Shown: one piece after another, positions 1 to 64,000 of the stretch | How the letters are laid out: each line of letters starts with the position of its first letter | Numbering within the stretch: position 1 is the first letter of the stretch | Assembly (NCBI GenBank): GCA_964016885.1 | Contig: OZ024742.1 | Coordinates: 88,908,001 to 88,972,000, forward strand | DNA: 64,000 bases | Direction of reading: 5' to 3' | Origin: Eledone cirrhosa | Lineage: Eukaryota | The notes under the pieces: generated by a model | What the model was told of the DNA's origin: nothing | The model's database searches: none | The model's input: only the letters and a program-made list of their open reading frames with translations | Program-made: the position numbers and the translations under genes

Positions 1-2760
1 CTAAAACTTTACATCCAGAGACTAAGTGATCCACTGTTTCAACCTCAGCATTGCAGAATCGGCACTTTGGGTTTATTCCGTTTCTCATCACATTGGCCTT
101 GTAATTACGAGTTAATAAGTTTGATCTTGGGCAGCTAATATGAAGCCTTCACTCTCCGCCTTTAGCCCTGAACTGCGTAGCCACTGATGGGTGTGCTTTT
201 GGTCAACATCAGCTTGTTTGCTACGGGCCACATATTTGCGATGCAGAGGTTTCTGCTCCCAATTTGATGCTAATTGTCCTTGCACTTTTGCTTTTGCCAG
301 TGATTTCCTGTGCATAACAGTGTCAGTTGCAACAGTTTCTCTAGTCTGTCCAACCTGGGTATCGAGCATGAGATCAGTAGCATATTTTTGCTCTCCTTCA
401 AGATAGATTGAAGCTTCTTACTTCTCTCATGCTTTTCAACAAGTTTTAGCATACACTCGTTAGTTGTTTCAAGGTATTTGGCCAGTCCAATGATGGTGGT
501 CTTGTAAGCAAGTTTAAATTGGATCAGGCCACGGCCTCCTTCAGTTCTAGGAAGATAAAGATGATCCACATCTGCATTTGGATGGTGCAACCTATTACAG
601 GTCAGTAGCTGGACGGATTTTGGTGTCGATTCTTTTGATTTCACTCATATTCCAGTTCAACACACCGAAGCTATAAGTGACAACTGGGGCTGCCAAGGAA
701 TTTATGGCTAGCACCTTGTTACGAGCGTTTAGTTCTGATCTCAGAACTGCACGTACTCTCCTGTAACATTCTTTCCTTATGCTCTCTTTCATGCGTCCAT
801 GCTGTATGTGAGAGCCCTCATTAGTCCCTAAGATTTTATAGGTTTGTTCCTGCTCTAGTTCCTTTATGATTGTTTCAGCATCCAATTCAACCGAGTCTGA
901 GTTGACAAGCTTCCCCTTCTTGGAAATTGCTTTTGGACATTTGTCAAGTCCAAACTCCATCCTTATGTTATCGCTAAACGTTTTTACCGTCCGCAAAAGC
1001 CTTCCAGTTCGTCATTATCTTTGCAATATAGCTTCAAATCATCCATATAAAATAAGTGGCTTATTTTATTATTGTTAATTCTATAATCGTACCCTGTTCT
1101 ATTAAGTTCGGATGTAAGGTGTATTAAAGCTATGCAAGGGTGAAAGTGAGTCACCCTGGAATATACCACAGTTGATGTTTATATTCCTAGAGCACAGACC
1201 CCAGTGGAATGAGACAATTGGAGATTTGTGTTCCATAATGACATATTGTGTTTCAGGAAGTTTGAGATCACATGTGAGATTTTGAAGATGTCCAGTGATC
1301 TCAGAATCCATGAGTGTGGTATGCTGTCAAAGGCTTTTTAAAATCGATCCATGCAGAACTGAGATTTCTGTGTTTATTATGACAGTTCTCAAGGATCATA
1401 TGATTAATCCAAACTTGCTCTTTGCAGCTATATGAACCTCGTCGGCACCCTTTTTGTTCAATGGGGAAAAGATTATCCTCCTCCAAAGACACGTATGCTT
1501 TTTCCATGAGAATAGAAGTTAATAGTTTATAAGTAGTGGACAAGCAGGTTATGGGCCAATAGTTTTGTTGATCTTTGGTTTCGTTGTTCTTTGGTAGAAG
1601 GTAGGTAATGCCACTTGCTATCAAATCAGGTGTATTTTTTGGATCTTTCATAATTTCATTAAACAGCTTGACCAATATATTGTGAGTGCACGGGAGTGAG
1701 GAAAGCCAGAAATTTGGCACCCTGTCTCTCCCAGGAGATTTCCATTTATGATATTTATTGAGTGATGTCCCTAAGTCCGCTATAGAGATGTCGTCTCACG
1801 CCTGTTCTTCTAAATTTGTGTAGGATTTTTCCAGGCGACTAATCTAATCTACATTAGCATTATATGTCTTTTCATCACTCCAAATCTTACTCCAGAAGTT
1901 TTCAACTTCTTCCATGGACGTCTTCAATAATGATTTTTTTCTTCCCTACTTCTCTATAACATGACTTGGCATTGGATGAGAACAACTTATTTTGCCTGTA
2001 GAAGTTGTTTTGCTTCTCGAATCTACGAATTCGTTGGGCTTTTACTTGGACTTTTTGTTTCAGAGATTCTTTTGTTGAAACTATTGCTTCTCTAGAAGAC
2101 AGTCCATATTTTCTCTTTAGCTTTCTTACCTTCTTGGATCTTTCCCAGCGGTTAACTCACTCAATAAAGATATTTCTCCTCTCATCACGGCAATCTCCTT
2201 TTCGATTCTACTCCTCCAAACTGGTTTACCTCGAAGGTTCGACATTTTTGTTTTTTCTGGTGGTATACAACTTGTTTCAATTACTCTAGCAGATGCATAA
2301 ATGATTTCATTTAACTCAGGAAGATCAGGTGCTAGTTCTTCTATGATTTCTTTTGTCACAGAATTACAATCATTATTTGTTTTCTTACGGGGTCGATAAA
2401 ATAAAGTACCAGTAATGCACTGGGTCATTGCTGGCCTTGTGCCTAAAGTAGAAACAATTATTTGTTTTCTATTTTGGATTGTATTTGGGAGTTTTTGAAG
2501 TGGTTCTCTATCATTTATACTAGAATGTCTTACTACTGCAAGCTCATTCAGTATTTTTTGCATTAATTCCTACATAGTCTCCCTGTGTTCTTCAGCAGAT
2601 GTTTGGTTTCAATTACTGTTTCTAAGTCCCTCCCCTGCCTACGCATGGTATTGGACGTACATGGAAAGTTGACCGGCTCTTTGGGTAGTGCATTTGCTGG
2701 GATGCACTGAGATCATTATTACTATTATAACAGCATAGTTATTCGTCATTGCTGTTGTTG
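1..2760 (-). mobile_element. Degraded R4/Dong-clade non-LTR retrotransposon (RT + RLE type), 3' part runs off the window start
   Basis: Frameshifted ORF fragments 2126-2563, 1301-1720 (WPITCLSTTYKLLT, EQKGCRRGS, AWIDFKK), 1102-1311 (GIFQGDSLSP), 984-1169 (HLFYMDDLKL), 595-996, 270-644 (LYLPRTEGGRGL) and 112-369 (ESEGFILAAQDQ) are collinear with the intact ORF at 33077-35713. The 5' boundary is approximate. Confidence 0.9.
2386..2456 (+). mobile_element. 5'-truncated SINE (3' part) inserted in the Dong element
   Basis: TACGGGGTCGATAAAATAAAGTACCAG...GGCCTTGTGCCTAAAGTAGAAACA matches the copies at 38158, 58487 and 62998. Flanked by a 14-bp TSD ATTATTTGTTTTCT (2372-2385 and 2457-2470). Confidence 0.88.
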
Positions 2761-3335
2761 ATTGAGGCGATATTGTTATGGTTGCAGCTGTAAGAGGTGT
2801 ACCAGAATTTTCTCAACTGTTCTTGTGGTGTGAGTGGTGTTGGTGGTGGTGGTAGGGAGATTAATGCTGACGTGGGGGTGCTGGGAGTGGTAGTGGGTAG
2901 GGTGACAGTGTAGCTTATAGCAATTGCTTCTCCGATGTTATTTTCTGTCTATTTTGAGTTTGATGTGTAAATGGGGTGCTAGTATTATTTTTTTCTTCCC
3001 CTTTGTTTTGTCCTTTATGTGGGCTCCATACACATACATAAATATACATTCACCCGTGCATACTTATACACACGTATGTATATACACACATATATATATA
3101 TACCCACACATTAGACACTGAGAAGGGAAGTAGGTAGCTGTCAGGACAGTAGTCTAAAAATAGATTGGGGATTTGCTGGTGTCAAAGTGTAAGGACGTGG
3201 TTGTCAATGTGGTGGTGGGAGAGAGAAGTGATCTTACAACTGTCCATTTTCCTTTCAAAATCTGAAATTTAGCCACATTCGACCAAAATGTAAAAATAGA
3301 AAAATTGTGTTGGGGAAATATTTAAAAATATGATT

Positions 3336-5203
3336 AAGCCAATAACAGCCGGTGAAATACGGGAAGCGATGGTTAACTGCACGAGGGGTAAATCGCCAGG
3401 TTTGGATGGTCTGCCCTACGAGTTTTATGCATTTATGCCAGACTTGTTCGGTGACCTCATGGCAGACGTCTACTGCAACTAGCTGCAGAACGGGAGAATT
3501 CCCAGTTTTGTTAGCCGGGGAGCGGTGGCGCTGCTGTGTAAAAGACGCGAACAAGGGGGATGTTATCGATAACTTCAGGCCCATAACTCTGCTGAACGCA
3601 GAGTTCAAGATTTTGGCCAAGGTGTTAACAACGAGGTTGGCGCTTGTCGTCGGGGGTCTGGTGGGAGAGGCGCAGTCATGAGTCATTCCGGACATATCCA
3701 TACACAACAACCTCCACCCTTGCGATACATCGTAGAGAGCGTGGTTAAGGAACATGGCACGGGTGGGGTCCTGATCAAATTGGATCAATCCAAAGCATTC
3801 GATAGGGTCGACCATTGGTATCTGGCGGCGGTCCTCGAGGCAGCCGGTTTCGGGCCTGTTTTCAGAGGTTAGATTGCTGCGATGTACAGCGACATCTGAT
3901 CAGTTGTGAGGGTGAAACTCCAGATGGAGAGAAACTGGAGCGAGTTGACGAGCAAGGTGGCCTCCCACACCCAGAAATGGGCCGAGAGGAATCTATCCCT
4001 GAAAGGCCGGGCGGAGGTGGGGAATGCGTACATCGCATCGGTCATCTGCTACCGCCTCACTGTCGTCACTTGCCGGGGCCCAACTCTCACCAAAAGGGAG
4101 CGCCTCCTCTTCCGCTTTTTGTGGAAGGGACACGCTCTCATGGTCAGACGATCCATCTGATGTCAATACCCGTTGCGTGGAGGACTGGGCATGCCATGGC
4201 TGATGATGCGCAAACATGCGCTGGGGCTGCGACATCTCTGGTGCTTCCTTGACCAGGTGTGGTCGCCGTTCGCCAGGCACGTTTTCCCACAGTTAGTCTC
4301 CTTGACGGAGCTGCAGTCCTGGGTCAGAAAAAGACCGAGGGATAGCGCTTGGAAACTGGAATGTCTCCAGGCGCTCACTGCCCTCTTCCAGCTGGGCACC
4401 AGTATCGGTGGAACATCCACCTCGGCGTTCTATAGAGGACTAGTGGAGGGCAAGAGCGACGACATTCTCGGAGAGATTCTGGGCGTCGAAGAAGATCAAC
4501 TGTTTGCTCACTTCCGGAGAACTTTCAGCCCAGGGCTTATGGATAACTTCCAAAAATCCCTGGCCTGGCAGTGCTACCGGCGAGTGTTGACGGTTCGACA
4601 TAAGCTCTACATGCACGGAAGTGTCGTCAGCCGAGCCTGTCCGAGATGCACGCAGAGCGACGAAACCGTGGTGCACGCACTCGTTCAGTGCCCGAGCATT
4701 GCTGACTTGTGGAGCTATGTCGAACAGTTGCTGTTGCGTGTAGGACTGATCCGGTTATAGACTGAGTCCATTGTGCAGATGGTCTCGCCGTCTTCCTTCG
4801 AGGAGGAAGGGCAGCGGTTTTCATCTGCTTGGTGGCCAGGGAGAAAGAGATTGTGTGGTGGACAAGTTTGAAAGGGTTAAAGACATACACTTTCCTCTTC
4901 GGCGAATCCCTAATTAACTTTTTCAAGTTTCACTTGAAGAGGAAAATCAGGGTGGAGAGGCAAGTGCTGCCTCCTAGCAAGTTTGTTGAAAGGTGGGTGA
5001 ATATAGCGAGAATGGTCCGAGTGAACAGGACCGCTCTGAATATACGCCTGTAGTTTGAGAAATGGAAAAATTGAGAGAGGGCGCTTGCACTGGTGCTCAG
5101 GGTGGCCGTGGTCTTTTGAGTGGTTTTCGCCATGAGTAACCCTCGGAGGGTTCCCCCCTATTGGGGAATTTTACATTATTTCAATTTTCATTTTTATTGC
5201 TTA
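3336..5203 (+). mobile_element. Degraded, 5'-truncated Tx1/L1-clade retrotransposon (diverged subfamily), 3' UTR interrupted at 5203
   Basis: ORF fragments FRPITLLNAEFKILAKVL, LDQSKAFDRVDH, LSLKGRAEV, GGLGMPWL and CPRCTQSDETVVHALVQC. An internal deletion near 3917 removes the QGCPLS/YADD RT core. The 3' UTR motif CCCCTATTGGGGAATTTT is shared with the other copies. Confidence 0.9.
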
Positions 5204-5402
5204 CTAGACCACCCGTGACCCGTTGGGTCATGTTCACTTTAAAATATATTTTTTAAAATCGTGTTCACTTAAAAATAATGTTTACATAATAAAAATATAC
5301 ACAGACATGTATATAATGTGAAATGAAACTGGAAGGCCTATATATATACGTGAGTGTATGTATATATATATATGTGTGTGTGTGTAAACATATACATATA
5401 TA

Positions 5403-5437
<35 letters not shown>

Positions 5438-5504
5438 GTGGATGTCTGTGATCTACATGCACTGGTCATAAACACACATATATATATATATATTCACACA
5501 CACT

Positions 5505-5567
<63 letters not shown>

Positions 5568-5892
5568 GCAACGGCACCACCAGCTCTCTTCCATTTTCAT
5601 TCTCTGTCTCCTTTCCCTCTTTCTGTCTCCCTTTCAATCTACTCTCTCACAACCACTATCTCTTTCTCTCTATCTTTTTCTCTCTTTGTATACTTTGTTT
5701 ATGAAGGCACCAGGAAAAACCTCATATGTTGGGAACACGCGGTCCGATTTACGCGAAATTTGTTTTGTTCCATTTGTATTCCCATTTCAGGCTCAACTTC
5801 CTTCAAAGTATTTTCCTAGTATGCGCCCTTTTGGCTGTATTACATTACAGATAAGCAAGCAAGCAATCAGTCACAGACTTTTAGTATTATAA
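5204..5892 (-). mobile_element. Non-autonomous Helitron-like element (HINE/DINE-like)
   Basis: The minus strand ends TGACCC-AAC-GGGTCA (hairpin 5216-5230) CGGGTGGT CTAG|T, a canonical Helitron 3' terminus. The minus-strand 5' part reads TATAATACTAAAAGTCTGTGACTGATT(GCTT)3. It contains internal (TA)n/(CA)n tracts and a CCGATTTACGCGAAATTT motif resembling DINE/HINE cores. Confidence 0.65.
5340..5570. repeat. (TA)n/(TG)n/(CA)n compound microsatellite
   Basis: Directly visible dinucleotide runs. Confidence 0.95.
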
Positions 5893-6171
5893 AAAGTGGA
5901 AATACCCTTTCTAATATATATATTGTCTGTACAGGTAATCAAAGTGTGTATAAATTTTTCCGGGACACCATATATATATATATATACCGGTGTCCCTAAA
6001 AATGTATACACCATTCTAATATATATATTGCCTGTACAGGTAATCAAAGTGTGTACATTTTTCGGGGAAACCATATATATATATACAGGGGTCCCTAAAA
6101 ATGTATACACCATTCTAATATATATATTACCTGTACAGGTAATCAAAGTGTGTATACATTTTTCGGGGACA

Positions 6172-6216
<45 letters not shown>

Positions 6217-6522
6217 GGGGTGCCTAAAAATGTATACAGCATTCTAGTATATATATTCTAATATATATTGCCTGTACAGGTAATCAAAGTGTGTATACAT
6301 TTTTCGGGGAAACCATATATATATATATACCTGGGTCCGGAAAAATGTATACACCATTCTAATATATATATTGGTTGTACAGGTAATCAAAGTGTGTATA
6401 CATTTTTGCGGAACACCATATATATATATATATATATATACCGGTGTCCCAAAAAATGTATACAACATTCTAATATATATATTGTACAGGTAATCAAAGT
6501 GTGTATACATTTTTCGGGGACA

Positions 6523-6555
<33 letters not shown>

Positions 6556-6742
6556 GGGGTCCCTAAAAACGTATACATTATTCTAATATATATATTGCCT
6601 GTACAGGTAATCAAAGTGTGTATACATTTTTCGGGGAAACCATATATATATATATACAGGGGTCCCTAAAAATGTATACACCATTCTAATATATATATTA
6701 CTGTACAGGTAATCAAAGTGTGTATACATTTTTCGCGGATAC

Positions 6743-6776
<34 letters not shown>

Positions 6777-7485
6777 CCGGGGTCCCTAAAAATGTATACA
6801 GCATTCTAATATATATATTCTAATATATATTGCTCGTACAGGTAATCAAAGTGTATATACATTTTTCGGCGAAACCATATATATATATATACCTGGGTCC
6901 TGAAAAATGTATACACCATTCTAATATATATATTGGTTGTACAGGTAATCAAAGTGTGATTACATTTTTCCGGGATACCATATATATATATAGCAGTGTC
7001 CCTAAAAATGTATACACCATTCTAATATATATATTGCCTGTACAGGTAATCAAAGCGTGTATACATTTTTCGGGGACACCATATATATATACCGGGGTCC
7101 CTAAAAATGTATACACCATTCTAATATATATATTGCCTGTACAGGTAATCAAAGTGTGTATACATTTTTCCGGGACACCATATATATATATACCGGTGTC
7201 CCTAAAAATGTATACAGCATTCTGATATATATATTGCCTATACAGGTAATCAAAGTGTGTATACATTTTTCCGGGACACCATATATATATATATATACCG
7301 GGGTCCCTAAAAACGTATACATCATTCTAATTTATATATTGCCTGTACAGGTAATCAAAGTGTGTATACATTTTTCGGGGAAACCATGTATATATATACA
7401 GGGGTCCCTAAAAATGTATACACCATTCTAATATATGTATTACCTGTACAGGTAATCAAAGTCTATATACATTTTTCGGGGACAC

Positions 7486-7519
<34 letters not shown>

Positions 7520-7805
7520 CCGGGGTCCCTAAAAATGTATACAGCATTCTAATATATATATTGGTTGTACAGGTAATCAAAGTGTGTTTACATTTTTCTA
7601 GGAAACCATATATATATACCGGGGTCCCTAAATATGTCTACACCATTCTAATATATATATTGCCTGTACAGGTAATCAATGTGTGTATACATTTTTAGGG
7701 GACACCATATATATATATACCTGGGTCCTGAAAAATGTATACACCATTCTAATATATATATTGCCTGTACAGGTAATTAAAGTGTGTATACATTTTTCCG
7801 GAACA

Positions 7806-7854
<49 letters not shown>

Positions 7855-8960
7855 CCGGTGTCCCTAAAAATGTATACAGTATTCTAATATATATATTGCC
7901 TGTACAGGTAATCAAAGTATGTAGACATTTTTCGGGGACACCATATATATATATATACCGGGTTGCCTAAAAATGTATACACCATTCTAATATATATATA
8001 TTGCCTATACAGGTAATCAAAGTGTGTATACATTTTTCGGGGACACCATATGTATATATACCTGGGTCCTGAAAAATGTATACACTATTCTAATATATAT
8101 ATTGGTTATACTCAAAGTCTGTATACATTTTTCCGGGACACCATATATATATATACCGGTGTCCCTAAAAATGTATACACCATTCTAATATATATATTGT
8201 CTGTACAGGTAATCAAAGTGTGTATACATTTTTCTGGGAAACCATATATATATACCGGGATCCCTAAAATGTATACACCATTCTAATATATATATTGCCT
8301 GTACAGGTAATCAAAGTGTGTATACATTTTTAGGGGACACCATATGTATATATACCTGGGTCCTGAAAAATGTATACACTATTCTAATATATATATTGGT
8401 TATACTCAAAGTGTGGATACATTTTTCCGGGACACCATATATATATATATGCCGATGTCCCTAAAAATGTATACACCATTCTAATATATATATTGCCTGT
8501 GCAGGTAATCAAAGTGTGTATACATTTTTCGGGGAAACCATATATATATATACCTGGGTCCTGAAAAATGTATACACCATTCTAATATATATATTGCCTG
8601 TACAGGTAATCAAAGTGTGTATACATTTTTCCGGGACACCATATATATATATATATACTGGTGTCCCTAAAAATGTATACACCATTATAATATATATATT
8701 GCCTGTACAGGTAATCAAATTGTGTGTACATTTTTCGGGGACACCATATATATATATATATATATATACCGGGGTCCCTAAAAATGTATACAGCATTCTA
8801 ATATATATATTCTAATATATATTGCCTGTACATGTAATCAAAGTGTGTATACATTTTTCGGGGAAACCATATATATATATATACCTGGGTCCGGAAAAAT
8901 GTATACACCATTCTAATATATATATTGGTAATCAAAGTGTGTATACATTTTTGCGGAACA

Positions 8961-8993
<33 letters not shown>

Positions 8994-9896
8994 GGTGTCC
9001 CAAAAAATGTATACAACATGCTAATATATATATTGCCTGTACAGGTAATCAAAGTGTGTATACATTTTTCGGGGAAACCATATATATATATACAGGGGTC
9101 CCTAAAAATGTTTACACCATTCTAATATATATATTGGTTGTACAGGTAATCAAAGTGTGATTACATTTTTCCGGGACACCATATATATATATACCAGTGT
9201 CCCTAAAAATGTATACAGCATTCTAATATATATGTGCCTGTACAGGTAATCAGAGTGTATATACAATTGTCGGGGAAACCATATAAATATATACCTTGGT
9301 CCTGAAAAATGTCTTCACCATTCTAATATATATCTGGGTTGTACAGGTAATCAAAGTGTGTTTACATTTTTCCGGGACACCATATATATATATACCGGTG
9401 TCCCTAAAAATGTATACACCATTCTAATACATATATTCCCTGTACAGGTAATCAAAGCGTGTATACATTTTTCGGGGACACCATATATATATACCGGTGT
9501 CCCTAAAAATGTATACACCATTCTAATAGATATATTGCCTGTACAGGTAATCAAAGTATGTATACATTTTTCGGGGACACCATATGTATATATACCTGGG
9601 TCCTGAAAAATGTATACACTATTCTAATATATATATATTGGTTATACTCAAAGTGTGTATACATTTTTCCGGGACACCATATATATATATATACCGGGGT
9701 CCCTAAAAATGTATACACCATTCTAATATATATATTGCCTTTACAGGTAATCAAAGTGTGTATACATTTTTCCGGAACACCATATATATATATATATATA
9801 TATGTATATACCGGTGTCCCTAAAAATGTATACAGTATTCTAATATAAATATTGCCTGTACAGGTAATCAAAGTATGTAGAGATTTTTCGGGGCCA

Positions 9897-9929
<33 letters not shown>

Positions 9930-10211
9930 GGGGTCCCTAAAAATGTATACACCATTCTAATATATATATTGCCTGTACAGGTAATCAAAGTGTGTATACA
10001 TTTTTCGGGGACACCATATGTATATATACCTGGGTCATGAAAAATTTATACACTATTCTAATATATATATATTGGTTATACTCAAAGTGTGTATACATTT
10101 TTCGGGTACACCATATATATATATACCGGGGTGCCTAAAAATGTATACACCATTCTAATATATATATTGCCTGTACAGGTAATCAAAGTGTGTATACATA
10201 TTTCCTGGACA

Positions 10212-10243
<32 letters not shown>

Positions 10244-10536
10244 CGGTGCCCCTAAAAATGTATACAGCATTCTAATATATATATTGCCTCTACAGGTTAT
10301 CAAAGTGTGTATACATTTTTCGGGGACACCATATATATATATTTATATACCGGGGTCCCTAAAAATGTATACACCATTCTAATATATATATTGCCTGTAC
10401 AGATAATCAAAGTGTGTATACATATTTCGGGGACACCATATATATATATAGCGGGGTCCCTAAAAATGTATACACCATTCTAATGTAAATATTGCCTGTA
10501 CAGGTAATCAAAGTGTGTATACATTTTTCGGGGACA

Positions 10537-10587
<51 letters not shown>

Positions 10588-10591
<4 letters not shown>

Positions 10592-11838
10592 CAGGTTTAG
10601 CAAATAATGAATAAGTTTGAAAATAAATTTTAAAAAATTGACTTTACTTACTATAGTTACCTTTACCGAATTGGTTTCGAATCTCAAAAATAAACGGAGA
10701 CCATACGGCCTTCGTTGCAAAGAAAGATTCTCGTCAGAAGTTTCTTTTCATTCGAAGAATATAAAATTCTTGAATTTAAATTACGAACTAGCGCTATCCA
10801 AAACTGTACCCGAGTTGACAGTGAATGAAGTGGAATCAATTTTTTCAAGGGCCGAAGTAAAGATAGAGGCAGAGGGAGGTTGGCCAAACGGCCAACATCA
10901 TCACTAGCAGCAGTCGGAACTACCAAATTTTTTTTCTCAACATAGAGGAGTATAGTAATAATAGGATGTGTGTTCCTACACGCACAAAGCGCTAAGTGAC
11001 ACATGTATTATCCAACCATATGCCAATGTGGTTCAAAGGCAGGTTAATAAATTAACGAGCCAGAACATATATAATCAGGTTTAGCAAATAATGAAAATGT
11101 TTCAAAATAAATTTTAAAAAATTGACTTTTCTTACTATAGTTACATTTACCGAATCGGTTTCGAATCTCAAAAATATACAGAGACCATACGGCCTTCGTT
11201 GCAAAGAAAGATTCTCGTCAGAAGTTTCTTTTCATTCGAAGAATATAAAATTCTTGAATTTAAATTACGAACTAGCGCTATCCAAAACTGTTCCCGAGAT
11301 GACAGTGAATGAAGTGGAATCAATTTTTTCAAGGGCCGAAGTAAAGATAGAGGCAGAGGGAGGTAGGTCAAACGGCCATCACTATCACTAGCAGCAGTGG
11401 GAACGACCACATTTTTTTTCTCAACATAGAGGAGTATAGTAATAATAGGATATTTGTTCCTACACGCACAAAGCCCTCAGGGACACATGTATTGTCCAAC
11501 CATATGCCAATGTGGTTCAATGGCAGATTAATAAATTAACGAGCCAGAACATATATAATGAGGTTTAGCAAATAATGAAAAAGTTTCAAAATAAATTTTA
11601 AAAAATTGACTTTACTTACTATATTTACCTTTACCGAATCGGTTTCGAATCTCAAAAATAAACGGAGACCATACGGCCTTCGTTGCAAAGAAAGATTCTC
11701 GTCAGAAGGTTCTTTTTATTGGATGAATATAAAATTCCTGAATTTAAATTACGAACTAGCGCTATCCAAAACTGTTCCCGAGATGAGAGTAAATGAAATG
11801 GAATCAATTTTTTCAAGTGCCGAAATAAAGATAGAGAT
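10588..11838. repeat. 484-bp unit block A1 (2 full + 1 truncated)
   Basis: Unit starts TAATCAGGTTTAGCAAATAATG. Equivalent positions at 10638, 11122 and 11606 give an exact 484-bp period. Confidence 0.95.
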
Positions 11839-11925
11839 ACCGAGGTCCCTAAAAATGTATACACCATTCTAATATATATATTGTCTGTACAGGTAATCAA
11901 AGTCTATATACATTTTTCGGGGACA

Positions 11926-11967
<42 letters not shown>

Positions 11968-13598
11968 GGGTCCGTAAAAATGTATACACCATTCTAATAT
12001 ATATATCGCCTGTACAGGTAATCAAAGTGTGTATACATTTTTCATGGACACCATATATATATATATATATATATATAACGGTGCCCCTAAATATGTATAC
12101 ACCATTCTAATATATATATTGCCTGTACGGGTAATCAAAGTGTGTATAAATTTTTCGGGGACACCATATATATATATATATATACCGGGGTCCCTAAAAA
12201 TGTATACACCATTCTAATATATATATTGCCTGTACAGATAATCAAAGTGTGTATACATATTTCGGGGACACCATATATATATATACCGGGTCCCTAAAAA
12301 TGTATACATCATTCCAATATATATATTGCCTGTACAGGTAATCAAAGTGTGTATACATTTTCGGGGAAAACATATATATATATACCTGGGTCATGAAAAA
12401 TGTATACACCATTCTAATATATACATTGCCTGTACAGGTAATCAAAGTGTGTATACATTTTTCGGGGAAACCATATATATATATACCTGGGTCCGGAAAA
12501 ATGTATACACCATTCTAATATATATATTGGTTGTACACGTAATCAAAGTGTGTATACATTTTTGCGGAACACCATATATATATATATATATATATATACC
12601 GGTGTCCCAAAAAATGTATACAACATGCTAATATATATATTGCCTGTACAGGTAATCATAGTGTGTATACATTTTTCGTAGACACCATATATATATATAT
12701 ATATATATACCGGGGTCCCTAAAAACGTATACATCACTCTAATATATATATTGCCTGTACAGGTAATCAAAGTGTGTATACATTTTTCGGGGAAACCATA
12801 TATATATATACAGGGGTCCCTAAAAATGTTTACACCATTCTAATATATATATTGGTTGTACAGGTAATCAAAGTGTGATTACATTTTTCCGGGACACTAT
12901 ATATATATATACCAGTGTCCCTAAAAATGTATACAGCATTCTAATATATATGTGCCTGTACAGGTAATCAGAGTGTATATACAATTGTCGGGGAAACCAT
13001 ATAAATATATACCTTGGTCCTGAAAAATGTCTTCACCATTCTAATATATATCTGGGTTGTACAGGTAATCAAAGTGTGTTTACATTTTTCCGGGACACCA
13101 TATATATATATACCGGTGTCCCTAAAAATGTATACACCATTCTAATACATATATTCCCTGTACAGGTAATCAAAGCGTGTATACATTTTTCGGGGACACC
13201 ATATATATATACCGGTGTCCCTAAAAATGTATACACCATTCTAATATATATATTGCCTGTACAGGTAATCAAAGTATGTATACATTTTTCGGGGACACCA
13301 TATGTATATATACCTAGGTCATGAAAAATGTATACACTATTCTAATATATATATATTGGTTATACTCAAAGTGTGTATACATTTTTCGGGTACACCATAT
13401 ATATATACCGGGGTGCCTAAAAATGTATACACCATTCTAATATATATATTGCCTGTACAGGTAATCAAAGTGTGTATACATTTTTCCTGGACACCATATA
13501 TATATATGTATACCGGTGCCCCTAAAAATGTATACAGCATTCTAATATATATATTGCCTGTACAGGTAATCAAAGTGTGTATACATTTTTCGGGGACA

Positions 13599-13633
<35 letters not shown>

Positions 13634-13637
<4 letters not shown>

Positions 13638-14578
13638 CAGGTTTAGCAAATAATGAAAAAGTTTCAAAATAAATTTCTCAACGTAGAGGAGTATAGTAAT
13701 AATAGGTTATGTGTTCCTACACGCACAAAGCGCTCAGGGACACATGTATTGTCCAACCATATGCCAATGTGGTTCAATGGCAGGTTGATAAATTAACAAG
13801 CCACAACATATATAATCAGGTTTAGCAAATAATGAAAAAGTCTCAAAATAAATTTTAAAAATTGACTTTACTTACTATAGTTACCTTTACCGAATCGGTT
13901 TCGAATCTCAAAAGTAAACGGAGACCATACGGCCTTCGTTGCAAAGAAAGATTCTCGTCAGAAGGTTCTTTTCATTCGAAGAATATAAAATTCTTGAATT
14001 TAAATTACGAACTAGCGCTATCCAAAACTGTTCCCGAGATGAGAGTAAATGAAGTGGAATCAATTTTTTAAAGGGCCGAAGTAAATATAGAGGCAGAGGG
14101 AGGTAGGTCAAACGGCCATCACCACTACTAGCAGCAGTCGGAACGACCAAATTTTTTTTCTCAACATAGAGGAGTATAGTAATAATAGGATATGTGTTCC
14201 TACACGCACAAAGCGCTCAGGGACACATGTGTTGTCCAATCATATGCCAATGTGTTTCAATGGCAGGTTAATAAATTAACGAGCCAGAACATATATAATC
14301 AGGTTTAGCAAATAATGAAAAAGTTTCAAAATAAATTTTAAAAAATTGACTTTACTTGCTTTATTTACCTTTACTGAATCGGTTTCGAATCTCAAAAATA
14401 AACGGAGACCATACGGCCTTCGTTGCAAAGAAAGATACTCGTCAGAAAGTTATTTTTATTGGAAGAATATAAAATTCTTGAAATTAAATTACGAACTAGC
14501 GCTTCCAAAACTGTTCCCGAGATGAGAGTAAATGAAGTGGAATCAATTTTTTCAAGTGCCGAAGTAAAGATAGAGATA
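13634..14578. repeat. 484-bp unit block B1 (internally deleted + full + truncated)
   Basis: The first copy jumps from AAATAAATTT to CTCAACGTAGAGG. Full copy at ~13812, truncated copy at ~14296. Confidence 0.93.
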
Positions 14579-14664
14579 CCGAGGTCCTTAAAAATGTATA
14601 CACCATTCTAATATATATATTGCCTGTACAGATAATCAAAGTGTGTATACATTATTTGGGGAAA

Positions 14665-14717
<53 letters not shown>

Positions 14718-14801
14718 GAGGTCCCTCAAAATGTATGCACCATTCTAGTATATATATTATCTGTACAGGTAATCAAAGTGTATATACATTTTTCGGGGAC
14801 A

Positions 14802-14836
<35 letters not shown>

Positions 14837-14920
14837 GGGGTCCGTAAAAATGTATACACGATTCTAATATATATATTGCCTGTACAGATACTCAAAGTAT
14901 GTATACATTTTTCGGGGACA

Positions 14921-14971
<51 letters not shown>

Positions 14972-15677
14972 GGGGTCCCTAAAAATGTATACACCATTCT
15001 AATATATATATTGCCTGTACAGGTAATCAAAGTATGTATACATTTTTCGGAGAAACCATATGTATATATACCTGGGTCCTGAAAAATGTATACACCATTC
15101 TAATATATATATTGGTTATACAGGTAATCAAAGTGTGTATACATTATTCGGGGAAACCATATATATATAAAGGGATCCCTAAAAATGTATACACCATTCT
15201 AATATATATATTGCCTGTACAGGTAATCAAAGTGTGTATACATATTTCCTGGACACCATATATATATATATATATATATAACGGTGCCCCTAAAAATGTA
15301 TACAGCATTCTAATATATATATTGCCTCTACAGGTTAACAAAGTGTGTATACATTTTTCGGGGACACCATATATATATATTTATATACCGGGGTCCCTAA
15401 AAATGTATACACCATTCTAATATATATATTGCCTGTACAGATAATCAAAGTGTGTATACATATTTCGGGGACACCATATATATATATAGCGGGGTCCCTA
15501 AAAATGTATACACCATTCTAATGTAAATATTGCCTGTACAGGTAATCAAAGTGTGTATACATTTTTCCTGGACACCATATATATATATATACCGGTGCCC
15601 CAAAAAATGTATGCAGCATTCTAATATATATATTGCCTGTGCAGGTAATCAAAGTGTGTATACATTTTTCGGGGACA

Positions 15678-15712
<35 letters not shown>

Positions 15713-15716
<4 letters not shown>

Positions 15717-16963
15717 CAGGTTTATCAAATAATGAATAAGTTTGAAAATAAATTTTAAAAAATTGACTTTACTTACTATAGTTACCTTTACCGAATTGGT
15801 TTCGAATCTCAAAAATAAACGGAGACCATACGGCCTTCGTTGCAAAGAAAGATTCTCGTCAGAAGTTTCTTTTCATTCGAAGAATATAAAATTCTTGAAT
15901 TTAAATTACGAACTAGCGCTATCCAAAACTGTTCCCGAGATGACAGTGAATGAAGTGGAATCAATTTTTTCAAGGGCCGACGTAAAGATAGAGGCAGAGG
16001 GAGGTTGGCCAAACGGCCAACATCATCACTAGCAGCAGTCGGAACGACCAAATTTTTTTTCTCAACATAGAGGAGTATAGTAATAATAGGATGTGTGTTC
16101 CTACACGCACAAAGCGCTAAGTGACACATGTATTATCCAACCATATGCCAATGTGGTTCAAAGGCAGGTTAATAAATTAACGAGCCAGAACATATATAAT
16201 CAGGTTTAGCAAATAATGAAAATGTTTCAAAATAAATTTTAAAAAATTGACTTTTCTTACTATAGTTACTTTTACCGAATCGGTTTCGAATCTCAAAAAT
16301 ATACAGAGACCATACGGCCTTCGTTGCAAAGAAAGATTCTCGTCAGAAGTTTCTTTTCATTCGAAGAATATAAAATTCTTGAATTTAAATTACGAACTAG
16401 CGCTATCCAAAACTGTTCCCGAGATGACAGTGAATGAAGTGGAATCAATTTTTTCAAGGGCCGAAGTAAAGATAGAGGCAGAGGGAGGTAGGTCAAACGG
16501 CCATCACTATCACTAGCAGCAGTGGTAACGACCACATTTTTTTTCTCAACATAGAGGAGTATAGTAATAATAGGATATTTGTTCCTACACGCACAAAGCC
16601 CTCAGGGACACATGTATTGTCCAACCATATGCCAAAGTGGTTCAATGGCAGGTTAATAAATTAACGAGCCAGAACATATATAATCAGGTTTAGCAAATAA
16701 TGAAAAAGTTTCAAAATAAATTTTAAAAAATTGACTTTACTTACTATATTTACCTTTACCGAATCGGTTTCGAATCTCAAAAATAAACGGAGACCATACG
16801 GCCTTCGTTGCAAAGAAAGATTCTCGTCAGAAGGTTCTTTTTATTGGAAGAAAATAAAATTCCTGAATTTAAATTACGAACTAGCGCTATCCAAAACTGT
16901 TCCCGAGATGAGAGTAAATGAAATGGAATCAATTTTTTCAAGTGCCGAAATAAAGATAGAGAT
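15713..16963. repeat. 484-bp unit block A2
   Basis: Near-identical to A1, offset 5125 bp. Confidence 0.95.
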
Positions 16964-17050
16964 ACCGAGGTCCCTAAAAATGTATACACCATTCTAATAT
17001 ATATATTGTCTGTACAGGTAATCAAAGTCTATATACATTTTTCGGGGACA

Positions 17051-17094
<44 letters not shown>

Positions 17095-18618
17095 GGGTCC
17101 GTAAAAATGTATACACCATTCTAATATATATATCGCCTGTACAGGTAATCAAAGTGTGTATACATTTTTCATGGACACCATATATATATATATATATATA
17201 TATAACGGTGCCCCTAAATATGTATACACCATTCTAATATATATATTGCCTGTACGGGTAATCAAAGTGTGTATAAATTTTTCGGGGACACCATATATAT
17301 ATATATATATACCGGGGTCCCTAAAAATGTATACACCATTCTAATATATATATTGCCTGTACAGATAATCAAAGTGTGTATACATATTTCGGGGACACCA
17401 TATATATATATACCGGGTCCCTAAAAATGTATACATCATTCTAATATATATATTGCCTGTACAGGTAATCAAAGTGTGTATACATTTTCGGGGAAAACAT
17501 ATATATATATACCTGGGTCATGAAAAATGTATACACCATTCTAATATATACATTGCCTGTACAGGTAATCAAAGTGTGTATACATTTTTCGGGGAAACCA
17601 TATATATATATACCTGGGTCCGGAAAAATGTATACACCATTCTAATATATATATTGGTTGTACACGTATTCAAAGTGTGTATACATTTTTGCGGAACACC
17701 ATATATATATATATATATATATATACCGGTGTCCCAAAAAATGTATACAACATGCTAATATATATATTGCCTGTACAGGTAATCATAGTGTGTATACATT
17801 TTTCGTGGACACCATATATATATATATATATATACCGGGGTCCCTAAAAACGTATACATCACTCTAATATATATATTGCCTGTACAGGTAATCAAAGTGT
17901 GTATACATTTTTCGGAGAAACCATATATATATATACAGGGGTCCCTAAAAATGTTTACACCATTCTAATATATATATTGGTTGTACAGGTAATTAAAGTG
18001 TGATTAGATTTTTCCGGGACACTATATATATATACCAGTGTCCCTAAAAATGTATACAGCATTCTAATATATATGTGCCTGTACAGGTAATCAGAGTGTA
18101 TATACAATTGTCGGGGAAACCATATAAATATATACCTTGGTCCTGAAAAATGTCTTCACCATTCTAATATATATCTGGGTTGTACAGGTAATCAAAGTGT
18201 GTTTACATTTTTCCGGGACACCATATATATATATACCGGTGTCCCTAAAAATGTATACACCATTCTAATACATATATTCCCTGTACAGGTAATCAAAGCG
18301 TGTATACATTTTTCGGGGACACCATATATATATACCGGTGTCCCTAAAAATGTATACACCATTCTAATATATATATTGCCTGTACAGGTAATCAAAGTAT
18401 GTATACATTTTTCGGGGACACCATATGTATATATACCTGGGTCCTGAAAAATGTATACACTATTCTAATATATATATTGGTTATACTCAAAGTGTGTATA
18501 CATTTTTCCGGGACACCATATATATATATATACCGGGGTCCCTAAAAAGGTATACACCATTCTAATATATATATTGCCTGTACAGGTAATCAAAGTGTGT
18601 ATACATTTTTCTGGAACA

Positions 18619-18659
<41 letters not shown>

Positions 18660-19159
18660 CCGGTGTCCCGAAAAATGTATACAGTATTCTAATATAAATA
18701 TTGCCTGTACAGGTAATCAAAGTATGTAGAGATTTTTCGGGCCCACCATATATATATATATATATATATATACCGGGGTCCCTAAAAATGTATACACCAT
18801 TCTAATATATATATTGCCTGTACAGGTAATCAAAGTGTGTATACATTTTTCGGGGACACCATATGTATATATACCTGGGTCATGAAAAATGTATACACTA
18901 TTCTAATATATATATATTGGTTATACTCAAAGTGTGTATACATTTTTCGGGTACACCATATATATATACCGAGGTGCCTAAAAATGTATACACCATTCTA
19001 ATATATATATTGCCTGTACAGGTAATCAAAGTGTGTATACATTTTTCCTGGACACCATATATATATATATATACCGGTGCCCCTAAAAATGTATACAGCA
19101 TTCTAATATATATATTGCCTGTACAGGTAATCAAAGTGTGTATACATTTTTCGGGGACA

Positions 19160-19194
<35 letters not shown>

Positions 19195-19198
<4 letters not shown>

Positions 19199-20139
19199 CA
19201 GGTTTAGCAAATAATGAAAAAGTTTCAAAATAAATTTCTCAACGTAGAGGAGTATAGTAAAAATAGGTTATGTGTTCCTACACGCACAAAGCGCTCAGGG
19301 ACACATGTATTGTCCAACCATATGCCAATGTGGTTCAATGGCAGGTTGATAAATTAACAAGCCACAACATATATAATCAGGTTTAGCAAATAATGAAAAA
19401 GTCTCAAAATAAATTTTAAAAATTGACTTTACTTACTATAGTTACCTTTACCGAATCGGTTTCGAATCTCAAAAGTAAACGGAGACCATACGGCCTTCGT
19501 TGCAAAGAAAGATTCTCGTCAGAAGGTTCTTTTCATTCGAAGAATATAAAATTCTTGAATTTAAATTACGAACTAGCGCTATCCAAAACTGTTCCCGAGA
19601 TGAGAGTAAATGAAGTGGAATCAATTTTTTAAAGGGCCGAAGTAAATATAGAGGCAGAGGGAGGTAGGTCAAACGGCCATCTCCACTACTAGCAGCAGTC
19701 GGAACGACCAAATTTTTTTTCTCAACATAGAGGAGTATAGTAATAATAGGATATGTGTTCCTACACGCACAAAGCGCTCAGGGACACATGTGTTGTCCAA
19801 TCATATGCCAATGTGTTTCAATGGCAGGTTAATAAATTAACGAGCCAGAACATATATAATCAGGTTTAGCAAATAATGAAAAAGTTTCAAAATAAATTTT
19901 AAAAAATTGACTTTACTTGCTTTATTTACCTTTACTGAATCGGTTTCGAATCTCAAAAATAAACGGAGACCATACGGCCTTCGTTGCAAAGAAAGATACT
20001 CGTCAGAAAGTTATTTTTATTGGAAGAATATAAAATTCTTGAAATTAAATTACGAACTAGCGCTTCCAAAGCTGTTCCCGAGATGAGAGTAAATGAAGTG
20101 GAATCAATTTTTTCAAGTGCCGAAGTAAAGATAGAGATA
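19195..20139. repeat. 484-bp unit block B2
   Basis: Near-identical to B1 including the deleted copy, offset 5561 bp. Confidence 0.93.
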
Positions 20140-20225
20140 CCGAGGTCCTTAAAAATGTATACACCATTCTAATATATATATTGCCTGTACAGATAATCAA
20201 AGTGTGTATACATTATTTGTGGAAA

Positions 20226-20278
<53 letters not shown>

Positions 20279-20475
20279 GAGGTCCCTCAAAATGTATGCA
20301 CCATTCTAGTATATATATTATCTGTACAGGTAATCAAAGTGTATATACATTTTTCGGGGACACCATATATATATATATATATATATATACCGGGGTCCGT
20401 AAAAATGTATACACGATTCTAATATATATATTGCCTGTACAGATACTCAAAGCATGTATACATTTTTCGGGGACA

Positions 20476-20532
<57 letters not shown>

Positions 20533-21238
20533 GGGGTCCCTAAAAATGTATACACCATTCTAATATATATATTGCCTGTACAGGTAATCAAAGTATGTAT
20601 ACATTTTTCGGACAAACCATATGTATATATACCTGGGTCCTGAAAAATGTATACACCATTCTAATATATATATTGGTTATACAGGTAATCAAAGTGTGTA
20701 TACATTATTCGGGGAAACCATATATATATAAAGGGATCCCTAAAAATGTATACACCATTCTAATATATATATTGCCTGTACAGGTAATCAAAGTGTGTAT
20801 ACATATTTCCTGGACACCATATATATATATATATATATATAACGGTGCCCCTAAAAATGTATACAGCATTCTAATATATATATTGCCTCTACAGGTTAAC
20901 AAAGTGTGTATACATTTTTCGGGGACACCATATATATATATTTATATACCGGGGTCCCTAAAAATGTATACACCATTCTAATATATATATTGCCTGTACA
21001 GATAATCAAAGTGTGTATACATATTTCGGGGACACCATATATATATATAGCGGGGTCCCTAAAAATGTATACACCATTCTAATGTAAATATTGCCTGTAC
21101 AGGTAATCAAAGTGTGTATACATTTTTCCTGGACACCATATATATATATATACCGGTGCCCCAAAAAATGTATGCAGCATTCTAATATATATATTGCCTG
21201 TGCAGGTAATCAAAGTGTGTATACATTTTTCGGGGACA

Positions 21239-21269
<31 letters not shown>

Positions 21270-21273
<4 letters not shown>

Positions 21274-22520
21274 CAGGTTTAGCAAATAATGAATAAGTTT
21301 GAAAATAAATTTTAAAAAATTGACTTTACTTACTATAGTTACCTTTACCGAATTGGTTTCGAATCTCAAAAATAAACGGAGACCATACGGCCTTCGTTGC
21401 AAAGAAAGATTCTCGTCAGAAGTTTCTTTTCATTCGAAGAATATAAAATTATTGAATTTAAATTACGAACTAGCGCTATCCAAAACTGTTCCCGAGATGA
21501 CAATGAATGAAGTGGAATCAATTTTTCCAAGGGCCGACGTAAAGATAGAGGCAGAGGGAGGTTGGCCAAACGGCCAACATCATCACTAGCAGCAGTCGGA
21601 ACGACCAAATTTTTTTTCTCAACATAGAGGAGTATAGTAATAATAGGATGTGTGTTCCTACACGCACAAAGCGCTAAGTGACACATGTATTATCCAACCA
21701 TATGCCAATGTGGTTCAAAGGCAGGTTAATAAATTAACGAGCCAGAACATATATAATCAGGTTTAGCAAATAATGAAAATGTTTCAAAATAAATTTTAAA
21801 AAATTGACTTTTCTTACTATAGTTACTTTTACCGAATCGGTTTCGAATCTCAAAAATATACAGAGACCATACGGCCTTCGTTGCAAAGAAAGATTCTCGT
21901 CAGAAGTTTCTTTTCATTCGAAGAATATAAAATTCTTGAATTTAAATTACGAACTAGCGCTATCCAAAACTGTTCCCGAGATGACAGTGAATGAAGTGGA
22001 ATCAATTTTTTCAAGGGCCGAAGTAAAGATAGAGGCAGAGGGAGGTAGGTCAAACGGCCATCACTATCACTAGCAACAGTGGGAACGACCACATTTTTTT
22101 TCTCAACATAGAGGAGTATAGTAATAATAGGATATTTGTTCCTACACGCACAAAGCCCTCAGGGACACATGTATTGTCCAACCATATGCCAAAGTGGTTC
22201 AATGGCAGGTTAATAAATTAACGAGCCAGAACATATATAATCAGGTTTAGCTAATAATGAAAAAGTTTCAAAATAAATTTTAAAAAATTGACTTTACTTA
22301 CTATATTTACCTTTACCGAATCGGTTTCGAATCTCAAAAATAAACGGAGACCATACGGCCTTCGTTGCAAAGAAAGATTCTCGTCAGAAGGTTCTTTTTA
22401 TTGGAAGAATATAAAATTCCTGAATTTAAATTACGAACTAGCGCTATCCAAAACTGTTCCCGAGATGAGAGTAAATGAAATGGAATCAATTTTTTCAAGT
22501 GCCGAAATAAAGATAGAGAT
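21270..22520. repeat. 484-bp unit block A3
   Basis: Near-identical to A2, offset 5557 bp. Confidence 0.95.
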
Positions 22521-22607
22521 ACCGAGGTCCCTAAAAATGTATACACCATTCTAATATATATATTGCCTGTACGGGTAATCAAAGTGTGTATAAATTTTTC
22601 GGGGACA

Positions 22608-22642
<35 letters not shown>

Positions 22643-22827
22643 GGGGTCCCTAAAAATGTATACACCATTCTAATATATATATTGCCTGTACAGATAATCA
22701 AAGTGTGTATACATATTTCGGGGACACCATATATATATATACCGGGTCCCTAAAAATGTATACACCATTCTAATATATATATTGCCTGTACAGGTAATCA
22801 AAGTGTGTATACATTTTCGGGGAAAAC

Positions 22828-22860
<33 letters not shown>

Positions 22861-23573
22861 TATAACGGGGTCCCTCAAAATGTATACACCATTCTAATAT
22901 ATATATTGCCTGTACAGATAATCAAAGTGTGTATACATTTTTCCGGGACACCATATATATATACCGGGGTCCCTAAAAATGTATACACCATTCTAATATA
23001 TATATTGCCTGTACAGGTAATCAAAGTGTGTATACATTTTTCGGGGACACCATATATATATATATATATATATACCGGGGTCCCTAAAAATGTATACACC
23101 ATTCTAATATATATATTGCCTGTACAGATAATCAAAGTGTGTATACATATTTCGGGGACACCATATATATATATAACGGGGTCCCTAAAAATGTATACAC
23201 CATTTCTAATATATACATATTGCCTGTACAGGTAATCAAAGTGTGTATACATTTTTCGGTGAAATCATATATATATATACCTGGGTCCTGAAAAATGTAT
23301 ACACCATTCTAATATATACATTGCCTGTACAGGTAATCAAAGTGTGTATACATTTTTCGGGGACACCATATATATATACCGGGGTCCCTAAAAATGTATA
23401 CACCATTCTAATATATATATTGCCTGTACAGGTAATCAAAGTGTGTATACATTTTTCCTGGACACCATATATATATATATATATACCGGTGCCCCAAAAA
23501 ATGCATGCAGCATTCTAATATATATATTGCCTGTACAGGTAATAAAAGTGTGTATACATTTTTCGGGGACACC

Positions 23574-23622
<49 letters not shown>

Positions 23623-23626
<4 letters not shown>

Positions 23627-24389
23627 CAGGTTTAGCAAATAATGAAAAAGTTTCAATATAAATTTTAAAAAATTGACTTTACTTACTATAGTTACCTTTA
23701 GCGAATCGGTTTCGAATCTCAAAATTAAACGGAGACCATACGGCCTTCGTTGCAAAGAAAGATTCTCGTCAGAATTTTCTTTTCATTCGAAGAATATAAA
23801 ATTCTTGAATTTAAATTACGAACTAGCGCTATCCAAAACTGTTCCCGAGATGAGAGTAAATGAAGTGGAATCAATTTTTTAAAGGGCCGAAGTAAATATA
23901 GAGGCAGAGGGAGGTAGGTCAAACGGCCATCTCCACTACTAGCAGCAGTCGGAACGACCAAATTTTTTTTCTCAACATAGAGGAGTATAGTAATAATAGG
24001 ATATGTGTTCCTACACGCACAAAGCGCTCAGGGACACATGTGTTGTCCAATCATATGCCAATGTGTTTCAATGGCAGGTTAATAAATTAACGAGCCAGAA
24101 CATATATAATCAGGTTTAGCAAATAATGAAAAAGTTTCAAAATAAATTTTAAAAAATTGACTTTACTTGCTTTATTTACCTTTACTGAATCGGTTTCGAA
24201 TCTCAAAAATAAACGGAGACCATACGGCCTTCGTTGCAAAGAAAGATACTCGTCAGAAAGTTATTTTTATTGGAAGAATATAAAATTCTTGAAATTAAAT
24301 TACGAACTAGCGCTTCCAAAACTGTTCCCGAGATGAGAGTAAATGAAGTGGAATCAATTTTTTCAAGTGCCGAAGTAAAGATAGAGATA
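23623..24389. repeat. 484-bp unit block B3 (full + truncated)
   Basis: B-type variants (TCA>TAA, CTCCACTACTAG) but without the deleted copy. Confidence 0.92.
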
Positions 24390-24475
24390 CCGAGGTCCTT
24401 AAAAATGTATACACCATTCTAATATATATATTGCCTGTACAGATAATCAAAGTGTGTATACATTATTTGGGGAAA

Positions 24476-24520
<45 letters not shown>

Positions 24521-24717
24521 GAGGTCCCTCAAAATGTATGCACCATTCTAGTATATATATTATCTGTACAGGTAATCAAAGTGTATATACATTTTTCGGG
24601 GACACCATATATATATATATATATATATATACCGGGGTCCGTAAAAATGTATACACGATTCTAATATATATATTGCCTGTACAGATACTCAAAGTATGTA
24701 TACATTTTTCGGGGACA

Positions 24718-24764
<47 letters not shown>

Positions 24765-25472
24765 GGAGTCCCTAAAAATGTATACACCATTCTAATATAT
24801 ATATTGCCTGTACAGGTAATCAAAGTATGTATACATTTTTCGGAGAAACCATATGTATATATACCTGGGTCCTGAAAAATGTATACACCATTCTAATATA
24901 TATATTGGTTATACAGGTAATCAAAGTGTGTATACATTATTCGGGGAAACCATATATATATAAAGGGATCCCTAAAAATGTATACACCATTCTAATATAT
25001 ATATTGCCTGTACAGGTAATCAAAGTGTGTATACATATTTCCTGGACACCATATATATATATATATATATATAACGGTGCCCCTAAAAATGTATACAGCA
25101 TTCTAATATATATATTGCCTCTACAGGTTAACAAAGTGTGTATACATTTTTCGGGGACACCATATATATATATTTATATACCGGGGTCCCTAAAAATGTA
25201 TACACCATTCTAATATATATATTGCCTGTACAGATAATCAAAGTGTGTATACATATTTCGGGGACACCATATATATATATATAGCGGGGTCCCTAAAAAT
25301 GTATACACCATTCTAATGTAAATATTGCCTGTACAGGTAATCAAAGTGTGTATACATTTTTCCTGGACACCATATATATATATATACCGGTGCCCCAAAA
25401 AATGTATGCAGCATTCTAATATATATATTGCCTGTGCAGGTAATCAAAGTGTGTATACATTTTTCGGGGACA

Positions 25473-25503
<31 letters not shown>

Positions 25504-25509
<6 letters not shown>

Positions 25510-26755
25510 GGTTTAGCAAATAATGAATAAGTTTGAAATTAAATTTTAAAAAATTGACTTTACTTACTATAGTTACCTTTACCGAATTGGTTTCGAATCT
25601 CAAAAATAAACGGAGACCATACGGCCTTCGTTGCAAAGAAAGATTCTCGTCAGAAGTTTCTTTTCATTCGAAGAATATAAAATTATTGAATTTAAATTAC
25701 GAACTAGCGCTATCCAAAACTGTTCCCGAGATGACAATGAATGAAGTGGAATCAATTTTTTCAAGGGCCGACGTAAAGATAGAGGCAGAGGGAGGTTGGC
25801 CAAACGGCCAACATCATCACTAGCAGCAGTCGGAACGACCAAATTTTTTTTCTCAACATAGAGGAGTATAGTAATAATAGGATGTGTGTTCCTACACGCA
25901 CAAAGCGCTAAGTGACACATGTATTATCCAACCATATGCCAATGTGGTTCAAAGGCAGGTTAATAAATTAACGAGCCAGAACATATATAATCAGGTTTAG
26001 CAAATAATGAAAATGTTTCAAAATAAATTTTAAAAAATTGACTTTTCTTACTATAGTTACTTTTACCGAATCGGTTTCGAATCTCAAAAATATACAGAGA
26101 CCATACGGCCTTCGTTGCAAAGAAAGATTCTCGTCAGAAGTTTCTTTTCATTCGAAGAATATAAAATTCTTGAATTTAAATTACGAACTAGCGCTATCCA
26201 AAACTGTTCCCGAGATGACAGTGAATGAAGTGGAATCAATTTTTTCAAGGGCCGAAGTAAAGATAGAGGCAGAGGGAGGTAGGTCAAACGGCCATCACTA
26301 TCACTAGCAGCAGTGGGAACGACCACATTTTTTTTCTCAACATAGAAGAGTATAGTAAAAATAGGATATTTGTTCCTACACGCACAAAGCCCTCAGGGAC
26401 ACATGTATTGTCCAACCATATGCCAAAGTAGTTCAATGGCAGGTTAATAAATTAACGAGCCAGAACATATATAATCAGGTTTAGCAAATAATGAAAAAGT
26501 TTCAAAATAAATTTTAAAAAATTGACTTTACTTACTATATTTACCTTTACCGAATCGTTTTCGAATCTCAAAAATAAACGGAGACCATACGGCCTTCGTT
26601 GCAAAGAAAGATTCTCGTCAGAAGGTTCTTTTTATTGGAAGAATATAAAATTCCTGAATTTAAATTACGAACTAGCGCTATCCAAAACTGTTCCCGAGAT
26701 GAGAGTAAATGAAATGGAATCAATTTTTTCAAGTGCCGAAATAAAGATAGAGATA
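25504..26755. repeat. 484-bp unit block A4
   Basis: Near-identical to A3, offset 4234 bp. Confidence 0.95.
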
Positions 26756-26841
26756 CCGAGGTCCCTAAAAATGTATACACCATTCTAATATATATATTGC
26801 CTGTACGGGTAATCAAAGTGTGTATAAATTTTTCGGGGACA

Positions 26842-26876
<35 letters not shown>

Positions 26877-27162
26877 GGGGTCCCTAAAAATGTATACACC
26901 ATTCTAATATATATATTGCCTGTACAGATAATCAAAGTGTGTATACATATTTCGGGGACACCATATATATATATACCGGGTCCCTAAAAATGTATACACC
27001 ATTCTAATATATATATTGCCTGTACACGTAATCAAAGTGTGTATACATTTTCGGGGAAAACATATATATATATACCTGGGTCATGAAAAATGTATACACC
27101 ATTCTAATATATACATTGCCTGTACAGGTAATCAAAGTGTGTATACATTTTTCGGGGACACC

Positions 27163-27231
<69 letters not shown>

Positions 27232-27235
<4 letters not shown>

Positions 27236-27998
27236 CAGGTTTAGCAAATAATGAAAAAGTTTCAAAATAAATTTTAAAAAATTGACTTTACTTACTATAG
27301 TTACCTTTAGCGAATCGGTTTCGAATCTCAAAATTAAACGGAGACCATACGGCCTTCGTTGCAAAGAAAGATTCTCGTCAGAATTTTCTTTTCATTCCAA
27401 GAATATAAAATTCTTGAATTTAAATTACGAACTAGAGCTTTCCAAAACTGTTCCCGAGATGACAGTAAATGAAGTGGAATCAATTTTTTAAAGGGCCGAA
27501 GTAAATATAGAGGCAGAGGGAGGTAGGTCAAACGGCCATTCCCATCACTAGCAGCAGTCGGAACGACCAAATTTTTTTTCTCAACATAGAGGAGTATAGT
27601 AATAATAGGATGTGTGTTCCTACACGCACAAAGCGCTAAGGGACACATGTCTTTCCAACCATATGCCAATGTGGTTCAATGGCAGGTTAATAAATTAACG
27701 AGCCAGAACATATATAATCAGGTTTAGCAAATAATGAAAATGTTTCAAAATAAATTTTAAAATATTGACATTTCTTACTATAGTTACCTTTACCGAATCG
27801 GTTTCGAATCTGAAAAATAAACGGAGACCATACGGCCTTCGTTGCAAAGAAAGATTCTCGTCAGAAGGTTCTTTTCATTCGAAGAATATAAAATTCTTGA
27901 ATTTAAATTACGAACTAGCGCTATCCAAAACTGTTCCCGAGATGAGAGTAAATGAAGTGGAATCAATTTTTTCAAGTGCCGAAGTAAAGATAGAGATA
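27232..27998. repeat. 484-bp unit block C (full + truncated)
   Basis: Equivalent positions at 27282 and 27765. Confidence 0.92.
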
Positions 27999-28197
27999 CC
28001 GAGGTCCCTAAAAATGTATACACCATTCTAATATATATATTGCCTGTACAGATAATCAAAGTGTGTATACATTTTTCGGGGAAACCATATATATATATAT
28101 ATATATATATACCGGGGTCCCTCAAAATGTATGCACCATTCTAATATGTATATTGTCTGTACAGGTAATCAAAGTGTATATACATTTTTCGGGGACA

Positions 28198-28264
<67 letters not shown>

Positions 28265-28654
28265 GGGGTCCGTAAAAATGTATACACGATTCTAATATAT
28301 ACATTGCCTGTACTGGTAATCAAAGTGTGTATACATTTTTCCGGGACACCATATATATATTTACCGGTGTCCCTAAAAATGTATACACCATTCTAATATA
28401 TATATTGCCTGTACAGGTAATCAAAGTGTGTATACATTTTTCGGGGAAACCATATATATATATACCGGGGTCCCTAAAAATGTATACCCCATTCTAATAT
28501 ATATATCGCCTGTACAGGTAATCAAAGTGTGTATACATTTTTCATGGACACCGTGTATATATATATATAACGGTGCCCCTAAAAATGTATACAGCATTCT
28601 AATATATATATTGCCTCTACAGGTAATCAAAGTGTGTATACATTTTTCGGCACA

Positions 28655-28709
<55 letters not shown>

Positions 28710-29018
28710 CCGGGGTCCCTAAAAATGTATACACCATTCTAATATATATATTGCCTGTACAGATAATCAAAGTGTGTATACATATTTCGGGGACACCATA
28801 TATATATATATACCGGTGCTCCAAAAAATGTATACACCATTCTAATATATATATTGCCTGTACAGGTAATCAAAGTGTGTATACATTTTTCCTGGACACC
28901 ATATATATATATATACCGGTGCCCCAAAAAATGTATACAGCATTCTAATATATATATTGCCTGTACAGGTAATCAAAGTGTGTATACATTTTTCGGGGAC
29001 ACCAAATATATATATATA

Positions 29019-29302
29019 TAATCAGGTTTAGCAAATAATGAAACAGTTTGAAAATAAATTTTAAAAAATTGACTTTCCTTACTATAGTTACCTTTACCGA
29101 ATCGGTTTCGAATCTCAAAAATAAACGGAGACCATACGGCCTTCGTTGCAAAGAAAGATTCTCGTCAGGAGTTTCTTTTCATTCGAAGAATATAAAATTC
29201 TTGAATTTAAATTACGAACTAGCGCTATCCAAAACTGTTCCCGAGATAACAGTAAATGAAGTGGAATCAATTTTTTCAAGGGCCGAAATAAAGATAGAGA
29301 TA
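29019..29302. repeat. 484-bp unit, truncated copy only (block D)
   Basis: Same start and same GATAGAGA|TACCGAGGTCCC junction as the other truncated copies. Confidence 0.92.
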
Positions 29303-29388
29303 CCGAGGTCCCTAAAAATGTATACACAATTCTAATATATATATTGCCTGTACAGATAATCAAAGTGTGTATACATTTTTCGGGGAAA

Positions 29389-29422
<34 letters not shown>

Positions 29423-29620
29423 CGGGGTCCCTCAAAATGTATGCACCTTTCTAATATATATATTGTCTGTACAGGTAATCAAAGTGTATATATAATTTTC
29501 GGGGACACCATATATATATATATATATATATATACCGGGGTCCCTCAAAATGTATGCACCATTCTAATATATATATTGTCTGTACAGGTAATCAAAGTGT
29601 ATATACAATTTTCGGGGACA

Positions 29621-29653
<33 letters not shown>

Positions 29654-29739
29654 GGTGTCCCTCAAAATGTATGCACCATTCTAATATATATATTGTCTGT
29701 ACAGGTAATCAAAGTGTATATACATTTTTCGGGGACACC

Positions 29740-29776
<37 letters not shown>

Positions 29777-30942
29777 CCGGGTTCCGTAAAACTGTATACA
29801 CCATTCTAATATATATATTGCCTGTACAGGTAATCAAAGTGTGTATACATTTTTCGGGGAAACCATATATATATATACCTGGGTCCTGAAAAATGTATAC
29901 ACCAAAGTGTGTTTACATTTTCCGGGAACACCATATATATATATATACCGGTGTCCCTAAAAATGTATACACCATTCTAATATATATATTTCCTGTACAG
30001 GTAATCAAAGTGTGTATACATTTTTCGGGGACACCATATATATATAAAGGGATCCCTAAAAATGTATACACCATTCTAATATATATATTGCCTGTACAGG
30101 TAATCAAAGTGTTATACATTTTTCGGGGATACCATATATATATATACCTGAGTCCCTAAAAATGTATACACCATTCTAATATATATATTACCTGTACAGG
30201 TAATCAAAGTGTGTATACATTTTTCGGAGAAATCATATATATATATACATGGGTCCTGAAAAATGTATACACCATTCTAATATATATATTGGTTATACAG
30301 GTAATCAAAGTGTGTATACATTTTTCCGTGACAACATATATATATATATACAGGTGTCCCTAAAAATGTATACACCATTCTAATATATATATTGCCTGTA
30401 CAGATAATCAAAGTGTGTATACATTTTTCAGGGAAACCATATATATATATATACCTGGGTCCTGAAAAATGTATACGCTATTCTAATATATATATATTGG
30501 TTATACAGGTAATCAAAGTGTGAATACATTTTTCCGGGACACCATATATATATATATATATACCGGTGTCCCTAAAAATATATACACCATTCTAATATAT
30601 ATATTGCCTGTACAGGAAATCAAAGTGTGTATACATTTTTCGGGGAAACCATATATATATATACCTGGGTCCTGAAAAATGTATACACCATTCTAATATA
30701 TATATATTGGTTGTACAGGTAATCAAAGTGTGTTTACATTTTTCGGGAACACCATATATATATATATACCGGTGTCCCTAAAAATGTATACACCATTCTA
30801 ATATATATATTGCCTGTACACGTAATCAAAGTATGTATACATTTTCAGGGACACCATATATATATATGCCGGGGTCCCTCATTCTGATATATATATTGGT
30901 TGTACAGGTAATCAAAGTGTATATTCATTTTTCGGGGACACC

Positions 30943-30976
<34 letters not shown>

Positions 30977-31063
30977 CGGTGTCCCTAAAAATGTATACAC
31001 CATTCTAATATATATATTGCCTGTACAGGTAATCAAAGTGTATATTCATTTTTCGGGGACACC

Positions 31064-31094
<31 letters not shown>

Positions 31095-32322
31095 CCGGTG
31101 TCCCTAAAAATGTATACACCATTCTAATATATATATTGCCTGTACAGATAATCAAAGTGTGTATACATTTTCAGGGAAACCATATATATATATACCTGGG
31201 TCCTGAAAAATGTATACGCCATTCTAATATATATATATTGGTTATACAGGTAATCAAAGTGTGTATACATTTTTCCGGGACACCATATATATATATATAT
31301 ACGGGTGTCCCTAAAAATGTATACACCATTCTAATATATATATTGCCTGTACAGGAAATCAAAGTGTGTATACATTTTTCGGGGAAACCATATATATATA
31401 TACCTGGTTCCTGAAAAATGTATACACCATTCTAATATATATATTGGTTGTACAGGTAATCAAAGTGTGTTTACATTTTTCGGGAACACCATATATATAT
31501 ATATACCGGTGTCCCTAAAAATGTATACACCATTCTGATATATATATTGCCTGTATAGATAATCAAAGTGTGTATACATTTTTCGAGGAAACTATATATA
31601 TATATATATATATATACGGGTGTCCCTAAAAATGTATACACCATTCTAATATATATATTGCCTGTACAGGTAATCAAAGTGTTTATACATTTTTCGGGCA
31701 CACCATATATATATATACCGGAGTCCCTAAAAATGTATACACCATTTTAATATATATATTGCCTGTACAGGTACTCAAAGTGTGTATACATTTTTCGGGG
31801 AAACCATATATATATATATATATATACCGGGGTCCCTGAAAATGTATACATCATTCTAATATATATATTGCCTGTACGCGTAATCAAAATGTGTATACAT
31901 TTTTCGCGGACACTATTTATACTGGGGTCCTTAAAAATGTATACACCATTCTAATATATATATTGCCTGTACAGGTAATCAAAGTGCGTATACATTTTTC
32001 GAGAACACCATATATATATACCGGGGTCTCTTAAAATGTATACACCATTTTAATATATATATTGCCTGTACAGGTAATCAAAGTGTATATACATTTTTCT
32101 GGGACACCATATATATATATATATACCGGTGTCCCTAAAAATGTATACACCATTCTAATATATATATTGCCTGTACAGGTAATCAAAGTGTGTATACATT
32201 TTTGCGGGACACCATATATATATATATATATATACCGGTGTCCCTAAAAATGTATACACCATTCTAATATATATATTGCCTGTACAAGTAATCAAAGTGT
32301 GTTTACATTTTTCGGGGACACC

Positions 32323-32369
<47 letters not shown>

Positions 32370-32604
32370 GGGGTCCCTAAAAATGTATACACCATTCTAA
32401 TATATATATTGCCTGTACAGGTAATCAAACTGTGTATACATTTTTCGGGGACACTATATATATATAATAATACCGGGGTCCCTAAAAATGTATACACCAT
32501 CCTAAAAAATAATGCATTTATAGGCAATCAAAGTAGATATACATTTTGGAGGGGACAACCTGTATATACACAAATATGAACATATATATAGAGAGAGAAA
32601 GTGT

Positions 32605-32679
32605 GTGCAAGCAGGCAAGCAAGCAAACAAACAATCAAGATCAGAGTTTTAGTAGTATATATATATATATTTATATATA
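32605..32679 (-). mobile_element. Second Helitron-like 5' terminus
   Basis: The minus strand reads (TA)n-TACTACTAAAACTCTGATCTTGATTGTTTGTTTGCTTGCTTGCC, homologous to the end at 5850-5892. The canonical 5' TC is not visible and is replaced by (TA)n. Confidence 0.5.
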
Positions 32680-32850
32680 TGTTTCTATGTCTTTTTCTTT
32701 TTCTTTTCTTATATAACTAATAAAAATCTTTACACGAACAGAACCCACATCGTACCGTCCTGTACCGTCATGTGCCGCCTGCAATGTTTTTCTTGATGTC
32801 AGCCCTTGTGGCCAATAAAGAAATCATTATTATTATTATTATTATTATTA
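32680..32850 (+). mobile_element. Distal 3' UTR and (TTA)n tail of a diverged Tx1 copy, probably the continuation of 3336-5203
   Basis: TTACACGAACAGAACCCACATCGTACCGTCCTG...CCCTTGTGGCCAATAAAGAAATC(ATT)n aligns to the distal 3' UTR of the other copies and does not overlap the part ending at 5203. Confidence 0.75.
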
Positions 32851-32936
32851 TATTGTCCTGTACTGTCCTTAATGTCTACTTTACGTAAACCCTTGTGGTT
32901 AATAAAGAAAACATTATTGTTATTATTATTATTATT
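32851..32936 (+). mobile_element. Extremely 5'-truncated Tx1 copy (last ~60 nt plus tail)
   Basis: TATTGTCCTGTACTGTCCTTAATGTCTACTTTACGTAAACCCTTGTGGTTAATAAAGAAAAC(ATT)n is near-identical to the 3' ends at ~42150, ~48190 and ~53970. It lies directly after a (TTA)n tail. Confidence 0.88.
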
Positions 32937-35900
32937 TGCATTTATCTTGCTTTATGTTTATACGAGTTATCACCAAGTCACAACCAGTGACCTCAAGAGA
33001 CAACAAGGTCCGCCATGTTCAAGAAAGAACACACATATTCACACATGCATCCTTAGTGTTTAGACTTGTGATGTACTTATATTGACAGGATCTTCCTTAG
33101 TATATGGGCAGTTCCCATTAGTACTATCTTTTGTATTTCTCCTATACGCGGTTTTCCTGGGATTTGCGATAAGTAGTCGTTAGACCCCTTAGGTATCATT
33201 CCCAGAGCGCCTACAACCACTGGTATTGTTTTAGTTCTCAATTTCCACATTTTTCCAATTTCTATCTCCAGGTCCTTATACTTGCTCAATTTTTCAAATG
33301 TTTTTATAGATACATTCTTGTCTATTGGAACAGACATATCAATTAGCAGGCATACCCTCCTTTGAAAGTCCTTCAATATTATATCAGGTCTATTTGCATC
33401 TATTTTTCGGTCTGTTTGGATGCTAAAGTTCCACAAGATTGAGATGTGATCTTTTTCAAGTATGGGAGGTGGTTGATGCTCCCACCAATTCTTTTGATGG
33501 GGCAGGTCAAAATGCTTACACATTATCCAATGTATGTATTGTGCAGCTCTGTCATGCCTGTTTAGGTATTCGGTTGGAGCTATAGGACTGCACATTGAAA
33601 TTATATGGTCAATGGTCTCTGGTTGTTTTTTGCATACACGGCATAATGTGCTGCACCCATTTTTTATTATGTTGGCTTGGTAATTTTTTGTTGGCAGACA
33701 CTGATCTTGTGCGGATATAATCAGTCCTTCAGTCTCCGATTTCAGTCCAGAGGATGCCAACCACTGATGGGTTAAAGTTTTGTCAACATCAGGATTGTTA
33801 GCTCGCTCTGGGTATTTTCCATACAGAGGCTTTTCTTGCCATTTCTTAGCCAGTTTCTGTAGCAGTTCTTTCTTTGCAGTTACTTTTACCTGCTTTGCTT
33901 TTTCTGTGTTTTCCATTTCAGCAGTAAATGGGACTTCTGAAATTTGTAGTCCATTACTGTATCTTTGTGCATCTTTTGTAATGGAATATGATCTTTTGGT
34001 GCTTTCGTGTTTCAAAACGAGTTTGATCATCCAATCATGTGATTCCCTTAGATATGTGGATAATCCAATTGTTGCAGTTTTCAACGCAATTTCTAACTGG
34101 ATTAACCCACGTCCTCCTTCTTTCCTAGGGAGATATATTCTATCTATATCTGCCTTAGGGTGATGCATTCTGTGCATGGTTAAGAATTTTCGGATTTTTG
34201 TATCGAGCCTACGGATCTCTGTGCTTGACCAGTTGATGACATTGTAACTGTAGGTTACTACTGGTATGGCAAGCGTGTTTATGGCATCGATCCTATTCCT
34301 TGCATTCAATTCCGTTCTTAAGATTGCTCTGACTCTGCGGTAACATTCCTTCCTTATCCCTTCCCTCATTGTCGAGTGCTTGATTCCGTCTCCTTCACAA
34401 ACACCTAGATATTTGTAAGTTTGTTCTTGATCAAGCTCTCTTATCACGTTCCCCCGATCAAGATTAATGTCTGAACTCTCCAGCAGCTTTCCTCTGGTGA
34501 ACGTTGCTTTGGCGCATTTATCCAGTCCAAACTCCATTTTAATGTCATCACTGAACTGCTTCACAGTGGATAATAGCCCTTGCAATTGTTCATCATTTTT
34601 TGCGAATAGTTTCAGGTCATCCATGTAGAACAGGTGATTAATGGTTTTGTCATAGACTCTATATCCATGTTTTGTTTCATTGAGCATTTTACTTAATGGT
34701 ATAAGTGCGATGCAGAATAAAAGCGGTGATAAAGAGTCACCCTGAAAAATTCCAGAATTAATGTTAACTTCTCCAGCTTCCAGTGATTTTGTTTCACTAT
34801 TCAAAAGGAGTGTCGTTCTCCATGTCCTCATACTTAATGACAAAAACCTCCTGACAACGGGGGATATTTTGAAAATCTCTAAACATTTTTCAATCCAACT
34901 GTGTGGCAAACTATCAAATGCTTTTTTATAATCTATCCAAGCAATCGATAGATTTTTGTGTATATTATGACAATCTTCCAGTATCATTTTGTTAACCAGA
35001 AGCTGATCCTTACAGCCATATGAGCCTCGTTTACACCCTTTCTGCTCAATGGGAAATAGGTCATTTGTTATCAGGTGGTCATATGTGTATTCAGTTAGGA
35101 CTGATGTTAACATTTTATACATTGTGGTCAAGCAGGTTATCGGTCTGTAATTTTTGGGATTGTTTGTCTCATCATTCTTCGGTAGCAGGAATGTAATGCC
35201 GTTAACTAGCCATGATGGTATCTTTTCTGGCTCCTTAACTATTTCATTGTAAAGTTGGGCTAACAGCTCATGAGACTCTGTGAAGGCATTTATCCAAAAG
35301 TTTTGTATTTTGTCTTTTCCTGGGGATTTCCATTTGCTGGTTTTTCTTAGAGCCAAGCGCAGCTGTTCAACTGTTATATTTTCCCATGTTTGTTCTTCAA
35401 GGTGAGCTGTTTCTTTCATTTGTCTGTCTATCCATGGGGCATGTATGTTATGAACTTTTTCTTCGGCCCAGATCTTTTCCCAGAATTCTTGCACTTCCTC
35501 CTTGGGTGGTATTGATTTAGCAGTTATTGTTGACTTACCAATTTTTCTGTAGAAGTTTCTTTGGTTGTTTTTGAACATATTATTGTCCTTATAGAATCTA
35601 GATCGTTTTTCAAAGCGCCTTATACGAGCAGCTTTGGCCGACACTTTTTGCTTGATTGTTTCTATCAGCATGTCTATGTCACATGTTGATCTTATACTGT
35701 ACTTTTTTTTCAATTTTCTAAGTTTAGTTTGTTTAACATGTTCACCTACTTTATAGTTTGTTAAAATTTCTATGTCAGATCGGAGAAGGTTTATTTGGCG
35801 ATTGATGTTATCTTGCTAAGTAGATTTCTTGTGGGAATTCCTTTGTTTTTTCATCTTCACTCCACATAAGTGAGTGGTGACTTTAGCCGATGCATAATAG

Positions 35901-36356
35901 AGATGATTTAAGTCAGTAATGTTTATTTTGTTTGTGATGATAATGTTTTTGAGAATTATGTTAGTCTTGTGTATTATCTTTTGGTTCTGTTTGGAGTTCT
36001 GGATCTTAGGGAGGGTGTCTCGTTCCCCCATGTCAGATTCTTTCATTTTCATCCATTCGATCATAATTTCATCCTTCAAGTTGGCAAGTTCATTCTCATT
36101 CATTTCTTTATCATTTACGATCTCATTATTTTCATTTGGACTTTCATCCTGAGCATGCACTCCCTCCACTTTTTCGCTCCTTTCTTTAATTTGTTCTGCC
36201 CCAACCCTGGGATTCGAAGCGTTACAGTTTACCTCGTTTTCACTGACACATGCTTCATTTTCCCTTCTCTGACTTTGTGCTACTAGCTTGATCTGATCAA
36301 TTTCTATATCAGTTAGTAACTTTGTTCTTACAATATTTCTTCGTATATTGGCTAGT
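32937..36356 (-). mobile_element. R4/Dong-clade non-LTR retrotransposon, 5'-truncated
   Basis: Long RT-RLE ORF, 140-bp 3' UTR ending in (TAA)n on its own strand, and broken N-terminal fragments at 35816-36356. Confidence 0.93.
33077..35713 (-). CDS. Reverse transcriptase + CCHC zinc finger + restriction-like endonuclease (R4/Dong-type), N-terminus disrupted
   Basis: 878-aa open frame with [65 protein letters not shown] and ANRPDII...LIDMS...EKLSKYKDL. Confidence 0.92.
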   Translation of the reverse strand: MKKKYSIRSTCDIDMLIETIKQKVSAKAARIRRFEKRSRFYKDNNMFKNNQRNFYRKIGKSTITAKSIPPKEEVQEFWEKIWAEEKVHNIHAPWIDRQMKETAHLEEQTWENITVEQLRLALRKTSKWKSPGKDKIQNFWINAFTESHELLAQLYNEIVKEPEKIPSWLVNGITFLLPKNDETNNPKNYRPITCLTTMYKMLTSVLTEYTYDHLITNDLFPIEQKGCKRGSYGCKDQLLVNKMILEDCHNIHKNLSIAWIDYKKAFDSLPHSWIEKCLEIFKISPVVRRFLSLSMRTWRTTLLLNSETKSLEAGEVNINSGIFQGDSLSPLLFCIALIPLSKMLNETKHGYRVYDKTINHLFYMDDLKLFAKNDEQLQGLLSTVKQFSDDIKMEFGLDKCAKATFTRGKLLESSDINLDRGNVIRELDQEQTYKYLGVCEGDGIKHSTMREGIRKECYRRVRAILRTELNARNRIDAINTLAIPVVTYSYNVINWSSTEIRRLDTKIRKFLTMHRMHHPKADIDRIYLPRKEGGRGLIQLEIALKTATIGLSTYLRESHDWMIKLVLKHESTKRSYSITKDAQRYSNGLQISEVPFTAEMENTEKAKQVKVTAKKELLQKLAKKWQEKPLYGKYPERANNPDVDKTLTHQWLASSGLKSETEGLIISAQDQCLPTKNYQANIIKNGCSTLCRVCKKQPETIDHIISMCSPIAPTEYLNRHDRAAQYIHWIMCKHFDLPHQKNWWEHQPPPILEKDHISILWNFSIQTDRKIDANRPDIILKDFQRRVCLLIDMSVPIDKNVSIKTFEKLSKYKDLEIEIGKMWKLRTKTIPVVVGALGMIPKGSNDYLSQIPGKPRIGEIQKIVLMGTAHILRKILSI

Positions 36357-36508
36357 TAAAATTGCCATTTATGGAAAAATGTTATTGTTGAATGTATATA
36401 AGTGCACATACATTGTTATCCGAAAAGGAGTCTCAAAAAGATCGGGGGCTTGAGCCCAAAATTTAAACTTTTATAATTATTTTTAAAAAAATTTTCTTTG
36501 AAAAAAAC

Positions 36509-38533
36509 ATGGACGACTCACAGCCACACGAAGCTGACAGCCTTCCTCAAAAACTAACACCTCACACCGACACCACCATTGTAAATATTACTACGTTTGC
36601 CAACACTAAAAATATAAGCAGTAGCAATATTTTAAATTTGTCTCAGGCAGACATTCATTTCCCGCTAATACCAATGACTGCAGATGTTAAAGCCGCCACC
36701 ACCACCACCACCACAGCGAAAACAGAAAAGAAAGAAAAGAATAAATTAACTCGTGATATCGAAAGGAATTCATCCAAAATGAACTCCTCCACACCGAACA
36801 CCACTGACGCCACCATCACCACAACTGAAACTAAAATTAATAATAACAAAAATAACGATAACAATAACAGCAACAATGACCACCCTGAGTTTTGCCAGAG
36901 TAGCAAAACAGTGCGAAGCATTTCTTGTAACTCAGGAGCAATTAGAAGAAGCCAAAAAATGGTAAAGAAATATGGGTACAGGGTCAGCCTCACCCCCACC
37001 CCCACCTAATAAAATGGAGCATCGGCGCCTATGCACCGTGTCTTATCGAACAATTAATATAAAATCGCGCAGACTGGAACGGGCATCCGAGTCCCAAATC
37101 CAAAATGCTTTGGGACATGTGTGGGCAAAAAAAACCCACATCAGACGTGGGCAGAAATATGGAACCGTGGACGTGTTCTTTGAAACACCACAGGAGGCTA
37201 GAGAACACTCCTTGGTCCCATTAAGAAGTGACGATTTCACACTTGTCCCAAGGTATTGTGGCCAGAGACTCGTAAAGTTCAGGGTGACCCACGTTCCACC
37301 GGCCATCGAAATTCCCTGGCTAATAGCTGCCGTCCTCGCCGGCATCGAAGCCAATACCAAGATAATCGAAATACCGAAAGAAAACCAGGAGAACTGGTCC
37401 GGATCTGGGATGGAGCTCCTGATCCAAGCGGACCAAAAAAGCATAGATGAGATCCCAGAGGTAATAGACCTCAGTGACGGCAGCCACCTCACGGTAATCG
37501 TCGAGGTCAGAAGGCCTAGGTGTCTCGTTTGTGGTGAAGGAACCCACCTAAGGGCTTTCTGCCCTCAGGCTAAAAGGTTGAGGCCACCTCTTTTACCCAC
37601 CTCAGTCACTCAACCATCAACACAACCAGCAGCAGAGATGGCAGCAACAACTGTAGCAACAACAACAGAAGCAACTGTAACAGCAACAACCCCAGCAACA
37701 GTAACAAAACCAACACCTCCACCACCCAACGCGCCCGAACTAGCATCAGCGCCTACACCATCCACCACGCCACAACCAAAACCAACACCTGTGGAGGATT
37801 TTCCACTCCGCGGCCTATCACAACTGGAGACAGATTGTGACGACGAGTGGGAAATGGTATCAGGATAAAAAGAAAAAAAGAATCCAAAAAAGAGAAAAAT
37901 GATCTTCCTTCCCCCTCCAAAAACAAAATACAGAGGGAAACAAATAAACTATCAAACAAAAAAGTTAGGACAGATATGCCACCATCCACACAAGCATCAC
38001 CAACCCCAACACCACAAACACCAACACCATCACCATCATTAACCCCAACACCACCATCACCAACACCATAAAAGTCACCAAAAACCGAAACAGAAACAAA
38101 CCCACAACAAACGCAAACAAAACAAAACAACCAAAACGATACACACTACACAGCATTGGTTGACTTTGCCTTTCATCCTTACGGGGTCGATAAAATAAAG
38201 TACCAGTAATGCACTGGGTAATTGCTGGCCTTGTGCCTAAAGTAGAAACAATTATATTTGAACAACAACCAATTATTACACTACATCCAACACAACAGCA
38301 GCATCACCGAAAAAGACAACACAACAACCCAAAACTTCACACCACCTCCACACATACAAATCACTCGCATCACACAGAAAACGTACACGACAATAAAACA
38401 AAAATTCCCCAAAGACATCGGAGATTTCCGACAAGCACTCTCCAGGAGGATTTATAAGGACATCCTTCTGGAGGAGGCCACAAGCAGTGAAAAGGATGGA
38501 GAAAGCATCCTTCCTCTACGAGAAGTAAGGTAA
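36509..38533 (+). pseudogene. Tx1 ORF1 type A (gag-like, CX2CX4HX4C), frameshifted and SINE-interrupted
   Basis: ORF fragments 36509-37009, 36972-37868, 37847-38071 and 38258-38533. Confidence 0.85.
38158..38254 (+). mobile_element. 5'-truncated SINE inserted in Tx1 ORF1
   Basis: Absent from the equivalent site of the sister copy (CAGCATTAAATTTGAAC at ~50203). Sequence matches the other SINE copies. Confidence 0.9.
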
Positions 38534-38567
38534 GTGGTCTTTCCCATCTTTTCCACTCCATTTCAAC

Positions 38568-41500
38568 ATGACCTCACTCAGAATAGGCAGCATAAATGCG
38601 CGCAGCTTGGGGTCGTCATGGAAGCAGGGCCACCTACTCAACGACCTCAGGTCACTAAACATAGATGTAGTGGTCATCAGCGAGACCAGAATCTCCGAAG
38701 CACGGGTCTTCGCACCGATCTTCGGCGGCTACGATGTGTACGCATCTCCCAGCCGTCCTGGATCGAAGGGAGGAGTTGCTGTGCTTTTTCGGAGAGGTCT
38801 GGATCTCGCCATACGGGTAATCTTCCTGGACCCAGAAGGTAAGTTGGTGGTGCTGGACGTGACCAGCAGAGACGGGCAAGCTTTCAGGCTAGTGGCCGTC
38901 TATGCTCCGACAGGAGCAGGGCGGGCTGATTTATTCCGGCGTATGGAGACCTTTCTTGGAACGTCCCGCTCTTTAGTGTTAGTGGTCGACTGGAAAGGGA
39001 TCTGAGATGCACGCTGGGACTGTGTGGGATAAGCGGATATTGGAGGAGGGTGCAAGAGCCTCACCAACCTGCTCAGGCATTTTGAACTGTCTGACAGGTA
39101 CCGATTGGATTTCCCAAATGTGCCAATGTGGACTTGGACAAATCGCATAGGGTCATCCAGATCATATCTAGATAGAGTATTTTGTAGGGAAATATATAGG
39201 TCTAGCATAGGCTGTCCACAATTCAAGATAGTCAGCTACACGGACTGCAAATTCGTGATCTGTGTGCTTGAATTAGATAGGCTTCATAGACGAGGACCCG
39301 GCTACTGGAAGCTAAACGCGTCCTTACCAGCGCGCAAGGACTGCAGAGACCGGATTAGCGAACTAGGTAGGAGAGCGTTGACGGGGGCCATCGTCAACAA
39401 CAGGTGATGGTTTGCTCTGAAAAGAGAGATTAGAATAGAGTCCATTAAGTTTAGTAAGGCTTTAGCAGTAGAGAAAAATAGAGCAGAGGGAGAATTAGTT
39501 AGAAAATTAGACGAGGCGCTTAGCAAAAGCATCGCCAGCCATGTACTTGCGGGGAAATTGGCCCTTGACCAATTCTTCAATGCAAATCACGAAGGCTGCG
39601 TTGTCAGAGCTAAGGTGCGTACTCTCAGACACGAGGTGATGAAAGCCGTTCAATGGACCCGAGTGGCGGAGGCGCGCCGTGGCAACAAAGCCACGATACG
39701 GTCTTTGGTGGACAACGACGGGCGCATGCTATTCGAACCCGGGCAAATGTGTGTATCTTTCCAGCGACACTTCGCCCAGCTGTTCGGTGGCAGCGGCGGG
39801 CCGGATCGAGGGATGGACTTTAGTGTCTACCTCGACGGACTGCCGCGGCTCTCGGCCACTGAGGCGGAGTGTTGCGAAAAGCCGATAACAGCCGCTGAAG
39901 TACGGGAGACAATGACTGGCTGCACAAGGGGTAACTCGCCTGGTTTGGATGGTCTACCTATGAACTTTACGTACAGATGCCAGACTCGTTCGGAGGCCTC
40001 TTGGCGGACGTCTACTGCAACTAGCAACAGAACTGGAGAATTCCCAGCTCTGTAGGCCGGAGAGCTGTGGCGCTGCTGAGAAAGGATCCGAAAAGGGGGG
40101 ATAACATAGATAATTTTAGGGCCATAATTCTGCTAAATACAGAGTTCAAGAATTTGGCCAAGGTCCTAGCAAAGAGATTGTCGTTGGAGGTCTGGGGGGA
40201 GAGGCGCAGACATGCGCCATTCCCGACAGATCCACTCACGACAACCTCCACCTCATGCGATACATCGTAGAGAGGGTAGCTAGGGAACCTGGCACGGGTG
40301 GGTCCTTAAACAATTTGATCAGTCGAAAGCTTTCGATAGGGTCGACCATCGTTACCTAACGGCAGTCATGAGGGCGGCTGGCTTTGGGCCCGTCTTCAGT
40401 GGCTGGATCGCTGCCATGCACAGCGACATCTGCTCTCTGGTGAGAGTGAACGGTCACCTTTCGGAACCGTTCAACATCATGCACTCGGTCCGCCAAGAAT
40501 GTGCCCTCTCGTCCCTCTTGTACGTATTGATTCTCGAGCCATTACTGAACAAACTGGGGACGTTGAGGGGTTCCCGCGCGAACTAGGATGCGGAAGATCC
40601 GTGTCAGCATATGCGCACGATGTCACCGTAGTGGTGTCGAACGCCAAACACATCGAGGCGATCGGCACTACACTAAGAGAATAGGCAGCGGTGACAGGTG
40701 CAATGATCAACCAGGGAAAGTCAGTGGGCCTGCAGTTCGGCACCTAGAAAGGCAGGTCCATGCCGTCGAACAGCTTCGTCGGGCGCTGGACGGACGGACC
40801 GGTTAAATTGCTAGGGGTCTAGTTCGGTCCAGATCTCCAGACGGACAAAAACTGGGACGAGGTGACGAGCAGGGTGGCTTCTCTCACCCAGAAATGGGCG
40901 GAGAGGAAGCTGTCATTGAAAGGTCGAGCGGAGGTGGCTAACACGTACGACACGTCCGTCATCTACTACCGCCTGACCGTCGTACCTTGTCCTAAGCCCC
41001 GCCTGACAGCGCTGGAGCGTTTGCTCTTTCGCTTTTTGTGGAAGGGACGCGCTCCGATGGTCAGGCGGTCCATCTGCTGTCAACACCCGCTACGTGGAGG
41101 GCTGGGCATGCCGTGGCTGATGATGCGCAGACACGCGCTCAGGCAACGACATCTCCACCTCTTCCTCGACGGTCATCAGGTGTGGTCGCCGTTTGCTAGA
41201 CACGTCTTCCCCCAGCTCGTCTCCTTGACGGAGCTGCAGTCCTGGGTCAAGTGAAGACCGAGAGGGAGCGCCTGGAGACTAGAATGTCTTCAGGCGCTCA
41301 CAGCCCTCGACCAATCGGGCAATGTGATCGGTGGAAACTCCACCTCGGCCTTCTATAGAGGATTAGTGGAGGGGAAGAGCGACGACGTACTTGGAGAAAC
41401 TCTAGGCGTCGACGAAAATCAACTAGCTTCGGAAGGACTTTCTGGCCGGGCCTAAGGACAACTTCCAGAAATCCCTGGCCTGGCAGTGCTACCGAGGCCT

Positions 41501-41967
41501 TTGCCAGTTCGGGATAAAATCTACATGCATGGAGGTGCCGCCAGCCGGGCATGTCCGAGATGCGCGCAGGGCGACGAAACCGTCCTGCACGCACTCGTCC
41601 AGTGTCCGAGCATTGCTGACTTGTAGGTTTATGTCGAACACCTGCTGTCACGTGTAGGACGGATCCAATAGCAGCTGAGTCCATTGTGAGGATTGCCCCG
41701 CCCTCTTCCTTTAGCCGGGAAGGGCAGGCAGTATTTCTCTGTCTGGTGGCCATGGTGAAAGAGATAGTATGGTGGACACGTTTGAAAGGGCTGAAGACGA
41801 GCACTTACCTCTTCGGTGATTCCCTGATTAACTTTTTCAAATTTTATTTGAAAAGGAAAATCAGGGTAGAGAGGGAAGTGCTCTCTTCCCAGCATTTTGT
41901 TGAAAGATGGGTGAGAGAAGCAAGTGTGGCCCGAGTGAATGGGCCTACTCAGAGTATGTGTCTGTAA
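38568..41967 (+). pseudogene. Tx1 ORF2 (APE-RT), disrupted
   Basis: Starts MTSLRIGSINARSLG, contains SYLDRVF, has YAHD in place of YADD, and multiple premature stops. Confidence 0.9.
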
Positions 41968-42447
41968 ATTAAAGGTGGAAAACTGGGAGAGGGCACTTGC
42001 CCTGGTGGTCAGGGTCACTGTGGCCATTTAATGGGCTTTCTCTACAAATGTCCCTCGGAAGTCTCCCCCCTATTGGGGAATTTTTCATTGTTATTTTTTA
42101 TTACATCCTCTGTTTTTTTTACACGCTGAAATGCCCATTTGTACCGTCCTGTATTGTCCTGTACTGTCCTTAATGTCTACTTTATATAAACCCTTGTGGT
42201 TAATGAAGAAAGCATTATTATTATTATTATTATTGAATGCCATGGTTGACGGAGGCTCGGCTCTGTAAGGTATAGTAATTTTTAACCGTTAAAACAATTG
42301 TAAATTGTTTAAAACTTGAACCAAATTGTTGATAAAGACACCCTCCTCCTCGTGAGAGGGGTCTTTCTGTCCGTTATTTGGCCCTTCGGGGTTAAATAAC
42401 CAGTTATTGGGGTTTTGTACCCAAAATTTCATTTTAAACAAAAAAAC

Positions 42448-44544
42448 ATGGCTACGAAAAAGAAATTTCATACGTCACTCCCACTCATTCCGTCTTCTTC
42501 TTCCTCAATCATCACTACAGCAGAGAGAAGATTGTCTCTCTCCCTCCCTTCTTTAAATGTGTCTCTCTCCCTCCCTTCTCTTTCGCAAGCGACGAAAGAA
42601 AAGAAAAGTCTCGTGCAAAGCGTGCAAGGTTTCTCCACGACGACGACGACAGCGACGAAACAGGTGTGCGGGAAATACGAAAACCCAGTTCATTCGTCTG
42701 ACGTCAGGAATAATAGCAGTAGCAGCCGTAATAACAACAGCAACAGTGACAATGAAAACAACAGTAGCAGCCGCAACAGCATCACCAGCAGCATAAACAA
42801 CAACAGCATTAGCAGCAGCAACACCAACAACAACCACAGCAACAGCGGCGGAGGCAGTAGTCGTAGTACCTGCAGCAACAACAAAAGTACCAGCAGCTCT
42901 GACGACAACAACAACAGCAGAGAAAAACCAATCTCATTTGCAGGTATTGCGAAAAACTTGGAAACAATCCTCATAACAAATGAGGAATTAGAGGAAGCGA
43001 AGAAGATGGTGACAAAGAACGGACACCGAGCAATCTGCAAGGCAGCGAAAATTTTTTTCGAAACCCAAGAGCACTGTACGGTCACGTACCGTACAGTAAG
43101 TACAAAATCCCGTAGGGTGGAAAGAGCCACAGAGGCCCAAATACAAAAAGCCTTGGGGTCTGTGTGGCAGAGGAAAACGCACATCACCCGAGGCAAAAAA
43201 TACGCCACCGTAGACGTACTTTTTGCCACACCCCAGGAGGCAAAGGCCCAATCAGTAGTGACCCTAAGGAGCGAGGAAATGGTGTTGGTGCCCTCCTACT
43301 GCGGGCAAAAAATTGTGAGGGTCAAACTGACCCACGTCCCCCCCGGAATGACCCCTTCTTGGCTGGCCGCGTCTGTCCTCGTCGGAATCGAGGACAAAAC
43401 AACTGTACTGCAAGTACAGAAAAAAGTAAGAGAAGATTGGGTCGGCTCCTCCATTGAGATGCTAATCCAAACCAACCAGGAGTGCATCGAAGCTATCCCG
43501 GATGTGATAGACTTCGATAACGGCACTCAACTGCCCATAAGTGTTGAGGGCAAACGCCCGAAATGCTTTCGCTGTGGATCGAAGACTCACCTCAGGGCCT
43601 TCTGCAACGAGAAGACCCTGAGAAAGGAGAAAACCCCCCTCCTTCCGAATCCGGCTCCACGGCTACCAGCAACAGGACAAGCGGCAACCAGGAACGATAG
43701 GTCCGTGGCACCCATACCCACGCCACGGAAATCAAAAACAGCAGCAGCAGTGGAAATATTAACAACAACAACAGCAATACCAAATGCAGCTGCAACAGAG
43801 ACTCCAGTGCAAACATCACCAACAACAACAAGTGAAAGAGTGGAGCTGGTACCCCTCCCCGACCTCACAGAATCAGACATGGAGTGTGAGGTGGGAGAGG
43901 GATGGCAAAAGGTCGCAAGAAGGCACAAACGCAGAAGCAGCGCATCGTCGCCTTTGAAAAGGGAGGAAAGAAATGAGAAAAGGGTAAAGTCTACTGCAAA
44001 GAGACCCACAGCAGCAACAACACCAACACCATCACCACCCACACTAGCGCCACCATCACCACCGGCGACAACCCCACCGCCAACAACACCTTCAACACCA
44101 CCACCACAAGCACCAACATCGCAAACACAACAACAAAACACACACACCCAGCAACAACGACAAGAAAATAGCAGAACCACACCCCACCCCCAGAAAAACA
44201 AATGCACGGCAATAAATACACACAACAAGAAACTAATGACTTACATAATTGAACACACAGACATTTCACAACAGGACTACATAATACCAGCACCAATCAA
44301 AACGCCAACTAACATAAGACTGCTAAAAATAGCACAGAAACAATACACAAACATTAAAACGAAATTCCCCAACGCAGTTGGTGATTTCAGGGACCTAGGA
44401 GGAACCATCAATCGAAGAGTATACTCAGACATTCTCTTAGAAGAGCCGATGACCAGCCGAAGGGACGATTCAACGGTCCCTTCACCAGACGATCAAGTGA
44501 AAAGGGATGTAAAAACCATCCCTCCTCTACCAAAAGTACGGTAA
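42448..44544 (+). CDS. Tx1 ORF1 type B, gag-like nucleic-acid-binding protein with CCHC knuckle
   Basis: Uninterrupted frame from ATG 42448. N/S low-complexity N-terminus, SFAGIAK motif, CFRCGSKTHLRAFC and a P/T-rich linker. Confidence 0.88.
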   Translation: MATKKKFHTSLPLIPSSSSSIITTAERRLSLSLPSLNVSLSLPSLSQATKEKKSLVQSVQGFSTTTTTATKQVCGKYENPVHSSDVRNNSSSSRNNNSNSDNENNSSSRNSITSSINNNSISSSNTNNNHSNSGGGSSRSTCSNNKSTSSSDDNNNSREKPISFAGIAKNLETILITNEELEEAKKMVTKNGHRAICKAAKIFFETQEHCTVTYRTVSTKSRRVERATEAQIQKALGSVWQRKTHITRGKKYATVDVLFATPQEAKAQSVVTLRSEEMVLVPSYCGQKIVRVKLTHVPPGMTPSWLAASVLVGIEDKTTVLQVQKKVREDWVGSSIEMLIQTNQECIEAIPDVIDFDNGTQLPISVEGKRPKCFRCGSKTHLRAFCNEKTLRKEKTPLLPNPAPRLPATGQAATRNDRSVAPIPTPRKSKTAAAVEILTTTTAIPNAAATETPVQTSPTTTSERVELVPLPDLTESDMECEVGEGWQKVARRHKRRSSASSPLKREERNEKRVKSTAKRPTAATTPTPSPPTLAPPSPPATTPPPTTPSTPPPQAPTSQTQQQNTHTQQQRQENSRTTPHPQKNKCTAINTHNKKLMTYIIEHTDISQQDYIIPAPIKTPTNIRLLKIAQKQYTNIKTKFPNAVGDFRDLGGTINRRVYSDILLEEPMTSRRDDSTVPSPDDQVKRDVKTIPPLPKVR

Positions 44545-44579
44545 GTGGTCTTTCCCATCTTTTCCACTCTATTTTAAAC

Positions 44580-47500
44580 ATGACCTCACTCAGAATAGGC
44601 AGCATAAATGCGCGTGGCTTGGGGTCGTCATGGGAGCAGGGTCACCTGCTCAACGACCTCAGGTCACTAAACATAGATGTAGTGGCCATCAGCGAGACCA
44701 GAATCTCCGAAGCACGGGCCTTCGCACCGATCTTCGGCGGCTACGATGTGTACGCATCTCCCAGCAGTCCTGGATCGGGTGGAGGAGTTGCTGTGCTTTT
44801 TCGGAGAGGTTTGGATCTCGCCATACGGGCCATCTTCCTGGACCCAGAGGGTAAGCTGGTGGTGCTGGACGTGACCAGCGGAGACGGGCAAGCTTTCAGA
44901 ATAGTGGCCGTCTATGCCCCGACAGGAGCAGGGCGGCCTGATTTCTTCCGGCGTCTGGAGACCTTTCTTGGAACGTCCCGCTCTTTAGTGTTAGTGGGCG
45001 ACTGGAACGGGATCTTAGATGCACGCTGGGACTGTGTGGGATTAGCGGATAGGGGTGGAGGGTGCAAGAGCCTCACCAACCTGCTCAGGCGTTTTGAACT
45101 GTCTGACAGGTACCGATTGGATTTCCCGAATGTGCCAATGTGGACTTGGACAAACCGCATAGGGTCATCCAGATCATATCTAGATAGAGTATTTTGTAGG
45201 GAAATAGATAGGTCTAGCATAGGCTGTCCACAATTCAAGATAGTCAGCTACACGGACCACAAATTCGTGACCTGTGTGCTTGACTTAGATAGGCTTCATA
45301 GACGAGGACCCGGCTACTGGAAGCTAAACGCGTCCTTACCAGTGCGCAAGGCCTACAGAGACCGGATTAGCGAACTAGTTAAGCGGGCGTTGACGGGGGC
45401 CATCGTCAACAACAAGTGGTGGTTTGCTCTGAAAAGAGCGATTAGAATAGAATCGATTAGGTTTAGTAAGGCTTTAGCAATAGAGAAAAATAGAGCAGAG
45501 GGAGAACTAGTTAGAAAATTAGACGAGGCGCTTAGCAAAGGCATTGCGACCGACGTGCTTGCGGCGAAATTGGCCCTTGACCAATTCTTCAATGCAAAGC
45601 ACGAAGGCTGCGTTGTCAGAGCTAGGGTGCGTGCTCTCAGACACGAGGGGACGAAAGCCGTTCAATGGGCCCGAGTGGCGGAGACCCGTCTTGGCAACAA
45701 AGCCACGATCCGGTCTTTGGTGGACCACGACGGGCGCATGCTACTCGATCCCGGGCAAATATGTGAAGCTTTTCAGCGACACTTCGCTCAGCTGTTCGGG
45801 GGCAATGGGGGGCCGGGTAGAGGGATGGACTTTAGTGTCTACCTCGACGGACTGCCGCGGCTCTCGGCCACTGAGGCGAAGTGTTGCGAAAAGCCGATAA
45901 CAGCCGCTGAAGTACGGGAGGCAATGACTGGCTGCACAAGGGGTAAATCGCCTGGTTTTGGATGGTCTGCCCTATGAACTTTACGTACAGATGCCAGACT
46001 TGTTCGGAGGCCTCTTGGCGGACGTCTACTGCAACTGGCAACAGAACGGGAGAATTCCCAGTTCTGTGAGCCGAGGAGCGGTGGCACTGCTGAGAAAGGA
46101 TCCGAACAAGGGGGATAACATAGAAAATTTCCGGCCCATAACTCTGCTAAACACAGAGTTTAAGATTTTGGCCAAGGTGCTAGCAAAGAGGTTGGCGCTT
46201 GTCGTTGGTGGTCTGGTGGGAGAGGCGCAGACATGCGCCATTCCCGACAGATCCATCCACGACAACCTCCACCTCATGCGATACATCGTAGAGAGGGTAG
46301 CTAGGGAACCTGGCACGGGTGGGTCCTTGATCAATTTAGATCAGTCGAAAGCTTTCGATAGGGTCGACCATCGTTACCTAGCGGCAGTCCTGAGGGCGGC
46401 TGGCTTTGGGCCCGTCTTCAGAGGCTGGATCGCTGCCATGCACAGCGACATCTGCTCTGTGGTGAGAGTGAACGGTCACCTGTCGGAACCGTTCAACATA
46501 ATGCGCTCGGTCCGCCAAGGATGTCCCCTCTCGTCCCTCTTGTACGTATTGACTCTCGAGCCATTACTGCACAAACTGGAGACGTTGAGGGGAGTCCCGC
46601 GCGAACTAGGATGCGGAAGATCCGTGTCAGCATATGCGGACGATGTCACCGTAGTGGTGTCGAACGCCAAACACATCGAGGTGATCGGCACTACACTAAG
46701 AGAATACGAAGCGGTGACAGGAGCAATGATCAACCAGGAAAAGTCAGTGGGCCTGCAGCTCGGCACCTGGAGAGGCAGGTCCATGCCGTCGAACAGCTTC
46801 GTCGGGCGCTGGACGGACGGACCGGTTAAATTGCTAGGGGTCTGGTTCGGTCCGGACCTCCAGACGGACAAAAACTGGGACGAGGTGACGAGCAGGGTGG
46901 CTTCTCTCACCCAGAAATGGGCGGAGAGGAAGCTATCCCTGAAAGGTCGAGCGGAGGTGGCTAACGCGTACATCGCGTCTGTCATCTGCTACCGCCTAAC
47001 CGTCGTACCTTGTCCTAAGCCTCGCCTGACTGCGCTGGAGCGTTTGCTCTTTCGCTTTTTGTGGAAGGGACGTGCTCCGATGGTCAGGCGGTCCATCTGT
47101 TGTAAACACCCGCTACGTGGAGGGCTGGGCATGCCGTGGCTGATGATGCGCAGGCACGCGCTCAGGCTACGACATCTCCACCTCTTCCTCGACGGTGATC
47201 AGGTGTGGTCGCCGTTTGCTAGACGCGTTTTTCCCCAGCTCGTTTCCTTGACGGAGCTGCAGTCCTGGGTCAAGCGAAGACCGAGAGGGAGCGCCTGGAG
47301 ACTGGAATGTCTTCAGGCGCTCACAGCCCTCGACCAATCGGGCAATGTGATCGGTGGAAACTCCACCTCGGCGTTCTATAGAGGATTAGTGGAGGGGAAA
47401 AGCGACGACGTACTTGGGGAAACTCTAGGCGTCGACGAAAATCAACTAGCCAATCTCTTCGGAAGAACTTTCGGGCCAGGGCCTATGGACAACTTCCAGA

Positions 47501-48000
47501 AATCTCTGGCCTGGCAGTGCTACCGAGGAGCCTTGCCAGTTCGGGATAAACTCTACAGGCATGGAGGTGCCGTCAGCCGGGCATGTCCGAGATGCGCGCA
47601 GGGCGACGAAACCGTCCTGCACGCACTCGTCCAGTGTCCGAAAATTGCTGCCTTGTGGGTTTATGTCGAACACCTGCTGTCGCGTTTAGGACGGATCCAG
47701 CTATCATCTGAGTCTATCGTGAGGATTGCCCCGCCCTCCTCCTTTAGCCGGGAAGGGCAGGCAGTTTTTATCTGTCTGGTGGCCATGGCGAAAGAGATAG
47801 TATGGTGGACACGTTTGAAAGGGCTGAAGACGAGCACTTACCTCTTCGGTGATGCTCTGATTGACTTTTTCAAATTTCATTTGAAAAGGAAAATCAGAGT
47901 AGAGAAGGAAGTGCTCTCTTCCCAGCATTTTGTTGAAATATGGGTGAGAGAAGCAAGAATGGCCCGAGTGAATGGGCCGACTCTGAGTATATATCTGTAA
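44580..48000 (+). CDS. Tx1 ORF2: APE endonuclease + RT + C-terminal CCHC (one +1 frameshift at ~45957)
   Basis: SINARGL, SETR, VYAP, GDWN, SYLDRVF and TDH (APE); FRPITLLN, LDQSKAFDRVDH, VRQGCPLS and YADD (RT); CPRCAQGDETVLHALVQC. CCTGGTTTTGG here versus CCTGGTTTGG in the other copies. Confidence 0.9.
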
Positions 48001-48248
48001 ACTAAAGGTGGAAAACTGGGAGAGGGCACTTGCCTTGGTGGTCAGGGTCATTGTGGCTTGTTACTGGGCTTTCTCCACAAATGTCCCTCCGAAGTCTGCC
48101 CCCTATTGGGGAATTTTTCATTGTTATTTTTTGTTACATCCTCTGTTTTTGTTTTTTACACGCAGAAATGCCCATTTGTACCGTCCTGCATTGTCCTGCA
48201 CTGTCCTTAATGTCTACTTTATGTAAACCCTTGTGGTTAATAAAGAAA

Positions 48249-48292
<44 letters not shown>

Positions 48293-48499
48293 GGCGACCT
48301 ACGTAGGAAATCGTATTATCGTGAGCTCCGCAAAGGTTTGTTATTTCCGTTTGTTTAAAAATTGCCATTTATGGAAAATTTTATTGTAAACTGTTTATAA
48401 GCACATACATTGTTTTCCGAAAAGGACACCCAAAAAGATTTGGGCCTTGTGCCCAAAATTTTAACTTTTATTATTATCCAAAAATTTCTTTGAAAAAGA

Positions 48500-50489
48500 A
48501 TGGCTAATTCCCCTCTGCACGAAGCAGCTGAAAGCCTTCCTCACAAAATAACACCTCACACCGACACCACCATTGTAAATGTTACTACGTTTGCCAACAC
48601 AAAAAAAAAATATAAGCAGTAGCAATATTTTAAATTTGTCTCAGGCAGACATTCATTTCCCGCCATTACCAATGACTGCAGGTGTTAAACCCTCCACCAC
48701 CACCACCACCGCGACAACCACCACCACCACCACCACCACCGCGACAACAGAAACAAAAGAAGAAAAAAATAAATTAACTCGTGACGTCGAAATGAAATCA
48801 AGCAAAATGGACTCTTCCCCACCAAAGACGACTGACGTCACAACCACCACAACTGAAAATAAAATTAATATTAACGATAGCAACAACAACAACAATGATA
48901 TTATAAAACCGACCCTCAGTTTCGCCATCGTAGCAAAACAATTCGAAGCGTTCACGGTAACCCAAGAAGATTTAGAAAATGCCAAACAAATGGTAAAGAA
49001 AGATGGGTACAGGGTCAGCCTCACCCCCCCACCTAATAAAATGGAGCATCGGCGCCTGTGCACCGTGTCGTATAGAACAATAAATGTAAAATCGCGCCGA
49101 GTGGAACGGGCATCCGAGTCCCAAATCCAAAAAGCTTTGGGACATGTGTGGGCAAGAAAAACCCACATCAGACGTGGGCAAAAGTATGGAACCGTGGATG
49201 TGTTCTTTGAAACACCAGAGGAGGCTAGAGAACACTCCATGGCCCCATTAAAAAGTGACGACCTCACACTCGTCCCAAGCTATTGTGGCCAGAGACTCGT
49301 AAAGATCAGGGTGACCCACGTTCCACCGGCCATCGAAATTCCCTGGCTAATAGCGGCTGTCCTCACCGGCATCGAAGCCAACACGAAAATAATAGCAGTA
49401 GCAAAAGAAAAGCAGGAAAACTGGTCCGGATCTGGGATGGAGCTCCTGATCCAAGCGGACCAAAAAAGCATTGAGGAGATCCCAGAGGTAATAGACCTCA
49501 CTGACGGCAGCTACCTCACGGTAATTGTCGAGGGCAGAAGACCTAGGTGTGTCGTTTGTGGTGAAGGAACCCACCTAAGGGCTTTCTGCCCTCAGGCTAA
49601 AAGGTTGAGGCCACCTCTCCTACCCACCCCAGTGACAAAACCATCAACACCACCAGTAGCAGAGATGGCAGCAACAACTGTAGCAGCAACAACAGAAGCA
49701 ACTATAACAGCAACAACCCCAGCAACACTAGCAAAACCAACACCACTACCACCACCAGCAAAACCAACACCACCACCACCCAACGCTTCAGAACTAGCAC
49801 CAGCGCCTACACCATCCACCACACCACAACCAAAACTAACGGCTGTGGAGGATTTTCCAATCCCCGGCCTATCACAACTGGAGACAGATTGTGACGACGA
49901 GGAGTGGGAAACGATATCCGGAAAAAAAAAAAGAAACCAAAAAAGAAAAAATTCTCTTCCTTCCCCCTCCAAAAACAAAATACAGAGGGAAACAAATAAA
50001 CTAAGAAACAAAAAAGTTAGGACAGATATGACACCATCCACACCAGCATCACCAACCCCATCAACCCAAACACCAACACCATCACCATCATCATCCCCAG
50101 CACCACCATGACCTACACCACAAAAGTCACCAAAAAGCGAAACAGAAACAAACCCACAACAAACGCAAACAAAACAAAACAACCAAAACGATACACACTA
50201 CACAGCATTAAATTTGAACAACAAGCAATTATTACACTACATCCAACACAACACCAGCATCACAGGAAAAGACTACACAACAACCCCAAAATTCACACCA
50301 CCTCCACACATACAAATCACTCGCATCACACAGAAAACGTACATGACACTAAAACAAAAATTCCCCAAAGACATCGGTGACTTCCGACAAGCACTCTCCA
50401 GGAGGATTTATAAGGACATCCTTCCTGAGGAGGCCACAAGCAGTGAAAAGGATGGAAAAGCCGTCCTTCCCCTACGAGAAGTAAGGTAA
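48500..50489 (+). pseudogene. Tx1 ORF1 type A (frameshifts near 48605 and 50108)
   Basis: 510-aa frame with CVVCGEGTHLRAFC, plus the C-terminal piece 50214-50489. Confidence 0.85.
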
Positions 50490-50523
50490 GTGGTCTTTCC
50501 CATCTTTTCCACTCCTTTTCAAC

Positions 50524-53500
50524 ATTACCTCACTCAGAATAGGCAGCATAAATGCGCGTGGCTTGGGGTCGTCATGGAAGCAGGGCCACCTGCTCAACGA
50601 CCTCAGGTCACTAAACATAGATGTAGTGGCCATCAGCGAGACCAGAATCTCCGAAGCACAGGCTTTCGCACCGATCTTCGGCGGCTACGATGTGTACGCA
50701 TCTCCCAGCCGTCCGGGATCGGGGGGAGGAGTTGCTGTGCTTTTTCGGAGAGGTTTGGATCTTGCCATACGGGCCATCTTCCTGGACCCAGAAGGTAAGT
50801 CGGTGGTGCTGGACGTGACCAGCGGAGACGGGCAAGCTTTCAGGTTAGTGGCCGTCTATGCCCCGACAGGAGCAGGGCGGCCTGATTTCTTCCGGCGTCT
50901 GGAGACCTTTCTTGGAACGTCCCGCTCTTTAGTGTTAGTGGGCGACTGGAACGGGATCTTAGATGCACGCTGGGATTGTGTGGGATTAGTGGATAGGGAA
51001 GAAGGGTGCAAGAGTCTCACCAACCTGCTCAGACGTTTTGAACTGTCTGACAGGTACCGAATGGATTTCCCGAATGTACCAATGTGGACTTGGACAAATC
51101 GCATAGGGTCATCCAGATCATATCTAGATAGAGTATTTTGTAGGGAAATAGATAGGTCTAGCATAGACGAGGACCCGGCTACTGGAAGCTAAACGCGTCC
51201 TTACCAGCGCGCAAGGCCTACAGAGACCGGATTAGCGAACTAGTTAAGCGGGCGTTGACGGGGGCCATCGTCAACAAATAGAGCAGAGGGAGAATTAGTT
51301 AGAAAATTAGATGAGGCGCTTAGCAAAGGCATCGCGACCGACGTACTTGCGGCGAAATTGGCCCTTGACCAATTCTTCAATGCAAAGCACGAAGGCTGCG
51401 TTGTCAGAGCTAGGGTGCGTGCTCTCAGACACGAGGGGACGAAAGCCGTTGAATGGGCCCGAGTGGCGGAGGCGCGTCGTGGCAACAAAGCCACGATCCG
51501 GTCTTTGGTGGACCACGACGGGCGCATGCTACTCGATCCCGGGCAAATGTGTGAAGCTTTTCAGCGACACTTCGCTCAACTGTTCGGGGGCAGTGGCGGG
51601 CCGGATCGAGGGATGGAGTTTAGTGTCTACCTCGACGGACTGCCGCGGCTTTCGGCCACTGAGGCGGAGTGTTGCGAAAAGCCGATAACAACCGTTGAAG
51701 TACGGGATGCAATGACTAGTTGCACAAGGGGCAAATCGCCTGGTTTGGATGGTCTGCCCTATGAACTTTACGTACAAATGCCAAACTTGTTCGGAGGCCT
51801 CTTGGCGGACGTCTACTGCAACTGGCAACAGAACGGGAGAATTCCCAGCTCTGTGAGCCGAGGAGCGGTGGCGCTGCTGAGAAAGGATCCGAACAAGGGG
51901 GATAACATAGATAATTTTAGGCCCATATCTCTGCTAAACACAGAGTTCAAGATTTTGGCCAAGGTGCTAGCAAAGAGGTTGGCGCTTGTCGTTGGTGGTC
52001 TGGTGGGAGAGGCACAGACATGCGCCATTCCCGACAGATCCATCCACGACAACCTCCACCTCATGCGATACATCGTAGAGAGGGTAGCTAGGGAACCTGG
52101 CACGGGTGGGTCTTTGATCAATTTAGATCAGTCGAAAGCCTTCGATAGGGTCGACCATCGTTACCTAGCGGCAGTCCTGAGGGCGGCTGGCTTTGGGCCC
52201 GTCTTCAGAGGCTGGATCGCTGCCATACACAGCGACATCTGCTCTGTAGTGAGAGTGAACGGTCACCTTTCGGAACCGTTCAACATCATGCGCTCGGTCC
52301 GCCAAGGATGTCCCCTCTCGTCCCTATTGTACGTATTGACTCTCGAGCCATTACTGCACAAACTGGAGACGTTGAGGGGGGTCCCGCGCGAACTAGGATG
52401 CGGAAGATCCGTGTCAGCATATGCCGACGATGTCACCGTAGTGGTGTCGAACGCCAAACACATCGAGGTGATCGGCACTACACTAAGAGAATACGAAGCG
52501 GTGACAGGAGCAATGATCAACCAGGAAAAGTCAGTGGGCCTGCAGCTCGGCACCTGGAGAGGCAGGTCCATGCCGTCCAACAGCGTCGTCGGGCGCTGGA
52601 CGGACGGACCGGTTAAATTGCTAGGGGTCTGGTTCGGTCCAGACCTCCAGACGGACAAAAACTGGGACGAGGTGTCGAGCAGGGTGGCTTCTCTCACCCA
52701 GAAATGGGCCGAGAGGAAGCTATCCCTAAAAGGTCGAGCGGAGGTGGCGAATGCGTACATCGCATCCGTCATCTACTACCGCCTGACCGTCGTACCTTGT
52801 CCTAAGCCCCGCCTGACTGCGCTGGAGCGTTTGCTCTTTCGCTTCTTGTGGAAGGGACGCGCTCCGATGGTCAGGCGGTCCATCTGCTGTCAACACCCGC
52901 TACGTGGAGGGCTGGGCATGCCGTGGCTGATGATGCGCAGACACGCGCTCAGGCTACGACATCTCCACCTCTTCCTCGACGGTGATCAGGTGTGGTCGCC
53001 GTTTGCAAGACACGTTTTTCCCCAGCTCGTCTCCTTGACGGAGCTGCAGTCCTGGGTCAAGCGAAGACCGAGAGGGAGAGCTTGGAGACTGGAATGTCTT
53101 CAGGCGCTCACAGCCCTCGACCAATCGGGCAATGTGATCGGTGGAAACTCCACCTTGGCGTTCTATAGGGGATTAGTGGAGGGGAAGAGCGACGACGTAC
53201 TTGGAGAAACTCTAGGCGTCGACGAAAATCAACTAGCCAATCTCTTCGGAAGGACTTTCGGGCCGGGGCCTATGGACAACTTCCAGAAATCCCTGGCCTG
53301 GCAGTGCTACCGAGGAGCTTTGCCAGTTCGGGATAAACTCTACAGGCATGGAGGTGCCGTCAGCCGGGCATGTCCGAGATGCGCGCAGGGCGACGAAACC
53401 GTCCTGCACGCACTCGTCCAGTGTCCGAGCATTGCTGACTTGTGGGTTTATGTCGAACACCTGCTGTCACGTGTAGGACGGATCCAGCTATCAGCTGAGT

Positions 53501-53787
53501 CCATCGTGAGGATTGCCCCACCCCCTTCCTTTAGCCTGGAAGGGCAGGCAGTTTTTATCTGTCTGTTGGCCATGGCGAAAGAGATAGTATGGTGGACACG
53601 TTTGAAAGGGCTGAAGACGAGCACTTACCTCTTCGGTGATGCCCTGATTAACTTTTTCAAATTTCATTTGAAAAGGAAAATCAGGGTAGAGAGGGAAGTG
53701 CTCTCTTCCCAGCATTTTGTTGAAAGATGGGTGAGAGAAGCAAGTATGGCCCGAATGAATGGGCCTTCTCTGAGTATGTGTCTGTAA
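50524..53787 (+). pseudogene. Tx1 ORF2; start ATG mutated to ATT, two deletions in the APE/linker, RT-CCHC part (51358-53787) open
   Basis: Comparison with 44580-48000 shows deletions at ~51165 and ~51278. The 809-aa open frame contains QGCPLS and YADD. Confidence 0.9.
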
Positions 53788-54029
53788 ATTAAAGGTGGAA
53801 AACTGGGAGAGGGCACTTGCCCTGGTGGTCAGGGCCACTGTGGTCTTTTAATGGGCTTTCCCCACAAATGTCCCTTGGAAGTCTCCCCCCTATTGGGGAA
53901 TTTTTCTTTGTTATTTTATTTCAACCTCTGTTTTTTTACACGCAGAAATGCCCATTTGTACCGTCCTGTATTGTCCTGTACTGTCCTTAATGTCTACTTT
54001 ATGTGAACCCTTGTGGTTAATAAAGAAAA

Positions 54030-54064
<35 letters not shown>

Positions 54065-54087
54065 TTATTATTATTATTATTATTATT

Positions 54088-57000
54088 GTTCTTTCCGTCT
54101 CAGTCATTGATGTTAGTTAACTGGAAAGTTTGTAGTAATGAATATCAAGCCACTACCTGTAGCCTCAGATATTCAGGACGTATCGGAAGGTTCTTGCCGT
54201 TCCCAGCGAGCAAGCCTGTTGAAGCGTTCCAAAAAGCATGGTGGGGCCAGTTTTCTTTAACCACCCCTGGAAATTTTTGGAGATAGTACCTAGTGCGCCT
54301 ATGATAATCCCGACCACTTTGACTTCATGGCAGTTGCAAATCCTTTTTACCTCCCACTTTAAGTCCTGGTATCGGTTCATTGTCTCCCTCTCCTTCTATT
54401 GCACTCACGTATCGAAAGGGCAGGCCACATCTACAATCAGGCAAGATCTTTTTTCCTTGTCCAAAACCACCAGGTCAGGTATATTGTGTTCCAGTTTCTT
54501 GTTCGTCTGTATCCTAAAATCCCACAGCACCTTCACCTGATGGATTTCTATCACCGACTCTGGCTTATGCTCATACCACTTCTCAGAATGTGGTAAATTG
54601 TTTACTTTGCATAGGTGTCAGCGGATCACCCTGCCCATTACATCATGTCCCCAGCCTTTATAGTGTGTCTGGGCTAGGTGTGTACACTCGGATACAATGT
54701 GATCATTGTCTCCTCTCTCTCTCCACAGATCCTGCACAGAGGGCTAGCCTCCTCCTTGTAAATGTGGTGTTTCAACCACTTCGTTTTGAGGGTCTGCTCT
54801 TGCGCAGCCATTAGCATTCCTTCTGTGGCATTTTTAAGGTTTCCTCTTTTCAACCAGTTCCATGTATGTGGATCTCTGAATTCAGTTTTCTCAAAGAAGG
54901 TACTATGAAGGGATTTTTCATGAAGGCTGCTCTTTCTCCTTGTTGTTATTATCTCCTTGGACATCCCCTGGTCTATTGTCCTCTCCTTCAGTACAATTCT
55001 GAGCATTGGCTCCTTACTATCAGTCACGTATTTGTGTAGGTTGTTTTTCTCCATCTCAACACAGTCCTCTGTGCTGATAAGACCTCTTCCACCTTCAGAT
55101 GTCCTTAAGTAGAGTCTATCGACATCACTCCTCTTGTGGAACATGTTGTAGATAGTCAATAGCTTCCTAGTCTTCCTATCCATTTCTTTTTGTTCAGCAA
55201 CATTCCATCTCAGAATTCCCGCACTGTACCTAATAATAGACACAGCTCGGGAATGTACTGCACTTATGGCATTCCTACTGTTCAGATGGGACTTTAATAC
55301 GCTCCTTACTCTCCGAATGTATTCAGATCTTATCAATTCCTTCATGTTTTTGTTCTTGATGTCATCAGCCTCCAGAACACCCAAATACTTGTATACTTCT
55401 TCAGTGTCAATTTCCTTTATCATCTCACCTGTTGGTACCTGGATTACGTTGCTCCTGCTCAATTTACGCCTCTTCATCACAAGGACTCCACACTTACTAA
55501 TACCAAATTGCATACATATATCATTGCTGAAAATACGGAGAGTGTCAACAAGCACATCCAACTCCTTCTCACTCGTCCCGAAGAGCTTAAGATCGTCCAT
55601 GAAGAGGAGGTGATTGATGGTAAGCTCTCCCTTTCCCAACTTGTATCCTGCTCTCACTTTTCGCAGTATAATGATCAGGGGCATCAGGGCAAGGACAAAC
55701 AACAGAGGGGACAGAATATCTCCCTGGAAGATACCTCTCTTGATCTTCACGCCTCCCAAGGATTCTCCAGCTGATATTAACTCTGTTTTCCAGGACTTCG
55801 TACTTTTGCCCAACAACTGTCTGATGTTATCTGCCACCTTAAAGATCTCTAGGCTTTTGGTGATCCAAGAATGGGGCACCATGTCAAATGCCTTTTTATA
55901 GTCAATCCATACCATGGCAAGACCAGTGTGTCTCCTCTTGCAATTCTTCATTACCATCTTATCAATAAGTAACTGGTCCTTTGTACCACGGGACTTCTTT
56001 CGGCATCCTTTCTGTTCGTCCGGTAACAGGTTGTTGTGTGTAGGTGATGGTAGATTTCCTCAGACATAATGCTTGTCAACAGTTTCCACATTACGGACAG
56101 ACATGTGATAGGTCTATAGTTGGTAACATCATTACCCTTGATTTGGTCTTTCATTACCAGAACTGTGGTACCTTTTGTCATCCACTCTGGTACCTCACCT
56201 GACATCAAGCAGTCATTGAACATGGTTGTCAGTTTCGGGTGGAGGGATGTTATATTTTTAATCCAATACCCCTGCACACCATCTGGGCCTGGTGATTTCC
56301 AGTTGGTTCGTTTTTTGGCCTGCCCCTTAAGAGTTCCAACTGTGATACTCAAATCAGTTTGTTGGTGTGCCTGTTCACTAATCTCCTTTGTACTGTCTCA
56401 ATCCACACTACCTGGTCATTATGTTTAACATCCTGCTCCCATATTCCTTTCCAGAATGTCTTAGTTTGTTCCGCCTCAGGGATCAAGTCGTTGCCTCTTT
56501 CTTTCCCTTCAAGCTGTCCAAACAGCATCTTTTGGTTGTTGTCAAACATGCGGTTCTGTCTATACTGACTGACTCTGCTCTCGTATCACCTAATTTTTTC
56601 ACTCTTTGCTACAATGCGTTGCTTCAGTTCCTCTATGATAATATTTAGCTTTTTCCTCCTAGTTTTGTACTTTATTTCCAGTCTATTTTTAGTGTCTATG
56701 TCTTTTAGTGTCCCATTCAGTAGTGACTCAAGCTTTACAATGTAATTTCTTATTTCCCTGATTTGACCATTCAGTCGTTTCTTCCACCAAGGTTCTGATC
56801 TTTCTTGATTGTTGTTTCCTCTCCCTTTTATGCCAAGTAATTTTCTCACCGCATTTGCTGTTGCTTTGAGGATATTGCTGCACTGGTGAAGGCTCCTCGC
56901 CTCAAGGTATCTTTGTTTACCTTAGCTGTTGTTTCTTTTAACTTTTTCCTGTCTACACATCATAGGTTCATAGGTTTCCCACTATCATTGTTCAATTCAT

Positions 57001-57660
57001 CTACCACTAAGTTTAGGATATCAACCAAATTTTGTCCTAGCCCGTCAGCATTCATCTCCTCAATGGCCGTATCTTTGTTCCAGGTATTATTTATTTCAGC
57101 ATTCAGATCATTGTCTGCTTCGGATGGTTCCCCCGTTCTCTCAACCTCTTCACCTTCATTTCCCACTGGCTCGTTTGCCTGGCATATTCCACTCGCCATT
57201 TCCAACCTAATCTCTCTGCTCAGTTCGTCCAGTTCCAGCTCGCTTATCCACCCAATACTTCTTATTACTCGCGCCTGCCCGGCTAATTTTTGTTCATCTA
57301 ATTTAAATAGACCAATCTCGTTCCAGATGTTATGCATCCTTTTCCTATAGCCTTTGTCCTTTGGGTTACTATTCAGGTAACATTGCATAACAGTTCTATT
57401 CAATTCTTTCGTCCAGTTAGTTCTGGTCCCTTTCCTTCTTCTTCTTCCTCCGACACCAGCAGTATTTGGTTGACAGCCAGGTCCCTGCTGCTGAGCCAGG
57501 GAGCACTTGCTGGGTGATGGTCTGTCACATGACATTTCAGTCTCCACTTCACCGTTATTCGAACTGTTTAGGTTCGACATTTAAACACACTTATCGAGGA
57601 TTGGTGAATGTATGGTTACATAACCAGCGGTGATTTTAGTGTGGCACTATCACGCTGTAG
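54088..57660 (-). mobile_element. Full-length but degraded R4/Dong-clade retrotransposon (third subfamily)
   Basis: ATG 57580 N-terminus with WTKELN...MQCY...GYRKRMHNIW...EQKLAGQARVI, typical of the R4/Dong N-terminal domain. RT motifs [19 protein letters not shown] and [10 protein letters not shown]; [10 protein letters not shown]; C-terminal RLE fragment ending 54165. The 3' end abuts (TAA)n. Confidence 0.92.
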
Positions 57661-57940
57661 ACGAACATAAATAAACAAACAAACAAATAGGTAAACAAAA
57701 ACAAAAAAAGAATAAGCATAAGTTTCATTTTAATGTAATGTTTCAATGTCTGACTTTTTTTCCTTCTCTGTCTGTCTGTTTCTTTTTCTTTTCATTTTTC
57801 TTTTCTTTACTTTTTTCCTTGTTGCTGTGCTGTTTTGATTTTTATTTTTGTTTTTTTTTATTTTTTGACCGGGCCATCAAATCATTCTATTTATATCTTT
57901 TGATGCCTTCCACTTTTAGGGGGGACACTACGATGCGTGT

Positions 57941-58086
57941 CTTAGCAGGAGGTAGTGGGAGAGAATAGCGGCGGTAGCGATAATGAGGCAGTGGTGGTGG
58001 TGGTGGTGGTGTGTGCTAGTAGTACTTAGCAGGAGGTAGTGGGAGAGAATAGCGGCAGTAGCGATAATGAGGCAGTGGTGGTGGTG
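57941..58086. repeat. Two-copy tandem repeat (84-bp period)
   Basis: CTTAGCAGGAGGTAGTGGGAGAGAATAGCGGC[G/A]GTAGCGATAATGAGGCAGTGGTGGTGGTG at 57941 and 58025. Confidence 0.9.
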
Positions 58087-58486
58087 ATGTAATCGTAGTA
58101 CTGTAGTGATGGTGTTGAAGTTGAAGTAGAAATAGAAGTTGAGGTAACTTGACTAGAGTTTTTGGCATGGTAGTGGTTAGGTGGCGGTTGTGATGCTGGT
58201 GGTGAAATTATTTGCCTGTCTGTCCACTTAGCCATTTTGCCATTTTTCTCTTTTTCGACTATAACATTTCTGATCCAAAATTACATATTAAATATCGGGG
58301 CCCTCTGCCGTAAAGTGATGCGTTGTGGCTTGCTGAGCTTGAAAACTGTAATCTTATACTTCATTTGTAATAAGAATTATTCTATCACAGTTGTTTTAAA
58401 TAAGTAAAAATCAAAAACTTACGGGAGCGATTCCATAACGATATATATCCACCATGTGCGTTTTCTTCCCTTCTTCTTATTATTAT

Positions 58487-58581
58487 TTTGCCTTTCATCC
58501 TTACGGGGTCGATAAAATAAAGTACTAGTAATGTACTGGGTAATTGCTGGCCTTGTGTCAAAAGTAGAAACAATTATTATT
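58487..58581 (+). mobile_element. 5'-truncated SINE
   Basis: TTTGCCTTTCATCCTTACGGGGTCGATAAAAT...GTAGAAACAATTATTATT, preceded by ATTATTATT. Confidence 0.9.
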
Positions 58582-59498
58582 AACTCCACCAAGGCGTTCT
58601 ATAGAGGATTAGTGGAGGGGAGGAGAGCGACGACGTACTTGGGGAAACTCTAGGCGTCGACGAAAATCAACTAGCCAATCTCTTCGGAAGAACTTTCGGG
58701 CCGGGGCCTATGAACAACTTCCAGAACTCCCTGGCCTGGCAGTGCTACCGAGGAGCCTTGCCAGTTCGGAATAAACTCTACAGGCATGGAGGTGCCGCCA
58801 GCCGGGCATGTCCGAGATGCACGTAGGGCGACGAAACCGTCCTGCACGCACTCGTCCAGTGTCCGAGAATTGCTGACTTGTGGGTTTATGTCGAACACCT
58901 TCTGTCGCGTGTAGGACGGATCCAGCTATCAGCTGAGTCGATCGTGAGGATTGCCCCGCCCTCTTCCTTTAGCCGGGAAGGACAGGCAGTTTTTACCTGT
59001 CTGGTGGCCATGGCGAAAGAGATAGTATGGTGGACACGTTTGAAAAGGCTGAAGACGAACACTTACTTTTTCGGTGATGCCCTGATTGATTTTTTCAAAT
59101 TTCATTTGAAAAAGAAAATCAGAGTAGAGAGGGAAGTACTCTCTTCCCAGCATTTTGTTGAAAGATGGGTGAGAGAAGCAAGAATGGCCCGAGTGAATGG
59201 GCCTACTCTGAGTATGTGTCTGTAAATTAAAGGTGAAAAACTGGGAGAGGGCACTTGCCTTGGTGGTCAGGGTAACTGTGGCCTTTTAATGGCCTTTCTC
59301 CACAAATGTCCCTCCGAAGCCTCCCCCCTATTGGGGAATTTTTCATTGTTATTTTTTGTTACATCCTCTGTTTTTGTTTTTTTACACGCAGAAATGCCCA
59401 TTTGTACTGTCCTTAATGTCTACTTTATGTAAACCCTTGTGGTTAATAAACAAATCATTATTATTATTATTGTTATTATTATTATTATTGTTGTTGTT
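58582..59498 (+). mobile_element. 5'-truncated Tx1 copy (end of ORF2, 3' UTR and tail)
   Basis: Near-identical to ~47358-48290 and begins directly in the (ATT)n tail of the SINE. Confidence 0.93.
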
Positions 59499-59545
59499 GT
59501 TCTTTGAGTCTCAGTCATTGTGTTCGTGTGTGATTGTGCCCGCGT
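59499..59545 (-). mobile_element. Tiny 3'-end fragment of a Dong-like element
   Basis: GTTCTTTGAGTCTCAGTCATTGTG matches GTTCTTTCCGTCTCAGTCATTGATG, the 3' terminus of the element at 54088. Confidence 0.55.
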
Positions 59546-60409
59546 TTATGCTGATAGCAAGTCACCTAAATTATCTTATCTCTAAATAGGTGATGCTATA
59601 CGTCAGTAGTTAAAAAATTAATAAATTACATTCGTTGAGAATTTTGTATGAAATAGTTTTCCGTTTTTCGATATAAGAATGAAATCTCGAGTGCACACTG
59701 TATTGTATCTCTAGAAATAAGATTTATACGATTAACAAAAAATAATTGTATATCGGAAGTGCTCACATCATCGTTAGATTTTTCTAAAGCAGAAACACGA
59801 ATTAATTAAACATTAGCGCTTCAATTTCATATCATGATGATGAAATGAATAAGTCTTTAGCAGATTATTACATATTTGATCTATGGATGATGAACTCATG
59901 TTTAAATATCTGAAACTATTGATATGAATAGAAACATTGCACAATCATTTAGGCTTTTAAGCCTGTATCTTAAAATAAATCTAACATTGTCGAAAGATTG
60001 AATTGTCCAAATAACTGTCAATTTTTCCGTTGTTTTTGTCAGAATGGCTAATCGTTTTTGTCTTTTTTAAATCACTGGTCTATTATTTTGTTCTAAGATT
60101 ACTGCAATGGCTGCCGTAAATCATCAATAATTCAAAAGGAATATTTATGGAGAAATGAACGGCAAAGAAATATCTGCTATTCATGGTATTTCAATTTCGT
60201 ACCTCAAGCTGTCCTTTTGGGCATTCAACATTTCCTATGCGGTAATCCGACGGAATAAGGGCAAATAACGTCGAAAGTATTTGGTATTAACTATAAATAT
60301 TGTAACACACTACTAACGCTTGTACGCAAAACTTTGTTCAGTGACTATATTATCACAATATTGGTTGGTTCGCTGGAAATCAATAGCGAGCGACACTTTG
60401 TTTCACAAT

Positions 60410-60415
<6 letters not shown>

Positions 60416-60468
<53 letters not shown>
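60416..60468. repeat. (TA)n microsatellite
   Basis: Direct. Confidence 0.95.
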
Positions 60469-60471
<3 letters not shown>

Positions 60472-60886
60472 TGTATATATAATGTATTTTGCAATACACT
60501 TTATGCTTAATTAAAAGCATGTTGAAGACCGTATGCTATTGTTTTAGAGTAGTGACAGACTCACTTACTTTAATCTCAGTAAACAGGGGTGATAAAGCCG
60601 ACAAGGCCTTGTTTCTGCATTTGTTGATGCTTATCAAGGCTAACTACTCCCTCCCGTCTGCTGAGATCACAGATGTTATATTCTCATAGAATTCTAGTAA
60701 ATAATCAGGAACTGATTATACAGAGCGGTTGCCGGTCAAGCAGAAATAAAAAATTAGAATTGGAGCTCTGAAATAGCCATATATATATGAATTTATATAT
60801 AATGTATTTTGCAATACACTTTATGCTTAATTAAAAGCATTTTGAAGACCGTATGCTATTGCTTTAGAGTAGTGACAGACTCACTT
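60461..60886. repeat. 106-bp direct duplication (60461-60566 and 60781-60886)
   Basis: Three mismatches between the copies, 320-bp offset. Confidence 0.9.
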
Positions 60887-60980
60887 TCTTGTTCTGTATG
60901 CTTAAACATATCTTATATTTAATGGTGATAATCTTTATAGACTACCATTTTAAGAGATATTTGTTAAACTGAAGATTCGA

Positions 60981-61022
60981 CCCCCCCTCTCTCTTTCTCT
61001 TTATCTCTCTCCGCTTTCTCTC

Positions 61023-61096
<74 letters not shown>
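60981..61096. repeat. (CT)n(TA)n microsatellite
   Basis: Direct. Confidence 0.95.
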
Positions 61097-61100
<4 letters not shown>

Positions 61101-61264
61101 TGTAATAAACAACATAGGATAATTATTTCATTTACCAGTTGTTTCTTGAACACAGATATTTATGTCTGTCTTCATTCATCAGAAAGAATGATGAATGAAG
61201 ACAGACATAAATATCTGTCTTCAAGAAACCACTGGTAAATGAAATAATTATCTTTTTACATAAC
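61097..61264. mobile_element. Foldback/MITE-like palindromic element
   Basis: 64-bp arms (61118-61181 / 61189-61252, 2 mismatches, 7-nt loop) plus outer GTTATGTAA / TTACATAAC inverted ends. Confidence 0.65.
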
Positions 61265-62997
61265 CAAAAAGCTCTGTAGCCTACATTTCCTTAACCTTTC
61301 CTACGGGAATATTTCATATATATCTATCTAGGACCGTTTCTGTGCTTGACACTGAAACGAAACTTATTTCCATCAAAGCCTTTTCATTTCCAGATAATAT
61401 TGGAATTATCCACACTCTGATGGTTGCTTCCCATAATATCAGAGGGAATATTGAATTTCGAATGGTGAATCATTCTATTTCTTCATTCAGACATTTCGAC
61501 CCTCTGTTTGACGAATCTGAACATCTCGGTACAAGTTTATTTGTACACGATGTAGTGCTAGTTCTGAAGGATGGCCTATTGAACGGTCACATAAATGTCC
61601 GATAAATATTTCCACCTTATTGAAATTAACCATATCAATAAGGTTAATTATATCTAATTCAATTAACTCAAGACACAGTGGATTCATTGTGCAATAACGA
61701 GATGAGAATAATTAAAGTATTTTAATGCAATATTCACTTGTGTTGCAAAAATGTAATCAGCTCTATTCCGAACTTAATAATAATAATTTTAACTGCATAT
61801 ATGGTGCACGTGCTATTATGGGTGTTTTCATCTACGATATCCCACTGGAACTGATTTTCTTAAACATGACAGAATGAAGAGTAACATCCAACTCCATGAG
61901 ATTTGTAATCGTGAGGTAAAGGATCTTAAACATAAATATCGTTTCGAATCAACACATACAAATGTCCCAAACTAAAATCTTATATATTCTATTTTAAGAC
62001 GTTATAGAGTATATGTGCAAGCTGTTCAGTCAGTACTTTCAACTTGTTCAATAATATCTGCATGCATTAACCTCAGGTTTGAACCTTTCTAGAAAACTCC
62101 CTTTCTCTGTACATAGATGTGTTGATAGTAAATTATCCAGACAAATTCATTTCTGAGACTCTAATTGTAATATTTATTACATCACTTATCATAGTTTAGT
62201 TTACTTTACATTGAGACTAAAGAGTTCATCCCTGGCGACCACAGTTTGGTATCACTTGAAATAATCTTATTTAAGCAGGAAATAATATTTGGTTGTATAA
62301 AATATTAAAATAATCGGATGATGTCTCTAAAACTGATGAACGTTAACATTAGTTCTTAGCTTTGATTATTCAATCATTAAACTATGAAGATCTTATTCAA
62401 AGATCACAGAGTTAATTTAATTGTAACGCTCCACTATTAGTGAGAGTTTTAAACTTATGTCCTTCAAATAAAAGTATGTGCAAATATTGGAATGTCAAAA
62501 TAATTGGCATGATTAGTTTTCCATTTGTGAATACTTCTATTTGGATTGTTCTTTTTGTTTTCGTTTTAGAATTAACATTGGTTGGTTATTCTCTTCTCAT
62601 TCAATTGCAATTCCTGTCATAAACATATTAATAATTCAAGATTAATATTTGTAGAGAAATGATGAATTCAGTAATATTTCAGTATTCATAACATTCTGCT
62701 CAACATGATGCAGGCCCACCTTCTGTGTATTCCATGAGAACTTTTTTTAAACTAGTTTCTCGAAATATTGGAGAATTATGTGAACATTATTCGGTACCAG
62801 CTAAGAATATTGTACACTAGTAACTAACGAACGTAGTTGAGTTACATTCTTGGGAGGACTCACATGAACGGTGAACCAGTGATTGATGGACTCGTTTATT
62901 TTCCAGATACAAGACATTGTTCGAAAGCATATTTTGGTTATTACCAGTGAAATATAGTATAAATAGACATCAGCAATTACTTCTTAACCCCATTATA

Positions 62998-63179
62998 TGG
63001 CAGTATCGGTAGGGGGTCAAATTCCATGCTTCGCAGCATAGAGGTACGGCCCTTTATGATCTGAGTTCAAATCCCACCGAGGTTAGCTTTGCCTTTCATC
63101 CTTACGTGGTCGATAATCTAAAGTACCATTAGTACACTGGGGTAATTGCTGGCCTTGTGCCAAAAGTAGAAACAATTAT
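62998..63179 (+). mobile_element. Near full-length tRNA-derived SINE
   Basis: A-box-like TGGCAGTATCGG (62998), B-box GAGTTCAAATCC (63063), body shared with the three truncated copies, and possible TSD ATTATAT. Confidence 0.88.
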
Positions 63180-64000
63180 ATATATAATATGATTCAAAGT
63201 GAAAATATATTTTTCTTATATTAACACCAAACATCCGTAGTTTTCGAAGTTGTTATTTAGCCAACGTTGAATTGTGACCATTACATCGGTTTTTGAAGAC
63301 GGCATTGCGCAATAAGAAGCGTAATCCTTATCGAAAATATACACCTGTACAAATGTAGGAACGTTATATCAATTTGTTAAATGAAATAAGGGTCTAATCT
63401 AAGATCTCTTTTGTCGACATGATACTTTGTGATGCATGTCCTATTTATTATGACTTCATGTTCTAACAATCCTGATCTGGGCTTCAATTAAACAAGTAGA
63501 TATTGGAATATACAGAAATACCAAAATATTTTACGATGAATCCAGAACTGAAAATAAGTTAGGCGGATGTATTGCCATTATTAATAATTGTGTCCCTAAT
63601 AGAACACCAAATTTCGGATTAATCCATATAACCGGAAATTGTCTTTGGTCTCATAATAATTTCAAATATACTCAAATTATTCATAACAATGTATATATTT
63701 GAATATTTATTTCTACTATTGATTTCTACTATTGACACATAAATGCATAGTATACAGAAGGCCATTTGGTTTTATTCATCTCCTAATTATGAACTGCAAA
63801 GTGCATTTCAGTGTGTTTTGAATTGAGTATTACAAAGTGTTAGCCACAAGATTTGTTTTTTAATAACTAATTACATGCGTATTGTTCAAAGGAGCGTTCC
63901 CCTTTGTTATCTCGTATTCACGAGTTTAAATTATTGCACCAGACTGACGGCTAGTTTTAATCCTTTTACACTTGTAATTTCTAAATGTATTCGCAAATTA

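Follow-up and report, generated by a model that had tools for sequence, protein, structure and literature searches.

The described systems closest to the locus analysed here are rolling-circle elements that host tandem arrays. In the oyster Crassostrea gigas, the tandem arrays of Cg_HINE and of Helitron-associated satellites lie within non-autonomous rolling-circle elements that have a 5′ tetranucleotide microsatellite, a 3′ palindrome, 11–12-bp subTIRs and sometimes two repeat types each; as reported there, arrays average up to 5 monomers and the longest element-associated array holds 89 (supplements may list longer ones) (PMC7492417, PMC8268682). In Drosophila, the central repeats of DINE-1/DINE-TR1, a rolling-circle element with 13-bp subTIRs and a TT target, expand into satellite (PMC4067079). 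Canonical Helitrons carry a 16–20-nt palindrome about 11 bp before the 3′ end (PMC4067079), read-through into flanking DNA has been demonstrated for Helraiser (PMC4778049) and arrays in which multiple 5′ ends share a single 3′ end have been described (Xiong et al., in PMC12628747). Small inverted-repeat elements also give rise to tandem arrays, as in Angel (zebrafish), Xstir and miDNA4 (PMC12628747, PMC9659126), and the microsatellite-targeting SaTar MULE arrays of plants align small elements within a microsatellite (PMC5907723).

In a 64,000-nucleotide stretch of Eledone cirrhosa contig OZ024742.1 (hereafter the window), a 27.5-kb block lies between two pieces of Tx1-type LINE (Table 1). This anatomy, first seen in an initial annotation, is real; the block size given there stands, but the satellite array proper measures 26.7 kb (~5902–32563), the larger figure counting both ends. 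The locus is a large variant of Helitron-borne arrays with an unusual monomer. The principle that Helitron-hosted arrays grow into satellites is not new, because it is described in oyster and Drosophila; in the open-access literature and a few subscription papers, we found no report of a higher-order array of whole MITEs in (TA)n inside Helitron ends. Compared with the published oyster elements, the locus has no subTIRs, ends in CTAG, holds ~165 copies of a monomer that itself bears terminal inverted repeats, and further includes higher-order blocks and a second repeat amounting to 8.7 kb. Neither the subTIRs nor the TT target of DINE-1 is found. Canonical non-autonomous Helitrons share with it the hairpin ~11 nt before CTAG and, apparently, insertion before T without a TSD (PMC4778049, PMC12628747), but the 5′-TC is missing here. 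Multi-5′/single-3′ arrays resemble it in layout and, putatively, in read-through capture (PMC4778049, PMC12628747), whereas what is repeated here is not the Helitron 5′ part but cargo enclosed by two 5′ motifs (PMC12628747). Unlike the described arrays of Angel, Xstir and miDNA4, this one sits within Helitron-like ends, and whereas Xstir and miDNA4 arrays arose from MITE interiors, the unit here takes in almost the entire element together with a variable spacer of (AT)n (PMC12628747, PMC9659126). SaTar arrays, as described, consist of unrelated elements added singly (PMC5907723), in contrast to this locus, where a single family runs in one orientation and blocks have been duplicated.

Table 1 Features of the split LINE and the intervening block, in window coordinates
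Feature	Coordinates	Strand	Remarks
Old 5′-truncated Tx1-type LINE, ORF2 part and proximal 3′ UTR	3336–5203	+	78–84% to young copies
Helitron-type 3′ end: TGACCC/GGGTCA hairpin, 8 nt, CTAG, host T next	5204–5230	−	
Inner non-autonomous Helitron-like element, ~0.7 kb, mostly microsatellite	5204–5903	−	Putative boundary; start ~5891–5903
Left edge monomer, without outer part of left arm	5904–5971	+	Alignment to monomer majority
Array of 88-bp MITE-like monomers with (AT)n between	5902–32563	+	One orientation
Young higher-order duplications	9093–26755	+	Compared with (AT)n runs compressed
Nine blocks of 484-bp second repeat, 8,731 bp total	10584–29299	+	
Right edge monomer, distinct variant, 76% to majority	32473–32563	+	Alignment to monomer majority
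Outer Helitron-like 5′ segment: TA run, TATACTACTAAAA, (GTTT/GCTT)n, low-complexity DNA	32565–32679	−	Candidate
Distal 3′ UTR, AATAAA, (ATT)n tail, likely belonging to the 3336 copy	32680–32850	+	80–83% to young copies
Separate young 85-bp Tx1 3′ fragment, adjoining old tail	32851–32936	+	94–97% to young copies

Judged by their similar divergence, the two flanking LINE pieces are likely one old retrotransposon copy. On the left, the UTR (...ATTGCTTA) breaks off at 5203; this proximal part is 78–80% identical to young copies in the window, and the preceding ORF2 82–84%. On the right, the tail (32729–32830) matches three young copies at 80.4, 82.5 and 83.5% over 97 nt and a fourth at 83.0% over 47 nt, unlike the next tail (32851–32915), which is 94–97% identical to them. 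The old ORF2 is degraded: it contains stops and frameshifts and has lost ~128 codons internally near 3916; tblastn likewise returned in-frame stops and the absence of reference residues 334–461. The young copies point to a Tx1-type family, with an upstream ORF1, the APE, RT and C-terminal zinc domains in ORF2 (Pfam PF03372, PF00078 and PF13966) and 33% identity to the Xenopus TX1 149-kDa protein. The proposal that a single Tx1 UTR was split is thus supported by two similarly diverged halves, and the halves, as had been stated, do not overlap; their collinearity may be only approximate, because the break falls in a T-rich linker within which the joined UTR is ~45 nt longer than in the young copies. 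No same-subfamily copy reading across the join was seen among the references in the window or the reads and contigs of public sequencing runs. Read and contig mapping, in 4 of 11 listed runs, covered those parts of the right end of the block that are not of low complexity. In all four, a multicopy family covers 32718–32825; the tail at this locus departs from its family by 5 near-fixed differences in 108 nt. The split LINE sets an upper limit on how old the insertion can be and specifies the corresponding empty site.

Exactly at the left break, the block ends on the minus strand with TGACCC-AAC-GGGTCA, 8 nt and CTAG (5207–5204), followed by T, as had been annotated. The palindrome forms a perfect hairpin of 15 nt, or of 19 nt if one mismatch is allowed, and stops 12 nt before the terminus; it is slightly short by the canonical measure. 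Hairpin, CTRR and T coincide at 6 of the 515 CTRR-T sites in the window, and by our own arithmetic such a pattern would fall no more than 20 bp from any one break with a chance of ~0.003; the folding energy alone is unremarkable (z −1.66, with 14 of 200 shuffles equally good). We found no TSD flanking the block, in line with the original description, the best direct repeat at the junctions being TTTTT. An exact-pattern scan of metagenome contigs gave no match to the 3′ end, and prokaryotic, viral and metagenomic collections held no other copies of either Helitron-like end; animal repeats are not expected in these collections.

The 5′ motif of the block does recur near its inner end: 16 of 18 nt are the same at 5891 (TAATACTAAAA) and 32659 (TACTACTAAAA). 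This pair is narrowly the best non-self match among 25,590 windows (score 26 versus 25), and clearly so with the tetranucleotide run included (36 versus 26). At the inner element the motif reads TATAATACTAAAA followed by (GCTT)3 (5891–5855), and (GCTT/GTTT)n after both motifs, together with the 3′ hairpin, makes up a module of Helentron/HINE type. Both motifs and the 3′ end lie on the minus strand, which upholds the proposed layout of two 5′ ends with a single 3′ end; Helitrons have been described to produce such a layout (PMC12628747). Neither candidate 5′ end begins with the canonical TC, whose loss may be decay. The inner end starts inside a monomer, its first two letters being TT or TA according to where the boundary is drawn, and one by-eye parse gives the A|T of the monomer; at the outer end, the first bases belong to a TA run. 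Of the annotated A|T junction, the T after CTAG stands, but the 5′ ‘A’ is one of several possible parses because the outer boundary lies in that run. Assignment to a Helentron, HINE or DINE-type element did not hold: the best exact subTIR matches are 6 nt (inner) and 8 nt (outer) as against 11–13 bp in such elements, a level reached by 58–246 of 300 shuffles, and in place of a TT target and T-rich ends we found CTAG followed by TA.

The earlier account recognized 88-bp and 484-bp units but missed the MITE-like nature of the former. From its sequence, the 88-bp monomer is likely a tiny DNA transposon, with a resemblance to Tc1-like MITEs. It is non-coding, embedded in (TA)n and bounded by ~24-bp terminal inverted repeats of the kind expected of a short Tc1/mariner MITE, with arms pairing at 21 of 24 columns; its fold has a z of −4.86, matched by none of 200 shuffles. 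The arms agree with a published Tc1-like MITE end, MITE_113, at 21 of 30 positions by eye (PMC4678618). Left arms directly follow TA in 158 of 164 cases, and a TA TSD is indistinguishable because the units sit in (TA)n. TACCGG starts 79 of the 164 left arms and TACAGG 7; most right arms are without the outer CAG, while that of the right edge monomer reads TA-CAGG from outside. Mere decay of this edge monomer was ruled out, because contigs or reads cover its variant right half in three of the four runs (X6, X9 and X10). Contigs from metagenomes, prokaryotes and viruses, in which animal repeats are not expected, contained no exact match to the core of the monomer, and among the 150 of 224 Rfam matches listed for 1–14700 there were only sub-threshold miRNAs in (AT)n and monomer hairpins.

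The monomer probably was not born at this locus, because public runs that carry two different organism labels contain it in abundance. At 32501, run X6 contains it in 34 contigs, of which 26 have loose ends of (TA)n, and run X1, which has a different organism label, in one contig; in the contigs of the runs it is flanked by (TA)n only. The RAD runs X9 and X10 gave at most 28 and 9 monomer reads per bin, from a library type that cannot yield copy number. The runs may derive from a relative, because they contain only 33–39% of the words of 4300–5340. Within the array, 78 non-redundant monomers vary by 6.4% from the majority, and 310 of their 434 variant calls are common to at least three monomers; the variants are mostly shared sub-lineages. 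Both observations make it unlikely that the satellite was ‘incubated’ here from birth, as had been suggested.

Much of the array length is young duplication, because its multi-kilobase higher-order blocks are 99.2–99.8% identical. With (AT)n compressed, 14579–16964, 20140–22521 and 24390–26755 correspond at 99.5% and 11840–13312 and 16965–18435 at 99.55%. Adjacent monomers, by comparison, differ on average at 11.2 of 88 sites. We counted 164 monomers by left-arm match, plus partial ones, and the core 11-mer occurs 158 times on the plus strand and 3 on the minus; serial independent MITE insertion was ruled out by the one orientation and the block structure. All nine blocks of the 484-bp repeat share their start in (AT)n at one unit position and stop at unit position 285. 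Open frames in the unit would encode 98 aa on the plus strand and 102–107 aa on the minus strand, and we rejected a captured gene on the absence of matches: five frames gave nothing above the Pfam cut-off (one E of 0.092), the plus frame no homologue among longer proteins or in Atlas and the minus frame none among 1.84 billion representatives. We treat it as non-coding. The history of the array is readable, from MITE-like sub-lineages through a single capture of the second repeat to recent block duplications.

We lean, with somewhat better than even confidence, towards an origin in which a non-autonomous Helitron chimera delivered a smaller MITE-like array that then expanded in place. A LINE normally retains its 3′ end, since it inserts by target-primed reverse transcription; this and the equal divergence of the two UTR halves are among the reasons for favouring the chimera. 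Its TIRs and abundance suggest that the Tc1-like 88-bp MITE would have formed tandem arrays in (TA)n elsewhere in the genome. One such array may have stood downstream of a Helitron 5′ end and been flanked on its far side by a second, small Helitron. As the termini suggest, rolling-circle copying would then have run from the outer 5′ end through the array, stopped at the inner hairpin-CTAG and placed its product at AT in the Tx1 UTR without a TSD. A fragment of the 484-bp repeat probably entered a (TA)n spacer once, as the nine shared junctions indicate, and unequal exchange or slippage would have duplicated the multi-kilobase blocks, presumably after insertion.

Stepwise nesting in place is possible at perhaps half the confidence. 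Here the 0.7-kb inner Helitron alone would have split the UTR; a MITE array and another Helitron-like piece would afterwards have inserted at the TA-rich 5′ end of that element, undergone deletion of their far ends and then grown. In favour of this reading, the inner element is equipped with both a 5′ motif and a 3′ end, nested elements adjoining microsatellites make up the window, and both Helitrons (PMC4778049) and TA-targeting elements (PMC5907723) are described as preferring AT-rich sites. This history nevertheless requires later insertions precisely at the inner 5′ junction and the loss of both the outer element’s 3′ end and part of a monomer arm, while the chimera route yields the same layout in one step; and because the monomers share one orientation, they were not independent insertions.

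We consider it improbable that a ready-made 27-kb satellite of whole Tc1-like MITEs moved in one rolling-circle step and that the same vehicle spreads the satellite genome-wide; if true, one DNA transposon class would carry another’s tandem array, and this array would exceed the oyster examples in size. That the entire 27.5 kb moved with its higher-order blocks already formed is a shade less probable again, even though Helitrons are documented to read through flanking DNA (PMC4778049) and monomer variation is about as deep as the Tx1 tail’s departure from its family, for which reason some monomer diversity was probably imported. Against a full-size move, which had been put forward as the alternative to incubation, at least 41% of the array consists of exact later copies of earlier parts, and the block termini appear worn (no 5′-TC, an interrupted TA run) beside nearly identical internal blocks. 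Published oyster Helitron-associated arrays, moreover, stop at 89 monomers, and transposition there seems to drop as internal repeats grow (PMC8268682). Alleles or sister species could reveal full-size movement versus growth from a small seed, which makes the locus a useful test case. We give a similarly low probability to unrelated Tx1 fragments, or to a rearrangement or assembly join through the satellite. The join is unalignable across the T-rich linker, Tx1 3′ ends are very numerous, several linker types occur among the loose ends of reads, and no read or contig in the runs examined was seen to span the array. Such an accident would nonetheless require a LINE to lose its tail exactly at the hairpin-CTAG and an equally old, same-strand fragment to begin at the matching place; the window is free of any N, and the duplicated blocks differ from one another in (AT)n length and at 0.2–0.8% of sites.

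The block at 5204-32679 likely splits a single LINE copy, judging from the sequence of its flanks. Self-BLAST of the window gave the broken element at 3336 four younger copies, which encode APE, RT and zf-RVT domains and show a 33% match to the Xenopus TX1 149-kDa protein; Tx1-type appears a safe label for this LINE. The copy at 3336-5203 carries stops, frameshifts and an internal deletion, and is 82-84% identical to the young copies at the end of ORF2 and 78-80% in the proximal UTR; at their 3' ends the young copies match one another at 92-95%. Beyond the array, 32729-32830 is 80-83% identical to the young copies, versus 94-97% for the next tail (32851-32915), which argues that the post-array piece is as old as the broken copy. 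It also shares that copy's strand and does not overlap it.

These observations bear out most of the initial annotation's claim of one UTR in two collinear halves, but not its exact join: the break lies in a T-rich linker where the joined UTR is ~45 nt longer than the young-copy references, placing the join beyond reach of the window sequence. Unrelated fragments or an assembly artefact are an improbable reading, given the matching age and strand of the pieces. Reads and contigs from all four public runs matched to the right end (X1, X6, X9 and X10) deeply cover 32718-32825, with five near-fixed differences, so the family reaches part-way into the linker; the matching passed over the low-complexity stretch holding the 32680-side junction. 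Of the words in 4300-5340, just 20-39% occur in the runs, which may represent relatives' DNA.

The ends of the block are Helitron-like. Exactly at the left break, its minus-strand 3' end shows a hairpin with a 6-bp stem, then 8 nt before CTAG, with a host T following, as initially described; hairpin, CTRR and T coincide at 6 of the window's 515 CTRR-T sites. Two related 5'-like motifs, at 5891 and 32659, are each followed by (GCTT/GTTT)n. They agree at 16 of 18 nt, which ranks first among non-self matches but only just clears background. The absence of a target site duplication around the block was likewise confirmed. Because the 3' end fits the canonical definition (available parts of PMC4067079 and PMC4778049) but both 5'-like motifs lack the 5' TC, we use 'Helitron-like' without placing the block among canonical Helitrons. 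A Helentron/HINE identity is not supported, as subterminal inverted repeats at the block ends were at chance level; the likeness to Cg_HINE and DINE-TR1, as portrayed in accessible sections of PMC7492417, is one of working, not of Helentron membership. The inner 5' motif sits in a small inverted repeat (5877-5897, minus strand; 6-bp stem, 9-nt loop), a region folding no better than shuffled sequence.

Between these ends, the array (~5902-32563) holds 164 monomers by left-arm match, plus partial ones, separated by (AT)n spacers of varying length. The majority monomer measures 88 bp, with a mean identity of 93%. Its two arms pair as inverted repeats in 21 of 24 columns, and a single monomer folds with z -4.86. 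TA directly precedes the left arm in 158 of 164 monomers; 79 of the 164 left arms start with TACCGG and 7 with TACAGG. Compared by eye, the monomer arms look like one of the Tc1-like MITE ends in a table of PMC4678618. At the right edge lies a distinct monomer variant; its outer arm reads TA-CAGG, and X6, X9 and X10 all cover the variant half. Orientation is uniform (158 versus 3 core matches), favouring tandem amplification over the serial insertion described for plant SaTar arrays in the consulted part of PMC5907723. The typical monomer occurs in 34 X6 contigs at 32501, of which 26 have loose ends in (TA)n; X1, which carries another organism label, has it in one contig. Summed X6 depth at the monomer exceeds 60,000 (7-40 for the contigs listed), and although this is not copy number, it points to a monomer family far larger than the locus.

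A second, 484-bp repeat forms nine blocks totalling 8,731 bp. All nine share their starting unit position, within (AT)n, and stop at position 285, so a single founding capture was then duplicated. Overlapping ~100-aa open frames occupy both strands of this unit (10584-11836) despite 33% GC; protein and domain searches returned no homologs for them. Multi-kb blocks are 99.2-99.8% identical in seven of seven comparisons (pairs picked as likely duplicates), and exact later copies of earlier 120-mers make up 10,136 of 24,681 compressed array bases. The 78 non-redundant monomers diverge from the majority by 6.4% on average, with 310 of 434 variant calls common to at least three of them. The Tx1 tail differs from its own family to a similar depth, and the array was therefore probably imported as a seed of several monomers.

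Read-through offers the simplest single route to this layout. Copying would start from a Helitron 5' end lying upstream of a MITE array, run through the array and halt where a second, small Helitron has its hairpin-CTAG; the rolling-circle product would enter an AT of the Tx1-type UTR, and the array would then grow. Read-through and alternative terminators are documented for Helraiser (PMC4778049, in part), and PMC12628747, as far as its available text goes, reviews arrays in which several 5' ends share a single 3' end. The inner element starts inside a monomer, at A|T in one by-eye parse. Stepwise nesting in place is a possible, if less favoured, account of the layout. Movement of the array at full size within the same ends is unlikely: worn termini beside very young duplications, together with the oyster pattern in which mobility seems to drop as arrays lengthen (available part of PMC8268682), suggest growth after insertion.

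The principle is already known, MITE-derived satellites included (PMC9659126, in part); the block stands apart in its size, its monomer type and its higher-order blocks with a second repeat. Oyster arrays reach 89 element-associated monomers in the same portion of PMC8268682, fewer than here. This locus combines a near-whole-MITE monomer and (AT)n spacer with higher-order blocks and a second repeat. Our search of open-access literature found no account of a near-whole-MITE/(AT)n higher-order array in Helitron-like ends.

Repeat features elsewhere in the window
Feature	Coordinates	Strand	Remarks
Younger Tx1-type copies	36358-54090 (three); 58582		near full length; 3' piece; self-BLAST
Diverged RT elements	1-2750; 32940-36350; 54090-57600	minus	
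Dispersed 80-100-bp repeat	2384-2461; 38165-38255; 58487-58577; 63081-63181		89-99% alike; self-BLAST
Palindrome	61118-61252		135 bp, near-perfect (92%)
Direct repeat	60459-60570; 60779-60890		112 bp, 96% identical, 320 bp apart

The second and third near-full-length Tx1-type LINEs begin directly after the preceding (ATT)n tail. Their 5' half/ORF1 is of two types (36358 and 48358 versus 42240; ~64% over 520 nt) on a common ORF2 (93-95%), which suggests a 5' module swap. The latter two diverged RT elements in the table adjoin (ATT)n tails of Tx1 copies; an open 912-aa frame at 33077-35815 has RVT_1, a C-terminal zinc/restriction-like endonuclease motif by eye, and best homologs at 55-65%. These elements may target microsatellites in an R4/Dong-like manner. 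The palindrome directly follows a (CT)n(AT)n run and is possibly another foldback or MITE. The dispersed repeat, possibly SINE-like from its look, has one copy breaking ORF1 of the LINE at 36-42 kb.

What the first reader, a model, noticed from the sequence alone, without database searches (positions are those of the whole stretch)
44541..44593. ORF1 stop codon lies in a perfect splice donor; removing a 52-53-nt GT-AG segment fuses ORF1 and ORF2 in frame
Seen in all three long Tx1 copies: ...GTA CG|GTAAGT (44541) or GTA AG|GTAAGT (38530, 50486), where the TAA is the ORF1 stop. A pyrimidine tract follows (CTTTCCCATCTTTTCCACTC), then CTCACTCAG|A ATA GGC inside codon 5 of ORF2 (44593, 38581, 50537). 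Both sites are phase 2, so splicing gives ...V-R-I-G-S-I-N-A-R, a continuous ORF1-ORF2 polyprotein keeping the first APE motif. The arrangement holds behind both ORF1 types despite a 1-nt length difference; the copy at 50524 has lost the ORF2 ATG. Known: L1-clade ORF2 is normally made by re-initiation on a bicistronic RNA. Inference: a retained or regulated mini-intron may control ORF2 expression, with unspliced RNA as the transposition template. It may also be coincidence, and the intron is near the lower size limit.
Basis: partly seen in the sequence, partly recalled or inferred. Interest (0 to 1): 0.75.

Follow-up and report, generated by a model that had tools for sequence, protein, structure and literature searches.

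The report
Conserved splice donors at LINE stops
These Tx1-type jumping genes and their distant relatives keep a near-perfect splice-donor motif beside their stop codons, which likely serves to splice out the whole second gene and make a first-protein-only message rather than to fuse the two proteins; no RNA data could be tested.

Summary
In detail: three tandem, (ATT)n-associated Tx1/L1 copies have G|GTAAGT over the ORF1 stop and an in-phase CAG 52-53 nt on. The donor is not chance. It is the best or second-best U1 site of about 300 GT sites per copy. A sister family with 53% RT identity keeps the same motif but after the ORF1 stop and 7 nt before the ORF2 ATG, where no mini-intron or fusion fits; a further relative keeps it after a TAG stop. 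Two sister families also carry a donor 15-40 nt after the ORF2 stop and a 3'UTR acceptor; 19 junctions of more distant relatives have none. The proximal acceptor is weak evidence: a fit this good arises in 19% of shuffles. The window's top-ranked acceptor lies in the 3'UTR. Most likely the donor pairs with it, removing ORF2 as a retained intron and giving an ORF1-only mRNA, as Ty1/Copia does for Gag (inferred, about 0.45). Rivals: U1 binding without splicing 0.2, mini-intron fusion 0.15, other or neutral 0.2. No RNA run was available, so splicing is untested.

The parts
44538..44546 (+). U1-type 5' splice-site motif (ACG|GTAAGT) overlapping the ORF1 stop TAA 44542-44544, copy 2
   Evidence: rank 2 of 312 GT sites by U1 duplex energy
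38527..38535 (+). same donor (AAG|GTAAGT) at the ORF1 stop, copy 1
   Evidence: rank 1 of 288
50483..50491 (+). same donor (AAG|GTAAGT) at the ORF1 stop, copy 3
   Evidence: rank 1 of 284
44549..44576 (+). pyrimidine-rich inter-ORF spacer directly behind the donor
   Evidence: 86% Y; 30 nt from the donor identical in all three copies; Y-rich spacers also in distant relatives that have no donor
44580..44582 (+). ORF2 ATG at the canonical L1/Tx1 position
   Evidence: rank 6 of 69 in copy 2, 2 of 63 in copy 3, 5 of 59 in copy 1; chance fit 19%
48120..48165 (+). distal candidate acceptor in the 3'UTR: long U-rich tract then CAG (also 53945 and 59391; CTG in decayed copy 1 at 42128)
   Evidence: rank 1 of 69 (copy 2) and 1 of 63 (copy 3) by an ad hoc pyrimidine score
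48239..48244 (+). AATAAA 74 nt after the distal acceptor, then the (ATT)n tail
42448..44544 (+). ORF1 type B (698 aa, CCHC-like knuckle), copy 2
44580..48000 (+). ORF2 (APE endonuclease, RT, zf-RVT), copy 2, one frameshift near 45950; the inferred long retained intron 44541-48165 spans it
   Evidence: Pfam PF03372, PF00078, PF13966
36358..42234 (+). Tx1-like copy 1 (ORF1 type A, decayed, SINE inserted at 38158-38257)
42235..48292 (+). Tx1-like copy 2 (ORF1 type B), inserted at the (ATT)n tail of copy 1
48293..54072 (+). Tx1-like copy 3 (ORF1 type A, defective), inserted at the (ATT)n tail of copy 2
58582..59499 (+). 5'-truncated copy 4 with the 3'UTR acceptor intact

Best explanation
The motif at the ORF1 stop is a conserved U1-type splice donor of a Tx1 subclade, and it most likely pairs with the strong acceptor in the 3'UTR, so that ORF2 would be a 3.5-3.6-kb retained intron: spliced RNA would be an ORF1-only mRNA and unspliced RNA would make ORF2p by re-initiation and serve as template. 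Shown: the motif, its rank, its conservation and place in sister families, the acceptor-like sites, and that every copy seen keeps the intron-like segments. Inferred: U1 binding, splicing, the choice of acceptor, and the purpose (an excess of ORF1p over ORF2p, as Ty1/Copia gets excess Gag). In this family the splice would add 19 residues to ORF1p before a stop in the last exon.
For: (1) Sister family S (RT 53% identical, clade 100/100) has the same 12-14 nt around the donor, read in another frame: TAA G|GTAAGT, 7 nt, ATG. It was found in 65 loci, against 65 S-type APE starts counted in the table; about 10 sequence variants, tandem kin. (2) A diverged relative keeps GAG|GTAAGT after a TAG stop (L148), so the motif does not depend on TAA. 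(3) S has GTRAGT 15 nt after the ORF2 stop in 27 of 27 unique 3'UTRs, toggling A/G at +3 as donors do, and a pyrimidine tract plus TAG about 260 nt on in 27 of 27 (26 by pattern, 1 read by eye). Family T has CAG|GTAAGT 40 nt after its ORF2 stop (rank 1 of 393) and a long tract plus TAG 143 nt later. (4) More distant relatives: 0 of 19 printed junctions have G|GTRAGT in the 200 nt before ORF2; 0 of 17 ORF2 ends pair with U1 better than -7.7 kcal/mol, against -10.7 to -12.1 in S and T. (5) All stop-adjacent donors lie within 40 nt of the stop, which would escape EJC-dependent NMD (50-55-nt rule, recalled). (6) The window's top-ranked acceptor is the 3'UTR one. (7) S also has an intron-like 5'UTR segment with conserved ends. 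(8) An ORF1-only RNA carries no ORF2p in cis, which fits the lack of intron-less copies in the fetched G002 stretches given L1 cis preference (PMC5860796, passages). (9) Precedent: Ty1/Copia conserved donor and subgenomic GAG RNA (PMC5580714, abstract and section 8).
Against: No splice junction was observed in any RNA. U-rich 3'UTRs give acceptor-like sites readily, and the ranking score is ad hoc. Family T lacks the ORF1-stop donor, and the window family has only a weak site after the ORF2 stop, so the pattern is 4 of 6 stops. The S/T 3'UTR intron is retained in every copy seen although its spliced RNA would encode ORF2p and should be copied in cis, so it may be rarely or never spliced. No processed ORF1-only copy was found in the window or in G002, though the 3' tail would be retained. 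Conserved donors in human L1 are kept for another reason, a RUNX3 site (PMC5860796, passages). Only three families plus decayed relatives, from three assemblies, were compared.
Confidence: 0.45

Rival explanations
1. The donor binds U1 snRNP but is seldom spliced: it protects the full-length RNA from premature cleavage or controls its nuclear retention and 3' end formation.
For: All copies seen retain all intron-like segments. In Copia EVD the donor also suppresses premature termination (PMC5580714 section 8). Donors are better conserved across families than any acceptor.
Against: No AATAAA lies between the ORF1-stop donor and the 3'UTR in window copies 2 and 1, in S or in T, apart from one at T 5924 where there is no such donor, so there is little for U1 to mask. 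Conserved tract-plus-TAG sites in S and T 3'UTRs point to real pairing.
Confidence: 0.2
2. One reading: a 52-53-nt intron is spliced out, fusing ORF1 to ORF2 in frame, and this fusion is how ORF2 activity is made or tuned in this host's families.
For: The fit is exact in 3 of 3 copies and the proximal acceptor ranks 2 of 63 in copy 3. In this family alone the stop sits inside the donor at phase 2 and the spacer is long enough for an intron. Loose ends from a run of the same organism show a sister family with a pyrimidine tract and a CAG 1 nt before its ATG, also phase 2; another has CAG 5 nt before the ATG, phase 1 (30 letters each, their donors not seen). In S, 35 of 65 loci have a phase-2 CAG 38 nt after a weaker upstream GT.
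Against: In S the strong donor follows the stop, 7 nt before the ATG, and 30 of 65 loci (with full 1158-aa frames in that assembly) have no YAG there; the 38-nt site has no tract and cuts the first APE motif. T uses a TAATG overlap. The fit arises in 19% of shuffles, and T holds a 43-nt look-alike inside APE codons. The tract sits by the donor, as behind the S 3'UTR donor (71-79% Y). ORF2 keeps its Met. Spliced L1 RNAs that encode ORF2p leave intron-less copies (about 2% in human, PMC5860796); none is in the window (0 of 3).
Confidence: 0.15
3. The motif is kept for a non-splicing reason (a DNA-level factor site or a translation-coupling signal for ORF2 re-initiation), or pairs with some other acceptor, or is inherited without function.
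For: ORF2 of L1 is made by low-frequency re-initiation (PMC4091050, passages) and SART1 uses a stop-start overlap (PMC3894237, parts 1-2). A human L1 donor is conserved as a RUNX3 site (PMC5860796). One chance donor per element is expected.
Against: The motif recurs after the ORF2 stop, where no re-initiation is needed, and varies exactly as the donor consensus allows. Neutral survival of 12-14 identical nt at 40% APE and about 25% ORF1 identity is implausible. The junction RNA has no unusual structure (z 0.24).
Confidence: 0.2

Closest known systems
L1-Tx1 non-LTR retrotransposons (Tx1 clade; Kibi, Koshi, Keno; 13 recently active L1-Tx1 families in Octopus vulgaris, PMC13282606 Table 1)
   Same: ORF1 with a CCHC-like knuckle, ORF2 with APE, RT and C-terminal zinc motif, microsatellite-associated insertion, bicistronic layout with a Met-led ORF2.
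   Different: A conserved U1-type donor at the ORF1 stop (and after the ORF2 stop in sister families) with a 3'UTR acceptor; not seen in 19 junctions of more distant relatives and not found in my literature searches.
Ty1/Copia subgenomic GAG splicing (Arabidopsis EVD, PMC5580714)
   Same: A conserved donor at the end of the structural-protein region; unspliced RNA as template; predicted excess of structural over catalytic protein; U1 may also guard the full-length RNA.
   Different: Copia is an LTR element with one ORF, a short intron and premature termination, all shown in RNA. Here it is a two-ORF LINE, the inferred intron spans all of ORF2 and ends near the normal poly(A) signal, and nothing is shown in RNA.
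Spliced human L1 RNAs and SpIREs (PMC5860796)
   Same: Splice sites conserved within an L1-clade element.
   Different: Human sites lie in the 5'UTR and ORF1, harm retrotransposition, are kept for other reasons and leave intron-less copies; here they sit at stop codons and no intron-less copy was seen.
ORF2 translation by re-initiation or UAAUG stop-start coupling (human L1, SART1; PMC4091050, PMC3894237)
   Same: ORF2 keeps its ATG 35-36 nt after the ORF1 stop; family T has a TAATG overlap.
   Different: These mechanisms do not need or predict a donor motif.

Membership tests
L1/Tx1-clade LINE | APE endonuclease at the ORF2 N terminus | tested here: met
   PF03372, E 2.8e-14
L1/Tx1-clade LINE | Non-LTR reverse transcriptase with C-terminal zinc motif | tested here: met
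   PF00078 E 8.5e-29, PF13966 E 3.1e-8
L1/Tx1-clade LINE | Separate ORF1 with a CCHC knuckle | tested here: inconclusive
   A C-x2-C-x4-H-x4-C motif is visible in the window ORF1s; no Pfam hit at cut-off, weak zf-CCHC in relatives (E 0.002-0.08)
Tx1 clade | Target preference for a repeat such as a microsatellite (PMC4494074) | tested here: inconclusive
   Copies 2, 3, 4 and a solo tail start at or end in (ATT)n tracts; one window only, and own tails cannot be told from targets
Tx1 clade | RT groups with named Tx1 references in a tree | not testable with these tools
   Trees hold only unnamed relatives; the label Tx1 rests on domain layout and recall
Spliceosomal GT-AG mini-intron (44541-44593) | 5' splice-site consensus | tested here: met
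   rank 1-2 of about 300 GT sites per copy
Spliceosomal GT-AG mini-intron (44541-44593) | Pyrimidine tract and branch point adjoining the acceptor | tested here: inconclusive
   Tract at +9 to +36 from the donor; last 17 nt 59-71% Y; no clear branch motif by eye
Spliceosomal GT-AG mini-intron (44541-44593) | Acceptor and phase conserved in related active families | tested here: not met
   S: donor after the stop, no YAG in 30 of 65 loci; T: no donor
Spliceosomal GT-AG mini-intron (44541-44593) | Junction present in RNA | not testable with these tools
   No RNA holder listed
Copia-type subgenomic splicing (works-like claim) | Conserved donor at the end of the structural ORF | tested here: met
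   Window, S and L148; absent in T
Copia-type subgenomic splicing (works-like claim) | A short structural-protein mRNA exists and is on polysomes | not testable with these tools
   Needs RNA data

The most novel reading that the evidence does not exclude
An animal Tx1 subclade is an intron-carrying LINE lineage that sets its protein ratio by alternative splicing from one donor at the ORF1 stop: unspliced RNA is the template, the distal 3'UTR acceptor gives an ORF1-only mRNA, and in this host's families a proximal acceptor 52-53 nt away also gives an ORF1-ORF2 fusion protein, a Gag-Pol-like product not described for two-ORF LINEs in my searches.
Probability: 0.13. Interest if true: 0.8.

Novelty: new variant of a known kind. 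Interest (0 to 1): 0.52.

Why it matters
How two-ORF LINEs set the ORF1p to ORF2p ratio is usually put down to translation on one bicistronic RNA. Conserved donors at the stop codons of a LINE subclade would show a second route, splicing or U1 control, convergent with Ty1/Copia, and introns that survive retrotransposition because only unspliced RNA is copied. It is directly testable in existing cephalopod RNA-seq by counting two junctions. It would also matter for annotation, since such donors can splice into host exons. If no junction is found, the element is an ordinary Tx1 LINE with an unexplained conserved U1 site.

Tried and rejected
Own genome: none held, so no genome-wide search for intron-less copies. 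RNA: no RNA holder listed. Contigs of four runs of unknown kind laid on 44250-45050: no 44540-44594 joint among the 15 of 60 joints shown (smallest depth shown 8.6, against about 1-2 x 10^5 at the junction in X1); contigs carrying the unspliced segment in X4, X5, X6; none of the 40 of 167 listed differences touches donor, ATG or CAG. Contigs drop rare variants, so this is not counted for or against expression. The stretch laid did not include the 3'UTR acceptor. Protein searches for fused or extended ORF1: nothing among 7998 long candidates or 476 short ones; weak negatives. Viral contigs: no relatives. Metagenome scan: 7 distant loci, 5 read, none with the donor. Donor-plus-APE pattern scan: 65 of 84 loci were family S, the other 19 had no APE, so no new family. 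The 3.1-kb units in G002:C9 are 5'-truncated, not spliced. Copy 3's two deletions are microhomology-type, not GT-AG. No Rfam or tRNA hit. Junction fold not unusual. A-to-I read-through of the stop was rejected because the ORF1-ORF2 frame differs between copies. A calicivirus-type UGGGA re-initiation motif (recalled) was rejected because it varies in S. Decayed G001 copies L121/L147 and L145 have the donor mutated or deleted and were not counted as active families. Earlier scan notes: none found. Literature searches found no report of this arrangement; subscription papers, Repbase entries and supplements were not seen.
Full report
Observation. The sequence is as described. GTAAGT begins at 38530, 44541 and 50486 and contains the ORF1 stop; the first AG downstream ends at 38581, 44593 and 50537; the segments are 52, 53 and 52 nt; removing them keeps the frame open into ORF2. 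The three copies are tandem LINEs (36358-42234, 42235-48292, 48293-54072), each starting at the (ATT)n tail of the one before, with APE, RT and zf-RVT domains. Two ORF1 types, about 51% identical in the core, precede near-identical ORF2s; the switch lies within about 45 nt upstream of the donor. The host is likely an octopod. This is inferred from repeat content and recall; O. vulgaris has recently active L1-Tx1 and Dong-R4 families (PMC13282606, passages), both kinds present here.

What the window alone can show. The lost ATG is in a copy with other breaks. The 1-nt difference lies in the spacer and is harmless under any model. A second perfect donor lies inside ORF2. With the spacer shuffled and ORF2's first codons resampled by the element's codon use, the first AG is a phase-2 YAG that keeps the first APE motif in 19% of 200,000 trials. 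So the proximal acceptor is modest evidence. The donor is different: it ranks 1 of 288, 2 of 312 and 1 of 284 GT sites by U1 duplex energy, and the background of G|GTRAGT is 0.11 per kb.

Relatives. No own genome and no RNA run were held. Animal DNA co-binned in bacterial MAGs supplied relatives. The window family forms a clade (100/100; 1.0) with family S (L002-L047, G002; RT 53%) and family T (L108; RT 52%). None of 20 fetched stretches matched the window's SINE or satellite, so the hosts appear to differ. In S the junction reads TAA G|GTAAGT, 7 nt, ATG: the same 12-14 nt as in copies 1 and 3, but ORF1 stops at the first TAA, not the second. A pattern scan that required the donor found 65 S loci; I count 65 S-type APE starts; they are tandem kin of about 10 variants. 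A diverged relative has TAG GAG|GTAAGT, 5 nt, ATG (L148). Two other decayed G001 copies have lost the motif. T has no donor there but a TAATG stop-start overlap. Because the strong S donor follows the stop, it cannot fuse the ORFs. A weaker upstream GT with a CAG 38 nt on exists in 35 of 65 S loci, lacks a tract, cuts the APE motif and is absent in the other 30.

A second pattern appeared. S has GTRAGT 15 nt after the ORF2 stop in 27 of 27 unique 3'UTRs (26 S plus L121), switching between GTAAGT and GTGAGT, and a tract plus TAG about 260 nt on in all 27. T has CAG|GTAAGT 40 nt after its ORF2 stop, the best of 393 GT sites, and a long tract plus TAG 143 nt later. S also has an intron-like, U-rich 5'UTR segment with conserved ends. 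More distant relatives have Y-rich spacers or TAATG overlaps but no such donor: 0 of 19 printed junctions from 17 of 19 loci, some redundant, 0 of 5 more, and 0 of 17 ORF2 ends better than -7.7 kcal/mol. Within the subclade 4 of 6 stop codons carry a strong donor; the window's ORF2 stop has only a weak one and T's ORF1 stop none.

Mechanism. The conserved thing is the donor, not the mini-intron. Its most likely partner in the window is the 3'UTR acceptor at 48165 and 53945, ranked first of 69 and 63 candidates by an ad hoc score, 74 nt before AATAAA. That splice would remove ORF2, add 19 residues to ORF1p and stop in the last exon. In S the ORF1-stop donor could use the conserved 3'UTR TAG the same way. 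All stop-adjacent donors are within 40 nt of the stop, inside the 50-55-nt NMD limit (recalled; not shown for these hosts). An ORF1-only RNA has no ORF2p in cis, so it would rarely be copied; L1 proteins prefer their own RNA (PMC5860796, passages). This matches the lack of intron-less copies in the G002 stretches. Ty1/Copia uses a conserved donor to make a subgenomic GAG RNA, and U1 at that donor also guards the full-length RNA (PMC5580714, abstract and section 8). I put this at 0.45. Splicing, acceptor choice and purpose are all inferred.

Against it. No junction was seen in RNA. The S and T 3'UTR introns are kept in every copy although their spliced RNA would encode ORF2p, so splicing may be rare; this also weakens the cis-preference argument against the mini-intron. 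U-rich 3'UTRs mimic acceptors. T lacks the ORF1 donor. A conserved human L1 donor turned out to be a RUNX3 site (PMC5860796). These keep the fusion at 0.15. U1 binding without splicing gets 0.2 and other or neutral causes 0.2. The two splices are not exclusive.

Reads. Contigs of four runs of unknown kind showed no 44540-44594 joint among 15 of 60 joints listed and carried the unspliced segment. Contigs drop rare forms and the distal acceptor was outside the stretch laid, so this is not used as evidence on expression.

Known and new. The element is an L1/Tx1-type LINE by domain layout; placement against named Tx1 references could not be tested. ORF2 is normally made by re-initiation or stop-start coupling (PMC4091050, passages; PMC3894237, parts 1-2 of 3). 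Tx1 target preference is from PMC4494074 (passages). TART splicing concerns antisense RNA (PMC1636488, abstract). Searches found no report of conserved donors at LINE stop codons or of an ORF1-only spliced LINE mRNA; the library lacks most subscription papers and Repbase, and no supplements were read.

Verdict. Observation confirmed, interpretation partly supported: a real, conserved donor, probably not a fusion mini-intron. New variant of a known kind; interest 0.52. Counting two junctions in cephalopod RNA-seq would settle it.

Noticed in passing
window 33077-36355 and 54674-56059 (minus strand): Dong/R4-like elements (RT, PF00078; restriction-like endonuclease motifs by eye, label recalled) meet the Tx1 copies tail to tail at shared (ATT/AAT)n tracts, making a nested LINE cluster.
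   Followed up: partly
window 38158-38257, 58487-58581, 63081-63181: A SINE-like repeat (one copy inserted in ORF1 of copy 1) ends in a CCTTGTG motif also found at the 3' ends of the window Tx1, family S and, as CCTCGTG, family T; it may share a LINE-derived tail.
   Followed up: partly
window 44496-44540 versus 38486-38529: Two ORF1/5'UTR types are joined to one ORF2 type, with the breakpoint just upstream of the donor: ORF1 replacement or ORF2 homogenisation by recombination.
   Followed up: partly
L005:7486-7748 and L142:9573-9716: Intron-like 3'UTR segments in families S and T, starting 15-40 nt after the ORF2 stop, retained in all copies seen.
   Followed up: yes
L005 5'UTR, segment ending at 1673: Intron-like U-rich segment of about 200 nt in the S 5'UTR with conserved donor-like and acceptor-like ends and variable interior.
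   Followed up: partly
G002:C3-C19 and G001:C16: Bacterial MAGs carry long animal contigs; in G002 they hold head-to-tail arrays of intact 6.4-6.8-kb Tx1-like elements running to contig ends, and 3.1-kb 5'-truncated tandem units in C9.
   Followed up: partly
L108:6855-6897: A 43-nt GT-AG look-alike with perfect donor and tract inside APE codons of family T; used as a chance control.
   Followed up: yes
window 38839 and 50795: Second AG|GTAAGT in ORF2 (G-K-L codons); the majority form in run X1. Could be chance or a second donor.
   Followed up: no
window 5900-32550: About 26 kb of a roughly 101-nt satellite with (AT)n spacers, interrupted by 484-nt repeat blocks in a higher-order pattern.
   Followed up: no
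window 61118-61252: 135-nt inverted repeat (92% identity), possibly a MITE.
   Followed up: no
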